Shown: piece after piece, positions 1 to 64,000 of the stretch
How positions within the stretch are numbered: the stretch's first letter is position 1
Layout of the letters: every line of letters begins with the position of its first letter
Virus record (IMG/VR): IMGVR_UViG_3300042541_001760
Location: 186,001-250,000 of that record
DNA length: 64,000 nucleotides
Direction: 5' to 3' (one strand)
The notes under the pieces: model-generated
The model's database searches: none
What the model was told of the DNA's origin: nothing
Seen by the model: only the letters and a program-made list of their open reading frames with translations
Translations under genes and position numbers: made by a program

Positions 1-45
1 CAAGAGGCGGTTAGAAAAACGGTGGAGAAATACTACAAAAAATAA
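1..45 (+). CDS. 3' end of an upstream gene (partial, QEAVRKTVEKYYKK*)
   Basis: Open frame from base 1 to TAA at 43-45, followed by a terminator; too short to assign. Confidence 0.45.
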   Translation, partial: QEAVRKTVEKYYKK

Positions 46-81
46 AACTATTTGTTAGGGGTTGACAGGTATGAAATTAAG

Positions 82-108
82 AGAGGGGAAATTTTTTCCC
101 CTTTTTTT
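82..108 (+). terminator. Intrinsic terminator
   Basis: GGGGAAA-TTT-TTTCCCC stem-loop followed by T7. Confidence 0.75.
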
Positions 109-109
109 G

Positions 110-117
110 TATTTATA
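110..117 (+). promoter_or_regulatory. Putative phage late promoter TATTTATA
   Basis: Motif recurs on the sense strand upstream of many structural-type genes; 14 nt before ATG 132. Confidence 0.6.
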
Positions 118-131
118 AGTAAAATATTACT

Positions 132-1175
132 ATGAATTTAGATAAAATGATTCAGAATTTTAATAATGGTGATGATGAATTCTTGTTGTTATTTGGTACT
201 AAGCATGACGAAATAATACATAGATTCTTATCACTAGTTAAACATAAGGGTAAATTAGACCAAATTTTGTGGAAAGATAATGATAATTTAGAGTATGGGG
301 TTAATAACGTACTACATTTTTTATTTAAAGAACCTGAATATAGAGAGAAGATAATTGATAACGCTATTGATTATTATAGTCGTGATGTGACTAAAGTTGG
401 TGATATAATTTATTTAAATTTTAATGATATTCGTGATTTGTCTGATTTTTTTTGTAATGAAGAATTCAGAAGAGGAGAGATGACTAGTGGTGAAATAGCG
501 AACTCCGTTTTATCTGATGATTTTTGGGAGCCTTATGATGACACGGTTAATGATTTATACGATGATGTCATTGAGGAATTGAGTCCTGAAAATCTTGATA
601 AATTAGGTAATATATTATTAAGACAAATTGGTAATACAAAAATAGAATCTGATGATGACGATTTAATATCAACTATTGCCGATGAACAAGGTCATCCCGA
701 ATATGTTATATTGGAAAAAGATGATATTACCAGAATATTAAAAGACAAATCGGCAACCAAAACGCTTTTTAGAAATGGTTATGTTGAAGGTGATTTAGAA
801 ACCGATTTGTATAATCTTCACGGAAATGCTTATAATGGTGCTTATATTAATGAGTTATATAAAATGGTTTGGAATGCTCTTGGGGACTTATTTGGAAAAG
901 GTGAATATGTTAAAGATGAAAATTCAAGAAGTAAAAACGAATATAGATTTGACATTACAGAATTATTTCCTTTAGTTATTGGTGATTTTATTGAATCTAA
1001 GATGGGTTATAGTGATAATATACAAAATTATTGGAGTTTTAATTCATTAGTAAATGAACTATTTAATTATAGTAGCAAATATGAATGTCTGAAATTAGGT
1101 AGAATACCTGATTACCCTGACCACATTGATGTTAGGAACAACTTAAACTCATCATTTGATGATTACATATACTAA
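132..1175 (+). CDS. Acidic hypothetical protein (347 aa)
   Basis: Long ORF with own putative late promoter; no recognisable family. Confidence 0.8.
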   Translation: MNLDKMIQNFNNGDDEFLLLFGTKHDEIIHRFLSLVKHKGKLDQILWKDNDNLEYGVNNVLHFLFKEPEYREKIIDNAIDYYSRDVTKVGDIIYLNFNDIRDLSDFFCNEEFRRGEMTSGEIANSVLSDDFWEPYDDTVNDLYDDVIEELSPENLDKLGNILLRQIGNTKIESDDDDLISTIADEQGHPEYVILEKDDITRILKDKSATKTLFRNGYVEGDLETDLYNLHGNAYNGAYINELYKMVWNALGDLFGKGEYVKDENSRSKNEYRFDITELFPLVIGDFIESKMGYSDNIQNYWSFNSLVNELFNYSSKYECLKLGRIPDYPDHIDVRNNLNSSFDDYIY

Positions 1176-1447
1176 GGATTAACTTTCCCGCAAATATTAA
1201 TTATTAATGACTCTTCTTCTGATGAAAGTTTATATCTATTATTAATTAAAGACATAACTTTCATATTAAAGTCCTCATCAGATTCTTTTGAAACTACATT
1301 GGATAACTTACTTGTTACGTTTGAGTTTTTTAAACACTCCATAATTACTTTATGATCCATATCATCCATTAATGATTCTAGCATTTCTCTTTTCTCTGAA
1401 CGAGTCATACCGTATAACATTTCGTCAACACTTATATCAATATCCAT
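1172..1447 (-). CDS. Hypothetical protein (91 aa)
   Basis: ORF converging on 132..1175 with 4-nt overlap. Confidence 0.7.
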   Translation of the reverse strand: MDIDISVDEMLYGMTRSEKREMLESLMDDMDHKVIMECLKNSNVTSKLSNVVSKESDEDFNMKVMSLINNRYKLSSEEESLIINICGKVNP

Positions 1448-1545
1448 ATTTTAGTTTTTAGTTAAACATATAAAATTATAGTTTTATTGTCAAATACTAT
1501 TTATCCCTAATTTTATTTTATCTATTAATTATCAAAACAATAGAT

Positions 1546-2346
1546 ATGAAATATATTAATTTAAATTCAAAAAAAGGTTTAGTAAATTTATTCGCCGATT
1601 ACATAGTTAAAGAGTTTAGTCACAATACTATGATACAAGTTTCAGATTGTGGGGCATTCTTCTTAGTCAAAGGTAAAACAGATAAAGAAGAGTATGTTGA
1701 TTTAAACGAAATAAAGAAAACATTCTTAAGTGACAATAAAAACAATTATCAATTTTTAGGTTTAGAGAATATTAATATCATTGATATTATTGAGTATGAT
1801 ACTGAAATCCTACCTAAAGATAGATGGCATTCGTTTTATCCCACTGAGAGACCTATATACACTCAATCTGTTATAGATAGACACGAAGACCTGATTAACA
1901 CAATAAACTCGTTAAATGAGGTTAATGGTAGGTCTGTTATTGAATCTGAGGAGGAGGTTATCGGTTTTGATTATTATGAATACCCATCTATGATTATAAC
2001 ATCAGAATTTCCTTATGGTTATGGTTTGGATACAGGTAGATTGGGTTACTACTATTCTGAATATATTGTCAATCATTTGTTTAACATTACCAACTCATCA
2101 AGTATTGATTTTAGATTCTCAAGTCAGGTTGATGATGATATGGAAGTTAAAATAGACATATCTTTATATGATAGTTTATTACCTAACGAATATATTAAAT
2201 CTATGGTGTTGGATGTATTTAATTTTGATGTGTCCGAACTTAAAAATGAATTACAATCTTATGACTTGTTGGATGACTTAAAGGATCCTTTTGGTAAGAA
2301 GCCTTGGTTGGTTAAGGATATGATTGGGGATATTGTTGTTATTTAA
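1546..2346 (+). CDS. Degenerate S-adenosylmethionine synthetase (MetK)-like protein lacking catalytic motifs
   Basis: Segments FFLVKGKTDKEEYVDLNEI, FPYGYG and VLDVFNFD...PFGKKPWLVKD resemble recalled MetK N-, central and C-terminal motifs; GHPDK and GGGAFSGKD absent. Confidence 0.5.
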   Translation: MKYINLNSKKGLVNLFADYIVKEFSHNTMIQVSDCGAFFLVKGKTDKEEYVDLNEIKKTFLSDNKNNYQFLGLENINIIDIIEYDTEILPKDRWHSFYPTERPIYTQSVIDRHEDLINTINSLNEVNGRSVIESEEEVIGFDYYEYPSMIITSEFPYGYGLDTGRLGYYYSEYIVNHLFNITNSSSIDFRFSSQVDDDMEVKIDISLYDSLLPNEYIKSMVLDVFNFDVSELKNELQSYDLLDDLKDPFGKKPWLVKDMIGDIVVI

Positions 2347-2683
2347 ATTTATGATTCCAACGGTGGATATCGTATTTATAAGTCCATAAAGGTGTTACCT
2401 CCTTTAATTTGTAAACCTCATCCAACCATTTTTTTATAGTTGATTGGATATCTCCGTAGTTAAGATGAAATAATAATTCAATTTTCGACCAAATATCGTC
2501 ATTGTGAATATAAACACGCTCAGTTTTCTTATCGTATTCCATTAAAACCTGATTATTATCATTTACATAATATATTGAGTCAGGATAATCCTTATGTTTC
2601 TTTTGTGTTAAATTACCAAAGTGCTTGTTTAACCACTTGATAACAACCCTCTCTAACTGATGTTCATTTACTTGTATGTTCAT
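2339..2683 (-). CDS. Paralog family protein, copy A (MNIQVN-x-QLERVVIKWLN family)
   Basis: Clear similarity to 2694..3038, 3035..3403 and 6750..7061. Confidence 0.85.
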   Translation of the reverse strand: MNIQVNEHQLERVVIKWLNKHFGNLTQKKHKDYPDSIYYVNDNNQVLMEYDKKTERVYIHNDDIWSKIELLFHLNYGDIQSTIKKWLDEVYKLKEVTPLWTYKYDIHRWNHKFK

Positions 2684-2693
2684 ATTCTATTTT

Positions 2694-3038
2694 TCAATTT
2701 CTAAGTTCTTCCCAATTGAAAATGGATGCGTTACTGTTTCTGATTGGTCTCACACCCTTCAATTTGTAAGTATCTTCCAACCAAACCTCAATAATTGATT
2801 TGATGTCATTGTGTCCAATGTGAAATATATTTTCCAAATGTGACCAAATATCACCATAATGAATATAGACATATTCACTTAGTTTAATGTATTGAAGTAT
2901 AACATTATTACTAGAATCCACATAAAATACCACATTAGGAAAATCCTTATGTTTCTTTGGTGTTAAGTTACCTAAGCGTTTGTTTAACCACTTGATGACA
3001 ACTCTCTCCATTTGATTTCTATTTACCTGTACGTTCAT
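2694..3038 (-). CDS. Paralog family protein, copy B
   Basis: Shares N-terminal MN(V/I)QVN..QxERVVIKWLN and C-terminal WLxxxYKLxxV motifs. Confidence 0.85.
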   Translation of the reverse strand: MNVQVNRNQMERVVIKWLNKRLGNLTPKKHKDFPNVVFYVDSSNNVILQYIKLSEYVYIHYGDIWSHLENIFHIGHNDIKSIIEVWLEDTYKLKGVRPIRNSNASIFNWEELRN

Positions 3039-3403
3039 ATTCTATTTTTTAATTTATAGGTCTCCTCCAACCAAATAAGGCCATCCGGCCAATTGAAATC
3101 ATTATCCATTGGTCTTACTCCCTCCAATTTGTATGTCTCTTTCAACCATACCTTCATAATTGAATGAATTACATGATAGTTAAGGTGAAATAACGATTCA
3201 ACTTTTCCCCAAATATGATTATAATCGATATAAAAATTTTCATACTCCGGATTGTATTCCATCATAACCTTATCATTAGAATTTACGTAAAATACTGAGT
3301 CAGGATAATATTTATGTTTCTTTTGCGTTAAATTACCAAAGTGATTGTTTAACCACTTGATAACAACCCTCTCTAACTGATGTTTATTTACTTGTATGTT
3401 CAT
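3035..3403 (-). CDS. Paralog family protein, copy C
   Basis: Same family; WLxETYKL motif present twice; ATGA-coupled to both neighbours. Confidence 0.85.
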   Translation of the reverse strand: MNIQVNKHQLERVVIKWLNNHFGNLTQKKHKYYPDSVFYVNSNDKVMMEYNPEYENFYIDYNHIWGKVESLFHLNYHVIHSIMKVWLKETYKLEGVRPMDNDFNWPDGLIWLEETYKLKNRI

Positions 3404-3996
3404 TTAATTAATAATATTTTACCATAAATATCTTTATACCCACGATTAAACCCCTTATATACTATATGGTATACGTAAACATCTTCCTGACATATTTGAC
3501 CCTTATAAGTTCCATTCCATTGTTTATTAATATCATCACTTTCAAATATTAATTCACCCCATCTATTAAATATTGTAATATTAAACTTATCAACACCGAA
3601 TCCATAAGCCCCGAAAGTTTCGTTTAGATTGTCATCATTTGGTGTAAATGCGTTTGGGACATAGATGCTTAACTCAGGACACCCCTCAACTTTTACAATC
3701 ACTTCGGTTTGTGAGATACAATTACCATTTGTGTATTGAGCAACTATGGTATACTGACCTGGATCATCCCACCTAACAAATAAAGTATTATCGTTTAATC
3801 CTTGTGCGTTCACACTAGGTTCTACTATCCAACGACTTTGATAACCCGGTAATCCATCAACCCAATATTTTTTATCAATATACAATGTATCACATAAATT
3901 TATTATCTGAGGTTCGTTACGTATCTGTGTGTTTAATGAACCACTTAATAATAAAATAAAGACAATTAATATTGTTTTTAAATATGGGTATGACAT
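3400..3996 (-). CDS. Exported protein with Ig/PKD-like domain and T9SS type-B (gliding motility-associated, CHU_C) C-terminal sorting domain
   Basis: Signal peptide ending LNT|Q; C-terminus IYVPNAFTPNDDNLNETF...IFNRWGELIFES...WNGTYKG...VYVY...GKILLIK. Confidence 0.9.
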   Translation of the reverse strand: MSYPYLKTILIVFILLLSGSLNTQIRNEPQIINLCDTLYIDKKYWVDGLPGYQSRWIVEPSVNAQGLNDNTLFVRWDDPGQYTIVAQYTNGNCISQTEVIVKVEGCPELSIYVPNAFTPNDDNLNETFGAYGFGVDKFNITIFNRWGELIFESDDINKQWNGTYKGQICQEDVYVYHIVYKGFNRGYKDIYGKILLIK

Positions 3997-3997
3997 T

Positions 3998-4564
3998 TTA
4001 ATCTGTGTATATAACCGGTGTTGATGGTGGTGGTGTTATCGTTATTGACCCACTACCACTCATAGGGCATCCATTAGCATCTGTTGATGTGAATGTGATT
4101 GGGTAAACTCCTGTCGCTAATCCTGTTGCGTTAAATACCGATCCGGTAACACCAGTTCCGGCAAATACAGGATTAGTCCCAAGTGGATTGGATGTTAAGT
4201 TTATTGTTCCGTTTCCTTGACATAAGGCATCAACTATAACAACAGGTATTGTTGGTGGTAGTACGGTTATCGTTGCCGAACTAGTTGAACTACATAAACC
4301 AATAGTTTTGGTTATGGTAATTGTGTATGTCCCCGCAACAGACCAAGTGACTTGTATTTGGTCACCACTTGATATTGATGTAAATGGAACTGCTGGTACT
4401 ATACTAAAAGTATATGTCGCCAATGGGTCAATAACTTGGTCACCATAAACTTGAACATCGTTCAAACAATAAGTGTTGTTATTTGCCGAATTCGGTGTTG
4501 GTACTTGTCCGTAACCTAATAGGGTTACCAATAAAAATCCAAGAATAATTATAATCTTTTTCAT
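3998..4564 (-). CDS. Exported two-Ig/PKD-like-domain protein
   Basis: Signal peptide GYG|Q; VTWSVAGTYTIT and GTGVTG..F...G.YPITFT.TDANGC motifs typical of Bacteroidota surface proteins. Confidence 0.8.
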   Translation of the reverse strand: MKKIIIILGFLLVTLLGYGQVPTPNSANNNTYCLNDVQVYGDQVIDPLATYTFSIVPAVPFTSISSGDQIQVTWSVAGTYTITITKTIGLCSSTSSATITVLPPTIPVVIVDALCQGNGTINLTSNPLGTNPVFAGTGVTGSVFNATGLATGVYPITFTSTDANGCPMSGSGSITITPPPSTPVIYTD

Positions 4565-4565
4565 A

Positions 4566-5942
4566 TTAATTTGTGTAAACTGATACTGTTATACCACCCG
4601 GTGGTATGTTTATTGTTTTATTTATTGTTGTTGATGTACAAGGTCCGTTAATGGTTAATGAAACATTATAAGTCCCTGATAATAAATATGCGTGAGTTGG
4701 ATTTTGTTGTATTGAAGTTTGACCATCACCAAAATTCCAAAAATACGTATATAAGTTATTCTGATTAACACAATTGTTAGTTATCGTAGGTGACTGAAAT
4801 GATGCGGTGGTGCAACTTATGGTTGGGTTGGGTAATATGTATTGGGGTTGGACATAAAATGACGCAAAGTTAGGTAATCCGAATCTACCTGCCCTACTCA
4901 CAAGTGGTATGGATAAGTCCGAGTAGTTACACCCGACTCCATAAACATTGGGATTATTTATAACGGATAATGATGTATTATTCCTCGCAACATAAACCTT
5001 ACCATCAGGTCCTAATTGAATTGACCCTATGAAAGCGCCTGCGTTTGATACGACTCTACGGCTAGCCTGTATCTGTGCTTGAGTTCCCGCACATAAATCC
5101 CATTGTAATAACATACCTTGGTTTGTCCCACCATATAATATTCTACCGTCAGGCGAGAATTCACATCCATAGATACCCGTCTCGTTTGATAGGGTAAATC
5201 CCCCTGATGCGAAACCTGTGGATGGGTCAAAATTATGTAACTCAATCTTATTCATTCCATAGTGACACGCCGCCAACCTTCTTCCGTTTGGTGATGCCTT
5301 TAATTGTCCATAAGCGGATTGGGGTACTCCTGATACAACAGACCCGGATATTGACCAAGTAGTAATACTAGGGACACCAACATTATCCACCAACCAAGAG
5401 GTAAATACATTTGTATTCCAATCGTGTGATAAGACCCAAACATCAACATTATTACAATGTCTGACGGCACATAACTTTTCACAGGATGGTGTTTTTAGTT
5501 GGGTATTCTTTGTTGTGACCGCACCTAACCCCACACTTAAACTCATATCAACAATTGAGTAACATATACCATTAACTCCAGCATCGTTATCCGAAGTGAA
5601 GATATAATATATGTTGGGTTGATTTGGTTTCTGAACTATGACGGCTGATTGTGTGGATGAAACATCACCGAATAAACCAGTACCATTTGTCATAACCAAA
5701 TGGTTTTTATTCCAAACGGTAATCCCGTTGGTATAGAATAATAGATTACCCAAATTATCTGATATGGTTGCCACCCCTTCAATAGTGGTTAAGGCTCCAT
5801 TGGTTAAAGCAACAGGAGACCCTGAGTTAAAGGTTATCCCCGCATTTGTCCCAAAATACCAATTAGTACTCGGACCGGGTATTTGTGAATATCCGATAAC
5901 ATAAAGTAATGAAAATAATATTATAAGTTTTAACTTTATCAT
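4566..5942 (-). CDS. Exported beta-propeller plus PKD domain protein
   Basis: Signal peptide GYS|Q; NWYFG...EGVATISD..GNLLFYTNG...NGTGL.G..SSTQSA N-terminus; PKD motif YFWNFGDG...NPTHAY..SGTYNVSLT. Confidence 0.85.
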   Translation of the reverse strand: MIKLKLIILFSLLYVIGYSQIPGPSTNWYFGTNAGITFNSGSPVALTNGALTTIEGVATISDNLGNLLFYTNGITVWNKNHLVMTNGTGLFGDVSSTQSAVIVQKPNQPNIYYIFTSDNDAGVNGICYSIVDMSLSVGLGAVTTKNTQLKTPSCEKLCAVRHCNNVDVWVLSHDWNTNVFTSWLVDNVGVPSITTWSISGSVVSGVPQSAYGQLKASPNGRRLAACHYGMNKIELHNFDPSTGFASGGFTLSNETGIYGCEFSPDGRILYGGTNQGMLLQWDLCAGTQAQIQASRRVVSNAGAFIGSIQLGPDGKVYVARNNTSLSVINNPNVYGVGCNYSDLSIPLVSRAGRFGLPNFASFYVQPQYILPNPTISCTTASFQSPTITNNCVNQNNLYTYFWNFGDGQTSIQQNPTHAYLLSGTYNVSLTINGPCTSTTINKTINIPPGGITVSVYTN

Positions 5943-6607
5943 TCCTTAATACGAATGGTTAGACCAACGTCTAATCCTATCATATAAGTATTAAATGAAT
6001 TGTCAATAACTATTGGTGTTAAATTTGTTCTACCATAAACTGATGTAGTTAGTCCAACACCCTCAATTATATTCATATACAAACCACCTCTAACAAAAAC
6101 CCCTAAATAAGTTTTAACCGTTTTATAATCGTATATTTCAACATCATATGTAAAATCATTACGATTTGTTATTATCCCATCACCAAATATCATATTTAAA
6201 GATGGACCTATTTCAAAATATAAACTTTGACCAATGGATGGGTAGTATGTCAATAAGGGAGATATGGAAACACCATCTATTTGTATTGTCTTATCAATAT
6301 ACTTTAACTCATTAAAATTAACACCATTCGGTATGATTCTAATATCCTGATTTATTCTTGTTTTATTTGTCTCCAATTTAATACCCCAAAATTTATTCTG
6401 ATAATAACCATTCTCAAAATATCTCGCAAACGAAAAACCATATGAACTAGCATAGGTTATTCTTCTTTCATTTCTTAGATCGGTAAATGATGTGTTCGGT
6501 ATGTTTAATGTTGTAATCCCTCGATTAAAATTACCACTAATGGTATAGACTTGGGATAAGAGTGGGGACGACAGTAATACGCATAAAACCAGTAAAAACT
6601 TTTTCAT
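5939..6607 (-). CDS. Outer-membrane beta-barrel protein (PorT-like, about 8 strands)
   Basis: Signal peptide LLS|Q; amphipathic strands, YFEIGPSLNMI motif, terminal strand IGLDVGLTIRI; 222 aa. Confidence 0.65.
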   Translation of the reverse strand: MKKFLLVLCVLLSSPLLSQVYTISGNFNRGITTLNIPNTSFTDLRNERRITYASSYGFSFARYFENGYYQNKFWGIKLETNKTRINQDIRIIPNGVNFNELKYIDKTIQIDGVSISPLLTYYPSIGQSLYFEIGPSLNMIFGDGIITNRNDFTYDVEIYDYKTVKTYLGVFVRGGLYMNIIEGVGLTTSVYGRTNLTPIVIDNSFNTYMIGLDVGLTIRIKE

Positions 6608-6660
6608 AAGATATAGTATATGTTAGTTTAGTTGCCATTCGTAATACGCACTGATTTTAC

Positions 6661-6668
6661 TATAAATA
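6661..6668 (-). promoter_or_regulatory. Putative late promoter TATTTATA driving the 6607-to-2339 operon
   Basis: Exact motif 53 nt upstream of ATG 6607, just downstream of a terminator. Confidence 0.6.
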
Positions 6669-6680
6669 TCTTAAAAACAA

Positions 6681-6705
6681 AAAATCCACTAAAAAAGTGG
6701 ATTTT
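6681..6705 (-). terminator. Intrinsic terminator
   Basis: AAAATCCACT-AAAAA-AGTGGATTTT perfect 10-bp stem with flanking T-run on minus strand. Confidence 0.75.
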
Positions 6706-6749
6706 ATTATTTACTTTATTAAATGTTTTATTACATTAGGTGATTTTTA

Positions 6750-7061
6750 CTAATCATAAGTGGCACCAAAAACTTCTTGAACGTCAATATCGTATGTTTC
6801 GTACATCCATTTTGGGACTATAGTTCTAACATCAACATAAGTTAATTTAAACATATTAACCAAACTCATAAGAATATCATTATTCACATGTAAAATACCA
6901 TTATCAGTATTATAATCCATCATCTGTTTATTATTATGGTTAAAATAAAATACCGTATCGGTAAAATATGAAATCTCTTTTAGTGTTAAGTTACCGTAGT
7001 GTTTATTTAACCACTTGATAACTACTCTTTCCAATTGATGTTTATTTACTTGTATGTCCAT
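6750..7061 (-). CDS. Paralog family protein, copy D
   Basis: MDIQVNKHQLERVVIKWLNKHYGNLT N-terminus. Confidence 0.85.
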   Translation of the reverse strand: MDIQVNKHQLERVVIKWLNKHYGNLTLKEISYFTDTVFYFNHNNKQMMDYNTDNGILHVNNDILMSLVNMFKLTYVDVRTIVPKWMYETYDIDVQEVFGATYD

Positions 7062-7065
7062 AATG

Positions 7066-7073
7066 TATAAATA
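7066..7073 (-). promoter_or_regulatory. Putative late promoter TATTTATA
   Basis: Exact motif 4 nt upstream of ATG 7061. Confidence 0.55.
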
Positions 7074-7076
7074 CCA

Positions 7077-7361
7077 TTAAAGACCAAAATGTTCCTTAAT
7101 GATATTAACACCCTCATCAATCTCGTTATAATCTCTCTCAGGCGCATATAAGTGAGATACAGGTTCATCATCAGGTGATTCTACAATCATAAAAGACGGA
7201 ACAAAATCATTACCTGTTATCTCCTTGAACATCTCGTATTCGTCCTCGTGTTCGTGGATGTCCCTAACAAAATAGTTAATATTTTCCTCGTTCAACCGGT
7301 CTTTCATCATCTGACAAAATGGACACCCATCCATTGTGAACAGAATTAGTAGTTTATCCAT
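7077..7361 (-). CDS. Glutaredoxin/thioredoxin-fold protein
   Basis: FTMDGCPFC active site and downstream VP motif. Confidence 0.85.
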   Translation of the reverse strand: MDKLLILFTMDGCPFCQMMKDRLNEENINYFVRDIHEHEDEYEMFKEITGNDFVPSFMIVESPDDEPVSHLYAPERDYNEIDEGVNIIKEHFGL

Positions 7362-7668
7362 TTATAATTTTACTTGATAAGTCGATTATTTCTTTTATCT
7401 GCATAATTCCAACCTTATTAAAAACTTCTTCACCGCTTTTAAATCCTTTTATAGTGGGAACTCCTCTAACACCTAACTGCATAGTTAATTCTGAATCGGA
7501 ATCCACATTATATTTATACACACTTAAATTTGTAATTTGTGATGAAGCACTCTCCAACATTGGCATCATAACTTTACACGGACCACACCACGGGGCATAG
7601 CAATCCAATATGAAATCTTCCCCCTTTTTAATCTTTTCTCTTACTTGTTCTGCGTTTAATTCAATCAT
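7354..7668 (-). CDS. trxA: Thioredoxin
   Basis: APWCGPCK active site, GVRGVPT motif, 104 aa. Confidence 0.95.
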   Translation of the reverse strand: MIELNAEQVREKIKKGEDFILDCYAPWCGPCKVMMPMLESASSQITNLSVYKYNVDSDSELTMQLGVRGVPTIKGFKSGEEVFNKVGIMQIKEIIDLSSKIING

Positions 7669-8012
7669 TTTATTTTTATTATTTGGTTTATTAAGAATGT
7701 TATTTCTTCAAGTGGTCTTGTTGAATCGTAATATAAATTCACATTGTATCTACTTTCATTTAACTTCCTTGAAAAATAAATATAGTAATTTTCATTAGTT
7801 AGTATAATACATTCTTTTATTTCTATTTTTCTTTCCTGTAGTGATTGCGGTGATAGTATAATATCTTTATATATTACGGATTTGACTAACTTAGTATTTT
7901 TATCAAAAAGTTCAGGTGTTATACTTAACTCATCACGATATGATAATTTAGTTAATAACTCTCCGTAAGTTTTTAAAAATTTTTTCTCTTTTTTAAAGTA
8001 TTTTTCTTCCAT
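7665..8012 (-). CDS. Hypothetical protein (115 aa)
   Basis: ORF coupled to neighbours. Confidence 0.7.
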   Translation of the reverse strand: MEEKYFKKEKKFLKTYGELLTKLSYRDELSITPELFDKNTKLVKSVIYKDIILSPQSLQERKIEIKECIILTNENYYIYFSRKLNESRYNVNLYYDSTRPLEEITFLINQIIKIK

Positions 8013-8014
8013 AA

Positions 8015-9709
8015 TTAGAAAATTATTGCGTTTTGGATTTCCCTATCTTGACTATCCGTTATGTATTTTACTTCGTCATTTAACCATATTAAATTACCTA
8101 CCCTACCCGTATACCAACCAGATTTAGAGTATAGTTCCACACCTTTTAATTTAACAACCAATTCAGGTAGTCCAAATATAAGGGGATTATTTAAAATCAC
8201 TATCCTTGCATCCAATTTACGAATGACTGACATCCAAGTTACATCCAACATCTCATTGAATTTACCCAACGCCTGAATTCTTCTGAACTCAATTCTATTT
8301 TTATTTTTGGTTACACGATACTCAATGGTTGCCCTGTCTTCTGAATTTACACCACTTTTTCTTAATGATATGATTAACGATTCCGCTCTTTGAACATATG
8401 TCCTAACACAATTGGATTGGACTCTTGACTCATCATTGTATTCAGATGTTGATGTCAAAATCACAGGATAATAATTTTCATTATTAAAGATTGGTGGAGT
8501 AACTCTATTTGTAAAATCTTCACTATAGAATCTGAAGAACTCACCCTTTTCATAACTCGCCAGCTTATCTGACCACAATACGTGTTCTCTATTAAAACTT
8601 TTTAAATCGTGAGCCTTCCACTTAATCGTTTCAAACTTGTTTAATCGGTTATAAAATGAAATGTGGTCATTAAACGTAATTAAATGACTTGTCCCATCCA
8701 TAATGAACATAAAACACTTTAATGCGTTTATCTTTTCATTTCTGTTTAAATCAAGTGGTGTTACATTTTCAATAATTTCATATGGTTTATGCCAATATTC
8801 TATAATACCGGTTAACACATCATCATCTTGTTGTCTTAAAAAATCCTCACCAAATTTATTTATTGCATACTTTAAATTATCGGTATTAACGTGAGTTACA
8901 TTATGTAATATCTTCTTTATCTTATCACCACTAAATCCATTAATTGACATATAAGTATCAATTAATTTAAACTTATTTTTCTTTAATTGTCTCTTGTTGG
9001 GTAATGGAAATTGCTTACTGAAAGAAGTCCAATTGTCGGGGTATTTAATACCTCTAACATCTAAATATCTTTTATAAATTAATTCATCAGGCGTATATAT
9101 GGACATAGTACTAACACCAAACTCATTGAAGAATATATCAAATACCTTATCTACTATCTTTCTTCTATCGTCATCGGAGGGATATTTAATTTCTTTATTA
9201 TCAGTTATCTGACTAAATATTAAGTCATTATATAGTTTCGCTATTGGTGTACAATAAAAAGCATTTCTTTTAACGACCTTCTTAGATTTTTTCTTTAGGT
9301 GATACCCTGATATTGTTCCATAGTATATGTCCCCCGTAGATATTTTATAAGTAATAAAATACATCATCGTTTTTTTTCTAAAGAATTTCTCACCTACCAT
9401 CCTTCTATAAGTTTTCCCATAAAATTTTATGGAAACTTTATCATCATTTCTTTCAACAACCAATAAATTATTAACCCTACCAAGTTCGCAAAGTGGATTG
9501 CCGTAATTTTCCAAGAAATCTTCCATCGTATCGGAAACTTTATCATATATAAAATCCCCGTTTTTTGTGCTGAAAGCCGAACGAAGCTCATCCCTCTTCA
9601 CTGGACTTGATGTCTTAAAAAAGTTAGTATGTACCTTATCATAAACTAATCTGAAAAGTTCTGTCCTGTTATCTTCGTGAATTTTAGTTGTTTCTTGTTT
9701 GGTCTCCAT
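8015..9709 (-). CDS. PcfJ-like domain protein
   Basis: C-terminal EYNDESRVQSNCVRTY...RATIEY motif; ATG at 9709 preferred over TTG at 9715. Confidence 0.7.
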   Translation of the reverse strand: METKQETTKIHEDNRTELFRLVYDKVHTNFFKTSSPVKRDELRSAFSTKNGDFIYDKVSDTMEDFLENYGNPLCELGRVNNLLVVERNDDKVSIKFYGKTYRRMVGEKFFRKKTMMYFITYKISTGDIYYGTISGYHLKKKSKKVVKRNAFYCTPIAKLYNDLIFSQITDNKEIKYPSDDDRRKIVDKVFDIFFNEFGVSTMSIYTPDELIYKRYLDVRGIKYPDNWTSFSKQFPLPNKRQLKKNKFKLIDTYMSINGFSGDKIKKILHNVTHVNTDNLKYAINKFGEDFLRQQDDDVLTGIIEYWHKPYEIIENVTPLDLNRNEKINALKCFMFIMDGTSHLITFNDHISFYNRLNKFETIKWKAHDLKSFNREHVLWSDKLASYEKGEFFRFYSEDFTNRVTPPIFNNENYYPVILTSTSEYNDESRVQSNCVRTYVQRAESLIISLRKSGVNSEDRATIEYRVTKNKNRIEFRRIQALGKFNEMLDVTWMSVIRKLDARIVILNNPLIFGLPELVVKLKGVELYSKSGWYTGRVGNLIWLNDEVKYITDSQDREIQNAIIF

Positions 9710-9713
9710 AGTC

Positions 9714-9748
9714 AAAAAAAAAGGAGTAGAAAACTAAATCTACTCCTT
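9714..9748 (-). terminator. Terminator-like hairpin in the leader of the PcfJ-like gene
   Basis: AAGGAGTAGA/TCTACTCCTT 10-bp stem followed by a T-run on the minus strand. Confidence 0.7.
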
Positions 9749-9749
9749 A

Positions 9750-9757
9750 CAAATATA
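9750..9757 (-). promoter_or_regulatory. Bacteroidota-type -7 promoter TATATTTG (TAnnTTTG)
   Basis: Exact match in intergenic region upstream of 9709. Confidence 0.7.
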
Positions 9758-9770
9758 CGAAAAAAATCTA

Positions 9771-10073
9771 TTAATTCAAACCAATTAATCCGTGATTTGT
9801 GGATTGAAAAACTTTATTTATTATAATAACAAGTTTCTCATTAGTTATGTCTCTCTTCTTAAGTTTAACCACAACTTCTATAATCTGATGTTGTGTTAAT
9901 GTTATATCCTCACCTTTATCGTAATTAAGAGTTGCCTGTTCTTTAAGTAAAGTATAGAACTCATCTTTATCAAGTTCACCAATTAAATCCATTAAATCGT
10001 TTGGATTGCTCTCAAAAAATTTAACAAGTTGGTTAATATAAATATCAATATCAACTCTATCCATATCAGTCAT
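9771..10073 (-). CDS. Hypothetical protein (100 aa)
   Basis: ORF only. Confidence 0.7.
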   Translation of the reverse strand: MTDMDRVDIDIYINQLVKFFESNPNDLMDLIGELDKDEFYTLLKEQATLNYDKGEDITLTQHQIIEVVVKLKKRDITNEKLVIIINKVFQSTNHGLIGLN

Positions 10074-10095
10074 AATTACAATCGTTTAATCGTTT

Positions 10096-11466
10096 TTAAT
10101 TATCAAGAAAAAAGTAACCATTACCTTGTGATATTAAATTTTCCCTAACCGATTCAGGTAAGGTTTCCTCTAACTTATCTCCTGAACCATAAATGTTAAG
10201 GAAGGTCAGGTCTTTTAAGTTTTCTATTGAACTTGGTAATGATTTTAATTGTTTGTTATTAGGTAGTATAAGATAACCTAAATTTGTTAGTTTTCCAAGT
10301 TCATCAGGTAATGATTTAACAATATTTTCTAATTGTAAAGTCGTTAAATTTGTAAATTCGCCTATTGATGCTGGAATGTCTATCGCAAGATCTTCTTTAG
10401 ATTTATTAATGAATGATAACATATCTATGTCTCTTGGTAAACTTTCAAACAATTCCTCAAAGCCATATAGAGCCACGAATTTACCCGCTGAACTATCAGG
10501 GTAAGTTATGTTAACTTGGTTCGTAGATTGATTAACCAATCCTTTTGCGAATTCAGGTTTGAAGTATTCTTTAAGGTCGGGTGCTTTATTATTTAAAAAA
10601 TCAACCAACTCAATTCTATGGTCTAATCTATCCATAAACTGATTAGATGGGAAGTGAAATTGGAATCTGTCTTGGGGTAATCCTGTTCTTCCTCCGACAG
10701 GTCCACCCTCATCGTTAGATAATAACACATAAAGAGGTCCGTCTTTAACATATCCCCTAAAATAACTTGAACTTGGTGGTGATGTACACCATCTTGATTC
10801 ACCCTTTTCGTAGTCATAATAACCACCATACCAAGATGCCGCTTCTTGACCTTTTTCACCCCCATCTGAAATCTTAACCACTGTATAGTTGTCTCCAACA
10901 TATTCAACGGTCGCACCAGGATGTGAAAAACCTTTTCTTTCTTTACGAATTTCTTTTTTAACTTCTGACTTAGCTAATTTATTCTTAATCTTCTCAGGTA
11001 GTTCAAAATTATTTAGGAATTTGAAAAGTTTAGTTGGTGTAAATTTATTGATATCTCTCCATACAACAGGAAAATATTGTTTGTATTTTGTGAATTTTTT
11101 AAGGTCATCTGTTAATTTAAACAAATCCTCCATAAATAAATCACGTGCTCTTTCAACACTACCTGAGTCGTCAGTTTCGGGACTCTCATAGTTCTTTAAC
11201 ATCCAATTAACATATTGACCCGGTTGAATCTTTTTTAAATTCTCAGGACTAAAATCCGCATCGTTAAAATCCGCAGGTTTTTTTGTGGTTGGATCGGCAA
11301 ATATGATATCTGCCAATTTATTTATATCCATTAAAGCTTTTGAGCCTTTACCGGGTATTACATCTTTCTTAGGTTTTGTATATTTGTCAATCAATACATC
11401 AAAACGACTTTGTTCCGTTAGAATATTACGTAACAATGTGTTTAATTTTATATTTTTAATTTTCAT
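10096..11466 (-). CDS. Protein with central WCTS domain and C-terminal leucine-rich repeats
   Basis: SRWCTS motif; IPASIGEFTNLTTLQL, LPDELGKLTNLGYLIL, LPSSIENLKDLTFLNI repeats. Confidence 0.85.
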   Translation of the reverse strand: MKIKNIKLNTLLRNILTEQSRFDVLIDKYTKPKKDVIPGKGSKALMDINKLADIIFADPTTKKPADFNDADFSPENLKKIQPGQYVNWMLKNYESPETDDSGSVERARDLFMEDLFKLTDDLKKFTKYKQYFPVVWRDINKFTPTKLFKFLNNFELPEKIKNKLAKSEVKKEIRKERKGFSHPGATVEYVGDNYTVVKISDGGEKGQEAASWYGGYYDYEKGESRWCTSPPSSSYFRGYVKDGPLYVLLSNDEGGPVGGRTGLPQDRFQFHFPSNQFMDRLDHRIELVDFLNNKAPDLKEYFKPEFAKGLVNQSTNQVNITYPDSSAGKFVALYGFEELFESLPRDIDMLSFINKSKEDLAIDIPASIGEFTNLTTLQLENIVKSLPDELGKLTNLGYLILPNNKQLKSLPSSIENLKDLTFLNIYGSGDKLEETLPESVRENLISQGNGYFFLDN

Positions 11467-11496
11467 ATCTATTATATATTTTGCTAAGTTATTAAA

Positions 11497-13311
11497 TTAA
11501 TACCAAATATAAAAACCGGGACCTTCTTCTTTCATCCTTGCTCTTACTTCTTCGGGTATGATTATATCAGGATTAGATCCCTCCAATAGGATGAAATCTA
11601 ACTCTTCTAATTTTGCTAATGATTTGGGTAATGACTTTAGTCTAGGGTTGTTGGGTAATCCTAAAACAGATAACCTACTTAGATTACCAATTGATTCGGG
11701 TAACTCCTCAACAACGCCAGTCAAACTTAAATTCTCAAGATTACTAAATCTATCTATGTCGTTTGGTATATCTATTTTTATTGACCCATCTTTACTCTTA
11801 TTCTTTATTACTAACTCAGTGATGGTGTCAGGTAATGAATCAAAAAGTTCTTTTAATCCATATAGGGCAATGTATTTACCTTCGTTTGATGATGGTAACT
11901 CAATTACTGCTGAGTCCTTGAATACAAAATTGGTTGCGAACTTAGTTTTAAGGGATTCTTTTAGTTTGGCCATCATAGGTAAATTTAGTATGGCTATCTC
12001 ACCTTCACTTAAACTACCAATATTCTTGTTAGATAAAGCCTCAACTTTTTTCTTTAGGTAGTATTTCATTGTGTCAGAATCAGAGTTCCTAACTTGACCT
12101 GCGGTTAATTCGTGACCTAAAGCAATATATTTCTTTCTTAAATTTGGTGTTAGGCTATTGAATTGTTCATCACTTACTTTCCTATTAACAATCTCTAACC
12201 AATACTCAACCTCATTTTCATTAGCGAAAGTATCAAAGAGATTATCACCGACTTTTGAGTTTCTTATTTTATCTATAAGTACTTTTTCGTCAGATGTTAA
12301 TGGTTTTGGTTTGAATACGCCCTCCAATCCTTTTAATTTAGGTATTTTAGTTAATATCTCACTCCAAGGAATATTGTTATGACCTGAATATCTACCTGAG
12401 TTTGTACCATCCGCCAATGACATATCCCCATCAGGGTCAACCAATATAACAACCGCAAAGTTTACATCAGAATAATCCTTATCTTGGTCTATCACATAGT
12501 ATAATGTTCTCTCGTTGTCTAATCTATAGTTATAGAATAAGTTTGATGTTCCCTCACGAGATGTACACCAACTTCTACCATTCTTTAACTTAATACACTG
12601 GTCTCTCGTCTTTGGTTGGAATATTAATAAGTTATTCTCATTGTATACTTCCTCAATATCAGATACATCTGTTTTTGTTTCTGTGTCGTCGGATTTAACT
12701 GACGCATCAATATAATGTTCAAAATCTGTAAAACTTAGTGAGGTTGCCAATGGCATTTGCTCATATAACTGATTAAAGTTATCCAAGTACGCTTGAACAT
12801 AATACATTATTACATCTTCCGTTAGATTTGGATTCTCTTTCTTAAATTTCTCTGACAATATTTTTAGTAGAAACTTGGGGTAAGATTGGTCAATAACTTT
12901 TTGTAAATCCAAGAATTTATACTTGGTGATGTCCTTACCTTTACCGAATGCGTCCTCAATCTCCAAAAACTTTCTAATGGTTTTCTTAAGAGACACATTT
13001 TCAATACCCCCTTCTTTCTTTTTGAACTCCTTAAAAAGATCGGATTCTCTTTTTTGAGTTCTCTTTAAAGCAATAATGTTTTTTAATTCACTATATGAAT
13101 ATCTTGATAAATCTCTTTTCTCAACAGGTAACCCGTTTTTGTATTTTTCAAAATCGTCAATGTATCCACCTATGGTTTTTTCGTCATCCTTAGTATCTTG
13201 TAAAAATTTACCGATTAACTTCGCTTTTATTTTATCGGATACTTCTTTAAGTAACTTTTTAGGTAACGGGCTTTCAACCACAACGGACGATAATAAATTT
13301 ACTAACTTCAT
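11497..13311 (-). CDS. Paralogous WCTS-domain plus leucine-rich-repeat protein
   Basis: RSWCTS motif; LPESIGNLSRLSVLGL, LPKSLAKLEELDFILL repeats; C-terminal region aligns with 10096..11466. Confidence 0.85.
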   Translation of the reverse strand: MKLVNLLSSVVVESPLPKKLLKEVSDKIKAKLIGKFLQDTKDDEKTIGGYIDDFEKYKNGLPVEKRDLSRYSYSELKNIIALKRTQKRESDLFKEFKKKEGGIENVSLKKTIRKFLEIEDAFGKGKDITKYKFLDLQKVIDQSYPKFLLKILSEKFKKENPNLTEDVIMYYVQAYLDNFNQLYEQMPLATSLSFTDFEHYIDASVKSDDTETKTDVSDIEEVYNENNLLIFQPKTRDQCIKLKNGRSWCTSREGTSNLFYNYRLDNERTLYYVIDQDKDYSDVNFAVVILVDPDGDMSLADGTNSGRYSGHNNIPWSEILTKIPKLKGLEGVFKPKPLTSDEKVLIDKIRNSKVGDNLFDTFANENEVEYWLEIVNRKVSDEQFNSLTPNLRKKYIALGHELTAGQVRNSDSDTMKYYLKKKVEALSNKNIGSLSEGEIAILNLPMMAKLKESLKTKFATNFVFKDSAVIELPSSNEGKYIALYGLKELFDSLPDTITELVIKNKSKDGSIKIDIPNDIDRFSNLENLSLTGVVEELPESIGNLSRLSVLGLPNNPRLKSLPKSLAKLEELDFILLEGSNPDIIIPEEVRARMKEEGPGFYIWY

Positions 13312-13329
13312 TTTATATATGTAATTTAT

Positions 13330-13337
13330 TATAAATA
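13330..13337 (-). promoter_or_regulatory. Putative late promoter TATTTATA
   Basis: Exact motif 18 nt upstream of ATG 13311. Confidence 0.6.
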
Positions 13338-13356
13338 CCTATAAAGTCAGAAAAAA

Positions 13357-14202
13357 TTAATAGTTCATAATCAAAAGTTCTTCCCCCATAGATTGTTTAC
13401 CACCTTTTTTTGCTCCTGCCGCTTTTGCGAACTCTTTACTCTCCCATCTATACTTATCTTTTGGAAACCATTCCTCCAATTTATCAAAATAATAGTATGA
13501 CATTGAGAACTTACCTTTCATATTTCTTAGGGTGTCTGCCAGTCTTTCGTGGTCACTTAATCCGAATCCGTGATTGGAATAATAGTCCTCCGTCTTGTAG
13601 TATGGAGCGTCAACATACACATAAAAATTCTCATCGTCATATTTCTCAATGAACTTTTGAAAATCCATATTCTCAACGATATTGATGCTCTTAAATTTCT
13701 TAATCCACTCAGGATGTTTTAATTTATCTCTGAATGTTAGAAACTTAGATTTATACTTACCCTTCAAATCAATGTAGTTACTTTTCTCAGGTTTACTACC
13801 TGAAAATACTTGTGTTAAGATGTAAGCGTATTGAGCGGCAACCTCATAATTAGGTTCATCACCAACCACAAAATTGGGATCGTATAACTTTGTTTGGAAC
13901 TCTTTGAATAGTTTTGGTAACTCAGGTGATGTATTGGGGTCGTCTTTCTGTTGGCAAGGTATGTTCTCAACCTCAACCAACAATAGTTCGGGGTTCTTTA
14001 AACACTTAAAAAAATTAGTGTTAAGTGGATTAAAGTCATTATATATGACGTTGGTAAGATTTGGGAAGTTCACCATATCCATATTAAAGAAACACCAAAA
14101 CATTCCACCGAAGCATTCTGAGTAATTAGTTATGTTTGAAGGGTAGTGTGGGGTAATCCATTTTGAGATTCGGGACTTACCTCCGATGTATGAAACTGGC
14201 AT
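13357..14202 (-). CDS. dam: Dam-family (D12 class) N6-adenine DNA methyltransferase
   Basis: YIGGKS, ECFGG, IYNDFN, ENMDF, YVDAPY (DPPY variant), DHERLA motifs. Confidence 0.85.
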   Translation of the reverse strand: MPVSYIGGKSRISKWITPHYPSNITNYSECFGGMFWCFFNMDMVNFPNLTNVIYNDFNPLNTNFFKCLKNPELLLVEVENIPCQQKDDPNTSPELPKLFKEFQTKLYDPNFVVGDEPNYEVAAQYAYILTQVFSGSKPEKSNYIDLKGKYKSKFLTFRDKLKHPEWIKKFKSINIVENMDFQKFIEKYDDENFYVYVDAPYYKTEDYYSNHGFGLSDHERLADTLRNMKGKFSMSYYYFDKLEEWFPKDKYRWESKEFAKAAGAKKGGKQSMGEELLIMNY

Positions 14203-14251
14203 AATATTTTTTATAGAAGTATAACCAATTTATTAGACTTAATCAACCTTC

Positions 14252-14371
14252 TTAGTCGTTTTTGTTACCCTTACGAGAGTAAACCTTACCCGAAGGTTTA
14301 ACCTTCTGAATCATCTTTCTACGTATGATTTGTGCCGTATGTCTTTCAGATAGTCCGTTAAAAGTCATCAT
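14252..14371 (-). CDS. Small basic peptide (39 aa) missed by the ORF track
   Basis: MMTFNGLSERHTAQIIRRKMIQKVKPSGKVYSRKGNKND*, downstream of a TATCTTTG promoter. Confidence 0.55.
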   Translation of the reverse strand: MMTFNGLSERHTAQIIRRKMIQKVKPSGKVYSRKGNKND

Positions 14372-14405
14372 AGTTTCTAAGTTTTTAGGGTGGTTGATTG
14401 TTTTA

Positions 14406-14413
14406 CAAAGATA
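14406..14413 (-). promoter_or_regulatory. Bacteroidota-type promoter TATCTTTG
   Basis: TAnnTTTG match upstream of the small ORF and dam. Confidence 0.65.
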
Positions 14414-14476
14414 CAATAAATATCATTACCACCAAATCTTATTTAAATAAAATTTACAAATACAGGTAGAACCCCT

Positions 14477-14686
14477 ATGTTTGTTAAAAATAAAAATATT
14501 ATGGAAAATATCGTAGAAACACTATTCGCAAAAGACAACTCAAAACCTGAAGGTGAGTGTAAAACATGTAAAAATAAAGTCAACCCGTTACAAAGTGGTT
14601 TAATTTGGTTCTCAGTTTGGATGTTAATAATGTCATTATATGGTCACGTAGTTTTTTTTAAAAAAATATTTGGTCTTATTTTTTAA
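14477..14686 (+). CDS. Small membrane protein with CxxC motif (start may be 14501)
   Basis: CKTCK followed by one hydrophobic helix. Confidence 0.6.
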   Translation: MFVKNKNIMENIVETLFAKDNSKPEGECKTCKNKVNPLQSGLIWFSVWMLIMSLYGHVVFFKKIFGLIF

Positions 14687-15620
14687 ATCTGACATTCAAT
14701 CTGACATACATATCCCCTAACCCGTTGTTCCTGAACCCCTTTGATTTTAATCTTAGGGGTTTTGTTGTATCAAACTCATCTGGCATCTTAATAGCCAACT
14801 TACCATCAGGGTGTGGTATCTCAAAACTATCCGACTTTAACTCATCAAGATTAAAAAACTTATTGTATATGAGATCGTTATTAACCTTCTCAAAATCTTC
14901 CAATGGTTGGACATTAAATTTTATGAGTAAGTTACCATAACTACCATTTATAAAATCCCCTTTACCTTGAGCCTTAATGAATTGTCCATTATCAATTCCG
15001 TGAGGTATGGCAATATTAATTGAGTCCATCATATCTTTTGTTCCTGAACCAACACAAGAGTGGCAGGTGGTCTTAAATGTAAATCCTCTACCACCACATC
15101 CATTACAAGCGGTTCTAACCATCTGAACAAACATACCGGTACCTACTCTTTGTGTTATTGATCCGGCGCCACCGCACATTCCACATTGTATCCTTTCTCC
15201 ACCACTACCACTACAATCCTGACATTGGTGTTTTCTATTATATACTATATTTTTTTGAGCTGACTTATATGAATCCAATACACTTATATTAACATCAACC
15301 ACTTTATCAGGGGCTTGTCTTTGTTGTTGTTGGGGATTACCTCCACGACCACCACCGAAGAACTGAGCAAACAAATCTTCCATAGATCCACCTCCACCAC
15401 CAAATCCTGCCATTGGGTTGTTTCTTTGGTTATCGTATCGTTTTCGTTTATTATCGTCTCCAATCGTATCATAAGCCTGAGCAACCTCCTTGAATATATT
15501 CTCATCCCCTCCTTTATCGGGGTGATGCTCAACCGCTTTCTTCCTATACGCTTTTTTTATTTCATCTTGGGTTGCGGTTTCGGAAACTCCTAACACTTCA
15601 TAATAATTGGGTTGTGCCAT
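14676..15620 (-). CDS. dnaJ: DnaJ chaperone
   Basis: J-domain with HPD, G/F-rich linker, four CxxCxGxG repeats, DnaJ C-terminal domain. Confidence 0.95.
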   Translation of the reverse strand: MAQPNYYEVLGVSETATQDEIKKAYRKKAVEHHPDKGGDENIFKEVAQAYDTIGDDNKRKRYDNQRNNPMAGFGGGGGSMEDLFAQFFGGGRGGNPQQQQRQAPDKVVDVNISVLDSYKSAQKNIVYNRKHQCQDCSGSGGERIQCGMCGGAGSITQRVGTGMFVQMVRTACNGCGGRGFTFKTTCHSCVGSGTKDMMDSINIAIPHGIDNGQFIKAQGKGDFINGSYGNLLIKFNVQPLEDFEKVNNDLIYNKFFNLDELKSDSFEIPHPDGKLAIKMPDEFDTTKPLRLKSKGFRNNGLGDMYVRLNVRFKK

Positions 15621-15659
15621 AATGATTTACTTAATCTTATAATTGTGGTATTTTATAAT

Positions 15660-16310
15660 ATGGATAATAATTTTTTGGTTGTCTTATTCAAGAATAGAGT
15701 AAAACAAAAAATACTAAACAAATTTAAAACTTATAAGCGAGTTAATCAATACTTCAAAGATTTGGAGAAGGAGAGTAATGCCGTTATATTCGATCGACAT
15801 TACGATAATGGTGTTAAGTGTGACTATCAATTGGGATTACTACAAAAAAGTAATGTGGGTAAATCTATGGTATATATGGTAGATTCCCTGGGTCGTAACA
15901 TCAAGATAGAGTTTGAGGATCCCGATTACGAATTAGTTAAGATGGTAAATTATAATTTTGAGGAGTTGATATTTGATAACCAAAAAAAGAAAAGGATAAC
16001 AATTGATAAATTTATGTTAAAATATTTATCCAAGCCAGGACTTAAGATGATATCAAAATTGAACCACAGGATTATAGTTCAATTGGATGAATTGATATGG
16101 TTATTTACTTTGAAAACTGAGGATGATGGTGATAGGTTCATTAACCAACTATCGGAACATTTCTCTTCGTTGGGTAGGATGGATTGTATTTTGGTTAGGG
16201 ATTGTTCTACCGATCAAAGAAAATACCTTTACTCCTTATTAGAGGAGTCAGGTATTCCTAAGACGATGTTGTATCGTCAGTCAACGACGTTTCCATCCTC
16301 AACCCGTTAA
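15660..16310 (+). CDS. Hypothetical protein (ORF track start 15612; ATG 15660 avoids overlap with dnaJ)
   Basis: Long ORF divergent from dnaJ. Confidence 0.7.
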   Translation: MDNNFLVVLFKNRVKQKILNKFKTYKRVNQYFKDLEKESNAVIFDRHYDNGVKCDYQLGLLQKSNVGKSMVYMVDSLGRNIKIEFEDPDYELVKMVNYNFEELIFDNQKKKRITIDKFMLKYLSKPGLKMISKLNHRIIVQLDELIWLFTLKTEDDGDRFINQLSEHFSSLGRMDCILVRDCSTDQRKYLYSLLEESGIPKTMLYRQSTTFPSSTR

Positions 16311-16518
16311 TAAGGAAGATAAATTCTGTCCCCGACATATCTATCTTAAACTTATCATCTTTAAGATTTGGTTGTTTTAACATTACTTGAGTTCTTCTGA
16401 ATTCCATCTCATCAAGTTCAAATATAATGGTAGACCTACCATTAAATAAATTTTGAGTTGCGTCAGCCATTAAAGCCAATTTTGCTAGAATCCCAATATC
16501 GTCGTTATCTTCTGCCAT
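16258..16518 (-). CDS. Hypothetical protein (86 aa)
   Basis: Member of an overlapping small-gene operon. Confidence 0.65.
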   Translation of the reverse strand: MAEDNDDIGILAKLALMADATQNLFNGRSTIIFELDEMEFRRTQVMLKQPNLKDDKFKIDMSGTEFIFLINGLRMETSLTDDTTSS

Positions 16519-16706
16519 AATGTCAATTTTTTTGGTGTCGTGTTAACGATTTCCTCTTTTCTTACTTTTTTTATTGAATTAATAAATTCTTCCTTAACCT
16601 TTAAGATGCTTAATTCATCTTTTTTGGTTTGGGATTCATACCAAGCAAGAATATCTTTTTCTTCAGTTTGTTGCTGGCTCTGCGTCTGTGAGTTCTTCAT
16701 CTTCAA
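16485..16706 (-). CDS. Hypothetical protein (73 aa)
   Basis: Member of an overlapping small-gene operon. Confidence 0.6.
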   Translation of the reverse strand: MKMKNSQTQSQQQTEEKDILAWYESQTKKDELSILKVKEEFINSIKKVRKEEIVNTTPKKLTLWQKITTILGF

Positions 16707-17085
16707 ATTCTACTTTTTTTGATGTGATGTCAAATTTCAAATTCTTTAAATTGTCAAGGTTCTGCTTATCAAACATTTTTCTTAATTCACTAACCTTATC
16801 ATCAAATAACTTTTCCTTCTCTTCTCTCTCTTTATTATATCTAATAACATTTTGGATGTTTGAAAGGATATTATCTACCGCCTGTTCTTCAAATTCACTC
16901 ACAAAGGAGAAGAATCTATGGTCAGGTAACTGACTCTCATTCTCAACTATTGAGTTTTCAGGAATATACTTCTTTGGTAGTTTCCAAGAATTTGGAAACA
17001 TAACATCAATAGATAGGTGGGTCTTTAGTTTCCTAATTGAGTGTAGATAAGGAAACAATATAGTTACTTCTTGATAGAGAGTCAT
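16663..17085 (-). CDS. Hypothetical coiled-coil protein (140 aa)
   Basis: ORF coupled to neighbours. Confidence 0.7.
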   Translation of the reverse strand: MTLYQEVTILFPYLHSIRKLKTHLSIDVMFPNSWKLPKKYIPENSIVENESQLPDHRFFSFVSEFEEQAVDNILSNIQNVIRYNKEREEKEKLFDDKVSELRKMFDKQNLDNLKNLKFDITSKKVEFEDEELTDAEPATN

Positions 17086-17276
17086 AATAGTGTTTGTATA
17101 ATGTAAGTTAATATATATGACAATGCGAGTCCGTTTGAAATTAGTGCCGTATTACTATGATGCACCTTTTCAGGAATCTCTTGTAACACGGCACTTATAA
17201 TTTTAACAAAATTTCTCGTGATTGTCAAAATTGAGAATATGAATATAAACAAAAATAGGGTATTAATATTAAACAT
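17082..17276 (-). CDS. Small two-TM membrane protein
   Basis: Two hydrophobic segments in 64 aa. Confidence 0.65.
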   Translation of the reverse strand: MFNINTLFLFIFIFSILTITRNFVKIISAVLQEIPEKVHHSNTALISNGLALSYILTYIIQTLL

Positions 17277-17451
17277 TTTCTCTGCTTTTTCTTTCCTCTA
17301 GAATTTCTTTTCTTAGGGTTTGTAAAAGTTCTTTAAGATCTTGAGCGGTATTTCTTACTCTCGTACCAGCACTTTTGTTACCACCGTAAAATTTGTCCGC
17401 ATCATTTGATAGAGATTCGGTCAATTCTTTGATTTTTCCAATTGTTTCCAT
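17269..17451 (-). CDS. Histone H1-like (Hc1-type) nucleoid protein
   Basis: KF..GNKSAGTRVR...DLKELLQTLRK pattern of Bacteroidota Hc1-family proteins. Confidence 0.75.
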   Translation of the reverse strand: METIGKIKELTESLSNDADKFYGGNKSAGTRVRNTAQDLKELLQTLRKEILEERKSRENV

Positions 17452-17530
17452 AATAATTTTTTAATTATAACTTGTTTATTTTTATTAAATCTTAACTTTT
17501 TTATAGTCATAGTAAAGATTTTAATATGTT

Positions 17531-17998
17531 TTATTTTTTAAGATTCTTGTCTAAAGACTTATACAGGTCGGTTAACATATCAATATCCGATTTAGTGAAT
17601 GGTTTTTTTAAGTCAAATAAATCCTCAAAAAAAACACCTATTTGGTCTTTAACCTTCTGTTCCTTTTGGTTGTAATAGACCTCATCAAAAAAGGATTTAA
17701 AATGGTCATAGTGTTCTCCTCTCGAATAGAACTTAACATTTTCCTTATTGAAATTTTCAATTGACTTTTTCCAACACCAATCAAAATGTTTGGTATTATC
17801 CTCTTCCGTTAATTTAATGTTGGATTCGTTGGACTTATCATCCTCACCTAAATATGTGTTAAGTATTAACTTATATAACGAACTTGTAAAGTCAGAATAT
17901 AGGTCTACTTTCTCAGGTATAATGTTGTTTATATTCAACCATACTTGAACGTCATCGGGGTGTACCGGCTTTGATATGTAGTTAAAAAAATTCTCCAT
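17531..17998 (-). CDS. Hypothetical protein (155 aa)
   Basis: ORF only. Confidence 0.75.
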   Translation of the reverse strand: MENFFNYISKPVHPDDVQVWLNINNIIPEKVDLYSDFTSSLYKLILNTYLGEDDKSNESNIKLTEEDNTKHFDWCWKKSIENFNKENVKFYSRGEHYDHFKSFFDEVYYNQKEQKVKDQIGVFFEDLFDLKKPFTKSDIDMLTDLYKSLDKNLKK

Positions 17999-18017
17999 AG
18001 GTATTTCCTATGGAGAA
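17984..18017 (-). terminator. 11-bp hairpin plus T7 overlapping the start codon of 17531..17998
   Basis: TTCTCCATAGG-loop-CCTATGGAGAA then TTTTTTT on the minus strand. Confidence 0.7.
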
Positions 18018-18053
18018 AGTATAAGGTTAGATTTAATAATGTGAATAAATAAA

Positions 18054-19352
18054 TTACTGTGTTTTTCTATTGTAATTCAGTAAGTTACTCATTTTATTTA
18101 TTTCTTCGTTCAACAACTTAGTTTTCTTATCTTGTGTTGACTCTAATTGATTCATAATCTTATTAGCCTTTGTGTTACTTTTATTAGTAGTGTTTGTCTC
18201 TCCTTTAGTAACTTCACCAGCCTCATCAGTAACGACCGGTTGGGGTGATTTATTATAGGCTTGTTTTTTAAGTGCCCCCAATAAATTATCCTTTCTGATT
18301 TTATTTCTGTTTTTATTAACAGGTGTCTCAACCGCATTTGCCCACTTAGGATTATTACCAGTTCTAGATGAACCTTCAATATTGTCTGTTACCCAATCTT
18401 CATTCGGGTGAATTTCATCATACATTAAGTTCTCTTGACCTGCGGATGAAAATGCTTCAACATATTCCTCAACTGCGTCAGATGCTTGGTATGTCTTTTT
18501 TGCCATCTTTTTATCCATTTGTCCGTTAGATTCAGGGAAATGTTCTGCATCCATAGTATAATCTTCTTTAGAACCATTTTTAAGGTAGTCCTTCATCTTT
18601 TGAGTTACAGATTTAATGTAATCATCATTTTCTTTTTTAGATTTACCAATTGCCGTTTCGTATGTTGCCAATCCTTTAGGTTTTGACATTTTTTTAATAT
18701 TGTCTTTCTCCTCTTTAACAATCTTTTCAATCATATCAATCATCTCATCTTCGGTTAATTTGATAGATTCTTTAACTTGATATTCTTTACCATCAACTTC
18801 AAAGTCATCATCTCCTTTACGTTTTGCTTTTGCTAATGCTCCTGTAAACGCATTACCTTCTTCCATTTCTTCGTCAGTTTGATGTTTTTTTGACTTTCTT
18901 AACATTTTAAAATCTTCAGCGTCAATTTTGTTATTTTTATTCTTATCCATTTTTTTCTGTCCACCGAATAATGCTTCAGTCATTTCAGCACCAGCATATC
19001 TTTTGTGACTCTCACAAGCCTGTGCGTCATAATCTTCACCATCTTCATTACAAACTCTTGATAATTTTTCAGAGGGGTCGAAATCCATATCGGTACTTTC
19101 CATCATGCCACCATATCCACATTCGTTACATTGACCTTCATTCATAGTTCCACCACATTGTTCACAAGTTTCTCCTTCTTCCATCTCTTCATCCATTGAT
19201 ATTTCTTGCCATTCATCCTCTGTCGTCATATCATCATCAATTTCATTGACTTTGGATTTGATTTTATTTACTAGTGATTCGGCTCTTTCTTCTAATGACT
19301 CCTTTAATGTTTTTTTAACAATTGAATCAATATAGTTATTTACGTTTTTCAT
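18054..19352 (-). CDS. Acidic putative prohead core/internal head protein
   Basis: Very E/D/K/M-rich; CxxC-CxxC segment; EF-hand-like DKNKNNKIDAED; many hydrophobic-x-E-(G/S/A) sites; own late-type promoter. Confidence 0.5.
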   Translation of the reverse strand: MKNVNNYIDSIVKKTLKESLEERAESLVNKIKSKVNEIDDDMTTEDEWQEISMDEEMEEGETCEQCGGTMNEGQCNECGYGGMMESTDMDFDPSEKLSRVCNEDGEDYDAQACESHKRYAGAEMTEALFGGQKKMDKNKNNKIDAEDFKMLRKSKKHQTDEEMEEGNAFTGALAKAKRKGDDDFEVDGKEYQVKESIKLTEDEMIDMIEKIVKEEKDNIKKMSKPKGLATYETAIGKSKKENDDYIKSVTQKMKDYLKNGSKEDYTMDAEHFPESNGQMDKKMAKKTYQASDAVEEYVEAFSSAGQENLMYDEIHPNEDWVTDNIEGSSRTGNNPKWANAVETPVNKNRNKIRKDNLLGALKKQAYNKSPQPVVTDEAGEVTKGETNTTNKSNTKANKIMNQLESTQDKKTKLLNEEINKMSNLLNYNRKTQ

Positions 19353-19365
19353 AATTTTGTTTTTA

Positions 19366-19373
19366 TATAAATA
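19366..19373 (-). promoter_or_regulatory. Putative late promoter TATTTATA
   Basis: Exact motif 13 nt upstream of ATG 19352. Confidence 0.6.
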
Positions 19374-19376
19374 TCT

Positions 19377-20399
19377 TTATTTAGTTAAAGTGTTACCTTT
19401 TTTATATTCTTTAATGATAATGTTTTTAATTGTATTTTCACTTATACCGTGTTTCTTACTTATATTCTTTATCACCTTCATAAGTAATTTATTTTCAAAT
19501 ATGTTCAGAGATTTAATATCCCCCTGATTACAGTATGGGAATTTTTGACATTTTTTCTTAACCTCAACAAATTTACCTCCAGGTATCTGAGTTTTAGCCG
19601 CTCCTCTCCAATTTTTCTTACTACCTGACTTAGCCCAAGCCGCAGGTGTTTCATATGAACCGGAAGAACCTGATCCCGTCGCTTCTTTTGTTTCAATTTT
19701 CTTAGGTTTATTAACGAATCTGTCGGCACTTGAGAATAATGGACCTTCAAAACCACCCGCGGAACCCGAACCTGTTGCTTCTGTATTCTCTTCTTTATTT
19801 TTTTTGTTTTTTAGTGATTCAAAACTTTTACGTCCTCTACCTTCGTGTTCTTCCATATTAAAATAATCTTCTATGTGTTTATCTTGTAGTTTTTGGATAA
19901 ACTCAGGTCTATCATTACTTTTGTTTGGTGAAAATCTCTTATAACCGTTAATTTTTTGTATTTTTAATACATCTTTATTTTTCTTATATAACCAATAAGG
20001 TAATTTAACATACTTGAAAGGTTCATAACCCTCAACATCACCTATTATTTCTACTTGTGATTTTGGTAATTTTATTTTATGAATTTCTATATTAAATGGT
20101 CTTGCCCCATCCACAAACATCCTACTCTCAAACTCATTCTCAATAATATTAATCACCTCAATTGTATTTGATTGTGAGTCGTCACTTACAATATATGAAC
20201 CTATAAAAGATTTTTCTTCGGGTAGATATAATGATTTATAATAACTTAAATCATATGTAGGTTTTGTAGATTCTTCGTCCTGTTCCGGTAAGTCAGACGG
20301 TATACGTAAAGAAGATACATATGGTGATGCCATATTTTGAGCCACCCCCGTATTACTTTTAAATCCAGCCATAATCTTCGATCCAATTTCGTTCTTCAT
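19377..20399 (-). CDS. Hypothetical (possibly head-associated) protein with duplicated EATGSGS motif
   Basis: EATGSGSAGGFEGP and EATGSGSSGSYETP; in operon behind a late-type promoter. Confidence 0.75.
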   Translation of the reverse strand: MKNEIGSKIMAGFKSNTGVAQNMASPYVSSLRIPSDLPEQDEESTKPTYDLSYYKSLYLPEEKSFIGSYIVSDDSQSNTIEVINIIENEFESRMFVDGARPFNIEIHKIKLPKSQVEIIGDVEGYEPFKYVKLPYWLYKKNKDVLKIQKINGYKRFSPNKSNDRPEFIQKLQDKHIEDYFNMEEHEGRGRKSFESLKNKKNKEENTEATGSGSAGGFEGPLFSSADRFVNKPKKIETKEATGSGSSGSYETPAAWAKSGSKKNWRGAAKTQIPGGKFVEVKKKCQKFPYCNQGDIKSLNIFENKLLMKVIKNISKKHGISENTIKNIIIKEYKKGNTLTK

Positions 20400-20400
20400 A

Positions 20401-20646
20401 TTATGCTCTCCTTATTCTTGGTTCCCAAGTTCCTTTTTGAGTCCATAGGAATTGATAAAATTCACTAAAGCTTCTAACTATTAGTTCTTTTACGTTACCT
20501 TCCAATTTACCTCGTTTAATTTCCTTAGCAATTTCATCCATTAACTTTTCTTCAAATTGTTTAATGGTGGATGATCCCATGAAATCCCTAATCTCTTTAC
20601 GGACCATAGTTTCAATTTCTTTTTTTTCGGTAGAAGTTAATGACAT
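20401..20646 (-). CDS. Hypothetical protein (81 aa)
   Basis: ORF tightly spaced in operon. Confidence 0.7.
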   Translation of the reverse strand: MSLTSTEKKEIETMVRKEIRDFMGSSTIKQFEEKLMDEIAKEIKRGKLEGNVKELIVRSFSEFYQFLWTQKGTWEPRIRRA

Positions 20647-20647
20647 A

Positions 20648-21271
20648 TTATTTCTTTAGTTTAATCTTCCAATAAATACTTCCTTGTAGTGATATTTGTT
20701 TGGAGTTATTTAGTCCAACACCAAGTCCGAATATTTTATCTTTCTTGTCTTTATAAAGTAAAGATGGTCCTGCGTAATTAAGTATATTTACCTTATCAAA
20801 TCCACCTGTAAGACCTAAATATATTTGTCGTTTAGCGGGTTCTTTTAAGAATAAAGTGTCATTAATAATTCTTTCGGTTATTCTTGAAGTGAATTTTCTT
20901 GCGAATATTTTGTTCTCAACGACAGTATCTTCAATTGTAACATAAGAATCTTTACCTAAGTCCAATGTGTCTGTATAAAACCTTTTGGTAAAATAATCCA
21001 TTAATATTAATTGTGTGTCAGCTTCTTGTGGAATATACTTTGGGACTTCAACTTTAACTTTGATGGTTTTACCTTCCTTATATACGATTGTATCTCTTTT
21101 AATATAAATGGTGTCTCTTTTATTATCCACCACTTCGTATTTTTTTCCGTTCACCTTTACGATGTCACCCTTATTAATTTCTTTCTTACCATTATCCCCA
21201 TCACACATTCTCATTAATAGAACAACGATAATCAATCCAATAATTGCCAGTGTTTTAAAATCAAGTTTCAT
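20648..21271 (-). CDS. Membrane/lipoprotein, spanin candidate
   Basis: N-terminal hydrophobic helix ending MRMC; repeated DTI/DTL motifs; beta-strand-rich C-terminus; near amidase. Confidence 0.5.
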   Translation of the reverse strand: MKLDFKTLAIIGLIIVVLLMRMCDGDNGKKEINKGDIVKVNGKKYEVVDNKRDTIYIKRDTIVYKEGKTIKVKVEVPKYIPQEADTQLILMDYFTKRFYTDTLDLGKDSYVTIEDTVVENKIFARKFTSRITERIINDTLFLKEPAKRQIYLGLTGGFDKVNILNYAGPSLLYKDKKDKIFGLGVGLNNSKQISLQGSIYWKIKLKK

Positions 21272-21272
21272 A

Positions 21273-21899
21273 TTAGTCAGTTTTTTTTCTTGACGCGATT
21301 ATTTTACCCCACTTAGATTTAAATTTTTCATAATATTGTCTAAGTTTTTGTATCATTGAGTCAAAGTCCTGGTCAACTTTTACAGTTTCACAATTGATAT
21401 ACACTCCGTTTGTCTCTCCCACTCTAAAAATGAAATCCAAATCAAAATCAATAATCTTACCTGACCACTCAGCACTATCGCTATATAGGTTTAATTGATT
21501 AAAGTCGGTCATTTCGGATACCTCGGATACAAATTCATCCATAGTTTCCTGAAACGCTTTTTTATCATCGGTAGTTAATTCCAAGGCCTTCTTATCGTTT
21601 CCGTGTATCATTAACACACCACCAGATATTCTATATCCTTGTTGTTTTGAATCTTTATTATTATCTTTCTTATCTTCATCAAAATCTATTTCACTCTCCA
21701 CAGATCCGGGAACATTAACTCTTTGAGTTATTTCGTCTCCTGTGTTCTCAATATCACCAGAGTCCTTAAATGTTTGTTCATTAATAATACCGTATTTTTT
21801 TTTGATACCATTAATATCCTCAGATATCTGAGTGTTATTTTTTTGAAGCATCTCTCTTGAGGCTTTCAATAATCTTTGTATTTCTTCGTGGTTACTCAT
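21273..21899 (-). CDS. Hypothetical protein (208 aa)
   Basis: ORF in operon; N-terminal leader ending IINEQ. Confidence 0.75.
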   Translation of the reverse strand: MSNHEEIQRLLKASREMLQKNNTQISEDINGIKKKYGIINEQTFKDSGDIENTGDEITQRVNVPGSVESEIDFDEDKKDNNKDSKQQGYRISGGVLMIHGNDKKALELTTDDKKAFQETMDEFVSEVSEMTDFNQLNLYSDSAEWSGKIIDFDLDFIFRVGETNGVYINCETVKVDQDFDSMIQKLRQYYEKFKSKWGKIIASRKKTD

Positions 21900-22488
21900 A
21901 TCCTATTAGTTCGTTAAATTTGTTAAAGTCAAATGCTGGACTCACATCAGTAAATATCACATCAAAGTTGCTTTTCGTAACAATACCTTCAAATTTTTCA
22001 ATTCCTTCAAATTTTGTGTTATGCCCGACACTTCTTTTATTAATGGAGTGTTCTCCCATTAGTTTAATACATAGTTCTGCGGTCTTATTCATTTGTATAT
22101 CGGTATATGGTTGCCAAAAGAAATAATCTCTCCATTTTTTTTCAAATACCTTATCTTTATAAATATTACCAATCCAATTAATGTGATGGTCCTTTAATGG
22201 TTCTTTTTGTAACCAACCAAGATTCTCCAAACATATGATAATTGAGTTCCTATTAACATTATCTACCTTGAAGAAGTTTGAATGTTCTGTGTCCGACATT
22301 AGTTTTAGTATGGTACCTTCTCGACTAATTACGTAATTTGGTATCTTATCGTAGTTACCATTAGCCCTAAATTTAAGGGATGTTAAATATTCACCGATCT
22401 CACGGGAAGTATGGCACAGGATTATTTGTTTCTTCTTTTTTTGTTTACCCGTAGCCTTGAAATCACCATAACTAATTATTTCAAACAT
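21892..22488 (-). CDS. N-acetylmuramoyl-L-alanine amidase (Amidase_2-like), putative endolysin
   Basis: IILCHT, NYVISREG, NRNSIIICLEN, YTDIQ, GHN and TDVSP motifs. Confidence 0.75.
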   Translation of the reverse strand: MFEIISYGDFKATGKQKKKKQIILCHTSREIGEYLTSLKFRANGNYDKIPNYVISREGTILKLMSDTEHSNFFKVDNVNRNSIIICLENLGWLQKEPLKDHHINWIGNIYKDKVFEKKWRDYFFWQPYTDIQMNKTAELCIKLMGEHSINKRSVGHNTKFEGIEKFEGIVTKSNFDVIFTDVSPAFDFNKFNELIGYE

Positions 22489-23356
22489 CTCGTTTTGAAT
22501 AACTTAATCTTTTTATGTTGGTATCGTTAGATAATTGGTCTTTAAGTTCATCTAAGTTTTGATTCTCAACCACAATCTCTTCGGTATGTTCTTCATGTAT
22601 TTCCTCTACCGTTGGTTCAACAATCTCTTCGGTATGTTCTTCATGTATTTCCTCTACCGTTGGTTCAACAATCTCTTCAACCACCTCATCTTCAACTACA
22701 ATATCCTTCACCTTTTCTTCCTCACCGAATTTTTCTTTTTGAATCACATCAAGATGTTTCTCCAATTTTTCAATAGTTTCTATTGTTATAGCGGGGGTAA
22801 TAGTATTTACTTCCCTCTCAATAATACCCGCCTTACGAGATATTTCATCTATTTGTTCTTCCGTTAGTTCGGTTGCGGTTTCAGTTATGGTTTCTTTATT
22901 TGAATAAACCACTAACATATGAGCAAATGTTAAAGATATGATGGGTAGTAATCCACCACTGAATAAAGCCAAAATTAATTTATGTGTTGGTATATTAGTT
23001 GGGTCAATACCCATAGGTTCAAATAAAGGTCCAGCCATCTCCATCCATTGTTTGAATGTCTCGGATGTTTCCTGTATGTATGAATATGAAAAGAATAGGT
23101 TACCCACGAATTGAATAAAGGTTACCAATATGAAGGGGAAATATATGAACCTACCCATCTTTACTGACACACCGGCAAGGGCTGATAGTGCGGCAATCTC
23201 AACCGCAACAGAAAGATATATAGCCCAAGCAAAAGGGTTTGTAATACCATAGAATGAAGTTACGTGTGATATAGACACAAAGGCAACTAACAATATAGGT
23301 ATTACAAACGCCGTGGCAATTATACTCTTAAGATTTTTTTGAATCCAATTTTTCAT
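22481..23356 (-). CDS. Multi-pass membrane protein with acidic repetitive tail (holin/antiholin candidate)
   Basis: About four TM helices in the N-terminal half; adjacent to amidase. Confidence 0.6.
   Translation of the reverse strand: MKNWIQKNLKSIIATAFVIPILLVAFVSISHVTSFYGITNPFAWAIYLSVAVEIAALSALAGVSVKMGRFIYFPFILVTFIQFVGNLFFSYSYIQETSETFKQWMEMAGPLFEPMGIDPTNIPTHKLILALFSGGLLPIISLTFAHMLVVYSNKETITETATELTEEQIDEISRKAGIIEREVNTITPAITIETIEKLEKHLDVIQKEKFGEEEKVKDIVVEDEVVEEIVEPTVEEIHEEHTEEIVEPTVEEIHEEHTEEIVVENQNLDELKDQLSNDTNIKRLSYSKRDV
22573..22678. repeat. 48-bp perfect tandem repeat (two copies plus 10 nt), in frame (EEIVEPTVEEIHEEHT)
   Basis: 22573-22620 identical to 22621-22668. Confidence 0.95.
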
Positions 23357-23360
23357 TTAA

Positions 23361-23636
23361 TCATTTGTCCATATTTTTATAGTAATTAACCGGAACTTTG
23401 TTTTTGTCCGATAATTCCTCAATCTCTAATGTTTTCCAATTAGGAGTTTCTTTAATAATCTTAACCATCTCGTTTGATTTAATAGAGGTAGAATCCATTT
23501 GATGTACCTTTTTGTTCAAACTTTCAATGTCCTTTTCAATTCTACCTAATTCGGATGCAGTTCCACACGTTCTTAGAAATATAAATAAACATAGAGTTAG
23601 TGTGGCAATGGTGAAGTAATTTTGATATTTTTCCAT
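23361..23636 (-). CDS. Small membrane-anchored coiled-coil protein
   Basis: N-terminal hydrophobic helix ending LRTC, then coiled coil; first gene after a late-type promoter. Confidence 0.7.
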   Translation of the reverse strand: MEKYQNYFTIATLTLCLFIFLRTCGTASELGRIEKDIESLNKKVHQMDSTSIKSNEMVKIIKETPNWKTLEIEELSDKNKVPVNYYKNMDK

Positions 23637-23648
23637 AAGTTTTTATTA

Positions 23649-23656
23649 TATAAATA
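23649..23656 (-). promoter_or_regulatory. Putative late promoter TATTTATA (lysis/head operon)
   Basis: Exact motif 12 nt upstream of ATG 23636. Confidence 0.6.
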
Positions 23657-23665
23657 GATTAGATT

Positions 23666-24466
23666 TTACATATATTCAAAAAGAACCGAACTTTCATTTC
23701 GTAATTTACGAAGAGCCTTCTCTTTAATCTGTCTCACACGTTCTTTAGTAAGATTGAAGTCGTCACCGATGTCCTCCAAAGTTCTTGGTGTCCCCGTTAG
23801 ACCGAAATAATCCTCAATGATGGATCTCTCTCTTTTGTCCAAAATACCTAACACATCCATAAGTTTTTCTTTCAACTTATCTTTGGTATCAAAACCATCG
23901 TCAGGCATTACACAATTCTCATTTACGATTACATCAATAAGTGTATCTCCGTCTTCATTAATCTCGTCGTTAAGATTGACCATTGAAGGTAGTGAGGTGA
24001 ACTTATCGGACAATTGCTTGCCATTGTTCTCAACCTCTTTTTTAGCTCGTTGTAGGTCTTGTACGACATTAACAGGGAGTCGTATGGTTCTTGCGTTCTC
24101 GTTAAGAGATTGGAGAATACATTGACGAACCCACCATACCGCATATGATATAAATCGTAGGTTCTTATTCCAATCAAAATTCTCAATGGCTTTAATCAAT
24201 CCCATATTACCTTCGGCAATTAAATCGGGGAATGGTAATCCTTGATTCTGATATTGTTTTGCCACGGTAATAACAAAACGTAAATTACCTTCAACTAACT
24301 CCTGATGTATCTCATCTTTCTGTCTATCTGTTAGGTTTCCTGTGGCCATCATAGCAGCCAACTCACGTTCTCTATCAGGTGTCATAACCTTAATCTTTCT
24401 TAGATCTTTAAGATAAGATTGAATCTCGTCTTGGTTGATCGGTATTCCTGTGTTTTTCTCTCTCAT
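23666..24466 (-). CDS. rpoD: Sigma-70 family RNA polymerase sigma factor, Bacteroidota primary-sigma type (no region 1.1)
   Basis: NLRFVITVAKQY, DLIAEGNMGLIKA, FISYAVWWVRQ, TIRLP, TLEDIG...LTKERVRQIKEKALRKLR. Confidence 0.93.
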   Translation of the reverse strand: MREKNTGIPINQDEIQSYLKDLRKIKVMTPDRERELAAMMATGNLTDRQKDEIHQELVEGNLRFVITVAKQYQNQGLPFPDLIAEGNMGLIKAIENFDWNKNLRFISYAVWWVRQCILQSLNENARTIRLPVNVVQDLQRAKKEVENNGKQLSDKFTSLPSMVNLNDEINEDGDTLIDVIVNENCVMPDDGFDTKDKLKEKLMDVLGILDKRERSIIEDYFGLTGTPRTLEDIGDDFNLTKERVRQIKEKALRKLRNESSVLFEYM

Positions 24467-24470
24467 ATGA

Positions 24471-24986
24471 TTATTTTGAATATTGGTGTAAGGTTTGTTT
24501 TTCTTTTTTGGTTAATGACTCAATTCCTTTATTACTTATCTTCTCTAATATTTCATCCAAAGATAACACTTTTTCGGGAATAATGGTCTCTTGATAATCA
24601 TCGTTTGTTAAACTTAATACTTCGTTAATGGTATCATAATCTTGTTGTAACTCAGGGTTAACATTATTATAATTATCCAGAAATCCGATTCCGTCATCCT
24701 CTAAGTCAAAAAGATGTTCAAAAATTTGTGTTGGCATCTGACAAGATATCTCACCCTCGTACGGCACCAACATATATATGATACATTCGTTTGATACGAC
24801 AGAGTGGATAAATTGTTTTAATTTAAAGAAATCTTCATTGGATTTGAAGTGGAATATACTACTACTCTCACCATAACTAAATTTTACGTTTTTAGAGTCG
24901 GAGACATCGACAATTTTCTTAGCCATTCTCTCAACACCTGATTCATCGTTTTTAACTTGACCGAATATAGATAATAGATATTTCAT
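24471..24986 (-). CDS. Hypothetical protein with C-terminal DUF6576-like motif
   Basis: LDEILEKISNKGIESLTKKEKQTL terminus. Confidence 0.65.
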   Translation of the reverse strand: MKYLLSIFGQVKNDESGVERMAKKIVDVSDSKNVKFSYGESSSIFHFKSNEDFFKLKQFIHSVVSNECIIYMLVPYEGEISCQMPTQIFEHLFDLEDDGIGFLDNYNNVNPELQQDYDTINEVLSLTNDDYQETIIPEKVLSLDEILEKISNKGIESLTKKEKQTLHQYSK

Positions 24987-25003
24987 AGTTATTTATTATT
25001 TTA

Positions 25004-25011
25004 CAAATGTA
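25004..25011 (-). promoter_or_regulatory. Bacteroidota-type promoter TACATTTG (upstream of the 24986/sigma operon)
   Basis: TAnnTTTG match 17 nt upstream of ATG 24986. Confidence 0.6.
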
Positions 25012-25041
25012 ATGATATTTATCGTGATAAACAAACTTATT

Positions 25042-25683
25042 ATGAATAAAAGAATATCAATTACAAGAGACCAACTGGTTGAACATATTAGAAAATCAAT
25101 TTCTAAAAATTTAATGGAACAGGACTATTCGTCCGATATAAATAGACCAACTCAACCTAGAGAAAAAGGGGTTAAGACAATATTTGGTGATAAGTATTCA
25201 AGATATATTCCAAATGATGTTATTCGTTATATGAGAAAGAACCCGGCTCTTATATTTGAAAGGTTATTTGAACTATATGGTGAGGACGCCTATATGTATT
25301 TAGATAAAGCAAAAGAAAAGATGGGTGATTCACCTGAACCTATGATGGAACAAGATATGGATGATGATTACGATGATGAAGATGAGGAAGAAGAACAGGA
25401 TCCATTGATGGACACATTAAAAGATGTTGTTAACAACAATGGTGAATTCAGTGAAAGTGACATTGATGACATTAATGATTATGGGGGTTCTAAAAGATCG
25501 TTTAGAGGTTCAATTTATTTAGATGGAATGGTACCCGAAACTGACGATAAAGAATTTGATAGAAAAGTGGCAATTAAAATTATGGAGTTCTTCGCATCAG
25601 GACTGAACATTAACAGATATGTCGGTGGTGTTGGTTTCAAACAACGAAGTATGACAAACCCATTTGATAACGAGAATTTTTAA
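25042..25683 (+). CDS. Acidic hypothetical protein with N-terminal leader (ORF track start 25012)
   Basis: TATTTATC at 25016 favours ATG 25042; leader ends NLMEQ. Confidence 0.75.
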   Translation: MNKRISITRDQLVEHIRKSISKNLMEQDYSSDINRPTQPREKGVKTIFGDKYSRYIPNDVIRYMRKNPALIFERLFELYGEDAYMYLDKAKEKMGDSPEPMMEQDMDDDYDDEDEEEEQDPLMDTLKDVVNNNGEFSESDIDDINDYGGSKRSFRGSIYLDGMVPETDDKEFDRKVAIKIMEFFASGLNINRYVGGVGFKQRSMTNPFDNENF

Positions 25684-25690
25684 AATATAA

Positions 25691-25717
25691 GCCCCACCCT
25701 AAGAGTGGGGTTTTTTT
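25691..25717 (+). terminator. Intrinsic terminator
   Basis: GCCCCAC-loop-GTGGGG followed by T7. Confidence 0.8.
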
Positions 25718-25733
25718 ATATCATTATTTTTCG

Positions 25734-25741
25734 TATATTTG
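25734..25741 (+). promoter_or_regulatory. Bacteroidota-type promoter TATATTTG
   Basis: TAnnTTTG match between the terminator and ATG 25778. Confidence 0.65.
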
Positions 25742-25777
25742 TAAAATTAAATTAGTGTTAACCTTTTAAAATATAAA

Positions 25778-26395
25778 ATGAAAAACATATTATTTTTAGA
25801 TGAACAAATTAAAAGAATCTACGAAGTGTCATATACTATTTCGGAATCAAGAGGTAAGAATAGACAGAACATTATTAATGATGTGGTAATAGAATCCTTA
25901 AAATCCGATATATACTATAATGATTGTGTGTTTAAAAAAGAAGTTATAATCCCCGGAACAAAATTACTATGGGGTAAATACTTTCCTGTTGATATATGCG
26001 TATATAAAGATAATACTCTAATTGAGATTATTTTAAATAAGGCGCCTTCATCAAATATAAAGCAAAATAGAATTAATTCACTTAATGGTATTAATTCAGA
26101 CATAACAAGATTATCTAAATTAGAAAATATAAAAATTTCTTTAATTAATTTTTTACCTAAGATATCCCCTTTCTTTAAAAGAGATGAAAGTATTAAATCT
26201 TTTGAGAAAAATGAGCCTTTTTTCTTATCTACTTCTGGCGCCTTTTATAAATTCGATGTTGATGAAATATATGTTACTTTTGAAATTAATAATTTATATA
26301 AATGTAATTCAAAAGTTGATGTTAGAAATTTATTTTTGGTGAATCCTATAAAAAATGTGAATTTAATTCAAAAAAATTATAAAAGTTTAACTTAA
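25778..26395 (+). CDS. Putative type II restriction endonuclease
   Basis: Adjacent to and convergent with an MTase; PVD...E...K.P.SN.KQN..N segment; shares the very AT-rich composition of the MTase. Confidence 0.45.
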   Translation: MKNILFLDEQIKRIYEVSYTISESRGKNRQNIINDVVIESLKSDIYYNDCVFKKEVIIPGTKLLWGKYFPVDICVYKDNTLIEIILNKAPSSNIKQNRINSLNGINSDITRLSKLENIKISLINFLPKISPFFKRDESIKSFEKNEPFFLSTSGAFYKFDVDEIYVTFEINNLYKCNSKVDVRNLFLVNPIKNVNLIQKNYKSLT

Positions 26396-27840
26396 TAAGT
26401 ATAACTCTTTATAGTTGTGGTGGATACACTCAACCAAACATCATCAGATTTACTTTTATCTGATAAAATTTTATTATTTAACTCACAAAAACTATGGAAA
26501 TTACCACTTGAGATTATTTTAACGAACTCTTCTTTCATTCCTTTTTTAATATCGATTAACAATCCAGACATAACTAGACAATTTTCTTTTTCGGGTATTT
26601 CAATATAATGTATGTTTCTTGATCTTAGGAATGTTAATGGTAGTATTATGTAATCACCTTTTTTTTCTTTTAGTAATCCTTGCCTTCTACCGTAAGCATA
26701 CCAAGTATCATAATTTGACGTTTTTCCTTTATCTCTTGATAATAAATCATTTTTTCTACTTAAAAGATAATCATAACAAAATGGATAATCTCGTTTAAGG
26801 TTATTTTCATTTATTATTTCACCATTTACGTAAGGATATATGATGTATTTATACTCGCTAAAATTTCTACTTGTGGTTGCTTTTATATATTTTTTACAAA
26901 TGTTTTTTTCTATTTTAAAACCATTCTTATAACAAAAATCCTCGTCATTATAATCCATTTTAAAAACATCGTCCTTTATTGTTGCCAATCCACCAGAATA
27001 ATAATTAACCATATCACTTAGTTTATTGTTACCGTATTTTATTTCCTCAAATATCCATTTGTTAAGAGATAAATCTTTTTTGTTTTTAATAATATTTAAT
27101 TTATTTGTTTCATATAAAACAACATCAGAAATATTTTCTTCACATATAACTATTGATGTGTAGGTTGATATATTATCCCATACTTTTTCATTCTTAAAAT
27201 CATAAATATATGATACTCGTTCTTTTATTATTTCTCTTATAAAAGACCCTGATTTATTTTTTATAAAAGAATTTGGTATAATAAAACCTACTTTTTTTGA
27301 ATGTATTAATGATTTTTCCAAAAAAGCATAATATAAATCAATATTACCTAATGAAATTGATTTTAACTCTCCTTTTAACGAATTTAAATAATCTTTGTTT
27401 ATATTTTGAATTCGGACATATGGTGGATTTCCAAGTATAACATCATAATCCATTTTCTGTATTAGAAAATCACCTTGTATAATATTATTAAATGATAATT
27501 CACCATCATGTTTAAAATATTCAAAATACCCATTTAATAGTAATTTAAATTCATTAAGAAAATCTTTATTTATATCATAACAGAATAAATTATTATTTAC
27601 AAAATTGGCAATTTCCTTTATAGAATAATCTTTTTGTCTGAAAAACTCTAATAGTGAAAAAACGAAAACTCCTTTACCGACACTTGGCTCACAGATAATT
27701 TCATTTATTTTTGGATTAATTCTATTAATAATAATATCACATATGGTTTTGTCTGTGAAAACAACACCATTTTCTTTAATGGATTTTTTATCTTTCTGAT
27801 TAAAGTAACTTGAATTACTTATTATTTTGTCTAAATTCAT
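26392..27840 (-). CDS. Eco57I/TaqI-like N6-adenine DNA methyltransferase
   Basis: GVVFT, EPSVGKGVF (motif I), GNPPYVR (motif IV), DLYYAFLE, GFIIPNS. Confidence 0.9.
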   Translation of the reverse strand: MNLDKIISNSSYFNQKDKKSIKENGVVFTDKTICDIIINRINPKINEIICEPSVGKGVFVFSLLEFFRQKDYSIKEIANFVNNNLFCYDINKDFLNEFKLLLNGYFEYFKHDGELSFNNIIQGDFLIQKMDYDVILGNPPYVRIQNINKDYLNSLKGELKSISLGNIDLYYAFLEKSLIHSKKVGFIIPNSFIKNKSGSFIREIIKERVSYIYDFKNEKVWDNISTYTSIVICEENISDVVLYETNKLNIIKNKKDLSLNKWIFEEIKYGNNKLSDMVNYYSGGLATIKDDVFKMDYNDEDFCYKNGFKIEKNICKKYIKATTSRNFSEYKYIIYPYVNGEIINENNLKRDYPFCYDYLLSRKNDLLSRDKGKTSNYDTWYAYGRRQGLLKEKKGDYIILPLTFLRSRNIHYIEIPEKENCLVMSGLLIDIKKGMKEEFVKIISSGNFHSFCELNNKILSDKSKSDDVWLSVSTTTIKSYTY

Positions 27841-27854
27841 AGATTATTTATTTT

Positions 27855-27862
27855 TATAAATA
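27855..27862 (-). promoter_or_regulatory. Putative late promoter TATTTATA
   Basis: Exact motif 14 nt upstream of MTase ATG. Confidence 0.5.
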
Positions 27863-27878
27863 TTAGTTTAAACCACTA

Positions 27879-30293
27879 TTATTGAGTAATCCTACTAATA
27901 TTATTTTCTTTTGTGATTCTTATTACGTTGTCCGCCCAATTAGTGATTAGAGGATTGTGAGTTATGACGAATATCTTCTCAAAATAATCCTTAATCTTAA
28001 CGAAGAATTCATATACCATATCTAAGTTGTCATTGGATATTTTACCGAACACCTCATCCATAACATTTATATTAGGTTTTGGTAATGAACATACCTTACT
28101 TAATACCGATCTTAATGCTAGTGAAGCAATCGTCTTTTCATACCCACTACCTGATGACATCAACTTCTCTACCTGAGTATCGTTATCAATCATAATAAAC
28201 TCAACTTCATTCTTATCGTTGATTCTGACTTCAAGTTTGAACTGACAACTATCTTCCAATAATCTTTGTAACTCAGAATTAATAATTGGTATCATTGTTT
28301 TCATAATCAACTTTGATATACCGTTCTTACCATAGACCTCCAAATAAAGTTTATAATACTTTTCTCTTTCTGACTCTTCGGATATCTTTTGAATAAGTGT
28401 CATATTTTCCACAATCTTATTATTAAGAGTTTGAGTTTGATATGTTAGATTCGTTATCTCCCTATCTATCTTATTCTCTTCCATATTAAGTTCGTCCATA
28501 CGGATGTTCGCCTTAATTATCTGACTTTCAATTTTAAGGTTCTGTTCAATCTTGGTTTGAATTTGATTATACCGGTTTAACTTGTCCTTAATCGCATCAA
28601 TTTTAAGATTATTACTTTCAATATTAACCTCGTATTTCTCTTTGATTAACTTGTTTTTCTCGTATTCATTAAACTCTTTCTTAAGTTGAACGAAACCCTT
28701 CTCTTTGCCCGATAAATCAAGCATTAACTCGGTTATTTGACCATAATGCTGGTTATATGAGGCAAGTTCCCCCAATTTTGTCTTGGTAATTTCCGCATTT
28801 AATAACTCAATTCCGCAGTGTTCACACTTGATTCCACCCGATACAGATTTCGCCAACTCATTAAGGTTTGCGATTTTGGTTTCCGTTTCAATCTTCTTAA
28901 CAAGTTGTTCGTTATACTCTTCCTTTACCTTGTCGTGTTTGTCCTCGTGATAAAATGAGGATGGTTCAACAACATTAATCTTGGATAGGTCTTCAATTAA
29001 CTTTTTATTGGTATAGTCAATCTGTGTGATGTCCTCGTTAAGTTTGGTTGGATTAAGGATGGCAATTGCGTTGTCAATGTCATTATGTTTCTGAGAAACT
29101 AATCCATCTCTATAGTCCTGACCCTTCTTAATTCTTCCCTTAACATCCTCCAATTGTTCTTGGTGTTTTATTAGGGTTTCATTGTTTTCGGTAATCTTTG
29201 TCTTGGCCGATTCAATATCCTGTTTCAATTGTTCGGTGTTATAAACATTGGACAACATAGATTTTGAATATTTACTATACAAATCTTTACCTATCTCCTC
29301 TTTTTTCTTTAGAGATTCCAAACCAAGAAACCTTGATAATACCTGACCCCTTGCGGTTGGTTTGGCGTCAATTAAATCCTCCAAATTAGATCCTGTGGTT
29401 AGAATGGTTGTTAAGAAGTCGTCCATCTCACCGATTGATGTTTTGATAAACTTTTCTGTCTCAACTCTTTGTTCCCCCGTGAAATTCTGTAAACTTCCGT
29501 CGGACAACTTTTTAAAGAAGTCCAACGTAGTTTTTACATTCCATTCACCGGCTTTTGACATTTTTCTCTCAATGGTTCTGATAATCAAATAGTTATCACC
29601 ATCAATCATAATATCACCACGAACTGACACCTTGTTCTTATCTGTAAATCTATTAAAGATTTCTTCTGCCTTTTGCGTCTTTGTTGTCGTGTTAAAGAAT
29701 AGGAATAGTAATAAGTCAACGGTAAGGACGGTCTTACCCCCAAAATTAGGTGGATTTGATTCTACAACGGTAATACCATTACATAAGTCAAAATCAATCA
29801 CCTGATCCTCACCATACGATAAGAAATTGGAGAACTCTATCTTTTTAACAAACCACTTCTTAAATGGTGTTACTTCGGACTGGTCTAATACCAATTCATT
29901 CTCAACTTGGGCATCAATTCTCAATACCTCCGGTAGATAATCCTCTGCCGATTTTGAGATTAGAAAGTTCTTCATCAACTCCTGTTGATAATTTTTATCC
30001 AAGATGTTAAACGATATGTCAACCGATTGAGTCGTATCCTCCGATGTCTTAACCTTAGTTATAACATTAACATTATTTGAAGCGTATTTTTTTTGGAAGT
30101 ATTGTTTTACACTTTTGATTTTCTCTTGTGTGAAATTCTCAGGTGCATCTTCCCACACCACTTTGACGTAGGGATTCTCCAATTCGGATATATCCAAATT
30201 ATGTTTCATGTTTTCGTAATTAAAGTTCTTGGGCGGATTGAATAAGTCCAGTGTCTTCCGTGTCACCAGATGGTGTTGTTTTGAGTTCCTCAA
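27879..30293 (-). CDS. sbcC: SbcC/Rad50/gp46-like recombination ATPase (probable start 30209)
   Basis: IEFSNFLSYG, GGKT Walker A, coiled coil with CEHC hook, MSSGSGYE signature, VMDEVF Walker B, VITHN. Confidence 0.9.
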   Translation of the reverse strand: MRNSKQHHLVTRKTLDLFNPPKNFNYENMKHNLDISELENPYVKVVWEDAPENFTQEKIKSVKQYFQKKYASNNVNVITKVKTSEDTTQSVDISFNILDKNYQQELMKNFLISKSAEDYLPEVLRIDAQVENELVLDQSEVTPFKKWFVKKIEFSNFLSYGEDQVIDFDLCNGITVVESNPPNFGGKTVLTVDLLLFLFFNTTTKTQKAEEIFNRFTDKNKVSVRGDIMIDGDNYLIIRTIERKMSKAGEWNVKTTLDFFKKLSDGSLQNFTGEQRVETEKFIKTSIGEMDDFLTTILTTGSNLEDLIDAKPTARGQVLSRFLGLESLKKKEEIGKDLYSKYSKSMLSNVYNTEQLKQDIESAKTKITENNETLIKHQEQLEDVKGRIKKGQDYRDGLVSQKHNDIDNAIAILNPTKLNEDITQIDYTNKKLIEDLSKINVVEPSSFYHEDKHDKVKEEYNEQLVKKIETETKIANLNELAKSVSGGIKCEHCGIELLNAEITKTKLGELASYNQHYGQITELMLDLSGKEKGFVQLKKEFNEYEKNKLIKEKYEVNIESNNLKIDAIKDKLNRYNQIQTKIEQNLKIESQIIKANIRMDELNMEENKIDREITNLTYQTQTLNNKIVENMTLIQKISEESEREKYYKLYLEVYGKNGISKLIMKTMIPIINSELQRLLEDSCQFKLEVRINDKNEVEFIMIDNDTQVEKLMSSGSGYEKTIASLALRSVLSKVCSLPKPNINVMDEVFGKISNDNLDMVYEFFVKIKDYFEKIFVITHNPLITNWADNVIRITKENNISRITQ

Positions 30294-30411
30294 GTTGTTT
30301 TGCCATTAATTGTTCAAATGATTTTTGGAAATGTGCTTTTTCGGCGCCGATTCTCTGAGTTCTTGCCTTTGATTTCGCTTTGTGGTTTTTTCTGTTTTTA
30401 GATGTTGGCAT
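30220..30411 (-). CDS. Small basic hypothetical protein
   Basis: K/R-rich N-terminus; fits between neighbours if sbcC starts at 30209. Confidence 0.55.
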   Translation of the reverse strand: MPTSKNRKNHKAKSKARTQRIGAEKAHFQKSFEQLMAKQLEELKTTPSGDTEDTGLIQSAQEL

Positions 30412-30428
30412 GATATATAAAATTTAAA

Positions 30429-30782
30429 TTAATTTTTTTGTTGTGGTCGGTTTTGTTCAAACCATTCAATCACTGCGTTAATTGCCCAAGCCGAACCTGA
30501 TGCTAACATACCATCAAATATCCAAGACAAATAATGTGTAAATCCTAATATTTCGTGAACTGGTGAATAAACAAATAGACCCAAAAAGAATCCTAACCAT
30601 ACCCCGAAACACATTACACATTGTATCATATTTGAAATGAATGCCGATACCCCTGCGAATGGTAAATATTGACTTTCCCCATACATTTTGAAGAAGTTTC
30701 TAAGTCCACTGAATATTGATCCGTAAACTACTACGTTAGCCGTTCCATACGCTAACATCATCCATAAAAAAAGTGCTGCCAT
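30429..30782 (-). CDS. Membrane protein, DUF1360-like
   Basis: TM helices with CVMCFGVW motif. Confidence 0.65.
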   Translation of the reverse strand: MAALFLWMMLAYGTANVVVYGSIFSGLRNFFKMYGESQYLPFAGVSAFISNMIQCVMCFGVWLGFFLGLFVYSPVHEILGFTHYLSWIFDGMLASGSAWAINAVIEWFEQNRPQQKN

Positions 30783-30784
30783 AA

Positions 30785-31183
30785 TTATAATATTGATTTT
30801 ATATTTGAACCTGAGTGGTAAACTGCTCCTCGTGATAATACCACGTCTTTAAAGTGGTTTGCCATTTCCTCAAGTTGGTTTATTTTTTCGTCTCTTAATG
30901 ATAATTCTTTTTTTAATACCTGTAAAGTACCCTCCAACAATTTAATCTTTGTTTCGTCACAAGGTTTATCAACAACCCTCTCCACAATCTTTTCAACCTC
31001 AATCTCAATTACTTCAGGTTCTTTACCATTAATAAGACCATATTTATCTATCGCATATCCCTTCTTAAAGCAATATTGGATATACTTTTGAACGTCATCT
31101 ATATTGTTTAATTTACAGAATATGTTTACGTTTTTCAGATCACTATCTGAAATTTTAATGATTGACAAGTCGTTCTGTTCCAT
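30785..31183 (-). CDS. Hypothetical coiled-coil protein
   Basis: ORF in operon. Confidence 0.7.
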   Translation of the reverse strand: MEQNDLSIIKISDSDLKNVNIFCKLNNIDDVQKYIQYCFKKGYAIDKYGLINGKEPEVIEIEVEKIVERVVDKPCDETKIKLLEGTLQVLKKELSLRDEKINQLEEMANHFKDVVLSRGAVYHSGSNIKSIL

Positions 31184-31934
31184 CTACTAAATTATCTATT
31201 GAATCTATCTTGAATGATAGAAATGGTTTAGGGTTTTTTAAATCCACAAATTCGTATTTATCTTCCTTCACATTGTAAATTCCGTACCCGTGTTTTTTTA
31301 TGGTCTCACCATAGTTCTGTTGGATTGTTGACCCAACCATATACGCCTTCTTACCTCCAGGGATGTCAAATACTTGTCGTTTGTGAATATCCCCACATAA
31401 AACTAAATCACACCCACCGAACTTATCTGACTCAAACCCTGAATCAAATTTATACCCAATATCGGTTGTTAATCCTTGTACCGGTCCGTGAAATAATCCA
31501 ATATTTAATTTACCATTTTTAGGTATCTCAGGTGGTATGTTATGGTCAATCAATGAATATACACACCAATTGATGTTATCATCCTCATGTGTCCCTCTAT
31601 TCTTATAATAAACAATGTTTTGATTGTCTAATGAATCAATAATGGGAGTTAGAGCGTCTAATCTAGATTGATTAGACTCCAAAAAATCGTGATTACCAAT
31701 GATTACAATTGTTTTGGCAATCTTTGAACATTCTGTTAATACCCAAACCACAAACTCAATAAGTTCGGGTGTCATTTGGTTCTTTGAATGTACGAGGTCT
31801 CCTGTGAAAACAATTCTGTCGGGGGTAACATCTCCCCATTGTTTAAACATATCTTTCAATATTGACTTATACAAATCGTGATCCTTGAATAGTCGTATGT
31901 GTAAATCTGAGAAGTGTATTAATTTATCAATCAT
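31155..31934 (-). CDS. sbcD: SbcD/Mre11/gp47-like metallophosphoesterase nuclease (ORF track start 32030; MIDKL start preferred)
   Basis: SDLH, TGDLVH, IGNHD, FHG, GDIH motifs, GSTIQQNYGE. Confidence 0.9.
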   Translation of the reverse strand: MIDKLIHFSDLHIRLFKDHDLYKSILKDMFKQWGDVTPDRIVFTGDLVHSKNQMTPELIEFVVWVLTECSKIAKTIVIIGNHDFLESNQSRLDALTPIIDSLDNQNIVYYKNRGTHEDDNINWCVYSLIDHNIPPEIPKNGKLNIGLFHGPVQGLTTDIGYKFDSGFESDKFGGCDLVLCGDIHKRQVFDIPGGKKAYMVGSTIQQNYGETIKKHGYGIYNVKEDKYEFVDLKNPKPFLSFKIDSIDNLVDGTERLVNH

Positions 31935-32199
31935 ATCTTTCGTATTTATCTCCCGTATCTTGGTCTCCGTTGTGGAATATGATTTTAGGTCCTTCCGGTT
32001 TATATGGATGTGTGTTCCAATTCTCACCAAGTAATTCTCTTTTATTATCCAAAAAATTATCCCTATCCCGTTTAATAATGTTGGATGTTTCTGAAACCTC
32101 TTTCATCTTTTCCTTTATAGTTTCAAGGTCTTTCTCAACAACCCACTCTCGGTTTGTCATAAATCCATCTAGCCAAACATAAAACTCCTTATGTGTCAT
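31927..32199 (-). CDS. Hypothetical protein (90 aa)
   Basis: ATGA-coupled to 32196..32423. Confidence 0.65.
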   Translation of the reverse strand: MTHKEFYVWLDGFMTNREWVVEKDLETIKEKMKEVSETSNIIKRDRDNFLDNKRELLGENWNTHPYKPEGPKIIFHNGDQDTGDKYERYD

Positions 32200-32423
32200 T
32201 GCTCGTCTTCTGTGAATGGGTTTTGGTCTTTATTTACGTGTCCGCAAGAGTCGCACATATAAACGGGGAATGGTACGTCAGTGTCTTGGGGTGACCCAGT
32301 TAATAATCGTGATACTCGTTTAAGTATAGTTACTTCTCTGAAGAAAATACCATCACATTTTTCACAAGTAATGGTTGGTTGTTCTCTTAAATCAATTTTA
32401 GGTTTTCCGATGTCTAAATCCAT
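32196..32423 (-). CDS. Small zinc-ribbon protein
   Basis: CEKC...CDSCGH. Confidence 0.7.
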   Translation of the reverse strand: MDLDIGKPKIDLREQPTITCEKCDGIFFREVTILKRVSRLLTGSPQDTDVPFPVYMCDSCGHVNKDQNPFTEDEQ

Positions 32424-32435
32424 AATTTTATTATT

Positions 32436-33203
32436 TTATTTTTTAGTTGTTTCTAACATTAATTTCAATTCTGCGGTTAAATCCTTACAAGGAAAAATCT
32501 TGTAGTTATCATTAACCTCATTTATCCACACAAGATAAAGATTACCTATTTTTAGATTGGTGTTCTTCTCTATGATGTGTTTGTAAAGGTGTAGTTGTAA
32601 AGAATAAGTATTTATTTCACAAACGTCAATATGTGATATAGGTGATTTGAAATTCTCCCTATACACACTCTTTAGTTTTATCTCCTTATTTGTCTTATAG
32701 TCATATATTTCCAACATACCAGACTTTTTATTATAGAATAAACAATCCACCATTCCCGCAATTCCGTAGTCCTCATCCGCAACCACAAACTCCATCTTAA
32801 CAGGAATCAGATTAGTTTTGGCATCATTATAGAATCTCTCAAATATTGTTACACACTTCTCAAATTTTTCTTTGATAATGTCCGTCCCAAATTTCTTTAT
32901 AGAAACAGACGGATCGTATGGGAACACTTTATTATACCAAAAGTTCTCTGCGTAATTGTGAACCATTGACCCCTTTACGGTGGATATATCTCTCTTTAAA
33001 TCCCACTCATTGATAACATCCTCAACCATAAGACCTCTCTTATCAGCATAGGTTTGAGCCATATTCTCGGTATCAAACTTATTTTTGAATTTACCGATGA
33101 ATGTGGTGGCACTTGTGAATTCCCGATTACCTGCGTAATATTTGTGGGGTTCGTCATAATACTTTATATGACTAAACTTATTTAACTCTAAAATTGTATC
33201 CAT
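32436..33203 (-). CDS. PD-(D/E)xK exonuclease (RecB/Cas4-like)
   Basis: KGSMVH, AGMVD, IYDYKT, YSLQLHLY motifs. Confidence 0.85.
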   Translation of the reverse strand: MDTILELNKFSHIKYYDEPHKYYAGNREFTSATTFIGKFKNKFDTENMAQTYADKRGLMVEDVINEWDLKRDISTVKGSMVHNYAENFWYNKVFPYDPSVSIKKFGTDIIKEKFEKCVTIFERFYNDAKTNLIPVKMEFVVADEDYGIAGMVDCLFYNKKSGMLEIYDYKTNKEIKLKSVYRENFKSPISHIDVCEINTYSLQLHLYKHIIEKNTNLKIGNLYLVWINEVNDNYKIFPCKDLTAELKLMLETTKK

Positions 33204-33250
33204 TTAATATCTTTGTTTAAAGATAGTTATTTTTTTTCTATAAAACAAAG

Positions 33251-33258
33251 TATTTATA
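33251..33258 (+). promoter_or_regulatory. Putative late promoter TATTTATA
   Basis: Exact motif 15 nt upstream of ATG 33274; second copy at 33267-33274. Confidence 0.6.
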
Positions 33259-33273
33259 ATAAAAAATATTTAT

Positions 33274-33954
33274 ATGAAAAACTTATTTAATGATATCTCT
33301 CAAGATGAGAGAAACAGGATTTTGGAAATGCATAAATCCGCAACTAGAAAAAACTATTTGTCAGAACAAACACCCGCTCCCGCACCTGCTCCTGCAACTG
33401 CTCCTGCGGCGGCACCTGCCGGGGTTCCTAAAGGTCCGGTTGGGGGTGTAACTAAAAAACCTGCGGTAGTGCCAGGTGGTGATAAACCACAGGGTTCTGC
33501 GGGGATTTATAAAGAAATTGATGTCGAGACTTTCAATCCAAAATTTCAAATGTGCTGGAACGAAAACACTGCAAGTGGAAAAAAATACATTTCACTAAAA
33601 CAAAAGGTTGAGAATGGGGATGATGAAGAGGAAAAATTGATGGTGTATAATAATAACAATATTAGACAATCAATGTTTAATACCATTAACCAAGTTTATT
33701 TGAAGTCTCTAACTAAACCTATGAGTAGTGACGAGTTAGGCAGATTATGGAACACCGTAAAAACTTACCCAATTACATACTATTTCACTGACCCGAAAGT
33801 ACGACCAAGAGTGTCAAATACGATTTCATCAACTGTTGAAGAAGCAATAAAAAACGTTTATACGAATGAGAATGAAATGAAAATAGATTATTTGAATACG
33901 TTTAATTGCGCAATGAAGGGTATTCAAGGTGCTCAACCTACACAAGGTACTTAA
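33274..33954 (+). CDS. Hypothetical protein with leader ending YLSEQ and Pro/Ala-rich linker
   Basis: ORF with own promoter and terminator, inverted relative to neighbours. Confidence 0.8.
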   Translation: MKNLFNDISQDERNRILEMHKSATRKNYLSEQTPAPAPAPATAPAAAPAGVPKGPVGGVTKKPAVVPGGDKPQGSAGIYKEIDVETFNPKFQMCWNENTASGKKYISLKQKVENGDDEEEKLMVYNNNNIRQSMFNTINQVYLKSLTKPMSSDELGRLWNTVKTYPITYYFTDPKVRPRVSNTISSTVEEAIKNVYTNENEMKIDYLNTFNCAMKGIQGAQPTQGT

Positions 33955-33975
33955 TTCATATAGATAAAATATAAT

Positions 33976-33999
33976 AAAAAGGGAGTTAACTCCCTTTTT
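33976..33999. terminator. Bidirectional intrinsic terminator
   Basis: Perfect palindrome AAAAAGGGAGTTAACTCCCTTTTT between convergent genes. Confidence 0.85.
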
Positions 34000-34437
34000 T
34001 TATTTAATAGAATATGTTAAAATATCACTATATACTCCTTGAGTGTGTGGTAATTCAGGTGTAAATTCGAGACAAATTAAAATATTTAATTGTTTCCCAA
34101 CATCTTTACATAGAAAAAAAGTATAGTATTCTTCGTTTACTTTTGCGAAAACCTTAAAATGATCCCCATCATTAGAAATCACATTTATCATTTTACACTT
34201 AATAGACCAATCACTTTCATTACTCATATTAATAACTTGATTATTGAAATCAAATTCATATGTTAATTTGTATGGATACAGTAAGGTGTTTTTTATAGAA
34301 TCTTTCTGTACCGCCTCATTGAAGTCCATATTTGTTGGTATTTGGAAAATTGAGTAATTCTCCATAACTATGGTTGTTACTTGCGAATGAAGATTAAAAC
34401 AAAAAAGAAAAAGTACTGAGAGAATGAGAGTTTTCAT
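34000..34437 (-). CDS. Secreted hypothetical protein
   Basis: Signal peptide MKTLILSVLFLFCFNLHS|Q. Confidence 0.7.
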   Translation of the reverse strand: MKTLILSVLFLFCFNLHSQVTTIVMENYSIFQIPTNMDFNEAVQKDSIKNTLLYPYKLTYEFDFNNQVINMSNESDWSIKCKMINVISNDGDHFKVFAKVNEEYYTFFLCKDVGKQLNILICLEFTPELPHTQGVYSDILTYSIK

Positions 34438-34459
34438 AGTTATGTTGTTTTTGGTTTTA

Positions 34460-34467
34460 CAAATATA
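34460..34467 (-). promoter_or_regulatory. Bacteroidota-type promoter TATATTTG
   Basis: TAnnTTTG match 22 nt upstream of ATG 34437. Confidence 0.65.
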
Positions 34468-34473
34468 GACATA

Positions 34474-35373
34474 TTATTTGATTTCCACAAAAAAATCTTC
34501 TATTTTCCCCTGTAAATCCGCAATGTCTTTATCTTCAGGTAGTTTTAATATCTTAACCTTACCGAACAACCTACCCCCATTTAACTCGTGAAACAATCTT
34601 TTAGCATTGTCAAAGGCATCACCATCCAAAGCAATGATAACATTATTTAATGCTTTCTCATATATGGTCTCAAACAATAGTTTTGACATATGTTTACCGA
34701 GCATTGGTATTGAGTTGTCCAAGAAGATACCATCAAATACCCCTTCACAAAGATAAACATCCTTAAACCAATCTATTAGGTTCTCATTAAAGATTATCTT
34801 GTCTTTCTCTGCCGTTGGGTTCTTATATTTAGCCTTGGTTGTTTTGTTCCAAGATCTGGCAATGAAGTAGTTTAACTTATTGTTTTCATCATAGGAGGGT
34901 ATGATTATCCTACCTGAGAATTCACCATCATCACAGAAACCAATCTGATATTTCTCAATCATTTGGTCGGTTATGTTTCGCTCTTTTAGGTATTTCATCG
35001 CCTGTCTATATATTGGATAAACGGGGTTGGAATCCTTAAACTTGGTATATCCTTGGGGTAATACTAGTTTTGGTTTCTTGGGTGTTATTTTCTCATCTTC
35101 CTTGGGTTTTAACATTCTATATAACTTAACCTGTTTCTTGGTTCCGTTATTTTCAATTAACTTACCTAAAGGTCCGTGAGTTCCTTCGGTATCTCCACAA
35201 GACCAACAATGGTAAACGTCTTTGAAGATGTTAATCTCCAAATTACCCTTATGTCTTCCTTCGTCACAGTTGGGACAATTGAATGAGTATTGACCCTTAC
35301 TTTCGTAGTGTTGTTTTTCTTTACCTAGGAAACTCCTTACAATATCTAATATGATTTCTTGCTCGTCTAACAT
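34474..35373 (-). CDS. dnaG: DNA primase (zinc finger plus TOPRIM); ORF track start 35391, MLDEQ start preferred
   Basis: CPNC...HCWSC, RIIIP, KYKNP, LCEGVFD, LDGDA. Confidence 0.9.
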   Translation of the reverse strand: MLDEQEIILDIVRSFLGKEKQHYESKGQYSFNCPNCDEGRHKGNLEINIFKDVYHCWSCGDTEGTHGPLGKLIENNGTKKQVKLYRMLKPKEDEKITPKKPKLVLPQGYTKFKDSNPVYPIYRQAMKYLKERNITDQMIEKYQIGFCDDGEFSGRIIIPSYDENNKLNYFIARSWNKTTKAKYKNPTAEKDKIIFNENLIDWFKDVYLCEGVFDGIFLDNSIPMLGKHMSKLLFETIYEKALNNVIIALDGDAFDNAKRLFHELNGGRLFGKVKILKLPEDKDIADLQGKIEDFFVEIK

Positions 35374-35378
35374 TACCA

Positions 35379-35386
35379 CAAAGATA
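35379..35386 (-). promoter_or_regulatory. Bacteroidota-type promoter TATCTTTG
   Basis: 5 nt upstream of primase ATG 35373. Confidence 0.6.
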
Positions 35387-35461
35387 AACAAAATTTATAA
35401 ATCAATCAATATTCACAAGTTTTCTAATAACACTATATTTATTGACATAGAACACAATTAG

Positions 35462-35701
35462 ATGCCAAAATACGTAGAAATAACCTCAGTAACAGGATCC
35501 TCACCATATAACATATATATTTGTGACGTGGCTCAAGTGTCTTGTACTTGGATATCAACAATTACATCAGGTAACTTACCTTATTCGTTTGAGTTACCTT
35601 CCATTTTTTCAAGTTATTCCGATTTTGCCGTTAAGGTGGTTGACTCATCCAATTGTAATATGATAAAATTTAGTGGGACAAGTTATCCTGAATGTCCTTA
35701 A
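35462..35701 (+). CDS. Small Cys-containing structural-type protein, paralogous to the N-terminal domain of 42019..42759
   Basis: I.S.TG..PY.IYICD....C..I.TIT shared motif; TATTTATT at 35436. Confidence 0.75.
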   Translation: MPKYVEITSVTGSSPYNIYICDVAQVSCTWISTITSGNLPYSFELPSIFSSYSDFAVKVVDSSNCNMIKFSGTSYPECP

Positions 35702-35712
35702 TTAGTTAAAAT

Positions 35713-37185
35713 ATGAGTAATTGTAATAATTGTCTACCTACCTCAATAACTTGGTCACCTGCTAACAACGGAACATTAAATTGTACGGGAACATCCGCTA
35801 GTACGGTATATACCTGCTATTCCAACGAAACTATATTTTTTACTGATTGGGACTTTTCTTCCGCCAATGTATTATATCAAGATTCCATAGATGGCGGTGT
35901 TATTCCTGTTACAGGTGTGACTATTAATTATCCATACGGTATCGCAAATACTAATAGTAAATTTTGGGTTCAGGATTCTGGAAATACGAGTATTAACGAA
36001 TACTCAATTTCATATTCTCCGTTATTGCCAGGTAATTCTGTTATTTTGACAGGCCCAATCAATAAGCCAATTACGGGAACTAATCAATTAAATTCGTTGG
36101 TCGCAATTAGCGAAGATGTTTTAGTTGGTGGCGGTCAAAGTACTTTTGATGGAAATAAAATAATTAAATACCCTGTTAGTGGTTCGTCAATTGAATCGGT
36201 AGGTTTGTTTGAATTACCTTATACTAGCGGGTCAATTAATGACATAAAATATGACGTTAAAAAACAAACACTGGTAATTACATATTACAACGATGATTTA
36301 GGAAAATACTACGTATCCGAATACACCACAGGTGGAACTATGGTTAATGAGATTGAAATCATCCCTTACGTAAACAACAAACAAATAGTTTCATTAGCAA
36401 CATATAATGGTGTTAATTATATGTTAAGTGGAGGTTCCTCAACTTGGACTTGGTATAGTTACGATAACTTAACAAATTTGAATTTAGTTAACACAGGTAT
36501 ATCTACCTTATATTCCCAACCAAGTTCATCACAAGCCTTAGGTGTTTTCAGATCACCATTCACATCAACAGGGTCGAGTTATTGCCTTTCCACAATGTAT
36601 TCATCAACATCACAATATGATGGTAACTATTATTCAGGTGGAACATATGATGGGTATTTATTTTACGTAGGTGACGGATCTACACCTGGGTTAATATACT
36701 ATAACACAGGGTCAACATCTTGGTGTTTATCCACAAGTTTAGGTGGTACTTGTATTTTGTTTGGGGGTAATAGTTGTCAAAGTCCCACACCTAACTTTTC
36801 AAGTGGTTTTTTCTCAAACGCGATGTGTCCAACGCCAACTCCATCACCAACAAATAATTGTACCGTTTTAAATATTGATGCATTTTTTGATTGTGACATT
36901 ATACCACCAACACCATCAATAACACCAACGATGACAGTTACCCCAACGTCAGGATACACTTATCCAACGCCAACACCGACGATGACCCCATCTCCAACTG
37001 CGTCAAGTCAATCATGTTCTAATGTTAACTTCTGTTTCAATATACAGAATTTTGGACCAACACCGACACCCACAATGACAATGACGCCAAGTAGTGGTTC
37101 TGGTAGAAATACGGTCGCAGGTGGAACTAGATCGTTTATCACAATTAATGACAATTTAGTTTGTCCTCCGCCACAAATAGTTTAA
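35713..37185 (+). CDS. Ser/Thr/Gly-rich putative tail fibre/adhesin-like protein with Pro-Thr repeats
   Basis: Composition and PTPT linkers resemble 40140..41753. Confidence 0.65.
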   Translation: MSNCNNCLPTSITWSPANNGTLNCTGTSASTVYTCYSNETIFFTDWDFSSANVLYQDSIDGGVIPVTGVTINYPYGIANTNSKFWVQDSGNTSINEYSISYSPLLPGNSVILTGPINKPITGTNQLNSLVAISEDVLVGGGQSTFDGNKIIKYPVSGSSIESVGLFELPYTSGSINDIKYDVKKQTLVITYYNDDLGKYYVSEYTTGGTMVNEIEIIPYVNNKQIVSLATYNGVNYMLSGGSSTWTWYSYDNLTNLNLVNTGISTLYSQPSSSQALGVFRSPFTSTGSSYCLSTMYSSTSQYDGNYYSGGTYDGYLFYVGDGSTPGLIYYNTGSTSWCLSTSLGGTCILFGGNSCQSPTPNFSSGFFSNAMCPTPTPSPTNNCTVLNIDAFFDCDIIPPTPSITPTMTVTPTSGYTYPTPTPTMTPSPTASSQSCSNVNFCFNIQNFGPTPTPTMTMTPSSGSGRNTVAGGTRSFITINDNLVCPPPQIV

Positions 37186-37187
37186 TA

Positions 37188-37793
37188 TTATTTCCAAATA
37201 CTTTCTTGGTGCATATGTCCTAAAACACAAGCATAAGCATCTGTCATATCAAAATTCTCTTTTTTAAGAGTTTGATTCTTAGTATATTGCCATTCAATTT
37301 GGGGTTCTCTCTTGGCAACCAAGTCCCAAACTATCATTTTCTTGTCAATATCTTTAGGTAATCCACCAAACAATACAAACTTATTTTTATCGTTCTCTTT
37401 AACCAATTCAGGGAAAGCAAACTTTCTTGAGTTGTATGTTGATATGTATTCAGGAACTATACCTAAAGTGTCGTATATCTCCTTAGAGATGAGTGTATTA
37501 TACCTAAGTAGTGTTTGTACTGTATAAACATTATTAGAGTTAAGTAGGGGTTCTTCTATGATTACTTTTGTAATACCTAAATTCTTATACTCGGTTAACT
37601 TTTGTTTGAATACCTCAGCCTTTAAAAATAACTCCTTAATTTTATTATCTTCTTTTGGTTTGGGGACTGGTGAGATGTGAGTTAGTTCTAATAATTCTTG
37701 ACTCATTATATCAAATAGAGCCCAACCGATAGTTTTAGTTGACACGTCTAAACCCAATACTTTTGGGTTATTCTTAATTTGTTGCTTTGCCAT
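37188..37793 (-). CDS. ruvC: RuvC-like Holliday junction resolvase
   Basis: VLGLDVSTKTIGWA, VIIEEP, DMTDAY acidic residues. Confidence 0.75.
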   Translation of the reverse strand: MAKQQIKNNPKVLGLDVSTKTIGWALFDIMSQELLELTHISPVPKPKEDNKIKELFLKAEVFKQKLTEYKNLGITKVIIEEPLLNSNNVYTVQTLLRYNTLISKEIYDTLGIVPEYISTYNSRKFAFPELVKENDKNKFVLFGGLPKDIDKKMIVWDLVAKREPQIEWQYTKNQTLKKENFDMTDAYACVLGHMHQESIWK

Positions 37794-37834
37794 ATTACAT
37801 ATGGTAATATATTAGTTAAATTTGTAAATAATAC

Positions 37835-40111
37835 TTATATATCAAGCTTAACCAAGAATTGTTGTATACTCTGTCTTTCTATGGGTGATTGTAACTTAGC
37901 AATAGCCATTAGGTCTCTAACATTGTCATATAAAGCCACTTCACTTATATATGATGGTACTCCTGCCGTCCAAGTCGGATTTGATGGGTAATTAAACTCG
38001 TTTTGATTTAGATTACACAACCATCTCATTTCATATATGGTCGCCTGTATTTCTGTTTCAATATTACCGTAGAAGTAATACTCATCTCCGAAGTTAAGGG
38101 TTTGTCCTGTTTGTCCAACTGTGGGTAATGTCACGTAATTATTTAAGTTATATGTAAGTGCCAAATCGTAATCGGACTTTGTGATATACAATGTGGTTCC
38201 TGTAATACCGCTAGTCGTGATTTTACCTCCAACTATGGTTGCCGATAATTGATTTGTTACATCTATTTTTTTCCATCCTGTCGGGCTTGGTTTTCCTTCT
38301 CCACTTACTTTCTGACATAGTATTTCAAAAGAATCATAAGTAAAATTACCAAGACACCCAAACTCATTTCCGAATGTAATTGCGATATCTTGACTAGTGC
38401 TATTACAAGTTTGATTAGGACCCAATATTGATGAATAATAATTACAATGTAATGAATTAGTATAGAAAAGGCTATTTGAGAATCTATATGTCACATACAT
38501 ATAATCAGTATTTCCCGTTAATACACCTTCTCCGTTTGGAGTTGATAGCACTAATCTCGGTGCCGGTAATGTCCAATTTCTGTTGGACTTATATGACATT
38601 GCCGCGATTATTTCCTCATCGTCAATAACTATCGTATTTAAATCGGGAAACACTTTACCTATTCTACTTGGGTATCCGTCAATTACGTTCGCATTTGTAT
38701 CCCAAAGATGATAATATCTATGACCCGGATTGTTCATATCCGTATTTTTATTTGAGGTTAGATAATGTTCTTGGAACAGTCCTAATGTTTCAAATTCTAC
38801 GTTTGGTGGGTCAACATAAAATGTTTGTCCTTGGCAACAGTCTGCTGATTTATGCCATTGTAACCAAGGTATTGTGAATCTGAAATTTCTTGCCATACCA
38901 ACCGTATTGGTTTCATTCAAAGGGTCATATGGTTGTAACGCAAATTTTTCACCATAAACAAAGTCAATGGTGTTATTAGTATAATGAACAATCGCTATTG
39001 CCTTTTGGTCTTTACCCGGTACAATGATTTTATCACCAAGAGAATTATAATAGTTAACAGAATCACTATCTGTTTGACCATTACTATTACTATATCCAAA
39101 GTATTCTTTACTACCCAAATAATTTACAGATCCAAAATTAGTATAATCCTTATAAGCAGAACCATTTAAACCTGCCGGTGATTCTGACCAAGGAATATTC
39201 ATATTCCATATATTAACATTAAATAAATCAACATCACATACAGATTCAAAATTAAAAACATCTTGATTCCAATGTGGTTCTGGCGTAGCACTGTCGTAGA
39301 AGTTAGTCATACCTGATGGGTACACCAAAACTCTCGCCTCACCTGTTACCGATGGGGTTGCATAGTTAGGAACATTTCTATCCACAGTGATTATATTACC
39401 ATTAACCCCAATAATTCTATATGTTAAAATTGGCGTACAACTTTGAAATGACATAAAACAAGATCTATCGCTTGGGGGTACTGGAGGGCATGGATTATAC
39501 GGTGAATAAACGGTTGTACATGGTGATGAAACCGAAGTATAAGTACAATTACAATTAGTTAATCCTAACCCATCATAATATATTGTAACAAAATCCCCTG
39601 CGGAAAATGAATATGTTGTTGCGGTATTACAAATACTCGGAACCGGAATTAAGGTCATAGTATTTTGACTAGGGCCTAAATTATTCATATCCACATAGTA
39701 ATTACCTGTCTTAACATATTCACTACCTGTTTTAGCACTCCAATTTGTAGGTAATGTGGTTGTGTCAGCACTAAAAAATCCTCTCATTGGGGCTACATTA
39801 TATACATTTGAAACTATAGAATCCATAAATGGTATTCCGTAAGTTGCTCCTGATAACGTATCAACATAATAAGGGTACTTAACATTTTGAAAATTGGCTT
39901 GGGGTACAGGCGCTCCATTTTGTGAATTAAAAGCGGGTTCTAACACAACACTATTTGTTTGATTAAAACCACTTATCGCGTTGTATGAAACCTCACTATC
40001 TCCAACTTGGAAATAAGTTATGTTAAAATTACCTTGTGATATTTTTTGTCTACCAATATCAGTAATTCTTGTATTAACTAAACCTGATGTATTTTTTAAT
40101 ATATAAGCCAT
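37835..40111 (-). CDS. Baseplate/tail-collar-type structural protein
   Basis: N-terminal TRITDIGRQKI..G...ITYFQVGDSE; C-terminal ISEVALYD...LMAIAKL..PI pattern of tail-collar/fibre-attachment proteins. Confidence 0.65.
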   Translation of the reverse strand: MAYILKNTSGLVNTRITDIGRQKISQGNFNITYFQVGDSEVSYNAISGFNQTNSVVLEPAFNSQNGAPVPQANFQNVKYPYYVDTLSGATYGIPFMDSIVSNVYNVAPMRGFFSADTTTLPTNWSAKTGSEYVKTGNYYVDMNNLGPSQNTMTLIPVPSICNTATTYSFSAGDFVTIYYDGLGLTNCNCTYTSVSSPCTTVYSPYNPCPPVPPSDRSCFMSFQSCTPILTYRIIGVNGNIITVDRNVPNYATPSVTGEARVLVYPSGMTNFYDSATPEPHWNQDVFNFESVCDVDLFNVNIWNMNIPWSESPAGLNGSAYKDYTNFGSVNYLGSKEYFGYSNSNGQTDSDSVNYYNSLGDKIIVPGKDQKAIAIVHYTNNTIDFVYGEKFALQPYDPLNETNTVGMARNFRFTIPWLQWHKSADCCQGQTFYVDPPNVEFETLGLFQEHYLTSNKNTDMNNPGHRYYHLWDTNANVIDGYPSRIGKVFPDLNTIVIDDEEIIAAMSYKSNRNWTLPAPRLVLSTPNGEGVLTGNTDYMYVTYRFSNSLFYTNSLHCNYYSSILGPNQTCNSTSQDIAITFGNEFGCLGNFTYDSFEILCQKVSGEGKPSPTGWKKIDVTNQLSATIVGGKITTSGITGTTLYITKSDYDLALTYNLNNYVTLPTVGQTGQTLNFGDEYYFYGNIETEIQATIYEMRWLCNLNQNEFNYPSNPTWTAGVPSYISEVALYDNVRDLMAIAKLQSPIERQSIQQFLVKLDI

Positions 40112-40115
40112 TTTC

Positions 40116-40123
40116 TATAAATA
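40116..40123 (-). promoter_or_regulatory. Putative late promoter TATTTATA
   Basis: Exact motif 4 nt upstream of ATG 40111. Confidence 0.6.
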
Positions 40124-40139
40124 CTTTATTAGTTGTTTT

Positions 40140-41753
40140 TTATGGGTTGTTAATAGACATAACATTAGTTTCTGGCGCCCCTGTGACATTACAACAAGTA
40201 CATCCATTAATTGATGAGGTACTTAGTATAAACACTTTATCGGTTGATTTAACGTAACAAGACAAGGGACTTAATTTAAGTATTGAAGTTATAACCGTTC
40301 CTGATATCACATCCACCCCTGATATTGTAATATTGTTATACGTTAAAGTGGTTGCAGTTGAATATTCCTTAGTGTTTGGTGGGCATATGCCGGTTGTTGA
40401 TCCAGATTGTGTTGAAGATGCGGTTGTTGGTGTTATACCTATAGGGACTCCATTTTTATGTACTTGAACAGTATTAGTTATACTTCCAAACGCCGGATTG
40501 GTCGCCACCATAAAATTATTATATTCGGATAAATCAAAAGTTATTATTGTACCGGATGGTAAGTTTGATATAATGTTATTATTTATGTCTCTAACAACAA
40601 CTTTAAATGTTAATTTTTTCTGTCCCACCCCTGTTGATACTATTGTATTATCTATTGTTAAATTATACGAATTTGTTGCCGGTCCGGCCGGAACGATTGC
40701 GTTCTGTTGTCTTACTGTTGACGATCCATCTTGTACCCAAATACTATAAGTACCCGCCGGTAAGTTATTAAACATTGGTGATTGTTGTGTTGTAATACCT
40801 CCATCTTTTGAATATATTACGGGTGGTTGACCGTTAAGGGGATTTATAATTAAAGATCCCGTAGAGTCGTTAACACAATTAGGGGCACTAATAGTTGGTG
40901 GATTTAAACTCATCACAGGCGCATTACAAGCCCCCGCATATGTGGTGGCATTACCCGCTGGTCCGAATAAAGTCCAACCACCAATTGGTGGAATACTCGC
41001 GTTCGTGTTTATTATCAATGTTGAGTCAATATCAACAAACCAATAAGCTTGTGATAATCCACCCCATCTCATATCGAGAGTACCAGAAATCCAAGTGGGT
41101 TTACCATTTACAATACTCCCCGTTGGTGTGAATGTATATAATGTTGTAATATTACCTGTAGTATATTGTAAACATAAATTAGGGTACACAACAGGAATTG
41201 GTGTCGGTGTTGGTGTAGGAGTTGGTGATGGTGTTTGACTAGGAACAATTAAAGAACAGGTTGTTGTTGCCGTATAATCAGACCCTCCGTTTGGCCAATT
41301 GTAGTCGGTTACTGTTACAGTATACACCCCATTAGAAGTGGCATTAGTTAAAGTAGGACCTAAAGTTCCTGTACTCCAAAGAATTTTATAAGGTGGTGTA
41401 CCACCCGATACTAACATAGTAATACTATTATTTAATAGATTTGGACTACAACTAATAGTCATTGGCGTTATTGTAACAATATCACACTGATTAACTCCTG
41501 TAACTCTATTACAGACATACAATGCGGTACATTCACCACAATTACCATAAGAACCCTCTAAAGTGACTCCTGGCGATAAAAAAGAATATGTGGGTGAATC
41601 AGGATACAATGAACCAGAACTAATAACAGTACAACAACCACTGAAATAATTGGGTATAATTACATACTTTATATCACCAATCGTTAATGTTGGAGAATTG
41701 GTTAGTGTAAACGTAAAACTGGAATCGCAACAGGATTTGAAATAATGGGTCAT
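40140..41753 (-). CDS. Putative tail fibre protein with Cys-rich N-module, two SprB-like repeats and PT linker
   Basis: VSGGTPPYKILWS...GVYTVTVTD; PNC...TGSL...NGQPP...FNNLPAGTYSIWVQD. Confidence 0.7.
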   Translation of the reverse strand: MTHYFKSCCDSSFTFTLTNSPTLTIGDIKYVIIPNYFSGCCTVISSGSLYPDSPTYSFLSPGVTLEGSYGNCGECTALYVCNRVTGVNQCDIVTITPMTISCSPNLLNNSITMLVSGGTPPYKILWSTGTLGPTLTNATSNGVYTVTVTDYNWPNGGSDYTATTTCSLIVPSQTPSPTPTPTPTPIPVVYPNLCLQYTTGNITTLYTFTPTGSIVNGKPTWISGTLDMRWGGLSQAYWFVDIDSTLIINTNASIPPIGGWTLFGPAGNATTYAGACNAPVMSLNPPTISAPNCVNDSTGSLIINPLNGQPPVIYSKDGGITTQQSPMFNNLPAGTYSIWVQDGSSTVRQQNAIVPAGPATNSYNLTIDNTIVSTGVGQKKLTFKVVVRDINNNIISNLPSGTIITFDLSEYNNFMVATNPAFGSITNTVQVHKNGVPIGITPTTASSTQSGSTTGICPPNTKEYSTATTLTYNNITISGVDVISGTVITSILKLSPLSCYVKSTDKVFILSTSSINGCTCCNVTGAPETNVMSINNP

Positions 41754-41799
41754 TTAATAATAATTCTTACAAACTAAATAATAATTGGTTATTTTTAGT

Positions 41800-41807
41800 T
41801 ATAAATA
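41800..41807 (-). promoter_or_regulatory. Putative late promoter TATTTATA
   Basis: Exact motif upstream of ATG 41753. Confidence 0.55.
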
Positions 41808-41845
41808 TCTTAATTAATGTTTTGTGGTATTAATATACCTTAGAG

Positions 41846-41853
41846 TATTTATA
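41846..41853 (+). promoter_or_regulatory. Putative late promoter TATTTATA
   Basis: Exact motif 4 nt upstream of ATG 41858. Confidence 0.55.
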
Positions 41854-41857
41854 TTAT

Positions 41858-42040
41858 ATGAAATTATTAAGAACAATAGAAAAGATGGTTACCGAATCTG
41901 AAAGAGCGTATGAAGAAGCATGTGAGAGAGGTGCTAAACCACAGGTGTTAGATAAATTAGAAAAAAACTACTTGGACTCACTTAAATTGATGTCTTTATA
42001 CGAGAGTGTTGAGAAAAATCAACAAGGGAAGACATCCTGA
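41858..42040 (+). CDS. Small protein (60 aa), leader MKLLRTIEKMVTES
   Basis: Own promoter motif; fills the gap between minus-strand genes. Confidence 0.6.
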   Translation: MKLLRTIEKMVTESERAYEEACERGAKPQVLDKLEKNYLDSLKLMSLYESVEKNQQGKTS

Positions 42041-42759
42041 CAATCATTACAATCCGTCATTGGTGGGAAAGGGAAAATATTGGATGTTTCTCTGTTTGTA
42101 ATATTATTCCAATCAATACTAGTATATGTTTCGTTGGGGGTTAAGTAATTAGCCACTACTGTGGTACATCCTGTGTATCCCGTGCCGCTACCCAAAGACG
42201 AGTTTGGTATATTAACATACCATCTTGTGTTAGGTTCAAATGTACTTTGGAATGTCTCATCTAAAGTGAATGTGTAGTCATAACAACAGGCACTAAAATA
42301 TGTTGGTGCTATCGCATCGTAACATTCCTGACAAGTCGTAAAAACCGGTTCAATATGAGTTAAAATCGATGCGGTGTTATTGGTGAATTGATATCCAGAA
42401 TATACCCAACACTGACCATATTCATTTAATGAAACAATATCTCCGAAATTAAGGTTTGGATTATCTTCCGTATAAACACAATTAGATAAATCACCACAAT
42501 TACAGAAAGTAAAATATACATTTGGTAGATACGTACAAGTAACTAATTGAAATTTTTCACAGGGGGCTATTGTCTCAATAATTTTAAGACCGACGGATGG
42601 TGCTCCACTAAATAATAGAGGTAGTGGTATTACATTAATTGGGGGTACATTATTGGTTATTGTATCAATATATTGACATCGGTTACCATAAACATCGCAA
42701 ATATATATTTCGTATGGTGGTGTAAGTCCCGTTATTGACGATATAATAATACTCTTCAT
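42019..42759 (-). CDS. Cys-rich modular structural protein
   Basis: Three modules with paralogs in 35462..35701 and 40140..41753. Confidence 0.7.
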   Translation of the reverse strand: MKSIIISSITGLTPPYEIYICDVYGNRCQYIDTITNNVPPINVIPLPLLFSGAPSVGLKIIETIAPCEKFQLVTCTYLPNVYFTFCNCGDLSNCVYTEDNPNLNFGDIVSLNEYGQCWVYSGYQFTNNTASILTHIEPVFTTCQECYDAIAPTYFSACCYDYTFTLDETFQSTFEPNTRWYVNIPNSSLGSGTGYTGCTTVVANYLTPNETYTSIDWNNITNRETSNIFPFPPMTDCNDCQDVFPC

Positions 42760-42766
42760 AACTTAT

Positions 42767-45061
42767 TTAACAAGATACACAATTTATATTATATAATATG
42801 GATACTTGTACCGTAATGTTTTGGTTTGATAAAGCGTCCGTGGTTTCTTCACAACTTGTGTTAACCGTAATTGTATTATTGTTGGTGTCAACTATAACTT
42901 CACCAATCCCTGTTACGTCACTTAGTAGTGTATCAACAGTATTATACCAACTACTATTTGCTGGAACGTCGTTTAAAGTTGTGGCGGTATAAAATGATTG
43001 AGAGTAAGAGTTTCCAGCCACTGTGGCAACCGCAGAGAATGTTGCCGAACTTAATAAACAATCCGTACAACCATTAGTTAAATCCAAATACCCTTCAAGT
43101 AACATTTTACCTAAAGTTCTTTCTGTAATACCACCACTTGATATCGTACTTTCACAAATATTGTACTCGCTCAAGTTTGATAATATAAATGATCCTGTTA
43201 CTATTACCGATTTAGTTATCGTACATCCGTCGGTGTCTTGTACTGTTAAAGTATATGTCCCTGCGGATAAATTATCAATTGCCGTACCTGTTTGACCATT
43301 GACATTTGATGACCATGTTAGGGTAAATGGGGGTATTCCTTGGAATATGTTAGCGAATATCTCTCCATTGTATCCGTTAGTGGAGCTTGTTGGTATTAAT
43401 ATAAAATTTATTTGCTCGCTCTCATCTATGTAGAAATTACTAGTTGATATACACCCATTACTATCCGTTACCGTCGCCTGATAATAACCTGACGATAAAT
43501 CATTAAAAGTATATGAACTCAATGGTATTTGACCTGATGGTGGAATAGGAAGTCCATTACCTCCTTGAATTGAATATATAAATGGTGATGTTCCGCCTGT
43601 CGTTTTAAATATCTTTACTATTCCATTATTACCCCCGCAAGTAGTTCCAGATGCTTGTGTCGTAACATTATATGATAAAGTTGACTGAACAACAACAGTA
43701 CCGCTATAAGTACAAATACCATCAGTTATTGTTAGTGTGTATGTATCAGGAAATAGATTATTGAACGAAGTATTTAAACTTTGTTGTGGTCGATTATCCG
43801 AATCCCCATTACTTTTTTTAAGTGAATAATCATAACTAGAATTTGGATTACCATTCAATGTTATTGAAATACTACCATTACTATTACCACAAACACTACT
43901 AATGACGTTAGTTGTTGCGACCGCAAAACTATTTGGTTGAGCTAAACTTACTTGTGTGTTAACACTACAAAGGGACGAATCGGTTACGGTTATATCATAA
44001 ATACCCCCATATAAATTAGGAAAGGTATATGTTTGTTGGTAAGATATATCAATATAATTTATTGATGGTATGTAATACCTATATGGTGGAGTACCATTTA
44101 TTACCGTTATCTGTATTGCCCCGTTGGGGGCAAAACAAGTCGGCGGTGTTGGAGTTATAGGCCCTAATGACACCGGAGCCACATCGGTAATAAGCGCATT
44201 TTTGGTTGATGTACAACCTTGTGCATCTGTTATAGTAACACTATAATCGCCAGCGGTTAATCCTGTTATTGAAACTCCAGTTAACGATACATTATTTTCT
44301 AATAATCCTGGTGTTGATGATGACCATAAATAAGTATATGGAGCAACTCCGGTTAATCCCGTAATAAATATTCTACCAACACCAGTACTAACATTACCAC
44401 AATTTGAGCTATTAACTGAATATAACCCATAATTTAATAGTGTGGAATTCTGTATTATAGAATTTTCACTTCTACCTGTACACCCTCCTCCGTCATCGGC
44501 AATTACATAATACATACCGTACGGTAAATTATCGAAAACGAATGTATCGGAGTTGGTGGATCCTGTTCTTATTAAATCAGGTTGATACGGTTCATTTGGT
44601 GGTGTATTAATAGGAGGTACTCTATTGTTATTATTTTCTAAATATAATTTATATGTGGCCAAACCGTTAGTATTAGCAACCGTTGCGGTTAAAGACCCAT
44701 TTACTAAACCACAAGTAGTTGGGGTTACGTTAGTAATCGACACACAACTAGATGCCGAAGAAACATATATGTTAAGTGTTGTTCTATTGTTTTGTGTTAA
44801 CTCGGTAGGTCCTCCACAAGAGTCATTTATTTCTAGTACATATAAACCTGCCGGTAGATTACTATATGTTCTCGGTCCATTTAAAATACCTGTTTCAACC
44901 GAAGGTCCTCCACCCTCATTTGGGGACCAAGGATTTGGTAGATACCAAGTAATACTCATCGGTTCTGATGTCGTAGATAGATTGAGGGTAAATGACCCCG
45001 ATGCATTATTTTGACAGTCACCAACTACACTAAAATCACTAAAATTAAAATCGCAAGCCAT
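42767..45061 (-). CDS. Structural protein with about seven SprB-like repeats
   Basis: Repeats C...NG.I.I....GTPPY.Y.W.......L..G.Y.VTVTD..GC. Confidence 0.8.
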   Translation of the reverse strand: MACDFNFSDFSVVGDCQNNASGSFTLNLSTTSEPMSITWYLPNPWSPNEGGGPSVETGILNGPRTYSNLPAGLYVLEINDSCGGPTELTQNNRTTLNIYVSSASSCVSITNVTPTTCGLVNGSLTATVANTNGLATYKLYLENNNNRVPPINTPPNEPYQPDLIRTGSTNSDTFVFDNLPYGMYYVIADDGGGCTGRSENSIIQNSTLLNYGLYSVNSSNCGNVSTGVGRIFITGLTGVAPYTYLWSSSTPGLLENNVSLTGVSITGLTAGDYSVTITDAQGCTSTKNALITDVAPVSLGPITPTPPTCFAPNGAIQITVINGTPPYRYYIPSINYIDISYQQTYTFPNLYGGIYDITVTDSSLCSVNTQVSLAQPNSFAVATTNVISSVCGNSNGSISITLNGNPNSSYDYSLKKSNGDSDNRPQQSLNTSFNNLFPDTYTLTITDGICTYSGTVVVQSTLSYNVTTQASGTTCGGNNGIVKIFKTTGGTSPFIYSIQGGNGLPIPPSGQIPLSSYTFNDLSSGYYQATVTDSNGCISTSNFYIDESEQINFILIPTSSTNGYNGEIFANIFQGIPPFTLTWSSNVNGQTGTAIDNLSAGTYTLTVQDTDGCTITKSVIVTGSFILSNLSEYNICESTISSGGITERTLGKMLLEGYLDLTNGCTDCLLSSATFSAVATVAGNSYSQSFYTATTLNDVPANSSWYNTVDTLLSDVTGIGEVIVDTNNNTITVNTSCEETTDALSNQNITVQVSILYNINCVSC

Positions 45062-45062
45062 T

Positions 45063-48044
45063 TTATGAACAAGATATATTGAAATTTATTCCCACATTTA
45101 TTTTAAAATCTGAGTTAAGGTTATTACCATCACAAGTAAGCGTATAAATAGTCACCTCATTATTTACTATATAATAATCTAACCCATAATCTATAAGTAA
45201 ATCCAATTGTGATTCAAGTGCCGTTAGCCACTGACTAGACGATGGATAACTAACGCCAGGACCTAAAGTTAAACCAAAACCATTATTAAAGAATGGATAA
45301 CTTATTATCTCAGACCCACCTAATGATATCTTAACATACCACTTGGATGTTAATGTATTAAGATTACAATTATTTCCACTAGTGTAATTTAACACCAATT
45401 GACTTAAAAGCGAACCAAAAGTAGTTATATTAGGGTTACTAGTCCAAGGATAAACATCACAAGTTGTTGATGCTTGCGGACAATCAATGGTAAATATTGG
45501 ACCAATAAGAGTACAAGGGTTACAAGGTACAGGTACAATTTGACAACCTCTTTGTCTTCTCCATACAAATTTTTGACGATGAAACGCTGAGTTCTCGTAT
45601 CTAACACCCGTATTCCAAATAGTAGTCGCTGGTACCATTTGTTCAACTAATCTTATCCAATAGTCCCCCAACCCACCTATGTAATCAATCATTTTTTGAT
45701 ATGTATAATCGGTGTTCGGAGCGTTGTTACCTTCACCGGATTTCAAATACTTCCAATAGATATATTCTAGTGTTGGGTATCCACCCGTCTTACCGTTTGT
45801 TACATATTGTCTATCCCTAACATTAATCATATTTTGCCAAAAGGTCTGAGCAAATTCAAAGAATGTTTTTTGTGATGGATTTGGGTCAATTAATGTACTA
45901 TCCAATATCGTTGGATTAAGGTATGTCGGACAATAACAATTACCGCTAATAGTTAGTCCTGATGCGGGTATTGGGTAATCATAATTACTTGATGTATACC
46001 ACACATCATAAACTAAGGCTTGTCCGGGATTTAAGAAAAGATCAACATTCTTTACATTGAGTATTAGTTTTTCATCATCAACAAAATAGAATGAGTTATT
46101 TCCGTCGGAATTTCTTCTTAACCCCGTCTCTAAAGTTGACCAACTTTTCTTGTTATCTATTGTTTTAGTTAAAGTAAATCCTAAGTCTGTATAAGGGAAA
46201 TCTCTAAATCTATCCAAATAAACTTGACCATATGTGAATGGTGCTAATTTGGTTTGATAATTAGGGTTCTGACCCGTGAAAGTCGTATTAACAGAATCAA
46301 ACACCTCATTAGATCTATGTGAAGGTGTACTTTCAAACCATCCAGCACCTATTTGAAAATAAAAATTATCTGTGTCTTCGGGAGCTCTTGGGTATCCATT
46401 AATGTCTATTGGGAACTCTTCTAAGGTTATATCAGCATCTTCTACTATTGTCTCTGTAGTAAACCCCGTAAATACTCGTCCTTGGACTTTAAATGTGTTA
46501 CCAGGTTCTAATACGGGTAGTTCTTTTGAGTATGTTCCTCCTGATATCTGAGCAAATTCTTGATTGAACTGCGTCATATTAATCTTTTGGTCGGCAACAT
46601 AAATATACTCATTAAAATCAACCAATGCGTCAGGGGCTCCAACTAATCTTAGTAACCCCTCTATTGATTTTCTAGTCCCTTTTGATTTAAAAAGGTATGC
46701 AGAGTTTAGAATCAAATTTCTATAAAATTGATAATTTAACTCGTCGGGAGTGTATCCCCTACCAACACCAGGAAACTCACTAAATTCTTCACCACCAAAA
46801 ACAGAATTTAAGAAATCTTCGTTAGTTATTGGTGATATGTTTTTTGACCATCCCAAAGTTTGGGATAAGTTCTTTAATAGTTGTGATGGTATGTCATTAC
46901 CCACATTATAATTAACTGAATTCATAAAAGCCAGAGCGTCTATGAATTTCTTTACTTGATCAAAACTTCTACCATATAACTCTAAAACTTTACTTATTTT
47001 TTGGTCATATGTATCAAAATCTTTAAACGCACCTGTGGTTAAAAATCTATTAATTAAATTTGTTTTAAATGAGTCAAAATTTTCAGCAATAACACTTACA
47101 CTTACCACATAATCTTTAAATACCGGAGTTCGTATATCTAAATTCCAAACACCGTCCAATGGCCAAGTTACTGATTGGGTGGTAACATAATACTTACCAT
47201 TATTATCTTCTTCCACAACCTGAAAATCGGCAGTATAAATTGGTGTTACCAATCTATTGAGTAAAAATCTCTCAATCTCATCAAAATCCTGCCCGAAAAC
47301 CATTTCAGTTGTTTGGTAATTAGGTCTTATGATAAAATTATCGTAAGTTGTGGTTACCCCCGTAAAAGGATTACCTCTAACAAACATTTTTAATGTCCCT
47401 GAAGATAAGTTATCCGTAGGGGTCATAGAGATTAATGGGTGACTACTTCCATTAATATATAAACTATATTTTGTAAAGGTGGTTGTCATATCCCTAAGTG
47501 GGGACAATTCAATCTCACTAACACTTATATTTCTTGGTGCGTTTATCGTAAAATCAATATCAAAAGGATTCCTTATCCTCGCAAGGTCGATTTCCAAATA
47601 ACTCACGTCATTAATAACATTGTAAGATATATTTGTTGCAGTTGCCCCTGTCGTATAATTTGGTGATTTAAATGTAACCTCTAAAGCGGCAGGGAAAAAA
47701 TTAATTATTTTTGTAATTGATACAGATAACCTTTTAGTTAATGAACCGTATTGTGAAAAATTGGAAACCTGACTTAAATCAAAATTTGGATATACTTTAA
47801 AGTTTTTCTCAATAATTGATCTTGATTCTTCTACAGATCTAACACCAAGACTATCTAATGTAATAGGGTCAGAAAAAGAACCTATAACAAAATCCCTATT
47901 AGATTTTTCCGTAATTCCTACTGTAAACTCAAAATTACCTTGTGTCAATCCACCTCCCGCAACTAATTGGAAACCAACTAAATTGTCAGAAAAAGTATTA
48001 TCTGCGGTCGCTTTTTGCGGTGGACAAGTATATTTTTTAGCCAT
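45063..48044 (-). CDS. Baseplate wedge subunit (gp7/P2 gpI-like domain)
   Basis: LLKNLSQTLGW...YLFKSKGTRKSIEGLLRLVG; position in baseplate cluster. Confidence 0.6.
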   Translation of the reverse strand: MAKKYTCPPQKATADNTFSDNLVGFQLVAGGGLTQGNFEFTVGITEKSNRDFVIGSFSDPITLDSLGVRSVEESRSIIEKNFKVYPNFDLSQVSNFSQYGSLTKRLSVSITKIINFFPAALEVTFKSPNYTTGATATNISYNVINDVSYLEIDLARIRNPFDIDFTINAPRNISVSEIELSPLRDMTTTFTKYSLYINGSSHPLISMTPTDNLSSGTLKMFVRGNPFTGVTTTYDNFIIRPNYQTTEMVFGQDFDEIERFLLNRLVTPIYTADFQVVEEDNNGKYYVTTQSVTWPLDGVWNLDIRTPVFKDYVVSVSVIAENFDSFKTNLINRFLTTGAFKDFDTYDQKISKVLELYGRSFDQVKKFIDALAFMNSVNYNVGNDIPSQLLKNLSQTLGWSKNISPITNEDFLNSVFGGEEFSEFPGVGRGYTPDELNYQFYRNLILNSAYLFKSKGTRKSIEGLLRLVGAPDALVDFNEYIYVADQKINMTQFNQEFAQISGGTYSKELPVLEPGNTFKVQGRVFTGFTTETIVEDADITLEEFPIDINGYPRAPEDTDNFYFQIGAGWFESTPSHRSNEVFDSVNTTFTGQNPNYQTKLAPFTYGQVYLDRFRDFPYTDLGFTLTKTIDNKKSWSTLETGLRRNSDGNNSFYFVDDEKLILNVKNVDLFLNPGQALVYDVWYTSSNYDYPIPASGLTISGNCYCPTYLNPTILDSTLIDPNPSQKTFFEFAQTFWQNMINVRDRQYVTNGKTGGYPTLEYIYWKYLKSGEGNNAPNTDYTYQKMIDYIGGLGDYWIRLVEQMVPATTIWNTGVRYENSAFHRQKFVWRRQRGCQIVPVPCNPCTLIGPIFTIDCPQASTTCDVYPWTSNPNITTFGSLLSQLVLNYTSGNNCNLNTLTSKWYVKISLGGSEIISYPFFNNGFGLTLGPGVSYPSSSQWLTALESQLDLLIDYGLDYYIVNNEVTIYTLTCDGNNLNSDFKINVGINFNISCS

Positions 48045-48952
48045 TATTGAGTGATATTTACAAAGTTTTTACTGTAATCAATATTAGTTCCCCTATCCTG
48101 TCTAACTTCATATAATAACTCATTAAATTCATCTCTAACCTCATAAAGATTGTATTGTTTGTAAATATTGTTATTACTGTCGTATATAGTGTAAATACCA
48201 TCGTCCATAGATTTGGTTTGATTACCGTATAGAGCAATTGCCAGGGTTGATATGTCATGTTCCACAATCTCAACCTCAATACTAATAGGATTGAAGTATG
48301 TGTTACTTATAACCACATTTTGATTGGGTTGTCCAATGAATGGGGTTGCGTTAGGCTTGTTTGTTGGTGATGATGATGGTGAAACTGTACAAAATAGTAA
48401 ATTTGTCGCTCCATCAACATATCTATATCTAATTGATTTCTGTGATGAGTTTGTCTGATTTTCTGTAACAGGCTCACAATAAAATGAAGATGTTATGATT
48501 CTAAAAAAGTTGGGTATTTTACTTCCGTCAGGGTTTAAATATTCTATTCTGAATCCAACCAATCCTTGAGCCACGAATTTATTTCTGTATTGAGATGGTA
48601 CTTGTTCTAAATTAAAAATTAACCCCTTAACATTTGGTATTGCCGATAACACACCGCAATCATTAATTGTTGTTCTGATTTGTGCCGGTCTAAGATATAG
48701 GTTATAGATACCTAAAGCATTAAATTGATCTGCGGGTAGTTTTAGGTTATATAAACCCCCTAATATCTCAACATCTGCATTACCTCCCGTTTCTCCGTTA
48801 TTAAAATATGGTTTTAAAACATCCTGAGCATTTAATGTTGTAAGTGTGAAATTATCAGTATTATCCCTACTTGGGGTATAATTTAGTATTATCTCAACAT
48901 CTTCGGGGGAAACATCCGCCGGCCTTATAGTTCCATATGATCCAGTTGCCAT
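48044..48952 (-). CDS. Putative structural protein (302 aa)
   Basis: Late-type promoter, structural cluster. Confidence 0.7.
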   Translation of the reverse strand: MATGSYGTIRPADVSPEDVEIILNYTPSRDNTDNFTLTTLNAQDVLKPYFNNGETGGNADVEILGGLYNLKLPADQFNALGIYNLYLRPAQIRTTINDCGVLSAIPNVKGLIFNLEQVPSQYRNKFVAQGLVGFRIEYLNPDGSKIPNFFRIITSSFYCEPVTENQTNSSQKSIRYRYVDGATNLLFCTVSPSSSPTNKPNATPFIGQPNQNVVISNTYFNPISIEVEIVEHDISTLAIALYGNQTKSMDDGIYTIYDSNNNIYKQYNLYEVRDEFNELLYEVRQDRGTNIDYSKNFVNITQ

Positions 48953-48988
48953 CTTTTTTAATTAAATTATTATTTTTTTAACCATATT

Positions 48989-48996
48989 TATAAATA
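48989..48996 (-). promoter_or_regulatory. Putative late promoter TATTTATA
   Basis: Within palindrome TATTTATAAATA upstream of ATG 48952. Confidence 0.55.
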
Positions 48997-49003
48997 CTTA
49001 ATG

Positions 49004-50194
49004 TTAGGTTTTATTGACATTAAAAAATTTATAACCATACGATACTAACCCCCCTATTGTTGATACCTCACCCAATCTGTGTATACTTTCAAGTGCTGAA
49101 TTTTTACCTCTCTCTATATATACATTGGAAAACACCTGTACCTGATCGATTACATTTAATAATGCCTCATCTTTAGTTAATCCTGACGAAACCAACCAAT
49201 TTTGTGTTAATCCTGACGACTTCACAACATATATTGTTGATCCATCATCATAGTCATAATAATCAACACCATTAATAGTGTAAGCATCCGACATATTATC
49301 GGGGGTTCTACCTTTGTAGATACCAACAGTGTTACTTGTTCCTGTTATTTGTTGATTAAGTTTAAACGACTTACCGTCTTTTGTTGCGTCACCTTTATAT
49401 TGTGATAAGTCACCCAATGTTGATTTTGTATAACCCGTAATATAAAAAGGAACTGTTGTATAGTTTGAACTAATATGAGCCAATAAATTGGTGTTTGAGT
49501 CCCCCGAAAAAATGTAGTCATACATTATTGGGGTTCCTGACCAATCACCTCCTTGTGGTACAAAATAAGCAGTTCCATTGGGGTTGAATATTGGTACATT
49601 TGTGAATGGTACTTGGACTTGTTTTTCGATTACCGTCACCCCGAATTGAGTATATCCCGATAGTGTTATAGTATATTGAGCACTTCCCGATGGATATGTA
49701 TGTGATGTGTAATTTGGTGCTACCGAAGTTAAAGTTTGTACTGGTGTATTATCACCCCAATTTATCTTAAAAGTAGAACTTTTTAGAAATTTCTTATACT
49801 TAACATCTGATGTATTGTACACATAGTAAGTCGATGAGTTAATCCCCGTGACCGCCGAGAATAAAAAGTTAGTAATAACATCTTTTTGTAAAATAGCCCC
49901 ATCAAAAACAGAATAATAACCAATGTCCGTAATATTTTGAGTAAATAAAATTGGTATTGTTAATCCCGTCATTAAGGAAGTTCCACTTGTACCACCAGTG
50001 ACCACCGCAGACATTTGTAATTGTACTCTTGTGGATGCGGTTGTAAAATAGAAGTTTTCCGTATAACTCGTAAAGTCGCAACAGGTCAAGTCCAAACTAA
50101 GGGTAACTCCCGTAGATGCGGTATATACCATTGTAACAATATCGCTAGTTATTACTTCAGGTGAAATCTTAATATAGTATCTTTGATCCTCCAT
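49004..50194 (-). CDS. Putative structural protein with PKD-like segment
   Basis: INWGDNTP...HTYPSG..QYTITL; coupled operon. Confidence 0.7.
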   Translation of the reverse strand: MEDQRYYIKISPEVITSDIVTMVYTASTGVTLSLDLTCCDFTSYTENFYFTTASTRVQLQMSAVVTGGTSGTSLMTGLTIPILFTQNITDIGYYSVFDGAILQKDVITNFLFSAVTGINSSTYYVYNTSDVKYKKFLKSSTFKINWGDNTPVQTLTSVAPNYTSHTYPSGSAQYTITLSGYTQFGVTVIEKQVQVPFTNVPIFNPNGTAYFVPQGGDWSGTPIMYDYIFSGDSNTNLLAHISSNYTTVPFYITGYTKSTLGDLSQYKGDATKDGKSFKLNQQITGTSNTVGIYKGRTPDNMSDAYTINGVDYYDYDDGSTIYVVKSSGLTQNWLVSSGLTKDEALLNVIDQVQVFSNVYIERGKNSALESIHRLGEVSTIGGLVSYGYKFFNVNKT

Positions 50195-51039
50195 TAACTT
50201 GGGTTAACATACTCATACCAATTTATGGGTTTGGATTCATAACCAACCCTAATATCTGACCCGTTCGCATAATCGAATATTTGATATGTGTAATCAGAAT
50301 AATCTAATTTTACCTTATAGTAAAAATACTTTTCTCCGTTAAACCCATACTTATCGCCCGATAATTCATTTGATCCTTGATTTCTATTTATCATTTTTAC
50401 GAAATTACCGGTACTCCCATTAAAAAATTTAGCCGACATATAAAATGTGTCAATATTTAAAAACTCTCTACTTTTTAACCAATAAAAAAAGTAACCTTCT
50501 TTTTGTTGTCCAACAAAATCTAATTTAAATCTAGGTACACTAATATTAACATCGGGTAGGTATGTTGATATTGATTTTAATTCATCTAACGATTCGTTCG
50601 CAAATAGAATTACAGTAAAGTAATTTTTTTGAGTTTTACCATCTTTAGTATCGTAAAAATCTAATTTAAAAAATGACTTTTGGAATGGTTTTGTGGTATA
50701 ATATATGTCTTTATCGGAGAATCCTTCACTATTATAATTTGCCTCCCAATAAGTTGGAATTGCGGTATTCATAAAATTTAAATCAGCACTATAAAAATAA
50801 AAATTGTAATTAACTGACGTTTCGTTATTATTAGGGTATTTTTTATTCTGAAATCTTGCCAACTCAAAATCTTTTGGTTTACCAATTACTTTTTCAATTA
50901 TATCCTCTTGTATTTTATCAATACTATCATCCCTACCATAGAAATCCCATTTGATTTCCACGGGAATATCAATATACTTATCAGTACTTGTTTTAACTAT
51001 CTTAAACTTATTCACACTCATCTGTAGTAGGTAAAGCAA
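50194..51039 (-). CDS. Putative structural protein (281 aa)
   Basis: Coupled in baseplate operon. Confidence 0.7.
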   Translation of the reverse strand: MLYLLQMSVNKFKIVKTSTDKYIDIPVEIKWDFYGRDDSIDKIQEDIIEKVIGKPKDFELARFQNKKYPNNNETSVNYNFYFYSADLNFMNTAIPTYWEANYNSEGFSDKDIYYTTKPFQKSFFKLDFYDTKDGKTQKNYFTVILFANESLDELKSISTYLPDVNISVPRFKLDFVGQQKEGYFFYWLKSREFLNIDTFYMSAKFFNGSTGNFVKMINRNQGSNELSGDKYGFNGEKYFYYKVKLDYSDYTYQIFDYANGSDIRVGYESKPINWYEYVNPS

Positions 51040-52789
51040 CCGTATTTATTGTTGATAAAGGTGTTGACGCACCTTCAGGGATTACTCTAAATATCGTATT
51101 AGTAAAAGGATAATGAACCCCATTTAAAAACGGATAATCAACTCCAATACCATCGGTATCTATAAACCCATATGTATATATATCTCTCCAAATGAAAGTT
51201 CCATTGGTTTTTGAAAAAACAGCATAATCAGGTATTTCACTTACCGTTGCAGGGTCTCCATCCTCAATATATGATGAAAAATCCCTTATTTTAATTGGGT
51301 TATGTGGTTTATAGTAGTACCCTAGCGGATTTGCCGGTGGTGCTTGTTGCGTTATGTTTATATTAAAATGAGTAGGATTATATATTATTTTATGATAATA
51401 CTCGGAAATAACTCTCTCGGTATATTCATAATCATTCCACTCACAAAAATCACCATCAAGAGTATCTCCATTTATTAATGGTTTGTTATAGTAAAAAGTT
51501 TTACCATTGACCGCATATGATATTGTTGGTATGGACGTATATGCGTTTGGTGTTAGGTTTTGTGGGGCATTGTCCCACCAATCAGATGGTTGTCCATTTT
51601 TTAATGGTATATTAAAATCAAAACCTTGCTTCAACGCAATATTTGAATTTACAGATGGATAGGTGGGACTTGATGTCCATCCAAATCTACCAATCCACTG
51701 AAAAGTAAAGAATAGTTGGGTTATAGGTCGGTTTTGATTGTCAACTAAATCATCTATTGATATGTCTTTTGAGAAAGATAATGTATATGATTGACTACCT
51801 TCTTTTACCGAAATCCTTGATACCTTATTCGGAGTTAATCCTGATGGTTCATATTGCTTAATTACCTTGAATGGGTTTAATTCAAATCCTGCGTTTACCA
51901 ACATCGCATCCTGCGGATTTGTTATTATTTTATGTCTTCTAATATAATATTCAGACATTGTATCTTGGTAGTTATTCTCGTCAATAACTCTTTTAAATGT
52001 CCCTGTAGTTCCCGCATCAAAAGTGTTTCCAGTATATCCTAAATTTGAAATACTAAACACATATTCATCTGACCCATAATCACCATCACCTAATTCATAA
52101 ACTTGAAATAAACTTTGTCCATTATAATTAATAGATAGGTAAGCGAACTCACCGACACTTAATCCATGTCTACAAACAGATCTAAATGTTATTAAACTTT
52201 GTCCGTTTGATGTAGAACCAGTTATGATAAATGGTATTCCGTCAAACGCCGTCCAATTTAAAGTCGTATTGGTCATTGGTTCAACCGCCTTTAGAGTTTT
52301 ATTTACATTATCATAAGGATAACTAATAAAAAAATTCCAATTATAAGATGACGCACTTGTACCAATGAAATTAATATGATTATTCGGTCCGGTAGTATAA
52401 CCCACAACATTATTATCAGTCCTCATTAAATCAAATTCATTATACAATGGATAACCTGACCAATAAACCGAATTACTATTACTACAAAACTGTCTAGACG
52501 ATGTTAAGGCATTAACATAATATAGATTTTCAGTAAATGGTTTATAATCAGTTTGACCATAATAAGTATTTTTAAACAAATATGTTATTTTGGTAACTGG
52601 TCTAAATGTAGTTGATGATTGTCTTTCATTTTCAAACACCTGAGCTAAATCAATAGTATTACTTCTATCAAATTCAACAGATTCCTTGGAGGTCTGTGAT
52701 AAACCAACATCAACCATATTATCAACAATTGGTGATGATTTGTACCTTAAAGTACTAAGGACTATTTTTGTATTATTCTCGTTTCCCAT
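51008..52789 (-). CDS. Putative structural protein (593 aa)
   Basis: Coupled in baseplate operon. Confidence 0.7.
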   Translation of the reverse strand: MGNENNTKIVLSTLRYKSSPIVDNMVDVGLSQTSKESVEFDRSNTIDLAQVFENERQSSTTFRPVTKITYLFKNTYYGQTDYKPFTENLYYVNALTSSRQFCSNSNSVYWSGYPLYNEFDLMRTDNNVVGYTTGPNNHINFIGTSASSYNWNFFISYPYDNVNKTLKAVEPMTNTTLNWTAFDGIPFIITGSTSNGQSLITFRSVCRHGLSVGEFAYLSINYNGQSLFQVYELGDGDYGSDEYVFSISNLGYTGNTFDAGTTGTFKRVIDENNYQDTMSEYYIRRHKIITNPQDAMLVNAGFELNPFKVIKQYEPSGLTPNKVSRISVKEGSQSYTLSFSKDISIDDLVDNQNRPITQLFFTFQWIGRFGWTSSPTYPSVNSNIALKQGFDFNIPLKNGQPSDWWDNAPQNLTPNAYTSIPTISYAVNGKTFYYNKPLINGDTLDGDFCEWNDYEYTERVISEYYHKIIYNPTHFNINITQQAPPANPLGYYYKPHNPIKIRDFSSYIEDGDPATVSEIPDYAVFSKTNGTFIWRDIYTYGFIDTDGIGVDYPFLNGVHYPFTNTIFRVIPEGASTPLSTINTVALPTTDECE

Positions 52790-55700
52790 TAGTCAGCAAA
52801 TGCGTCTGTGTCAATCCATTTAGCGGTAAATCTATCGAAAGCCGATGCCCCTTTAGCTAATCCAAAATAAAAATAGAATGGAGCGCCTAAGTTGTATTTA
52901 CCGGATATCCCAGGTTCCGGTTTATAATCACTTTCACCTGTTGCTGGATTAATGACTAAAGGCCCATCAACATTATAAATCCAACCTTTATTGTATTTTA
53001 TTTCAGTTACGCTAGGACTTGGTTGGAATGTTCTCGATCCATTTACACCTCCGTACAGTCTATCTATTTTTTGATATCCGTATTTGAATGCGTTAGCACC
53101 CGCACCACCAAAAACCCAGTCATTTGTTTGTTTTCCGAAAATATTATCATTACCACTATTATTAAAAATTTGCCATAAATAAAATGGGACTGTTTGTGTT
53201 GTAACCGGGATATAAGTAAAATTACAATCATTATTTATTCCAATAAGACCATCTGGATTATATAAAGTTCTATTTGGTGATATATAATCTCTAAGTTGAC
53301 TATCGCCAGTATAAAAAATACCAAAAGTAATATCCTTATAACTACCAACCCCACCCGGAAAATATAAAGGTGAGTTAAATCCTGAATTAATAGCTGGCTC
53401 AGGATAATTTGCAGGTTCAAAAGCGGAGATACCTAATTGTGAATTGGTTGCAATCATTTGAGAAAAATCCGCATCAACGAATCTTTTAGGACGTGAAAAA
53501 TAATTCATAATACTAGCACCCGCAGGTGTCCCAAATAACGCTCCAAAACTTGTACTAGCAAATCTTGACAATATGAATATATTCAATATTTCTGAAGTAT
53601 CTCCGAATGTTGTACTATTTAACTTATTCATAATATACCCATCCCAATTTCCGCTTTGAGATAAAAATTTTTGTAGTTCGTCTCTTGGACCTAAGTCCAT
53701 CATCGTCGTTGGGAACATTAAATTTCTACTATTTCCTAAAAGATTTGATCCGTCATAAAACCCTTTTTTACCTACGAAATCATCTGTAGCTTCATCATAT
53801 GGTGAACTCCTATAATAAAAATTAGAAGTGTCAGGGTCTAAGTATATTGTATCTTTACAATATTTATTATATGGTATATTTGGTGGATTTCCATTTGGTC
53901 CGGTAAAATATCTTGTTGTTTTAAATGGGAACATATACAATGACCCATTAACCCAATTATTAAAAAACGTATGTGAAAATACTTCCCTACAAGCTCCAAA
54001 ATTAATATTCATTCGTGATAACCACTCAGTAACTAATTGTAAGTCTTTAGTTAAATGTGCCCCTAAATAATTTGCATGTACTAAATTATAACAAGACCCA
54101 CCAATAAAAAATTGGGCATATCCTCCTGATGTATAAAATTGACAAGATGCTGCCGGTAAAATATCTAGTGTATCATTAACATTTTGATAACAACCTATTG
54201 GGACTAAATGTTCACAAGCAAAAGAATCTAATACTTTATCAACCGATCCAAAACTTTCTGGTTCAGTTGATCCGGTAATTCTAATATCAGGGTCATCACC
54301 GGGAAACGCTTGAGTCCCTGACGCTGGGTTTACACCGGCAACAACACCTTCATCAGATAGTTGATATACGGTAAATTGCCCGTTAGCCATCATATTCATA
54401 CCTTGCGGTATAATCGTATTAACTGTATTAAAAGATTGAAATAGGTCGGATGTCGGCATTCTGTCAGTCCTCATTACAATTCTATTACTATCTGACATTA
54501 TAGTATTAACAGTAGGGAGGTATTTTGGAGAAAAGTATACTGACCCTAACGCCGTTCTAGTTCCATTATTTAAAGTATTTATTTCAGATCTCATACCAAC
54601 CATAGATCCACCTTCAACACTCTCCCCAATAGCATATCTTTTACCCACAAATTGCATAATTTCAACATTAGCGGGAGGTGCAGGAGGTACGGTAGGTGCA
54701 ACATAATTTACAGGAAATCCGCAGTAACCACTATCTGATGGACCATCAATCTGAGAACCTGGTAGTCTAGCATACATATTCTTACCACCAACTCTTAACC
54801 CCCCTCCTGTTGTTCCATTAGTTCCACCAATAAAAGTATATTCCGCTATTGATGAATACATTGCGGGTGGTGTTCCCCCTGGTGCGTAACCAACTACATT
54901 ACTATTTTCATCCAATGATGAGTAATTAGAGCTTCGATATGTTGGGAATGGTGTCCATTGATCCGGTTGGAAGTGATAAGAAGGGAAGAATAGTCTACCA
55001 TTAGAATATCCGGTATCTACCGAGGTATTATTAATAATATTTGTATGATTTACGCATCTATGAGCATTATTATAGGCAATTACATCGGATCCAATTTGAA
55101 GCGATTGACCAAAATCTAAACCATCATTAGGTTGTAATGGGATGTTCATTTTGAAATCACCAATAACCGAAACATCAAAATGGGTAGTTCTACCAAATAA
55201 ACGACCTAAACCATATTTTATGGGTATCCTACTTGAATGGGGGTCAACACCTCTAACCATTATAGTTATTAGGGCATTTGGTTTATCTGAATATAATGAC
55301 CAAAGGTTAATCCAAGACCAAAGTCCAGGACTGTTGGTATTTGCTCTTATATCGGGTCCGTTAGTCCCAATAGATTGATTAATTGGCGTCCAATTATTAA
55401 ATATCCTCGCGAAGAAACTTTCTTGTTCTCTTTTATCTTGAAGCCATCCCGACGAGACAAGTATATTACTGTATTCATCAAATGTCATTGCGGTAATAAC
55501 TTGAAAGTATTCAATACCTGTTGGGTATTTTAGATATCTATCCGTATCTGAATTAGTTTGAGTTATATTGTAATTAGTAACCTTTCTACCTCCCGTAATG
55601 GGGTCTGTGTAACTAACAGTTGTTGTACCACTAACGTTTATAGGATTACCCGTTACTGAATATGTACCATACGCATTTGCTTGAGTTGTGGCGCTCATAT

Positions 55701-58700
55701 TAACATCAACGCCGTCATAAGGATTATTAAATGTTAAAATAGTACCAGATTCAATTTTTTCCTCCAACATTAACATCATTATATTATCGTAATGAGTTCC
55801 ACCATTGAATCCCTCATTAAATCTGACTCTTATTTGATTTGTACCTCCACCTAAACAATAATCACTACCATTAACGGTATCTATAACTCTAACACTATTA
55901 TTAGAATTTCCAACATATAAATAATCATTAGTCGTATTATACACCGCAAAACTAGGGGTTGATCCAACGGATATCGTATTAATCACAGAATTAATTGAGG
56001 TATCAATAACACTAACTGTATTGGATAAGGTATTTCCAACATATAAACGATTTTCCCCTGAAACATACGTACCAAAGGAAGGATTTGTTCCTGGTCCTAT
56101 GGATATTATTGTTATCAACGAATTATTATTTATGGTATCAAAAACACTAACATCACCGGAACCACTATTTCCAACATATAGATAACCATTATCAGGATTA
56201 TATGTCCCAAAAGTAGGGTTTGTCCCTGGACCTATAGTTATTAAGTCAATTACCGTAACACCAGATATTACACTAATAGTACCATCCCCTCTATTTCCAA
56301 CATATAAACAATTATTATTGGGGGTATATGTTCCGAAAGAAGGATTATTACCAACTGATATTGTTGGTATTGTACTAGACGTACCTGATATTACACTAAC
56401 AGTACCATCTCCTTTATTTCCAACATAAACGCAATTATTACTAGGGTTGTATGTTCCGAAAATAGGTTGGTCTCCAACATTTTTAATTCCAGCAATTCCA
56501 TTATTTACGGTATTTATAATAGTAACAGTATCACTCGCATTATTTCCAACATATAGATATTGATTAACAGGATTATATGTTCCGAAAGAAGGATTATTAC
56601 CAAAAAGAATTATCGAACCACTCGCAACATTGTTTGTGGTATTTATTGGTTTAACTTGACCATTAGCACCACCAAATCCAACATATAAAGTATTATTGAC
56701 ATACGTTCCAAAAGTAGGATTTGAACCGACTGATATCGTACTAACCCCCCCATTATTCGCGGTATCAATAGCACTAACATTACTAGATCCATTATTTCCA
56801 ACATATAAACGACCATTTGGCGCATATGTTCCAAAGATAGGATTTGTTCCAACGGTGATTGATCTTGTATCCGTTCTCTTATTTAAATCACCTGTAGTAT
56901 TAATCTCAGCATTACCTTCACCAAAAAACTTACCCTTAAAGTTCATCATATTAACGCTTTCCGGTATAGTTAATCCTTGAACCCAAATAAAACGACCATC
57001 ACTAAAATTATCTCTTTGTGGTGTTCTAAAAGCGGCTGAATATTGTAAATTATTAGATATCCAACCCGCAGCAAATCTTTGTATTGGCCCAATAACCTCA
57101 TCATAATCAGTATTAACGTCATAAGATCCTGGATCAATTATATTTGCCAATATACTACTATTAGTAAATAGTGGTGGTCTATATGTGGATCCTGGATTAT
57201 TAAACCCTTCGTTTGTTGGAGTACATGAACAGAGTTGGCATTCGGGAAAAACAAATAACGGGATTGCTAATTGACTAAATCTATTTTCTATGTCAATTAA
57301 AACCTGCCAATTTTCAAAGGGTCGTAAAGTAAACGATAAAAGGCTACCACTATATCCGATTCCGAAGTTCCTTATTTTTGAAACTAGAAAGCATATAACG
57401 TGAAATATTGTTACTACCAATTTTAATATGATAGAAATAAAGGACGATACAATTACAAATAGTAAAAACAATAAATCAAATCTATATTGAGCATCATTGG
57501 TTGGAAATTTATTACTTGTACTTTCACAAGTTTCATCGGTAATGTTTTTAATTCCTAAGTATTGTCTTTGTCTATTACCTTTCGTGAATCTTGTTACAAG
57601 TTGAGATATCGTATAAACTTTATTATATGACATCTCGTAGAATTTATCTTCACAATTTATAGCCTCCTGTATAATATCATCACCAAATGATGACCCTGAA
57701 TACCCATAATCATCCCAATCTAAACTAAATGCATATGATTTCTTAGCCGCAATATATCCACCTGAAGTGGATGCGAAATTTATCAGAGGATCATCATCGG
57801 GATTATTTGAATCCCACCCATTTTCTTTTACGTTTGGTATTAAGAAGTTTGCTCGTTTAATTGGTTCACCCAAACTTGGTGACTGATTCCATTTTACTTT
57901 AAATCTATATTTAGATTTGGTTGGTATTCCTTTTCTCTCATCATTTGAGAATATTTGCTCACCAAATTCATTTGTTATTATAAAATCCAAATTCATTGGT
58001 ACATCTAATAGCCAAGCACCATCAGAATCGATAACTTTACCGTTGTTTTCAAACTCGTACTCCTCTAAAATAGGTCTACCGTTTATATCTTGTTTAATCG
58101 TTTGTCTAATCGCCAATATCTGACCCGGTCCTGAAATTAAATTACATTGGTATCCAGATTTTTTAATTGGTTTACAATTTTTTCTTAACGCCGATTCATC
58201 AGTATCGGATATGATTGAACCCATAAAAATCGCGGTAGGTTTAATGGTGATACTAGCCTCGGCAGTTAAATCAAAATCGGTTCTTGTAATTGATGGTTGA
58301 CAAATTTCAGGTTCACCCCACAATGGTAAAACCTCAACTGTCTTATTTAAGAAGATAATCTGTGGTAATGTTGTTAAATTCTCTGATGTTTGGAATTTAG
58401 TTCCGTTAACTTGACTCTCGGTGGCTACACCTATTCTTATTAAATCCTGTGGTGATTGTGAAAACGGACCCATATCTGATAAATCCAAATTCATTAAGAT
58501 TGTGTAACTACCAACAGGAACTCCAAATATCATAAAGTCACCACTGTCATTGGTTGTTACAGTAAATTTATAATACTTGTCATATAACTCAATTGCGGTA
58601 GGATTTGTTAATACATCTTCTAAGTCAGGAAATGACCCTGTGGCTGCGTGTCCAGGAAATGATGGTTTGTAAGGTAATAAATTATATTTATAACCATCCT

Positions 58701-58992
58701 CATTAATATCACTTATTGTTTTATAAGGATATATTTCACTGATGGTTGGATTTAACTCGTCATCGGCGGTTATTGGTATGAATAACGATAATTTAGCGTT
58801 AGGTACACCATATCCATCATTGACGGAAACCCTACCAGCAATAACACCATAATCGGAACATTGTCTTACATATATCTCGCTTTGTGATAATTTTAAGGAT
58901 AATATTTCCAAAAAATCAAAATCTTGATCTAAATTTACGGTTACTGATTTATCAACGCCAACCTGCGTTCTTACCCTATATGACTTCGACAT
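52789..58992 (-). CDS. Very large (2067 aa) tail/baseplate protein with an inserted YVTN-type beta-propeller
   Basis: Baseplate operon position; eight tandem ~42-aa repeats (I.VG.NP.FGTY....LYVGN....VSVID). Confidence 0.75.
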   Translation of the reverse strand: MSKSYRVRTQVGVDKSVTVNLDQDFDFLEILSLKLSQSEIYVRQCSDYGVIAGRVSVNDGYGVPNAKLSLFIPITADDELNPTISEIYPYKTISDINEDGYKYNLLPYKPSFPGHAATGSFPDLEDVLTNPTAIELYDKYYKFTVTTNDSGDFMIFGVPVGSYTILMNLDLSDMGPFSQSPQDLIRIGVATESQVNGTKFQTSENLTTLPQIIFLNKTVEVLPLWGEPEICQPSITRTDFDLTAEASITIKPTAIFMGSIISDTDESALRKNCKPIKKSGYQCNLISGPGQILAIRQTIKQDINGRPILEEYEFENNGKVIDSDGAWLLDVPMNLDFIITNEFGEQIFSNDERKGIPTKSKYRFKVKWNQSPSLGEPIKRANFLIPNVKENGWDSNNPDDDPLINFASTSGGYIAAKKSYAFSLDWDDYGYSGSSFGDDIIQEAINCEDKFYEMSYNKVYTISQLVTRFTKGNRQRQYLGIKNITDETCESTSNKFPTNDAQYRFDLLFLLFVIVSSFISIILKLVVTIFHVICFLVSKIRNFGIGYSGSLLSFTLRPFENWQVLIDIENRFSQLAIPLFVFPECQLCSCTPTNEGFNNPGSTYRPPLFTNSSILANIIDPGSYDVNTDYDEVIGPIQRFAAGWISNNLQYSAAFRTPQRDNFSDGRFIWVQGLTIPESVNMMNFKGKFFGEGNAEINTTGDLNKRTDTRSITVGTNPIFGTYAPNGRLYVGNNGSSNVSAIDTANNGGVSTISVGSNPTFGTYVNNTLYVGFGGANGQVKPINTTNNVASGSIILFGNNPSFGTYNPVNQYLYVGNNASDTVTIINTVNNGIAGIKNVGDQPIFGTYNPSNNCVYVGNKGDGTVSVISGTSSTIPTISVGNNPSFGTYTPNNNCLYVGNRGDGTISVISGVTVIDLITIGPGTNPTFGTYNPDNGYLYVGNSGSGDVSVFDTINNNSLITIISIGPGTNPSFGTYVSGENRLYVGNTLSNTVSVIDTSINSVINTISVGSTPSFAVYNTTNDYLYVGNSNNSVRVIDTVNGSDYCLGGGTNQIRVRFNEGFNGGTHYDNIMMLMLEEKIESGTILTFNNPYDGVDVNMSATTQANAYGTYSVTGNPINVSGTTTVSYTDPITGGRKVTNYNITQTNSDTDRYLKYPTGIEYFQVITAMTFDEYSNILVSSGWLQDKREQESFFARIFNNWTPINQSIGTNGPDIRANTNSPGLWSWINLWSLYSDKPNALITIMVRGVDPHSSRIPIKYGLGRLFGRTTHFDVSVIGDFKMNIPLQPNDGLDFGQSLQIGSDVIAYNNAHRCVNHTNIINNTSVDTGYSNGRLFFPSYHFQPDQWTPFPTYRSSNYSSLDENSNVVGYAPGGTPPAMYSSIAEYTFIGGTNGTTGGGLRVGGKNMYARLPGSQIDGPSDSGYCGFPVNYVAPTVPPAPPANVEIMQFVGKRYAIGESVEGGSMVGMRSEINTLNNGTRTALGSVYFSPKYLPTVNTIMSDSNRIVMRTDRMPTSDLFQSFNTVNTIIPQGMNMMANGQFTVYQLSDEGVVAGVNPASGTQAFPGDDPDIRITGSTEPESFGSVDKVLDSFACEHLVPIGCYQNVNDTLDILPAASCQFYTSGGYAQFFIGGSCYNLVHANYLGAHLTKDLQLVTEWLSRMNINFGACREVFSHTFFNNWVNGSLYMFPFKTTRYFTGPNGNPPNIPYNKYCKDTIYLDPDTSNFYYRSSPYDEATDDFVGKKGFYDGSNLLGNSRNLMFPTTMMDLGPRDELQKFLSQSGNWDGYIMNKLNSTTFGDTSEILNIFILSRFASTSFGALFGTPAGASIMNYFSRPKRFVDADFSQMIATNSQLGISAFEPANYPEPAINSGFNSPLYFPGGVGSYKDITFGIFYTGDSQLRDYISPNRTLYNPDGLIGINNDCNFTYIPVTTQTVPFYLWQIFNNSGNDNIFGKQTNDWVFGGAGANAFKYGYQKIDRLYGGVNGSRTFQPSPSVTEIKYNKGWIYNVDGPLVINPATGESDYKPEPGISGKYNLGAPFYFYFGLAKGASAFDRFTAKWIDTDAFAD
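55868..56870 (-). repeat. Eight YVTN/YncE-like beta-propeller blade repeats
   Basis: Visible at protein and DNA level (recurrent ttccaacata on the plus strand). Confidence 0.85.
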
Positions 58993-59063
58993 TTAATACT
59001 TTTTGAATAAATAGTTTATATTCTACTTTCAAAAAATAATTGATTTAATAAAAAAATAAATTA

Positions 59064-60902
59064 TCAACTGAAATTAACCGTTTTTAGGTTTTTAACCCTA
59101 ACTCTAATATCTCTGCCGGGATATCTAACTTGATATATCTGTGTCGGTTCAGCAAATATCGTATCATCAATAAGTTCTATTTGTCTTGTTGTTGAATCCA
59201 AATATCTTTGTGAGGTTTGTGATGATGAGTATTGACCCCCAACTTCATTTATAACATCTATTGCCGCCACACTAATAACACCGTTTAAAGTTTGTACTTG
59301 TCTTCTTATTTCAGATATATAGACATTCTCACCCATCTCTCTAACTGATGGTGAGAAGTATTTAGTTACAATATCAACCATTTGTGAAATAACCACACCT
59401 TGGTTTTGACTTGAATCCAATACAACCGATATGTCCATACTAAGGTCAACAACTTGAGCACTTTCTACGGATATATAGTCATTAATCATTCGGTAGTTTG
59501 AAAGGTAGTTAGCAATGTTTGTTTTAAGTGTGTTTGAAATAACATTACTTAATCCTCCACTTGAATCGTATGATAATATCTGAATTTTAATTTTATTCTC
59601 TTGTTCGGTTACCGCTACTTTGGCGGGTGCTCCGAATTGTGAAGGCATTTTTCTAATTAAAGATTCGTAGTCATTAATTGTTACCGCTCTGTTTTGTGCC
59701 GCAAAATTGTATGTTACATAGTTTCTTACTTCCTCAATAGTTGGTACATTTGCCCCACCTATTGCGGCGGTTGTATTATTACATGTTAATGTATTAACTA
59801 CCGTTGTATTTTGTGTTTGTGATGGACCGTTAACGAAGAATGAGACCGTACCTAATTGATTAAGGACATTGACACCTAAATTGGTTGATATACCACCACC
59901 AACTCTGTATTGGATGAATAATGTGGTGTTAGCCTTCAATGTACTACCCAAAGCAAAGTTGTTTGAGTATTTTTGTAGATTCATGGGGTTACCATTGGCG
60001 GCAAAATCTCTTAATTGTTCGTCCGCCGATTGACTACCCCCACCGAATATCATTTTAAAGAAACTCTCAGGAGTAAATTCTGTTATAAATCTTGTAGGCG
60101 CCGGAACATATTTACCCACCTTTACACCAGGTTGGTCTGATACTTTAGTTGGATCCTCAACAAAAACTTTGTCCTGTATTAAAGCATCAACTTCGTACCA
60201 TCTATTATCTAATCCCAAGAATTCATTATCTGTTGGTATATTCGCATATTGTGTTCCGTCTTTTAATAATACACTTGTTACACCTAAAACATTTTTTTCA
60301 GGTAAGAATAACTCAAAAAATGGTCTTACATCGTTTGATGATATAACTCTTTTGAACACTTTAGTAATACCGTTAACTACGGTTTCTCTTTTTGTAATCG
60401 TATAATTAATAATCTTATTATTGGCATCAAAGTTTGGAACTTTGGTTCTGTTTGGAAACCCTTCGTTATTATATGGTGATGAAAAATCTATGTCATATAC
60501 GGTCTCAAATGTTTGACCCGCACCATTTATCTGTGACCCCCTTCTTAGGATACCACAATACCTAATATCCTCTTTATCTCCGAAAGCCGGAACAGTTATT
60601 GAGAAATCAACTAACGCAACTGATGGTCTTTGTCCGGGTATTTTAAGTCCATAAGTTCTGGCAATGTTGTATATTGATGACCTCTGTTGAGCGTATTGTA
60701 ATACCGTTTCTTGAATACTTCTATCAATATTAAATTGTAGGTTGTCTGATACCGCAGCATTTAAATCAAGTAACACCGAGAATGTTGAAGCGTCATTTAC
60801 GTTAGATAACAAATCAGGATAGTATGTTTTAACAAAATTAATTAATTCCGTTCTTATCCCCTGAAAATCTCTCGTAGTATAGGATATTTTTTTATTTGCC
60901 AT
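59064..60902 (-). CDS. Baseplate wedge protein (T4 gp6 / baseplate J-like)
   Basis: ISYTTRDF.GIR.ELI, ARTYG.K..G.RPS, QNRAVTINDY, MPSQFG.PAKV; adjacent to gp25. Confidence 0.85.
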   Translation of the reverse strand: MANKKISYTTRDFQGIRTELINFVKTYYPDLLSNVNDASTFSVLLDLNAAVSDNLQFNIDRSIQETVLQYAQQRSSIYNIARTYGLKIPGQRPSVALVDFSITVPAFGDKEDIRYCGILRRGSQINGAGQTFETVYDIDFSSPYNNEGFPNRTKVPNFDANNKIINYTITKRETVVNGITKVFKRVISSNDVRPFFELFLPEKNVLGVTSVLLKDGTQYANIPTDNEFLGLDNRWYEVDALIQDKVFVEDPTKVSDQPGVKVGKYVPAPTRFITEFTPESFFKMIFGGGSQSADEQLRDFAANGNPMNLQKYSNNFALGSTLKANTTLFIQYRVGGGISTNLGVNVLNQLGTVSFFVNGPSQTQNTTVVNTLTCNNTTAAIGGANVPTIEEVRNYVTYNFAAQNRAVTINDYESLIRKMPSQFGAPAKVAVTEQENKIKIQILSYDSSGGLSNVISNTLKTNIANYLSNYRMINDYISVESAQVVDLSMDISVVLDSSQNQGVVISQMVDIVTKYFSPSVREMGENVYISEIRRQVQTLNGVISVAAIDVINEVGGQYSSSQTSQRYLDSTTRQIELIDDTIFAEPTQIYQVRYPGRDIRVRVKNLKTVNFS

Positions 60903-60908
60903 AATCTA

Positions 60909-61367
60909 TTAAATATTAATTATTATAAAATCACTTGACTCAAATACATTAGATGTGATTTTATAATCTATTCTAACTTTAGCGGTATGTTCTTTTGTTC
61001 CGATACCGGGAACTCTAAAAACCCTCTCATCACCACTTATTACGGTAACATTTGGGTCGTCTTCTTCTGTTGATGCGTCATAAACGGCGATTTTCGTTAT
61101 TACCAAATTAGGTACGTATTTTGAAACTGAATCTCTTATTTCTGATTCTATCTCGGAGAATGTTGGTCCGTCTAATGGTTCAAATATATATTCAAGTAGT
61201 CTAGTTCCGAAGTCAGGTAAAAAATATCTTGTCCCCTTTCTCGTTAATAACAGATGTATAAGGTCAGTTCTAATCTCCTCCTCAATGGTTGATGATAAAT
61301 CTAAAAATCTACCATCAAATGAATCCCTGAATGGGAAATTTATTCCATATGTAACGCCGTTTGCCAT
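60909..61367 (-). CDS. Baseplate wedge protein gp25-like (GPW/gp25 family)
   Basis: LI.LLLTRKGTR.F.PDFGTRL..YIFEP...I..EI..SV.KY.P. Confidence 0.9.
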   Translation of the reverse strand: MANGVTYGINFPFRDSFDGRFLDLSSTIEEEIRTDLIHLLLTRKGTRYFLPDFGTRLLEYIFEPLDGPTFSEIESEIRDSVSKYVPNLVITKIAVYDASTEEDDPNVTVISGDERVFRVPGIGTKEHTAKVRIDYKITSNVFESSDFIIINI

Positions 61368-61370
61368 ACA

Positions 61371-61378
61371 TATAAATA
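61371..61378 (-). promoter_or_regulatory. Putative late promoter TATTTATA
   Basis: Exact motif 3 nt upstream of ATG 61367; second copy at 61407-61414. Confidence 0.6.
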
Positions 61379-61416
61379 TAGTGCCTCTAATTTTTCTTTA
61401 AATAGGTATAAAATAA

Positions 61417-61443
61417 AAAATCACGACGAATTGTCGTGATTTT
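61417..61443 (-). terminator. Intrinsic terminator after nrdA
   Basis: AAAATCACGAC-GAATT-GTCGTGATTTT 11-bp stem with T-run. Confidence 0.8.
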
Positions 61444-61451
61444 AAATGTGA

Positions 61452-63866
61452 TTAGGATGAACACCCAAAACAATCAACTAAACTACTGTCAGGTTTTGGT
61501 GGTAAATTCATTTTAGAGTAATCAATCTCAGGTAGTGGTTGATTAGTTTGACTAATATCCACCGCTAAGTGTTTCGCTCCCGTTGATATCGCCTTTGTTC
61601 TAACATAATAACAAAGTGTCTTTAATCCTTTATCCCACCCGTGAAAGTGTGATGTAGTAATTTTAGATACCGTTGGATTAGCCAAGTAGATATTCATTGA
61701 TTGTGATTGGTCAATGAATGGTGCTCTATCGGCCGACATATCAATTAATTCTCTTTGTGATATCTCCCAAATTGTTTTGTATTTCTTAAGTAGATACTCA
61801 ACTCGTTTAACCTTTTTAGAGTGATTCTTATCTTCAGGATCCAAATACTTATTAAAGTTAATGTTTTGAATTGACCCCTCGTTCATAATGATTTCGTGTT
61901 TAACCGATTCGTTCCAAATACCCATCTTCTCAAAGTCATTGATAAGATACTTGTTAACAATCATAATCTCACCACCGACAACTCTACGATTAAATAATGC
62001 CGAGTGAGCCGGTTCTGTCATTTCAAATGACCCTGTGATTTTTGCCGATGACGCTACAGGCATTTGTGCGGTATTTAAACTATTACAAACTCCATATGTT
62101 TTAACATCCTCTTTTAGTGAATCCCAATCCCATAATCCTGATACATCTTCGTTAGTTAATCCCCACATATCAAATTGGAAAATTCCTTTTGACATTGGTG
62201 ACCCGTCAAAGTATTTGTATGGTTGATATTCACCAGTCTTACAAAGATTATTACTTTCATAAACCGCTCCGTAATAGATTGTTTCAAATATCTCTTTGTT
62301 TAACTTCTTAGCCTCATCAGATGTGAACACATAATCCATTAGGAAAAATACATCAGCAAGTCCTTGTGTTCCGATGGCAATGGCTCTTTGTTCCATACCA
62401 CCTTTTAAACCCTTTTCAGTTGAGTAGTGATTGATATCAATAACTTTATTAAGTGCTCTGACAACCTTTCTTGTTTCGTGAAACAATAAATTAAAGTTAA
62501 ATTTACCATCAATAATGAAGTTCTTTAGAATCATTGAAGATAGGGTACAGATTGCGGTCGTATCTTCGTCCGTGTATTGATAAATCTCGTTACATAGATT
62601 GGATTGTTTAATAACCCCGATATTCTGATGGTTCGTCTTTCTGTTAGCACTATCTTTTGAACATAGATAGGGAACTCCGGTCTCAATCTGAGATTCAATA
62701 ATCTTATACCAAATACTCTGAGCGGTAACTTTCTTACCTAATCCCATTTCAACCGCCTTGTTATAGTTCTCTTCATATTCTTCACCATAACATTCTTGTA
62801 GTGGTTTAATACCTGCTCTTTTAATGTCGTTAGGACAAAATAAATACCAATCGGAACTCTCTCTAACTGCTCTCATAAAGTTATCAGGAATCCAAAGTGC
62901 GGTGAATAAATCTCTCGCTCTTAATTCTTCTTGACCTGTGTTTTTCTTAATATCCAATAGGTCAAAGATGTCTTTATGCCAAGGTTCAATGTAGATTGCG
63001 GCACTTCCAGGTCGTCTTCCTTGTTGGTTAAAGAATCTCAATGACTCATTAACGATTTTAAGGTACTTAAGTAATCCACCCGCGAATCCACCTGATGATG
63101 AAATTCTACTTTCTTTAGACCGGATATTACTCATAGATAAACCAATACCTGCAGCGTCTGATGAGTATGTTGAGATGTCAGTTAATGTATTCAACAATCC
63201 ACTTCTTGAATCACTATTGTTATAGTGTAACACACAAGATGCTAGTTGGGGAACAATAGTTCCCGAATTAATCATAATCGGTGTTGCCGGTGATATTAGT
63301 TGTGTGGATAAAGAAAAATAGTAATTAACCGCTTCTTCAAATGATTTTGTAACCCATAGAGCAACCCTCATATACATATGTTGTGGTCTCTCTAATACAA
63401 TACCTTCAGAGTTCTTCAAAAGATACATTTCTTGTAGTGATCTCCAACCAAAATAGTCAAAGTTATAATCATTGTCGTGACGAATAACCTCATCAATGTT
63501 TTCCGCTCCATAACTCTCAATGATTTCCATAAGTTTATCACTTACGATACCATCTACGTGTAGGGTATGCATTGTGTTACAGAAACTTGGGTCAGTTTCT
63601 TTATGGTGTAAAGAGATAGCAATACTTGCCGCAAATCTACTATAGTCATAGTGACTACCAGTATATGAGGCGGATATCTCATAAATCAATTTATCCAATT
63701 CTTTAGTGGTAATCCTACCCTCCGTCGGAACAGAGGTTATGACCTTAATAAAGATTTCGTCAGAATTGACATTTAAAGATTTAGATGCTTTCTTAATCCT
63801 GTTATATATTTTTGAGGGGTTAAATGATGTTTCTTCCCCGTCTTTCTTAATAATTGTTAGTGACAT
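61452..63866 (-). CDS. nrdA: Ribonucleotide reductase class Ia alpha subunit with ATP cone
   Basis: ATP cone, SPATP, QLASC, SNLCNE, CTLSS, MPVASS, TLCYY, C-terminal CxxC. Confidence 0.97.
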   Translation of the reverse strand: MSLTIIKKDGEETSFNPSKIYNRIKKASKSLNVNSDEIFIKVITSVPTEGRITTKELDKLIYEISASYTGSHYDYSRFAASIAISLHHKETDPSFCNTMHTLHVDGIVSDKLMEIIESYGAENIDEVIRHDNDYNFDYFGWRSLQEMYLLKNSEGIVLERPQHMYMRVALWVTKSFEEAVNYYFSLSTQLISPATPIMINSGTIVPQLASCVLHYNNSDSRSGLLNTLTDISTYSSDAAGIGLSMSNIRSKESRISSSGGFAGGLLKYLKIVNESLRFFNQQGRRPGSAAIYIEPWHKDIFDLLDIKKNTGQEELRARDLFTALWIPDNFMRAVRESSDWYLFCPNDIKRAGIKPLQECYGEEYEENYNKAVEMGLGKKVTAQSIWYKIIESQIETGVPYLCSKDSANRKTNHQNIGVIKQSNLCNEIYQYTDEDTTAICTLSSMILKNFIIDGKFNFNLLFHETRKVVRALNKVIDINHYSTEKGLKGGMEQRAIAIGTQGLADVFFLMDYVFTSDEAKKLNKEIFETIYYGAVYESNNLCKTGEYQPYKYFDGSPMSKGIFQFDMWGLTNEDVSGLWDWDSLKEDVKTYGVCNSLNTAQMPVASSAKITGSFEMTEPAHSALFNRRVVGGEIMIVNKYLINDFEKMGIWNESVKHEIIMNEGSIQNINFNKYLDPEDKNHSKKVKRVEYLLKKYKTIWEISQRELIDMSADRAPFIDQSQSMNIYLANPTVSKITTSHFHGWDKGLKTLCYYVRTKAISTGAKHLAVDISQTNQPLPEIDYSKMNLPPKPDSSLVDCFGCSS

Positions 63867-63877
63867 AGTTTTATTTT

Positions 63878-64000
63878 TTAAAAATCCTCATCAAATGAAA
63901 TAGCCTCGTTTAATTTTGCCTTTTGATACTCAATAGTTCTACTTTCAAAGAAGTTACCTTTTGTTTCCACGGCAATTTGTTCCATAAACTTGAATGGTTG
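63878..64000 (-). CDS. nrdB: Ribonucleotide reductase beta subunit, 3' end (partial)
   Basis: Manual translation QPFKFMEQIAVETKGNFFESRTIEYQKAKLNEAISFDEDF*. Confidence 0.9.
   Translation of the reverse strand, partial: QPFKFMEQIAVETKGNFFESRTIEYQKAKLNEAISFDEDF

What the first reader, a model, noticed from the sequence alone, without database searches (positions are those of the whole stretch)
3400..6668. Phage operon encoding a T9SS type-B cargo, two companion exported proteins and an OM beta-barrel
Seen: four translationally coupled genes, each with its own Sec-type signal peptide, sit behind the putative late motif TATTTATA. They encode an OM beta-barrel, a beta-propeller plus PKD protein, a two-Ig protein and an Ig protein ending in a gliding-motility-associated (type B, CHU_C) CTD. 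Established: type-B CTD proteins such as SprB are exported by the Bacteroidota T9SS, usually with a PorP/SprF partner. Inference: the phage routes its own surface complex through the host T9SS. Possible roles are receptor masking or superinfection exclusion, jamming the translocon or gliding machinery, or changing adhesion of infected cells. I am not aware of a characterised phage-encoded T9SS substrate.
Basis: partly seen in the sequence, partly recalled or inferred. Interest (0 to 1): 0.9.

Follow-up and report, generated by a model that had tools for sequence, protein, structure and literature searches.

The report
Phage-borne split T9SS surface-protein cassette
A jumbo phage of Bacteroidota carries a conserved cassette that looks like a host cell-surface adhesin cut into three separately exported pieces, only the last of which keeps the address tag for the host's type IX secretion system, plus a small outer-membrane barrel; this suggests the phage remodels the surface of the cell it infects, but what it gains is untested.

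Summary
Four tightly packed minus-strand genes (6607-3400) each begin with a Bacteroidota-type signal peptide. They sit behind a terminator and a recurrent TATTTATA upstream motif. The last protein (198 aa) passes both curated type-B CTD models (PF13585, TIGR04131). The 458-aa protein is a confidently modelled 7-bladed beta-propeller plus PKD. The 188-aa protein is probably two Ig/PKD-like domains. The 222-aa protein is an OmpX/OmpA-like 8-stranded barrel by transitive homology; it shows no detectable PorP/SprF relationship. The window is a real 261-kb phage contig, and the cassette recurs in at least four independent samples, so it is not a chimera.

New finding: in bacteria the same propeller, Ig repeats and type-B CTD lie in one 560-2,200-aa polypeptide. 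The phage trio maps colinearly onto it. The split form makes one well-supported clade nested among the fused bacterial proteins. It occurs as a mobile cassette in at least 10 unrelated viral contigs and one prophage.

Most likely this is a host adhesin captured and split by phages. The CTD piece would leave through the host T9SS using a host PorP/SprF shuttle. Whether the pieces reassemble, and what the phage gains, is inferred. Phage-encoded type-A T9SS cargo has already been reported from sequence analysis, so this is a new variant of a known kind.

The parts
6681..6705 (-). Intrinsic-terminator hairpin (10-bp stem, T-run) ending the upstream unit
   Evidence: An equivalent hairpin with a different sequence sits at the same place in L004.
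6661..6668 (-). TATTTATA promoter-like motif, 54 nt upstream of the first ATG
   Evidence: The motif is enriched upstream of genes across the window and is conserved in L004 and L103-L106. Its temporal class is unknown.
5939..6607 (-). g222: signal peptide plus a small outer-membrane beta-barrel (OMP_b-brl_2 / OmpX-OmpA-like, about 8 strands)
   Evidence: The family is narrow: 9 clusters in 1.84 billion proteins. No detectable PorP/SprF relationship.
4833..5873 (-). g458 (whole gene 4566-5942): 7-bladed YVTN/WD40-like beta-propeller 'head', residues about 24-370, after a signal peptide (residues 1-19, Gln at +1)
   Evidence: AF2 pLDDT 90.2. 1L0Q is the top hit by fold and by sequence profile. 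The domain is homologous to the N-terminal domain of bacterial type-B cargo.
4605..4829 (-). g458 PKD domain (residues about 372-446)
   Evidence: PKD_4 45.3 bits, PKD 34.9 bits.
4569..4604 (-). g458 C-terminal tail PPGGITVSVYTN, unstructured in the monomer model
   Evidence: pLDDT below 50. The tail aligns to the linker plus first strand of the next repeat in fused bacterial proteins. It co-varies with the g188 tail across phage lineages.
3998..4564 (-). g188: signal peptide plus two Ig/PKD-like domains with conserved Cys pairs; C-terminal tail ...PVIYTD
   Evidence: Sub-threshold PKD/Ig hits. It aligns to the middle Ig repeats of fused bacterial proteins. Orthologues are listed.
3667..3927 (-). 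g198 (whole gene 3400-3996): N-terminal Ig-like domain after a signal peptide
   Evidence: It aligns contiguously with the last Ig/PKD domain plus CTD of fused bacterial proteins.
3403..3663 (-). g198 T9SS type-B C-terminal sorting domain (residues 112-198)
   Evidence: PF13585 56.6 bits against a cut-off of 27. TIGR04131 53.4 bits against 35, covering 2-83 of 85 profile positions. 31 of 35 conserved columns are kept. It matches the C-terminus of GhpA, PDB 9FLP.
2339..3403 (-). Three small paralogous genes (122, 114 and 114 aa). The first is ATGA-coupled to g198, so they are probably co-transcribed. A fourth copy lies at 6750-7061.
   Evidence: Copy number downstream of the cassette varies (0, 2 or 3) among near-identical contigs. 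Function unknown.

Best explanation
The cassette is a phage 'moron' derived from a Bacteroidota cell-surface protein of the T9SS type-B class, with the layout signal peptide, beta-propeller head, PKD/Ig stalk, type-B CTD. In the phage lineage this single polypeptide exists as three separate genes, each with its own new signal peptide.

Proposed mechanism:
1. All four proteins are exported by Sec and folded in the periplasm. Even numbers of conserved cysteines per domain suggest disulfides.
2. The 198-aa Ig+CTD piece is recognised by the host SprA translocon and by a host PorP/SprF-type shuttle. It is then held on the cell surface, as orphan type-B cargo are in F. johnsoniae.
3. The propeller-PKD and two-Ig pieces, which lack a CTD, associate with it. 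Their dangling C-terminal strands probably complement the next piece. This would rebuild a short adhesin-like structure.
4. The 222-aa protein inserts into the outer membrane as an independent or anchoring barrel, in the manner of lambda Lom. It is specific to this phage lineage.

Net effect: the infected cell's surface is remodelled. The most likely payoff is altered adhesion or receptor availability (a superinfection-exclusion-type benefit).

Shown: the domain identities, the homology to and colinearity with fused bacterial cargo, the phage context, the spread of the cassette and purifying selection. Inferred: T9SS export, use of a host shuttle, reassembly of the pieces and the physiological role.
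For: - The CTD is above curated thresholds and keeps its conserved motifs.
- Signal peptides with Gln at +1 occur on all pieces and are conserved across homologues.
- In 52 of the 104 sequences in the propeller tree (76 of them from genome or MAG loci, some truncated at contig ends), the propeller and the type-B CTD lie in one ORF. The 50 with the strongest propeller match were the targets of the colinearity test below.
- Colinearity: g458 maps to the N-terminus, g188 to the middle Ig repeats and g198 to the extreme C-terminus. All three pieces hit 6 of these 50 proteins; g458 and g198 alone hit another 41.
- The 13 viral split propellers form one clade (SH-aLRT 99). Its sister group holds the prophage copy and two fused 2,162- and 2,231-aa proteins. 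The whole group is nested among fused bacterial proteins.
- The trio is conserved in at least 10 viral contigs whose flanks share nothing with the window, with two different gene orders. It also sits between the terminase and portal genes of a prophage.
- dN/dS is 0.13-0.30 and GC3 is phage-like.
- Literature: type-B cargo are adhesins. 3 of 12 in F. johnsoniae lack an adjacent shuttle gene and share an orphan SprF-like shuttle. The CTD alone is sufficient for secretion and targeting (PMC12618676).
- Phage resistance in Flavobacterium maps to gliding and T9SS genes (PMC9804748, bioRxiv 10.1101/2020.10.02.323337; titles only, papers not opened).
- The tails of g458 and g188 are unstructured in the monomer model, align to the first strand of the next repeat in fused proteins, and co-vary between lineages.
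Against: - No experiment; the host is unknown.
- Two of the three soluble pieces have no CTD, and co-export of a non-covalent complex through the T9SS has no precedent that I know of.
- Several phages carry the propeller gene with no Ig+CTD gene next to it (L006, L092, L097-L099; in L099 a CTD match lies about 5 kb downstream). Hymenobacteraceae have stand-alone propellers. The head may therefore act without surface display.
- No phage PorP/SprF was found in the 64 kb searched, and shuttle-CTD pairing is specific.
- The barrel is absent from all other trio-bearing phages, so it is not an integral part of the module.
- dS is near saturation, so dN/dS values are rough.
- The tail covariation could instead reflect gene conversion between paralogous Ig domains.
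Confidence: 0.55

Rival explanations
1. Independent pieces. Only the 198-aa protein uses the T9SS, for example as a small decoy that competes for a host PorP/SprF shuttle and so lowers display of the homologous host adhesin. The propeller-PKD and two-Ig proteins would work on their own in the periplasm or after lysis. The genes would be neighbours only because of common descent.
For: The g458 and g188 proteins lack any CTD. Propeller-only arrangements exist in phages L006, L092 and L097-L099. Stand-alone propellers exist in Hymenobacteraceae chromosomes. The propeller is far more conserved (82% identity) than the CTD piece (45%) between the window and L004, which suggests different constraints. 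Shuttle-CTD pairing is specific and saturable in principle.
Against: The three genes stay adjacent through at least two gene-order permutations and across unrelated phage backbones. The tails co-vary. A pure decoy would need neither the head nor the stalk pieces.
Confidence: 0.28
2. The 222-aa barrel is a miniature, phage-specific PorP/SprF-type shuttle or anchor dedicated to the 198-aa cargo. The cassette would then be self-sufficient.
For: It is the first gene of the unit and is ATGA-coupled to the propeller gene. Bacterial type-B cargo genes are often next to a shuttle gene (L014 and L053; PMC12618676). It diverges as fast as the CTD piece (49% against 45% identity to L004).
Against: There is no sequence or profile similarity to PorP/SprF: the only aligned stretch is the signal peptide, at 9.7% probability. 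Its relatives belong to PF13568 OMP_b-brl_2. The model has about 8 strands and matches OmpX/Ail/OmpA/OmpW, whereas the PorP/SprF proteins found here are much longer (297-366 aa). It is absent from all other trio-bearing phages. A distant relative lies beside a gp32 gene with no trio in view.
Confidence: 0.08
3. Decaying remnant: a captured host adhesin gene broken by stop codons and on its way to loss.
For: The three ORFs are colinear with a single bacterial ORF.
Against: Each piece has gained a complete signal peptide that is conserved across lineages. Gene order is permuted in some phages, which a simple interrupted ORF cannot produce. dN/dS is 0.13-0.30. The split form makes up a large clade, including more than 100 protein clusters of about 460 aa at 51-96% identity.
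Confidence: 0.02
4. Assembly chimera, or a virion decoration protein set that is not secreted at all.
For: Ig-like and propeller domains are common on virions (one search finds generic phage propellers). GC is raised to 0.38 in two of the genes.
Against: The same cassette with the same flanks is assembled independently in at least 4 samples and in the 82%-identical relative L004. GC3 is phage-like, so the GC rise comes from amino-acid composition. Sec signal peptides and a T9SS CTD are incompatible with cytoplasmic virion assembly.
Confidence: 0.03

Closest known systems
Bacteroidota T9SS type-B cargo (SprB-class adhesins; TIGR04131/PF13585) with PorP/SprF shuttles
   Same: The 198-aa protein has a Sec signal peptide and a bona fide type-B CTD at its extreme C-terminus. 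The trio is homologous to, and colinear with, single-chain bacterial cargo of the form propeller, PKD/Ig repeats, type-B CTD. Some of those bacterial genes are followed by a PorP/SprF gene.
   Different: It is encoded by a phage. It is split into three polypeptides, of which only one has the CTD. The stalk is very short. No PorP/SprF gene is nearby. Secretion is untested.
Phage-encoded T9SS type-A cargo ('Cryophage', Bellas et al. 2020, PMC7468147; T9SS sorting-domain ORFs near crAss-BACON genes, PMC6949934)
   Same: These are phage genes with a T9SS sorting domain, presumed to hijack the host secretion system. They are variable, moron-like genes.
   Different: Those have type-A (PorV-dependent) CTDs on single-chain enzymes or PA14/BACON proteins. 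Here the CTD is type B, the cargo is adhesin-like, and the architecture is a split multi-gene one. None of these cases has been tested experimentally.
Lambda Lom / Ail-OmpX family and other phage-encoded outer-membrane 'morons'
   Same: g222 is a small phage-encoded outer-membrane beta-barrel with a signal peptide. The best fold matches of its low-confidence model are Ail, OmpX, OmpA and OmpW.
   Different: There is no sequence-level match to the Ail/Lom family. Its distant relatives fall in PF13568 (OMP_b-brl_2), a Bacteroidota-typical family. The phage is jumbo and its lifestyle is unknown.
Methanosarcina mazei surface-layer protein fragment 1L0Q (tandem YVTN beta-propeller + PKD)
   Same: It has the same two-domain layout as g458 and is the best hit both by profile (E 1.3e-20) and by fold (E 2.6e-15).
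   Different: It is an archaeal S-layer component with 16% identity. No functional inference follows beyond 'extracellular surface module'.
Strand-complemented fibres of Bacteroidota and Proteobacteria (type V pili, chaperone-usher pili)
   Same: As an idea only: subunits that end in a free beta-strand which completes the Ig-like fold of the next subunit. This would explain the dangling, co-varying tails of g458 and g188.
   Different: There is no homology and no evidence of polymerisation. This is a hypothesis drawn from tail sequence and a low-pLDDT tail.

Membership tests
T9SS type-B CTD cargo (TIGR04131 / PF13585 CHU_C) | The C-terminal domain matches the curated HMMs above their cut-offs | tested here: met
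   PF13585 56.6 bits (cut-off 27). TIGR04131 53.4 bits (cut-off 35), covering residues 112-196 of 198.
T9SS type-B CTD cargo (TIGR04131 / PF13585 CHU_C) | Conserved CTD motifs are retained (motifs A-E are needed for secretion, PMC12618676) | tested here: met
   31 of 35 columns that are at least 60% conserved among 87 homologues carry the consensus residue. These include PNAFTPN, IFNRWGELIF, W-x-G and VYV. The mapping onto the paper's motifs A-E is by eye.
T9SS type-B CTD cargo (TIGR04131 / PF13585 CHU_C) | N-terminal Sec signal peptide | tested here: met
   A hydrophobic core and Gln at +1; third of 68 window ORFs for N-terminal hydrophobicity. This is heuristic; no SignalP was run.
T9SS type-B CTD cargo (TIGR04131 / PF13585 CHU_C) | Cognate PorP/SprF-like shuttle gene adjacent | tested here: not met
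   None was found in the window or in viral flanks with a local 6-sequence HMM at E<=10. This feature is not obligatory: 3 of 12 F. johnsoniae type-B cargo are orphans served by Fjoh_1677. The rest of the 261-kb contig was not searched.
T9SS type-B CTD cargo (TIGR04131 / PF13585 CHU_C) | Secretion depends on the T9SS | not testable with these tools
   This needs expression in wild-type and T9SS-mutant Bacteroidota.
PorP/SprF shuttle (PF11751) - for g222 | Sequence or profile similarity to PorP/SprF | tested here: not met
   No Pfam hit. hhalign of the barrel family against six PorP/SprF proteins aligns only the signal peptide, probability 9.7%.
OMP_b-brl_2 (PF13568) small OM beta-barrels - for g222 | HMM match above the gathering score | tested here: inconclusive
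   g222 itself has no hit. 7 of 12 family members hit at E<=0.1; four distant relatives score above the 27-bit cut-off (best 45.9 bits). The AF2 model is all-beta with about 8 long strands but pLDDT 47. Foldseek finds Ail, OmpX, OmpA and OmpW at TM 0.35-0.57.
PKD domain (PF18911/PF00801) - g458 | HMM match above the gathering score | tested here: met
   PKD_4 45.3 bits (cut-off 27); PKD 34.9 bits (cut-off 23.5).
7-bladed YVTN/WD40-like beta-propeller - g458 | Propeller fold | tested here: met
   AF2 pLDDT 90.2, pTM 0.84. Top PDB matches are 1L0Q, then Gbeta, WRAP-T and lactonase-like 7-bladed propellers. The profile hits 2YMU and 1L0Q. The blade count comes from the matches and was not counted by hand.
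Ig/PKD-like repeats - g188 | HMM match above the gathering score | tested here: inconclusive
   PKD_4 20.1 bits (cut-off 27). Orthologues hit PKD_6 (6e-11), Ig_7 'CHU_C associated' and Bact_surface_Ig-like. It aligns at 30-35% to the Ig repeats of fused cargo.

The most novel reading that the evidence does not exclude
The three fragments are an obligate split adhesin. Each upstream piece would donate its free C-terminal strand to complete the first Ig-like domain of the next piece in the periplasm. The resulting non-covalent complex would cross the T9SS translocon on the single type-B CTD of the last piece. That would be piggyback secretion, which to my knowledge is not known for the T9SS, and it would put a phage-built adhesin on the infected cell.
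Probability: 0.18. Interest if true: 0.82.

Novelty: new variant of a known kind. Interest (0 to 1): 0.62.

Why it matters
Type-B T9SS cargo and their PorP/SprF shuttles are only now being dissected, and T9SS- and gliding-linked surface components are tied to phage susceptibility in Flavobacterium. This cassette is compact, widespread and phage-borne, and it contains a minimal type-B cargo (one Ig domain plus the CTD). That makes it a natural probe for three questions:
- Which host shuttle accepts a foreign CTD?
- Can the T9SS export non-covalent assemblies?
- How do phages of Bacteroidota rewire the host surface during infection (exclusion, adhesion, gliding)?

It also documents an unusual evolutionary event: a multi-domain secreted protein split into separately exported pieces, fixed, and spread among unrelated phages.

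Tried and rejected
- Nucleotide search of window 1-12,000 against 50,697 GenBank phage records found no match.
- tblastn of g458 against the same set found no match.
- PHROGs gave nothing for any of the four proteins. NCBIfam gave nothing for g458, g188 or g222.
- PorP/SprF was looked for in three ways: Pfam on g222, a local HMM over all window and viral-flank ORFs, and hhalign. All were negative.
- Downstream neighbours of the bacterial fused genes were checked as possible relatives of the barrel. They are heterogeneous (response regulators, lipoproteins, PorP/SprF) and unrelated to g222.
- Read-through or frameshift fusion of the pieces is rejected. Each piece has its own conserved signal peptide, and gene order is permuted in other phages.
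- Chimeric assembly, recent bacterial insertion and pseudogene decay are rejected.
- Fold search of the propeller against viral structures returned only generic propellers.
- No other type-B CTD was found in the window with a purpose-built HMM. Pfam on ten further ORFs, including the other ORFs with signal-peptide-like starts, gave no CTD or other T9SS-related hit. A Pfam scan of every window ORF for type-A CTDs was not done.
- There are no tRNAs in the window.
- Literature searches for type-B CTDs in phages returned nothing.

Full report
**What is in the sequence**

Four minus-strand ORFs lie between 6607 and 3400: g222, g458, g188 and g198. g222 and g458 overlap by ATGA. The next two junctions are single-nucleotide spacers. 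g198 in turn overlaps by ATGA the first of three small paralogous genes at 3403-2339. The unit is therefore probably seven genes long, not four.

Upstream, a 10-bp hairpin with a T-run (6705-6681) is followed by TATTTATA (6668-6661), 54 nt before the g222 start.

The motif is real. Half of its 29 copies lie in the 3.5% of the window that is intergenic and within 100 nt of a same-strand start. It outnumbers every other 8-mer of the same composition in that position, and it has a purine-rich 5' extension. The terminator-plus-motif arrangement recurs upstream of the orthologous gene in L004, with a different hairpin sequence. Nothing shows that the motif is 'late'.

**The four proteins**

All four N-termini look like Bacteroidota signal peptides with Gln at +1. 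They are among the seven most hydrophobic N-termini of 68 window ORFs. This pattern, including the invariant Gln, is conserved in the homologues.

- g198: residues 112-196 match PF13585 (56.6 bits, cut-off 27) and TIGR04131 (53.4 bits, cut-off 35). 31 of 35 conserved CTD columns carry the consensus residue. The domain also matches the C-terminus of the Aureispira grappling-hook protein GhpA.
- g458: a PKD domain above threshold and a high-confidence AF2 model (pLDDT 90.2). The best structural and profile match is 1L0Q, a tandem YVTN propeller plus PKD from an archaeal S-layer protein. Generic 7-bladed propellers follow.
- g188: only sub-threshold PKD/Ig hits, although its orthologues hit PKD_6, Ig_7 ('CHU_C associated') and Bact_surface_Ig-like.
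- g222: no direct family hit. Its family is tiny (9 clusters among 1.84 billion representatives). Its distant members belong to PF13568 OMP_b-brl_2. A low-confidence all-beta model best matches Ail, OmpX, OmpA and OmpW.

**Phage context and reality of the cassette**

The window is 100% identical to IMG/VR contig IMGVR_UViG_3300042541_001760 (261 kb). It encodes a baseplate wedge protein, an SbcC-like nuclease, a virion structural protein, RNR, primase, DnaJ and DNA methylases.

The same four genes, with the same thioredoxin, glutaredoxin and LRR-protein flanks, are assembled on 18 contigs from at least four independent samples. They also occur in a relative, L004, whose proteins are 45-82% identical.

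GC3 of the four genes is within 1 SD of the other window genes. The GC rise in g458 and g188 lies in codon positions 1 and 2. dN/dS against L004 is 0.13-0.30, although dS is near saturation. A chimera, a recent insert and a decaying pseudogene are therefore all excluded.

**The key finding: a split cargo**

A scan of one genome per species found at least 593 loci encoding the propeller, almost all in Bacteroidota. In the 80 loci fetched, the propeller is usually the N-terminal domain of a single 560-2,200-aa ORF that ends in a type-B CTD. In 52 of the 104 sequences in the tree, the propeller and the CTD share one ORF.

I searched the three phage proteins separately against the 50 fused proteins with the strongest propeller match:
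- g458 maps to the N-terminus.
- g188 maps to the middle Ig repeats.
- g198 maps to the last Ig domain plus the CTD.
- All three pieces hit 6 of the 50; g458 and g198 alone hit another 41.

A PorP/SprF gene (PF11751) follows the fused gene in some loci (L014, L053). Within ±8 kb this holds for only a few of the 80 loci.

In a maximum-likelihood tree of 104 propeller domains, the 13 split copies from viral contigs form one clade (SH-aLRT 99). Its sister group contains a split prophage copy and two fused proteins of 2,162 and 2,231 aa. The whole group is nested among fused bacterial proteins.

The simplest reading is one capture of a host type-B cargo gene, fission into three genes that each gained a signal peptide, and then spread among phages.

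**Spread among phages**

The trio occurs in at least 10 IMG/VR contigs. Two gene orders are seen: propeller / 2-Ig / Ig-CTD, and 2-Ig / Ig-CTD / propeller. Every piece keeps its own signal peptide. Apart from L004, the flanks of these contigs share no detectable protein with the window, so the trio behaves as a mobile cassette.

It also lies between the terminase and portal genes of a prophage-like region in a 4.2-Mb chromosome. Some phages, including contigs of about 200 and 640 kb, carry the propeller gene with no Ig+CTD gene beside it. In L099 a CTD match lies about 5 kb downstream.

The barrel is confined to the window's own lineage. One distant relative sits beside a gp32 gene.

A different megaphage, LR745206.1, encodes an unsplit 732-aa protein with a signal peptide and a type-B CTD.

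**How it most likely works**

Established background from PMC12618676:
- Type-B cargo are adhesins.
- Each CTD needs a PorP/SprF-type shuttle.
- Orphan cargo without an adjacent shuttle gene share an orphan host shuttle.

On that basis g198 is expected to be taken through the host translocon and held at the surface by a host shuttle. No phage shuttle is needed, and none was found.

g458 and g188 have no CTD. Their C-terminal tails (PPGGITVSVYTN and PPSTPVIYTD) have three notable properties:
- They are unstructured in the monomer model.
- They align to the linker plus first strand of the next repeat in fused proteins.
- They co-vary between the two proteins across phage lineages: YTN/YTD, FTN/FTN, IHN/QHN, NHN/EHN, NLN/QIN.

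This suggests, but does not show, reassembly by strand complementation.

The head is the most conserved part (82% identity to L004, against 45% for g198 and 49% for g222). That argues that its binding activity, and not merely competition for a shuttle, is what selection maintains.

I therefore favour a phage-directed remodelling of the infected cell's surface with a short adhesin-like assembly, and g222 as an accessory Lom-like outer-membrane protein. Phage resistance in Flavobacterium is repeatedly linked to gliding and T9SS genes (titles only; papers not opened). Altered receptor availability (an exclusion-type benefit) and altered adhesion are therefore the leading roles. I cannot separate them.

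**Comparison with what is known, and novelty**

g198 passes every membership test for type-B cargo that could be run here, except the non-obligatory adjacency of a shuttle gene. g222 fails the PorP/SprF test.

Phage-encoded T9SS cargo has been described from sequence for type-A CTDs (PMC7468147; also PMC6949934). The general idea is therefore not new. I found no report of type-B CTDs in phages, nor of a split cargo. All close homologues are named 'hypothetical' or 'gliding motility-associated-like' by their sources.

I rate this a new variant of a known kind, of moderate to high interest. All functional steps are still inferred.

Noticed in passing
window 2339-2683, 2694-3038, 3035-3403, 6750-7061 (all minus strand): Four paralogous small genes (103-122 aa, N-terminus MNIQVNKHQLERVVIKWLN...) flank the cassette. 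The number of copies downstream of g198 is 0, 2 or 3 in otherwise near-identical contigs (L103-L106), and in L004 all copies lie upstream. No Pfam hit; only a weak phrog_218 'head closure' hit (E 9.5e-4).
   Followed up: partly
window-wide, e.g. 7066, 13330, 19366, 23649, 27855, 40116, 41800, 48989, 61371 (minus strand); 110, 33251, 33267, 41846 (plus strand): (A/G)(A/G)TATTTATA recurs 0-54 nt upstream of many gene starts, often straight after the previous stop codon or a terminator. It is probably this phage's main promoter element. It is the reverse complement of the T4 late box TATAAATA. It also sits behind a hairpin upstream of the propeller gene of an unrelated viral contig (L094).
   Followed up: partly
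g458 residues 447-458 (window 4569-4604) and g188 residues 179-188 (window 4001-4030); orthologues in L004, L089-L095: The C-terminal tails of the propeller-PKD and two-Ig proteins end in the same short motif within each phage but differ between phages (YTN/YTD, FTN/FTN, IHN/QHN, NHN/EHN, NLN/QIN). They also resemble the first strand of the type-B CTD (IYVPN). The cause could be strand donation, a shared recognition signal or gene conversion; it is unexplained.
   Followed up: partly
window 34000-34437 (minus strand): Another small ORF (145 aa) has a Bacteroidota-type signal peptide (MKTLILSVLFLFCFNLHSQ...). No family hit.
   Followed up: partly
window 10096-11466 and 11497-13311 (minus strand): Two adjacent paralogous proteins (456 and 604 aa) have weak C-terminal leucine-rich-repeat hits (LRR_14). 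They are conserved next to the cassette in all close relatives.
   Followed up: no
window 52789-58992 (minus strand): A 2,067-aa protein in the baseplate/structural region has sub-threshold 7-bladed propeller (Lactonase-type) hits. This is a second, unrelated propeller in the same phage, with no signal peptide noted.
   Followed up: no
window 7077-7668 (minus strand): A glutaredoxin-like and a thioredoxin-like gene lie directly upstream of the cassette unit. An RNR large subunit is at 61452-63866.
   Followed up: no
L101 (LR745206.1, 634.8-kb megaphage) 3333-5531: A 732-aa single-chain protein with a signal peptide and a type-B CTD (local HMM E 2e-31). The record has four CTD-like places, and LR756502.1 has three. 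Type-B CTD proteins therefore exist in at least one other phage lineage.
   Followed up: partly
L006 15432-16643 (642.8-kb contig) and L102 17499-18548: Very large phage-like contigs carry the stand-alone propeller gene. L006 also encodes a 403-aa PKD + Por_Secre_tail (type-A CTD) protein, and L102 encodes a 349-aa PKD protein. T9SS-tagged genes may be common in huge phages of Bacteroidota.
   Followed up: no
L021, L033, L034, L037, L039, L048, L060, L067 (Pontibacter, Adhaeribacter, Rufibacter): Hymenobacteraceae carry a stand-alone propeller of about 380 aa with a signal peptide and no PKD or CTD. In the three loci examined (L021, L039, L060) the same conserved gene of about 325 aa lies just downstream, and in L021 and L060 the other nearby ORFs also resemble chromosomal rather than phage genes (by N-terminal sequence, from memory; not searched). 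This is a bacterial precedent for the head acting without a T9SS tag.
   Followed up: partly

What the first reader, a model, noticed from the sequence alone, without database searches (positions are those of the whole stretch)
3998..5942. A split adhesin: CTD-less partners share a C-terminal (V/I)YT(N/D) motif
Seen: the 458-aa and 188-aa proteins carry domains that in Bacteroidota usually precede a type-B CTD on one long polypeptide. Here they lack a CTD and end in similar tails (ITVSVYTN, STPVIYTD). Only the last gene has the CTD. Inference: the shared terminal strand may be a docking or donor-strand motif that lets CTD-less subunits hitchhike on, or polymerise with, the CTD-bearing subunit or the barrel.
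Basis: inference. Interest (0 to 1): 0.65.

Follow-up and report, generated by a model that had tools for sequence, protein, structure and literature searches.

The report
Phage surface protein split into docking pieces
A giant freshwater phage of Bacteroidota carries a secreted surface protein split into separate genes; each upstream piece keeps a short conserved end-peptide that appears to plug into the next piece, so only the last piece needs the export signal.

Summary
On the minus strand, 4566-5942 (458 aa; beta-propeller plus PKD) and 3998-4564 (188 aa; two Ig-like domains) each have a signal peptide, lack a CTD and end in ...VSVYTN and ...PVIYTD. Only 3400-3996 (198 aa) carries a type-B T9SS CTD.

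The window is not bacterial. It lies in a 261-kb jumbo phage found in many lake metagenomes.

The tails are not chance:
- Only 3 of 368 ORFs in the phage end this way. All three are secreted; the third lies outside the window.
- The tails are conserved across both protein families and co-vary within a locus (YTN/YTD, FTN/FTN, IHN/QHN, NSN/NSN).
- The same tail classes occur on unrelated "head" proteins in many phages, each time beside a small stand-alone Ig+CTD protein.
- In unsplit phage relatives, the tail aligns with the linker strand just before the next Ig-like domain.
- A controlled complex prediction puts the 188-aa tail on the Ig domain of the CTD protein (ipSAE 0.66; best control 0.22).

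Best reading: a T9SS cargo broken by gene fission and reassembled by strand docking onto a CTD carrier. Co-secretion is inferred, not shown. The 222-aa barrel looks dispensable. What the assembly does for the phage is unknown.

The parts
5939..6607 (-). 222-aa signal-peptide protein, probably a small 8-stranded outer-membrane beta-barrel; an accessory first gene of the cassette
   Evidence: No Pfam or NCBIfam family. Language-model neighbours are OMP_b-brl-type proteins. The AF2 model has low confidence (pLDDT 55) but shows 8 long strands. Only 14 homologue clusters, all near relatives. In run X8 a contig joins 5932 to 6674 with 3 other letters between, replacing the stretch that holds this gene.
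4566..5942 (-). 458-aa 'head' subunit: signal peptide, highly conserved beta-propeller (about residues 21-365), PKD domain (about 375-446), free C-terminal tail
   Evidence: AF2 gives pLDDT 90 overall, with the tail (449-458) at about 55 and no secondary structure. Best fold match is the YVTN propeller+PKD structure 1l0q. 3363 relatives at E<=0.001 among the 8000 candidates scored.
4569..4598 (-). C-terminal tail of the 458-aa protein (GGITVSVYTN; motif VYTN = 4569-4580)
   Evidence: Tail classes are conserved across the family, including short forms without PKD. They co-vary with the partner's tail.
3998..4564 (-). 188-aa 'stalk' subunit: signal peptide, two Ig-like domains, C-terminal tail; its first domain is homologous to the acceptor domain of the CTD protein
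   Evidence: hhalign of A3 against A4 gives 98% probability, E 1.3e-13, over residues 1-103.
4001..4030 (-). C-terminal tail of the 188-aa protein (PPSTPVIYTD; motif IYTD = 4001-4012), the predicted docking strand
   Evidence: Residues 179-188 form the confident interface with the CTD protein. I185 (nearly invariant) contacts residues 44-46, 84, 86, 97 and 99.
3400..3996 (-). 198-aa stand-alone carrier: signal peptide, one Ig-like acceptor domain, type-B T9SS CTD
   Evidence: CHU_C and TIGR04131 above cut-off. Relatives in 422 viral contigs. Among the best 80 loci, 36 carry small stand-alone forms and 35 carry long fused forms.
3682..3927 (-). Ig-like acceptor domain of the carrier (residues 24-105)
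   Evidence: Predicted contacts at residues 24-26, 30, 42-47, 49, 52, 54, 84, 86-88, 90, 92-97 and 99.
3409..3663 (-). CHU_C / type-B CTD proper (residues 112-196)
6681..6705 (-). Terminator-like hairpin just upstream of the cassette, separating it from the preceding gene
   Evidence: consensus scan only.

Best explanation
The four genes are a cassette of a 261-kb freshwater jumbo phage that infects a Bacteroidota host.

Three of them (458 aa, 188 aa, 198 aa) are the products of gene fission of a T9SS type-B surface protein. Bacteria and other phages make this protein as one chain: head domain, Ig-like stalk, Ig+CTD.

Each break lies one beta-strand into the next Ig-like domain. The upstream fragment therefore keeps that strand as a free C-terminal tail (hydrophobic-x-x-N/D at the C-terminus; here VYTN and IYTD). 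The downstream fragment starts, after its own signal peptide, where the strand ends.

All fragments are exported by Sec. In the periplasm the tail of the 188-aa stalk docks as an added strand onto the Ig domain of the 198-aa carrier. By homology of the acceptor domains and colinearity with unsplit proteins, the tail of the 458-aa head docks onto the first Ig domain of the stalk. So would the tail of a second head encoded at G000:C1:106149-107138.

The assembled complex is then carried through the host T9SS by the single CTD and displayed on the infected cell.

Shown by computation: fission, tail conservation and covariation, homology of the tail to a cis linker, and predicted stalk-to-carrier docking. 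Inferred: head-to-stalk docking, co-secretion, surface display. The benefit to the phage is unknown; masking receptors or otherwise remodelling the cell surface late in infection is my best guess.
For: Identity of the DNA and the genes:
- Phage identity: virus record, 261,052 bp; Baseplate_J, SprB-repeat fibre-like proteins, RNR; near-identical DNA in 24 lake or freshwater runs.
- Domains and CTD.
- Fused bacterial homologues of about 560-2230 aa ending in a CTD.

Tail conservation and covariation:
- Conservation.
- Covariation within loci.
- Permutation test on 30 dereplicated loci: mean best identity over the last 4 residues is 2.1, against 1.38 +/- 0.12 when shuffled (0 of 5000 shuffles reach it). 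The protein immediately upstream of a small CTD gene ends in N or D in 27 of 32 loci, against a 15% background.
- Genome-wide, 3 of 368 ORFs carry the motif, and all three have signal peptides.

The tail is a detached cis strand:
- The tail aligns with '...TVYPxP-xIxxIxx[ND]-x|FxELC', the segment preceding the Ig+CTD unit in unsplit phage proteins.
- A 734-aa unsplit protein is colinear with head / tail-like linker / stalk / tail-like linker / Ig+CTD.
- The third head, c329, is homologous both to split heads and to the N-termini of fused proteins.
- The acceptor domains of the stalk and the carrier are homologous.

Structure predictions:
- The tail is unstructured in the monomer model, so it is not docked in cis.
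- Complex prediction (ESMFold2): ipSAE 0.66, best of 3 controls 0.22. That mark was reached by 58 of 80 solved complexes and 2 of 110 mismatched pairs; these counts hold only roughly, because my own alignments and three chains were used. The three runs agree in at least 93% of contacts, and the partner's pLDDT is at least 81. The interface is tail residues 179-188 against three segments of the carrier's Ig domain (42-47, 84-88, 92-99).

Literature: efficient secretion by a type-B CTD can need up to 235 aa, extending beyond the conserved domain (PMC12618676). That fits an Ig+CHU_C unit acting as a bare signal.
Against: - There are no experimental data and no RNA evidence.
- The complex score is the model's own confidence and covers only the stalk-to-carrier pair. 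The head's tail was not among the confident contacts when the stalk was present. With the stalk replaced, the score was only 0.22.
- Covariation is confounded by shared ancestry of the loci.
- Transport of a non-covalent complex by T9SS has no precedent that I could find.
- Several large phage contigs carry the propeller protein with a tail but no detectable stalk or carrier in the DNA held.
- No PorP/SprF-like shuttle gene is found next to the CTD gene.
Confidence: 0.6

Rival explanations
1. Hub model. All tail-bearing proteins (458 aa, 188 aa and the 329-aa head elsewhere in the genome) compete for the single acceptor site on the 198-aa CTD carrier. The carrier then exports them one at a time, and no head-stalk-carrier chain forms.
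For: The tails of heads and stalk are nearly the same. With the stalk replaced, the carrier still made 40 confident contacts (score 0.22), presumably with the PKD+tail fragment. Some loci have three tail-bearing proteins and one carrier (L119).
Against: The stalk's first domain is homologous to the carrier's acceptor domain. In all the split loci I examined, the gene order and the unsplit proteins follow head-stalk-carrier, with a tail-like linker before each acceptor. In the commonest tail class, stalk tails (PIQH[ND]) differ consistently from head tails (PI[SNI]H[ND]).
Confidence: 0.2
2. The tails are a sorting or recognition signal read by a host factor, such as a periplasmic or outer-membrane protein, a protease, or the T9SS itself. 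They are not read by the phage partner.
For: Tail classes are lineage-specific and could track host groups. Some contigs carry only the propeller protein with a tail.
Against: The tail is homologous to an internal linker strand of unsplit proteins, where it cannot be a C-terminal signal. Confident partner docking is predicted, and the controls fail. In 27 of 32 dereplicated loci the protein immediately upstream of a small stand-alone Ig+CTD gene ends in N or D.
Confidence: 0.1
3. The tails are inert leftovers of gene fission. The CTD-less proteins act on their own in the periplasm, and only the 198-aa protein reaches the surface.
For: Fission alone would leave linker remnants. No experiment shows binding.
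Against: The hydrophobic position -4 and the terminal N/D are kept across families at 30-40% identity, while the preceding linker varies. The tail is kept when the PKD domain is lost. Unrelated cargo in a locus share the tail class. The most conserved tail residue is the most buried in the predicted interface.
Confidence: 0.08
4. The complex is not a displayed adhesin but a plug. The CTD steers a bulky non-covalent complex to the T9SS translocon and jams it, shutting down host secretion and gliding, for instance to exclude superinfecting phages.
For: This assumes that phages of the host use T9SS-dependent surface proteins as receptors (my own knowledge, not checked here). In crAss-like and T4-like relatives the module sits among late genes, next to tail and lysis genes.
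Against: Unsplit homologues of the same architecture in bacteria and phages look like ordinary cargo. Nothing here speaks to jamming.
Confidence: 0.07

Closest known systems
T9SS type-B CTD substrates of Bacteroidota (SprB-type adhesins; TIGR04131 / PF13585), with PorP/SprF-like shuttles
   Same: Sec signal peptides. A CHU_C/TIGR04131 domain sits at the end of the last protein. The head-stalk-CTD architecture matches long bacterial homologues. The Ig+CHU_C unit is about the size of the extended signal that type-B secretion needs (PMC12618676).
   Different: The passenger is on separate polypeptides without any CTD. The CTD protein has no passenger of its own. No sprF/porP-like gene is adjacent. 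The module is encoded by a phage.
Donor-strand complementation in chaperone-usher pili and C-terminal strand insertion in Bacteroidota type V pili (FimA/Mfa1)
   Same: A terminal beta-strand of one subunit is predicted to add to an Ig-like fold of the next. The donor is C-terminal, as in type V pili (my own knowledge).
   Different: There is no usher, chaperone, lipoprotein precursor or activating protease. The assembly is a short hetero-chain that ends in a secretion signal, not a polymer. The strand derives from gene fission of a single-chain protein.
Hitchhiker co-export (Tat substrates lacking a signal peptide; multisubunit T2SS cargo)
   Same: Proteins without the export signal would leave the compartment bound to a partner that has it. 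T9SS, like Tat and T2SS, moves folded proteins (PMC9251779).
   Different: The secretion system is different. The held literature has no report of this for T9SS. Here the binding element is a portable 6-8-residue tail.
Phage-encoded T9SS cargo ('Cryophage', Nat Commun 2020, PMC7468147)
   Same: A phage genome encodes proteins with T9SS sorting domains, presumably secreted by the host system.
   Different: Those are single-chain type-A CTD enzymes. No split subunits, stand-alone CTD or tails were described.
YVTN beta-propeller + PKD tandem of an archaeal S-layer protein (PDB 1l0q)
   Same: It is the best fold match of the 458-aa protein (Foldseek E 2.9e-16).
   Different: Sequence identity is 15% and TM-scores are 0.39-0.45. 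The match says nothing about the tail.

Membership tests
T9SS type-B CTD substrate (TIGR04131 / PF13585) | C-terminal CHU_C / TIGR04131 domain above the curated cut-off | tested here: met
   Met only by the 198-aa protein: 56.6 bits against 27, and 53.4 against 35. The 458-aa and 188-aa proteins have no such domain, so they are not members themselves.
T9SS type-B CTD substrate (TIGR04131 / PF13585) | N-terminal Sec signal peptide | tested here: met
   All four proteins start with a basic residue or two, a hydrophobic stretch and then Gln. This was read from the sequence; no signal-peptide predictor was run.
T9SS type-B CTD substrate (TIGR04131 / PF13585) | Cognate PorP/SprF-like shuttle gene next to the substrate gene (common, not universal; PMC12618676) | tested here: not met
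   No neighbour matches a PorP/SprF family. The 222-aa protein has no Pfam hit and models as an 8-strand barrel. Orphan substrates exist, so this does not exclude membership.
T9SS type-B CTD substrate (TIGR04131 / PF13585) | Secretion depends on the T9SS | not testable with these tools
   Needs expression in a host with and without a working T9SS.
Donor-strand complementation assemblies (chaperone-usher or type V pili) | A strand from another subunit is added to an Ig-like fold | tested here: inconclusive
   The prediction puts tail residues 182-187 against residues 42-47, 84-88 and 92-99 of the carrier (ipSAE 0.66, best control 0.22). Unsplit relatives supply the same strand in cis. I could not inspect coordinates, and there is no experimental structure.
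Donor-strand complementation assemblies (chaperone-usher or type V pili) | Dedicated chaperone and usher, or lipoprotein pilin precursors with proteolytic activation | tested here: not met
   No such families were found in the cassette or its flanks. The system works like these assemblies but is not a member.
YVTN/WD40-type beta-propeller + PKD surface proteins | Propeller fold followed by a PKD domain | tested here: met
   AF2 model with pLDDT 90. Foldseek's top hit is 1l0q, and many 7-bladed propellers follow. PKD_4 scores 45.3 bits.

The most novel reading that the evidence does not exclude
Bacteroidota phages carry a natural trans-acting secretion tag for the T9SS. A small stand-alone Ig+CTD carrier protein would export any periplasmic protein that ends in a matching 6-8-residue tail. 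This would let phages mix and match heads (propeller, NIDO-like and others) on a common stalk and anchor. It would be the first case of hitchhiking through the T9SS, and a ready-made peptide-tag and carrier pair for protein display in Bacteroidota.
Probability: 0.4. Interest if true: 0.8.

Novelty: new variant of a known kind. Interest (0 to 1): 0.72.

Why it matters
T9SS substrates are defined by a CTD on the same chain, and the held literature has no example of a CTD acting in trans. If the tails dock as predicted, three things follow.

1. CTD-based predictions undercount the T9SS secretome.
2. Phages of Bacteroidota, including crAss-like, T4-like and jumbo phages from lakes, routinely place modular, non-covalently assembled proteins on their host's surface. 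About half of the 80 closest viral loci are split in this way.
3. A natural split-Ig tag and acceptor pair with lineage-specific specificity classes becomes available. It can be tested directly by tail-swap experiments and could serve as a tool.

The result also dates and explains a recurrent gene fission, with the break points fixed at a strand boundary.

Tried and rejected
- **Tail folds back onto its own propeller (velcro strand, or mimic of the YVTN blade).** Rejected. The AF2 monomer leaves residues 449-458 unstructured at pLDDT about 55. The same tails occur on proteins without a propeller. The blade motif stays constant while the tails vary.
- **Broken gene, frameshift or assembly artefact.** Rejected. 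Each ORF has its own signal peptide, the same boundaries recur in many independent contigs, and four runs show no indels at the junctions.
- **Covalent Spy-tag-like isopeptide.** Not supported. No invariant Lys lies in the contact segments of the carrier family. In fused relatives the terminal N/D position can be Y, S or E.
- **Barrel as the docking partner or a PorP/SprF shuttle.** No support. There is no family match, the barrel occurs only in close relatives, one lake-run contig has a form of the locus without it, and the model is too poor for a fold search.
- **Similar DNA in the phage collection.** None found.
- **Pattern search with the stalk alignment A3.** Failed for lack of a conserved stretch.
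- **Propeller gene in five large viral records that have stalk+carrier.** None found.
- **Carrier in records that have only the propeller.** One record has a fused 760-aa frame with a CTD; the others have nothing. All of these records are fragments.
- **Tracing the IYKQ-class stalk to the 435-643-kb contigs that carry an IYK[QE]/IYRE-tail propeller.** Inconclusive.
- **Residue covariation between tail and acceptor.** It follows lineage and cannot be separated from ancestry.
- **Head-to-stalk docking.** Not scored, because the single complex job scores only one partner.
- **RNA evidence.** No RNA run holds the stretch.
Full report
**What is at the coordinates**

The minus strand of 3400-6607 holds four tightly coupled genes:
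- 5939-6607: 222 aa.
- 4566-5942: 458 aa.
- 3998-4564: 188 aa.
- 3400-3996: 198 aa.

The junctions read ATGA, TAA-T-ATG and TAA-A-ATG. A terminator-like hairpin at 6681-6705 lies just upstream of the first gene.

Each protein starts with a signal peptide that ends before a Gln. The 458-aa protein matches PKD near its end. The 198-aa protein matches CHU_C and TIGR04131 above their cut-offs. The 188-aa protein gives only a sub-threshold PKD hit, and the 222-aa protein matches nothing.

The cassette has 36-39% G+C against about 29% in the flanks.

**Where it comes from**

The window is part of a 261,052-bp virus record that CheckV rates 89% complete. The window also encodes a Baseplate_J protein, SprB-repeat fibre-like proteins and a ribonucleotide reductase.

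Near-identical DNA for the cassette occurs in 24 lake or freshwater metagenome runs from 24 studies; none of them is RNA. Contigs from four of these runs cross both gene junctions with no insertion or deletion. The split is therefore real in nature.

**The proteins and their relatives**

The 458-aa protein belongs to a very well conserved family: 3363 proteins at E<=0.001 among the 8000 candidates scored, most of them 450-470 aa. With an alignment, AF2 folds it at pLDDT 90 into a beta-propeller plus a PKD domain. The last ten residues are unstructured, at pLDDT about 55. The best fold match is the YVTN propeller+PKD structure 1l0q.

In Bacteroidota genomes the same propeller+PKD unit mostly forms the N-terminus of proteins of about 560-2230 aa that end in a type-B CTD. 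A few are short stand-alone forms of about 380 aa.

In viral contigs and prophage-like regions the unit is instead a separate gene. It is usually followed by a homologue of the 188-aa protein and then a small CTD protein.

**The tails are conserved and co-vary**

Across the propeller family the C-terminus falls into classes: VS[VI]YTN, TGPIYK[QE], SPINHN, SINL[NQ] and PPILNSN. Short forms that lack the PKD domain still end in PILNSN or GPIxHN. The 188-aa family ends in IYTD, IFTN, INSN, LNSN and similar; the Ile at -4 is nearly invariant.

Within a locus the two tails match:
- VSVYTN with PVIYTD.
- IQIYTN with PIIFTN.
- TSVFTN with PTIFTN.
- SPIIHN with GPIQHN.
- TSINLN with GVIQIN.
- LSQINHN with LGLIEHN.

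In crAss-like phage contigs an unrelated secreted protein takes the place of the propeller and again shares the tail: LNSN with FNSN, LNKN with INSN, IYRD with IYTD.

A search with the small CTD protein found relatives in 422 viral contigs. Of the 80 best loci, 36 carry a small stand-alone Ig+CTD protein and 35 carry a long single-chain one.

In 32 dereplicated split loci, the secreted protein immediately upstream of the CTD gene ends in N or D in 27 cases. The background in the same loci is 15%. Within-locus tail identity over the last four residues averages 2.1, against 1.38 +/- 0.12 for shuffled loci. None of 5000 shuffles reaches the observed value. The loci are related to each other, so this figure is not a probability.

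In the phage itself only 3 of 368 ORFs end in [IVLF][YF]T[ND]. They are the two in the finding and a third secreted protein of 329 aa at G000:C1:106149-107138, which ends ...VELYTD.

**The tails are the detached first strand of the next domain**

The 329-aa protein is homologous to tail-bearing heads of other split loci, such as a 314-aa protein ending PISHN and a 320-aa protein ending SIYRD. It is also homologous to the first 260 residues of the long single-chain phage CTD proteins.

One such 734-aa protein is colinear with the split set:
- head: residues 1-262;
- linker: ...IIVGPIVFSD|TAC...;
- stalk: residues 404-555;
- linker: ...PVILDITSD|QFYQIC...;
- Ig+CTD: residues 563-734.

When the tails of split proteins are aligned with the fused proteins, they fall exactly on these linker segments. 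The mature N-terminus of the small CTD proteins begins where the linker ends.

The first domain of the 188-aa protein is homologous to the Ig domain of the 198-aa protein (hhalign 98%, E 1.3e-13). Both break points are therefore of the same kind.

**Docking prediction**

I folded three chains together: the mature 188-aa protein, the PKD+tail part of the 458-aa protein, and the mature 198-aa protein as the scored partner.

- The verdict was that the model supports binding but does not show it.
- ipSAE was 0.66, and the best of three controls was 0.22.
- That mark was reached by 58 of 80 solved complexes and by 2 of 110 mismatched pairs. These counts hold only roughly here, because I used my own alignments and three chains.
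- The three runs agree in at least 93% of contacts, and the partner's pLDDT is at least 81.

The confident interface is residues 179-188 of the 188-aa protein (plus 113-115 and 177) against residues 24-26, 30, 42-47, 49, 52, 54, 84, 86-88, 90, 92-97 and 99 of the carrier. These residues fall in three segments of its Ig domain. The nearly invariant I185 makes the most core contacts.

Replacing the partner gave scores of 0.00 and 0.02. Replacing the 188-aa protein gave 0.22 with 40 confident contacts. That hints that the other tail can use the same site less well. Head-to-stalk docking was not scored.

**Best explanation**

This is a phage T9SS type-B surface protein that has undergone fission at strand boundaries. 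It reassembles by strand docking, so that one CTD serves the whole assembly.

Literature in the held library states that efficient type-B secretion can need up to 235 residues, extending beyond the conserved domain, and needs a PorP/SprF-like shuttle (PMC12618676). It reports phage-encoded type-A T9SS cargo once (PMC7468147). Searches of that library for T9SS together with 'hitchhik', 'piggyback' or 'donor strand' turned up no paper on the subject, judged from titles and abstracts.

Co-secretion and surface display are inferences. The purpose for the phage is unknown.

**The barrel**

The 222-aa protein has no family match, and its language-model neighbours are small outer-membrane barrels. 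Its AF2 model shows eight long strands but at low confidence. It has only 14 homologue clusters, all near relatives. In run X8 a contig joins 5932 to 6674 with three other letters between, replacing the stretch that holds the gene. Nothing ties it to the tails.

**Open points**

- Several contigs of 318-643 kb carry the propeller protein alone, with tails such as TGPIYKQ, TGPIYRE or GPIEHN. A stalk+carrier pair whose stalk ends ...SPIYKQ exists on other fragments of large phages. I could not place the two in one genome.
- The mature N-terminus QVPTPN of the stalk family is strongly conserved, and I have no explanation for it.
- Whether the heads bind the stalk (chain) or the carrier (hub) remains open.

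Noticed in passing
G000:C1:106149-107138 (outside the window; L187:2150-3139): A third secreted protein (329 aa) ends in the same tail class (...VELYTD). It is homologous to heads of split loci and to the N-termini of single-chain phage CTD proteins. It has no Pfam family; its language-model neighbours include NIDO and IgGFc-binding N-terminal domain clusters.
   Followed up: yes
G000:C1:88743-91319 (outside the window; L188:2743-5319): The phage also encodes an unsplit 858-aa type-B T9SS cargo: signal peptide, four SprB repeats, two PKD domains and CHU_C.
   Followed up: partly
window 2339-2683, 2694-3038, 3035-3403, 6750-7061 (all minus strand): Four paralogues of a 103-122-aa family (M[ND]IQVN+HQLERVVIKWLN...) flank the cassette on both sides. 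More copies lie elsewhere in the genome, and relatives flank the cassette in related phages (L004, L009). There is no family match and the function is unknown.
   Followed up: no
window 5933-6673: In lake run X8 a contig joins 5932 to 6674 with 3 other letters (TAT) between. That population variant therefore lacks the 222-aa barrel gene.
   Followed up: partly
window 3400-6000: The cassette has 36-39% G+C against about 29% in the rest of the window. This may reflect later acquisition from a host or the Gly/Pro/Thr-rich composition.
   Followed up: no
window 40140-41753 and 42767-45061 (minus strand); 59064-60902: Large proteins with weak SprB-repeat matches (one below, one just at the Pfam cut-off) lie next to a Baseplate_J protein. 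They may be tail fibres built from the same repeat as the host's gliding adhesin.
   Followed up: no
window 10096-11466 and 11497-13311 (minus strand): Two adjacent proteins (456 and 604 aa) have C-terminal leucine-rich-repeat matches below the Pfam cut-off. They are conserved in synteny in related phage contigs (L004).
   Followed up: no
L103, L104, L106, L111, L117 (crAss-like contigs): The head/stalk/carrier module sits between tail-fibre-like genes and a lysis cassette (two small membrane proteins and a Peptidase_M15_3 endolysin, followed by a protein with a hydrophobic N-terminus that may be a lipoprotein). In L104, L106, L111 and L117 a conserved secreted protein of 146-166 aa without a tail (ending ...KYN[VAY]..) lies next to the head and stalk genes; L103 has only a non-secreted 162-aa protein there.
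   Followed up: no
L006, L007, L008 (contigs of 435, 643 and 318 kb): Very large phage-like contigs carry the propeller protein with a conserved tail but no stalk or carrier nearby. The partners may lie elsewhere or be absent.
   Followed up: partly
window 4447-4507 (residues 20-39 of the 188-aa protein): The mature N-terminus QVPTPN(P/S)ANG..YC is strongly conserved across the stalk family, yet it has no counterpart in the unsplit proteins, where only about 2 residues separate the linker from the Cys.
   Followed up: no

What the first reader, a model, noticed from the sequence alone, without database searches (positions are those of the whole stretch)
10096..42040. Shared N-terminal leaders ending in hydrophobic-x-E|(Q/S): a capsid-targeting/processing signal
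Seen: unrelated proteins start with basic or amphipathic leaders ending ILTE|Q (11466), VVVE|S (13311), TLKE|S (19352), IINE|Q (21899), NLME|Q (25042), YLSE|Q (33274), MVTE|S (41858) and TISE|S (25778). Most lie behind the late-type motif. Established: T4 internal proteins carry an N-terminal capsid-targeting sequence cleaved after Glu by prohead protease gp21. Inference: this may be an analogous system loading many accessory proteins into the head for injection.
Basis: inference. Interest (0 to 1): 0.6.

Follow-up and report, generated by a model that had tools for sequence, protein, structure and literature searches.

The report
Head-targeting leader peptides in jumbo phage
About 40 unrelated proteins of this 261-kb T4-like Bacteroidetes phage start with short, interchangeable leader peptides ending in hydrophobic-x-Glu, most likely tags that load them into the forming head and are then cut off by the head protease, as in phage T4 but on a much larger scale.

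Summary
The window belongs to a 261-kb uncultivated phage with a T4-type head module: gp20 portal, gp21-type S77 protease, acidic scaffold and gp23 capsid protein.

Profile searches of N-termini find 41 of 340 proteins with stereotyped leaders in at least five families, and 5 of these lie in the window. In 112 distinct metagenomic copies of the commonest 22-aa leader, the last residue is always Glu and P3 is almost always I, L or V. P1' is Q, S or N in about 70%, and conservation collapses at the next residue.

Tandem paralogs carry different leaders on 79%-identical cargo, and the switch falls exactly at E|Q. The motif hydrophobic-x-E-[S/Q] is most over-represented in the scaffold and a neighbouring core protein. 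The capsid protein has LINE|A where T4 gp23 is cut.

Leader genes are enriched behind the TATTTAT motif that also precedes virion genes. Best reading: T4-like capsid-targeting propeptides removed by the prohead protease (confidence about 0.7). Cleavage, packaging and injection remain untested. It is a new, greatly expanded variant of a known mechanism.

The parts
10096..11466 (-). 456-aa protein. 18-aa leader (nt 11413-11466) ending LTE|Q; C-terminal leucine-rich repeats.
   Evidence: family E HMM, E=7e-8. Orthologues in IMG/VR have a 13-aa leader ending h-h-x-E followed by conserved QSRF.
11497..13311 (-). 604-aa protein. 13-aa leader (nt 13273-13311) ending VVE|S; C-terminal leucine-rich repeats.
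   Evidence: family E HMM, E=2e-4.
13331..13337 (-). TATTTAT late-type promoter-like motif upstream of gene 11497-13311.
18054..19352 (-). 432-aa protein. 18-aa leader (nt 19299-19352) ending LKE|S.
   Evidence: Orthologues in five related complete genomes keep h-h-x-E at residues 15-20.
19367..19373 (-). TATTTAT motif upstream of gene 18054-19352.
21273..21899 (-). 208-aa protein. 41-aa leader (nt 21777-21899) ending INE|Q, with a core resembling family B, followed by a variable acidic linker.
   Evidence: 308 relatives in IMG/VR; the YG-h-h-x-E|Q site is conserved and is followed by length-variable sequence.
25042..25683 (+). 213-aa protein. 26-aa leader (nt 25042-25119) ending LME|Q. The start at 25042 is preferred over 25012.
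   Evidence: The orthologue in G002 (L474:1498-1797) has homologous cargo behind a leader resembling family A, inside a tandem array of leader genes. It has its own TATTTAT at 25016-25022.
25016..25022 (+). TATTTAT motif, its first base 26 nt upstream of the 25042 start codon.
25778..26395 (+). 205-aa protein. 23-aa leader (nt 25778-25846) ending ISE|S, resembling family B. No TATTTAT upstream.
   Evidence: (family B HMM, E=1e-7).
33274..33954 (+). 226-aa protein. 31-aa family C leader (nt 33274-33366) ending LSE|Q, then a Pro/Ala-rich linker.
   Evidence: E=5e-19. N-terminal copies in IMG/VR all end h-x-E, mostly followed by Q.
33251..33273 (+). Two TATTTAT motifs (33251-33257 and 33267-33273) upstream of gene 33274.
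41858..42040 (+). 60-aa ORF with a 13-aa N-terminus ending VTE|S. This is the weakest candidate.
   Evidence: TATTTAT at 41846-41852. No family or orthologue test was done.
41846..41852 (+). TATTTAT motif upstream of ORF 41858.

Best explanation
The leaders are capsid-targeting propeptides of the T4 type.

Inferred mechanism: each is a 13-42-residue amphipathic N-terminal helix that docks the newly made protein onto the prohead core, which consists of the acidic scaffold and associated core proteins. The gp21-type serine protease in the prohead then cuts after the Glu of the terminal hydrophobic-x-Glu motif, with S or Q preferred at P1'. This frees the mature cargo inside the head. Some cargo is probably ejected with the DNA.

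Shown here:
- the leaders, their families, their exact end at Glu and their interchangeability;
- the T4-type protease and head module;
- the same motif concentrated in the scaffold and core proteins and present at the capsid protein's T4-equivalent cleavage position;
- the association with a late-type promoter motif.

Inferred, not shown: docking to the core, cleavage, residence in the virion and ejection.
For: 1. T4-type head module at genome 49.6-59.1 kb: gp17-like terminase, gp20 portal (PF07230), S77 protease (PF03420, 83 bits), acidic 493-aa scaffold and gp23 capsid protein (PF07068), in the same gene order as T4. The protease aligns to T4 gp21 and PDB 5JBL and keeps ELNHP and SSRG, where the deposited inactive T4 chain has Ala.

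2. Leader A (22 aa) in 112 distinct IMG/VR copies: Glu22 in 112 of 112, and I, L or V at P3 in 111 of 112. P1' is Q 34%, S 22%, N 12%. Information content falls from 3-4 bits to about 0.4 bits immediately after. The leader always sits at the ORF start.

3. Leaders B and C also end in h-x-E.

4. Leader exchange. The adjacent paralogs L187:3253-3882(-) and L187:3909-4562(-) carry leader A and leader C on 79%-identical cargo that begins at E|Q. A cargo orthologue, P0020, carries a further leader type that also ends LLNE|S.

5. Among 340 proteins, [LIVMFY]xE[SQ] is most over-represented in the scaffold (14 against 1.7 expected, P=5e-9) and in the 242-aa protein at the gp67/68 position (6 against 0.85). 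Against composition-preserving shuffles the counts are 14 against 2.7 (P<=5e-5) and 6 against 0.93 (P=2.5e-4), while plain h-x-E is not enriched. The trend holds in five related complete genomes.

6. The capsid protein has LINE|A, invariant in six genomes, aligned with the T4 gp23 FLTE|A site.

7. 25 of 41 leader genes, against 66 of 299 others, have TATTTAT within 45 nt upstream (odds ratio 5.5, P=8e-7). The motif also precedes the scaffold, protease, portal, baseplate and large virion genes.

8. Selection acts on the peptide: 148 of 392 identical-residue codon pairs between leader A paralogs use different codons.

9. In an AlphaFold2 model of one leader protein, the leader has pLDDT about 50 and the cargo 76-93.

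10. Leader A is phage-specific. There are at least 120 loci in IMG/VR, against one phage-like 3.3-kb contig in 596 Gbp of prokaryotic genomes. 13 of 15 leader-A contigs tested carry the S77 protease, including 5 of 5 complete genomes.

11. T4 precedent: 10-19-residue propeptides target internal proteins to the core and are removed by gp21. Residues 8 and 10 of the IPIII leader govern processing (PMC9026906).
Against: - There is no proteomic, N-terminomic or expression evidence for this phage or any phage carrying these leader families, and none is cultured.
- The protease co-occurrence is not discriminating, because all tested contigs belong to one clade.
- The leaders show no detectable sequence similarity to the T4 leader and are longer (13-42 aa against 10-19).
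- A large paralog family of about 100-120-aa proteins has a similar N-terminal helix without a following h-x-E, so such a helix need not be a cleaved tag.
- Some cargos are cell-wall enzymes (GH24 lysozyme; GDSL plus PG-binding plus SLT) that could act in lysis instead.
- The protease-leader complex prediction gave no verdict.
- The HMM-defined leader set partly contains the motif itself, so the 29/41 against 41/299 comparison is partly circular.
Confidence: 0.7

Rival explanations
1. The leaders are uncleaved N-terminal interaction helices, for example coiled-coil docking or oligomerisation modules. They would tether diverse proteins to a common phage or host partner without proteolysis or head packaging.
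For: The leaders are amphipathic helices. The MDIQVNK-type paralog family has a similar helix (QLERVVIKWL) with no cleavage motif after it. In gene 18054 and its orthologues, the sequence right after the Glu is also conserved and helical.
Against: This does not explain why three unrelated leader sequences all terminate in hydrophobic-x-Glu with conservation collapsing at P1'. It does not explain why leader swaps break exactly at E|Q. It does not explain why the same 4-mer is concentrated in the scaffold and core proteins, the canonical protease substrates.
Confidence: 0.14
2. The leaders route proteins to another destination or control their timing. They could be pro-segments keeping cell-wall hydrolases and other enzymes inactive, or membrane-associated, until late infection, without residence in the capsid.
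For: Three cargos carry peptidoglycan-related domains: GH24 lysozyme at genome 124470, GDSL plus PG_binding plus SLT at 76565, and PG_binding at 96007. Leader genes have late-type promoters.
Against: The leaders are charged and lack a hydrophobic core. The genome's true signal peptides form a separate cluster. Most cargos are not wall enzymes. In T4, gp21-type proteases are known to act inside the prohead (PMC9026906). A leaderless amidase-like gene (genome 110815, judged from its N-terminus only) could serve as endolysin.
Confidence: 0.07
3. The shared N-termini are by-products of DNA-level processes. These would be duplication or recombination of promoter-plus-5' segments, or constraints on the translation-initiation region, with no function for the peptide.
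For: Leader genes often lie in tandem arrays and share an upstream TATTTAT context.
Against: Synonymous differences between paralog leaders are abundant: 148 of 392 identical-residue codon pairs, with Ser, Arg and Leu encoded by different codon families. The residue pattern is conserved across hundreds of divergent contigs, with an invariant Glu at the boundary.
Confidence: 0.03
4. Chance: a loose four-residue pattern in an AT-rich, Glu/Ser/Lys-rich proteome.
For: The bare motif is only about 2x enriched at N-termini, and about 10% of any 45-aa window has it. The 60-aa ORF at 41858 has no further support.
Against: N-terminal similarity far exceeds shuffled controls: 240 pairs score at least 40, against 15 for shuffled N-termini. 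The HMM families are significant. Hundreds of external copies exist.
Confidence: 0.02

Closest known systems
Phage T4 capsid targeting sequences (IPI, IPII, IPIII, Alt, gp67/68 propeptides) processed by prohead protease gp21
   Same: - Same protease family (S77) and same head-module architecture.
- A short N-terminal propeptide shared by otherwise unrelated proteins and ending in hydrophobic-x-Glu.
- The capsid protein carries the motif at the equivalent position.
- The scaffold is rich in sites (PMC9026906).
   Different: - No sequence similarity to the T4 leader.
- Leaders are 13-42 aa, against 10-19.
- There are at least five interchangeable leader families instead of essentially one.
- About 41 cargo genes (12% of the proteome) instead of a handful.
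- Marked S/Q preference at P1'.
- Cargos include LRR proteins and peptidoglycan hydrolases.
- Cleavage and packaging are unproven here.
phiKZ / 201phi2-1 / SPN3US giant-phage head protein propeptides cut by gp175/gp245
   Same: - A jumbo phage with a diverged gp21-like protease cutting C-terminal to Glu after a 3-residue motif.
- Ser is preferred at P1' in SPN3US.
- Many head-internal ejection proteins.
- Two SPN3US substrates have 20- and 24-residue propeptides (PMC10052503).
   Different: - Those proteases use a small residue at P3 (A-x-E; S/A/G-x-E in phiKZ, from my own knowledge). Here P3 is I, L or V in 111 of 112 leader A copies.
- Most of their propeptides are long (111-254 aa) and not stereotyped.
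- Only 9 SPN3US substrates are known, and 42 head proteins are uncleaved.
Hypervariable internal-protein loci of T-even phages (my own knowledge: Repoila et al. 1994; Comeau and Krisch 2005)
   Same: A conserved leader with rapidly exchanged, unrelated mature parts, and recombination at the leader boundary.
   Different: That case is restricted to one or two loci per genome. Here there are dozens of genes in tandem arrays across the genome, with exchange between different leader families.
Freshwater Bacteroidetes 'bS21' huge phages (PMC9723584)
   Same: Same kind of phage: 290-330 kb, predicted Flavobacteriia-type hosts, and a TerL-portal-protease-MCP block with late expression. The leader-bearing IMG/VR genomes of 257-322 kb look like this group.
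   Different: The paper does not mention leaders or propeptides. This genome lacks a bS21 gene.

Membership tests
T4-type capsid-targeting propeptide system | The phage encodes a gp21-family (Peptidase S77) prohead protease with catalytic His and Ser. | tested here: met
   PF03420 at 83 bits (cut-off 27). 33% identity to T4 gp21 with ELNHP and SSRG conserved. PDB 5JBL, E=2e-14.
T4-type capsid-targeting propeptide system | A T4-like prohead core and shell module: gp20 portal, acidic scaffold, gp23 capsid protein. | tested here: met
   PF07230 and PF07068. The gene order matches T4 20-67-68-21-22-23. The scaffold is 493 aa and strongly acidic.
T4-type capsid-targeting propeptide system | A short N-terminal propeptide ending in (L/I)-x-Glu. 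| tested here: met
   Leader A: Glu in 112 of 112, and I/L/V at P3 in 111 of 112. Leaders B and C. Window genes.
T4-type capsid-targeting propeptide system | The same leader sits on unrelated mature proteins, so it is a transferable module. | tested here: met
   152 protein pairs share the N-terminus but not the rest of the protein. Leader swaps occur on homologous cargo at E|Q.
T4-type capsid-targeting propeptide system | The propeptide is removed by the prohead protease during head maturation. | not testable with these tools
   Only indirect evidence: motif enrichment in the scaffold and core proteins and the capsid protein site. The complex prediction gave no verdict.
T4-type capsid-targeting propeptide system | The mature cargo resides in the head and is ejected into the host. 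| not testable with these tools
   No virion proteome exists; the phage is uncultivated.
T4-type capsid-targeting propeptide system | Sequence homology of the leader to the T4 IP leaders. | tested here: not met
   The leader A profile finds nothing in the T4 genome. That search had no positive control. By eye there is no similarity beyond an M-K start and the terminal h-x-E.
phiKZ/SPN3US-type propeptides | Cleavage motif with a small residue at P3 (A-x-E or S/A/G-x-E). | tested here: not met
   P3 is I, L or V in 111 of 112 copies of leader A. Scaffold sites are [LIVMFY]xE[SQ].
Sec/lipoprotein signal peptides | An N-terminal hydrophobic h-region. | tested here: not met
   The leaders are charged amphipathic helices. 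The genome's real signal peptides cluster separately.

The most novel reading that the evidence does not exclude
A whole clade of uncultivated 260-320-kb freshwater Bacteroidetes phages would use a readable N-terminal 'zip code': at least five interchangeable leader families, all ending hydrophobic-x-Glu. This would load some 40-50 different proteins per genome (about 12% of genes) into the head for delivery into the host, including LRR proteins and cell-wall hydrolases. That would be the largest leader-defined packaged-effector repertoire known. It would also allow the ejected proteome of uncultured phages to be predicted from sequence alone.
Probability: 0.45. Interest if true: 0.8.

Novelty: new variant of a known kind. 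Interest (0 to 1): 0.62.

Why it matters
- If the leaders are cleaved packaging tags, the packaged and possibly injected protein set of hundreds of uncultivated jumbo phages can be listed from sequence. Those proteins are candidates for host take-over and anti-defence functions.
- The mature N-terminus of each cargo is predicted to the residue, which simplifies expression and structural work.
- The protease specificity, hydrophobic-x-E|S/Q, is inferred from three independent substrate classes.
- The leaders are natural, short, exchangeable tags that could be tested for loading foreign proteins into large capsids, as was done with the T4 leader.
- A single T4 mechanism would have been expanded into a major organising principle of a genome.

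Tried and rejected
- Complex prediction of the protease with residues 1-40 of a leader A protein: no verdict (score 0.00; controls not run). This is not evidence either way.
- Pfam and PHROGs scans of 25 or so leader proteins: no family covers any leader. Only cargo domains were found: LRR, lysozyme, SLT, GDSL and PG_binding.
- Full-text literature search for eight leader peptide strings: no paper. A search on capsid targeting, prohead protease and jumbo phages returned only T4 and SPN3US work.
- megablast and tblastn against GenBank phages: no near relative. Leader A is absent from 50,697 records. The nearest isolates by capsid protein are the Flavobacterium immuto phages, at 40% identity.
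- The leader A profile found nothing in the immuto or T4 genomes, but that search had no positive control.
- Foldseek search of the modelled cargo of genome gene 141047 against the PDB: nothing significant.
A DNA pattern was used instead. It also hit an unrelated internal segment of another protein family, which I excluded because it is not N-terminal.
- bS21 gene: absent.
- No read-mapping tool was used. No alternative genetic code was needed.
Full report
**What the sequence is.** The window is bases 186001-250000 of a single 261,052-bp viral contig with 32% GC. CheckV puts it at about 89% complete. GenBank phages contain no close relative. The best capsid-protein matches are huge uncultured phages, a Microcystis phage and the Flavobacterium immuto phages, at 40-43% identity, and T4 at 25%. 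Many proteins have Flavobacteriia-style signal peptides.

Outside the window, at genome 49.6-59.1 kb, lies a T4-type head module. It holds a large terminase, a gp20 portal (PF07230), a 242-aa and a 150-aa protein at the gp67/68 position, an S77 prohead protease (PF03420), a 69-aa protein, a 493-aa very acidic scaffold and a gp23 capsid protein (PF07068). The protease is 33% identical to T4 gp21. It keeps the His and Ser that are replaced by Ala in the inactive crystal form 5JBL.

**Checking the observation.** The four-residue pattern alone is weak: it is about twice as dense in the first 45 residues as elsewhere.

The real signal is that the N-termini fall into families. Pairwise local alignment of residues 2-36 gives 240 pairs scoring at least 40, against 15 for shuffled N-termini. 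Of the 278 pairs that share an N-terminus, 152 share nothing in the rest of the protein. Profile HMMs built on five families recover 41 of 340 proteins. The families are:
- A: the 22-aa type beginning MKKVIRLTESDL;
- B: beginning MNLQENIQRIKE;
- C: containing ERxRILEMH;
- D: beginning MKILISESQ;
- E: a short type ending h-h-x-E, whose profile also matches the second half of family A.

Five of the 41 are window genes: 10096, 11497, 18054, 25778 and 33274. Gene 21273 has 308 relatives with a conserved 41-aa leader ending YG-h-h-x-E|Q and a length-variable acidic linker after it. Gene 25042 has an orthologue whose cargo is homologous but whose leader resembles family A, inside a tandem array of four leader genes. 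Genes 10096 and 18054 keep the site in all orthologues. Only the 60-aa ORF at 41858 remains unsupported beyond its motif and promoter.

**Anatomy of the leaders.** A degenerate search for leader A in IMG/VR hit more than 585 stretches. In 129 occurrences it always starts the ORF, often in several tandem genes per locus. Among 112 distinct copies:
- residues 1-22 carry roughly 2-4 bits each;
- Glu22 is invariant;
- P3 is I, L or V in all but one;
- P1' is Q 34%, S 22%, N 12%;
- from residue 24 onward the information content is about 0.4 bits.

Residues 3-12 were fixed by the search pattern. Residues 13-22 were not.

Leader B copies mostly end within a few residues of the MMG core in G-h-x-E or h-h-x-E. 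N-terminal leader C copies all end in Y-h-x-E, usually followed by Q and then a low-complexity linker. Three unrelated leader sequences therefore share only their position, their amphipathic character and their last three residues.

Conservation acts on the peptide, not the DNA. Between paralogs, 148 of 392 identical-residue codon pairs use different codons.

**Modularity.** Stripping the leaders and comparing cargos across families gave five cross-family hits. The clearest is a pair of adjacent genes on one contig, L187:3253-3882(-) and L187:3909-4562(-). Their 187-residue cargos are 79% identical from the first residue after Glu, but one has leader A and the other leader C.

Orthologues of genome gene 141047 all carry leader A except one, which has yet another leader type ending LLNE|S. 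An AlphaFold2 model of that protein gives pLDDT about 50 for the leader and 76-93 for the cargo. This suggests an appendage that is not part of the fold.

**Link to the protease.** Three lines connect the motif to the prohead protease independently of the leaders.

1. Among 340 proteins, the motif [LIVMFY]xE[SQ] is most over-represented in the scaffold (14 against 1.7 expected) and next in the 242-aa core-position protein (6 against 0.85). Against shuffles of each protein's own composition, the values are 14 against 2.7 (P<=5e-5) and 6 against 0.93 (P=2.5e-4). Plain h-x-E is not enriched, so the signal lies in the S/Q at P1'. The homologous proteins of five related complete genomes show the same tendency.

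2. The capsid protein's N-terminal region aligns with that of T4 gp23. It has LINE|A, invariant in six genomes, where T4 has the FLTE|A maturation site.

3. 13 of 15 leader-A contigs carry an S77 protease, including all five complete genomes of 257-322 kb. The two without it are 35-43% fragments. Because these contigs form one clade, this co-occurrence is permissive rather than discriminating.

In two relatives, leader D genes sit inside the head module itself.

**Timing.** TATTTAT lies mostly 11-30 nt upstream of the start codons of the scaffold, protease, portal, gp25-like baseplate gene and several very large virion genes. It does not precede the ribonucleotide reductase or SbcCD genes. 25 of 41 leader genes have it, against 66 of 299 others (odds ratio 5.5, P=8e-7).

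**Distribution.** In 596 Gbp of prokaryotic genomes it finds only one locus. That locus is a 3.3-kb contig of a Bacteroidetes MAG on which the leader gene sits beside a homologue of the window's 2067-aa virion protein, so it is a mis-binned phage fragment. No GenBank phage has leader A.

The cultured relative, Flavobacterium phage immuto, has its own repeated leaders: one type on four genes and one ending ITE|S on two. The principle therefore probably extends beyond this clade.

**Cargo.** Most cargos have no known domain. The exceptions are two LRR proteins in the window, a GH24 lysozyme, a GDSL/PG-binding/SLT protein and a PG-binding protein. The modelled cargo of gene 141047 has no structural match.

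**Interpretation.** The best-supported reading is the T4 mechanism. In T4, 10-19-residue propeptides give internal proteins affinity for the core and are removed by gp21, and the residues at positions 8 and 10 of the leader control processing (PMC9026906). The giant phages phiKZ and SPN3US use diverged gp21 homologues that cut after A-x-E, with Ser favoured at P1' (PMC10052503). Here the P3 residue is of the T4 type.

I put 0.7 on 'cleaved capsid-targeting propeptides'. Ejection into the host is less certain. Rivals are an uncleaved docking helix (0.14), another destination or a pro-enzyme role (0.07), a DNA-level by-product (0.03) and chance (0.02).

The main weaknesses are these:
- The evidence is entirely in silico.
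- There is no similarity to the T4 leader.
- A large paralog family has a similar helix but no cleavage motif.
- The complex prediction gave no verdict.

**Novelty.** The mechanism is known. What is new is its form here: multiple interchangeable leader families, about 12% of the genes, lengths up to 42 aa, a clear S/Q preference at P1', and occurrence in hundreds of uncultivated contigs. I found no description of it in the literature searched. I rate it a new variant of a known kind, with interest 0.62.

Noticed in passing
window 2339-3403 and 6750-7061 (- strand); also genome 156.4-158.5 kb, 176.9-177.6 kb and 256.8-258.1 kb: A paralog family of at least 16 small proteins (100-122 aa), all starting with an MDIQVNK-type sequence followed by a QLERVVIKWLN helix. 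The helix resembles the core of leader A, but no hydrophobic-x-Glu follows it. Six of the 16 have TATTTAT upstream. Function unknown.
   Followed up: partly
window 23666-24466 (-): Phage-encoded RNA polymerase sigma factor (phrog_351, E=1.5e-53). It is a candidate for recognising the TATTTAT late-type motif.
   Followed up: no
window 3400-6607 (-): Four consecutive genes encoding proteins with Bacteroidetes-type signal peptides, ending in motifs such as GYGQ, GYSQ and LLSQ. Several more are elsewhere in the genome. They cluster apart from the leaders.
   Followed up: no
window 33367-33430, and genome 258150-258839 and 137479-138636: Pro/Ala- or Pro/Glu-rich low-complexity linkers begin directly after the predicted cleavage Glu in several leader proteins.
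   Followed up: no
window 35462-35701 (+), 42019-42759 (-), 40140-41753 (-), 35713-37185 (+), 42767-45061 (-): Cys-rich putative fibre or virion proteins. Two of them share an N-terminal YICDV-containing segment, suggesting a shared attachment module.
   Followed up: no
window 52789-58992 (-): A 2067-aa protein behind a TATTTAT motif. A homologue sits next to a leader A gene on the only 'bacterial' hit, a 3.3-kb contig of a Bacteroidetes MAG (L255). That contig is therefore probably mis-binned phage DNA.
   Followed up: partly
window 14676-15620 (-) and 7077-7668 (-): By their N-terminal sequences, a DnaJ-domain protein and adjacent glutaredoxin- and thioredoxin-like genes. Not scanned against family libraries.
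   Followed up: no
genome 1-4500 (outside the window; L001): The contig start is a repeat-rich stretch giving Gly/Val-rich and Cys/Trp-rich pseudo-ORFs on both strands. It may be a terminal repeat or an assembly artefact.
   Followed up: no
L375, L381, L382, L161 and L383 (Flavobacterium phage vB_FspM_immuto_3-5A, MW353176.1): This cultured T4-like phage has its own repeated N-terminal leaders: one type on genes at 1803, 103762, 117587 and 118588, and another, ending ITE|S, on genes at 25470 and 111631. Its acidic scaffold is annotated as 'DNA polymerase phi-like protein', which is probably a mis-annotation.
   Followed up: partly
L376:5105-6061 (+) and L378:2713-3159 (+): In two related complete genomes, a leader D gene is inserted inside the head module itself. 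In G001 it lies between the protease region and the scaffold; in G003 it lies between the two core-position genes.
   Followed up: no
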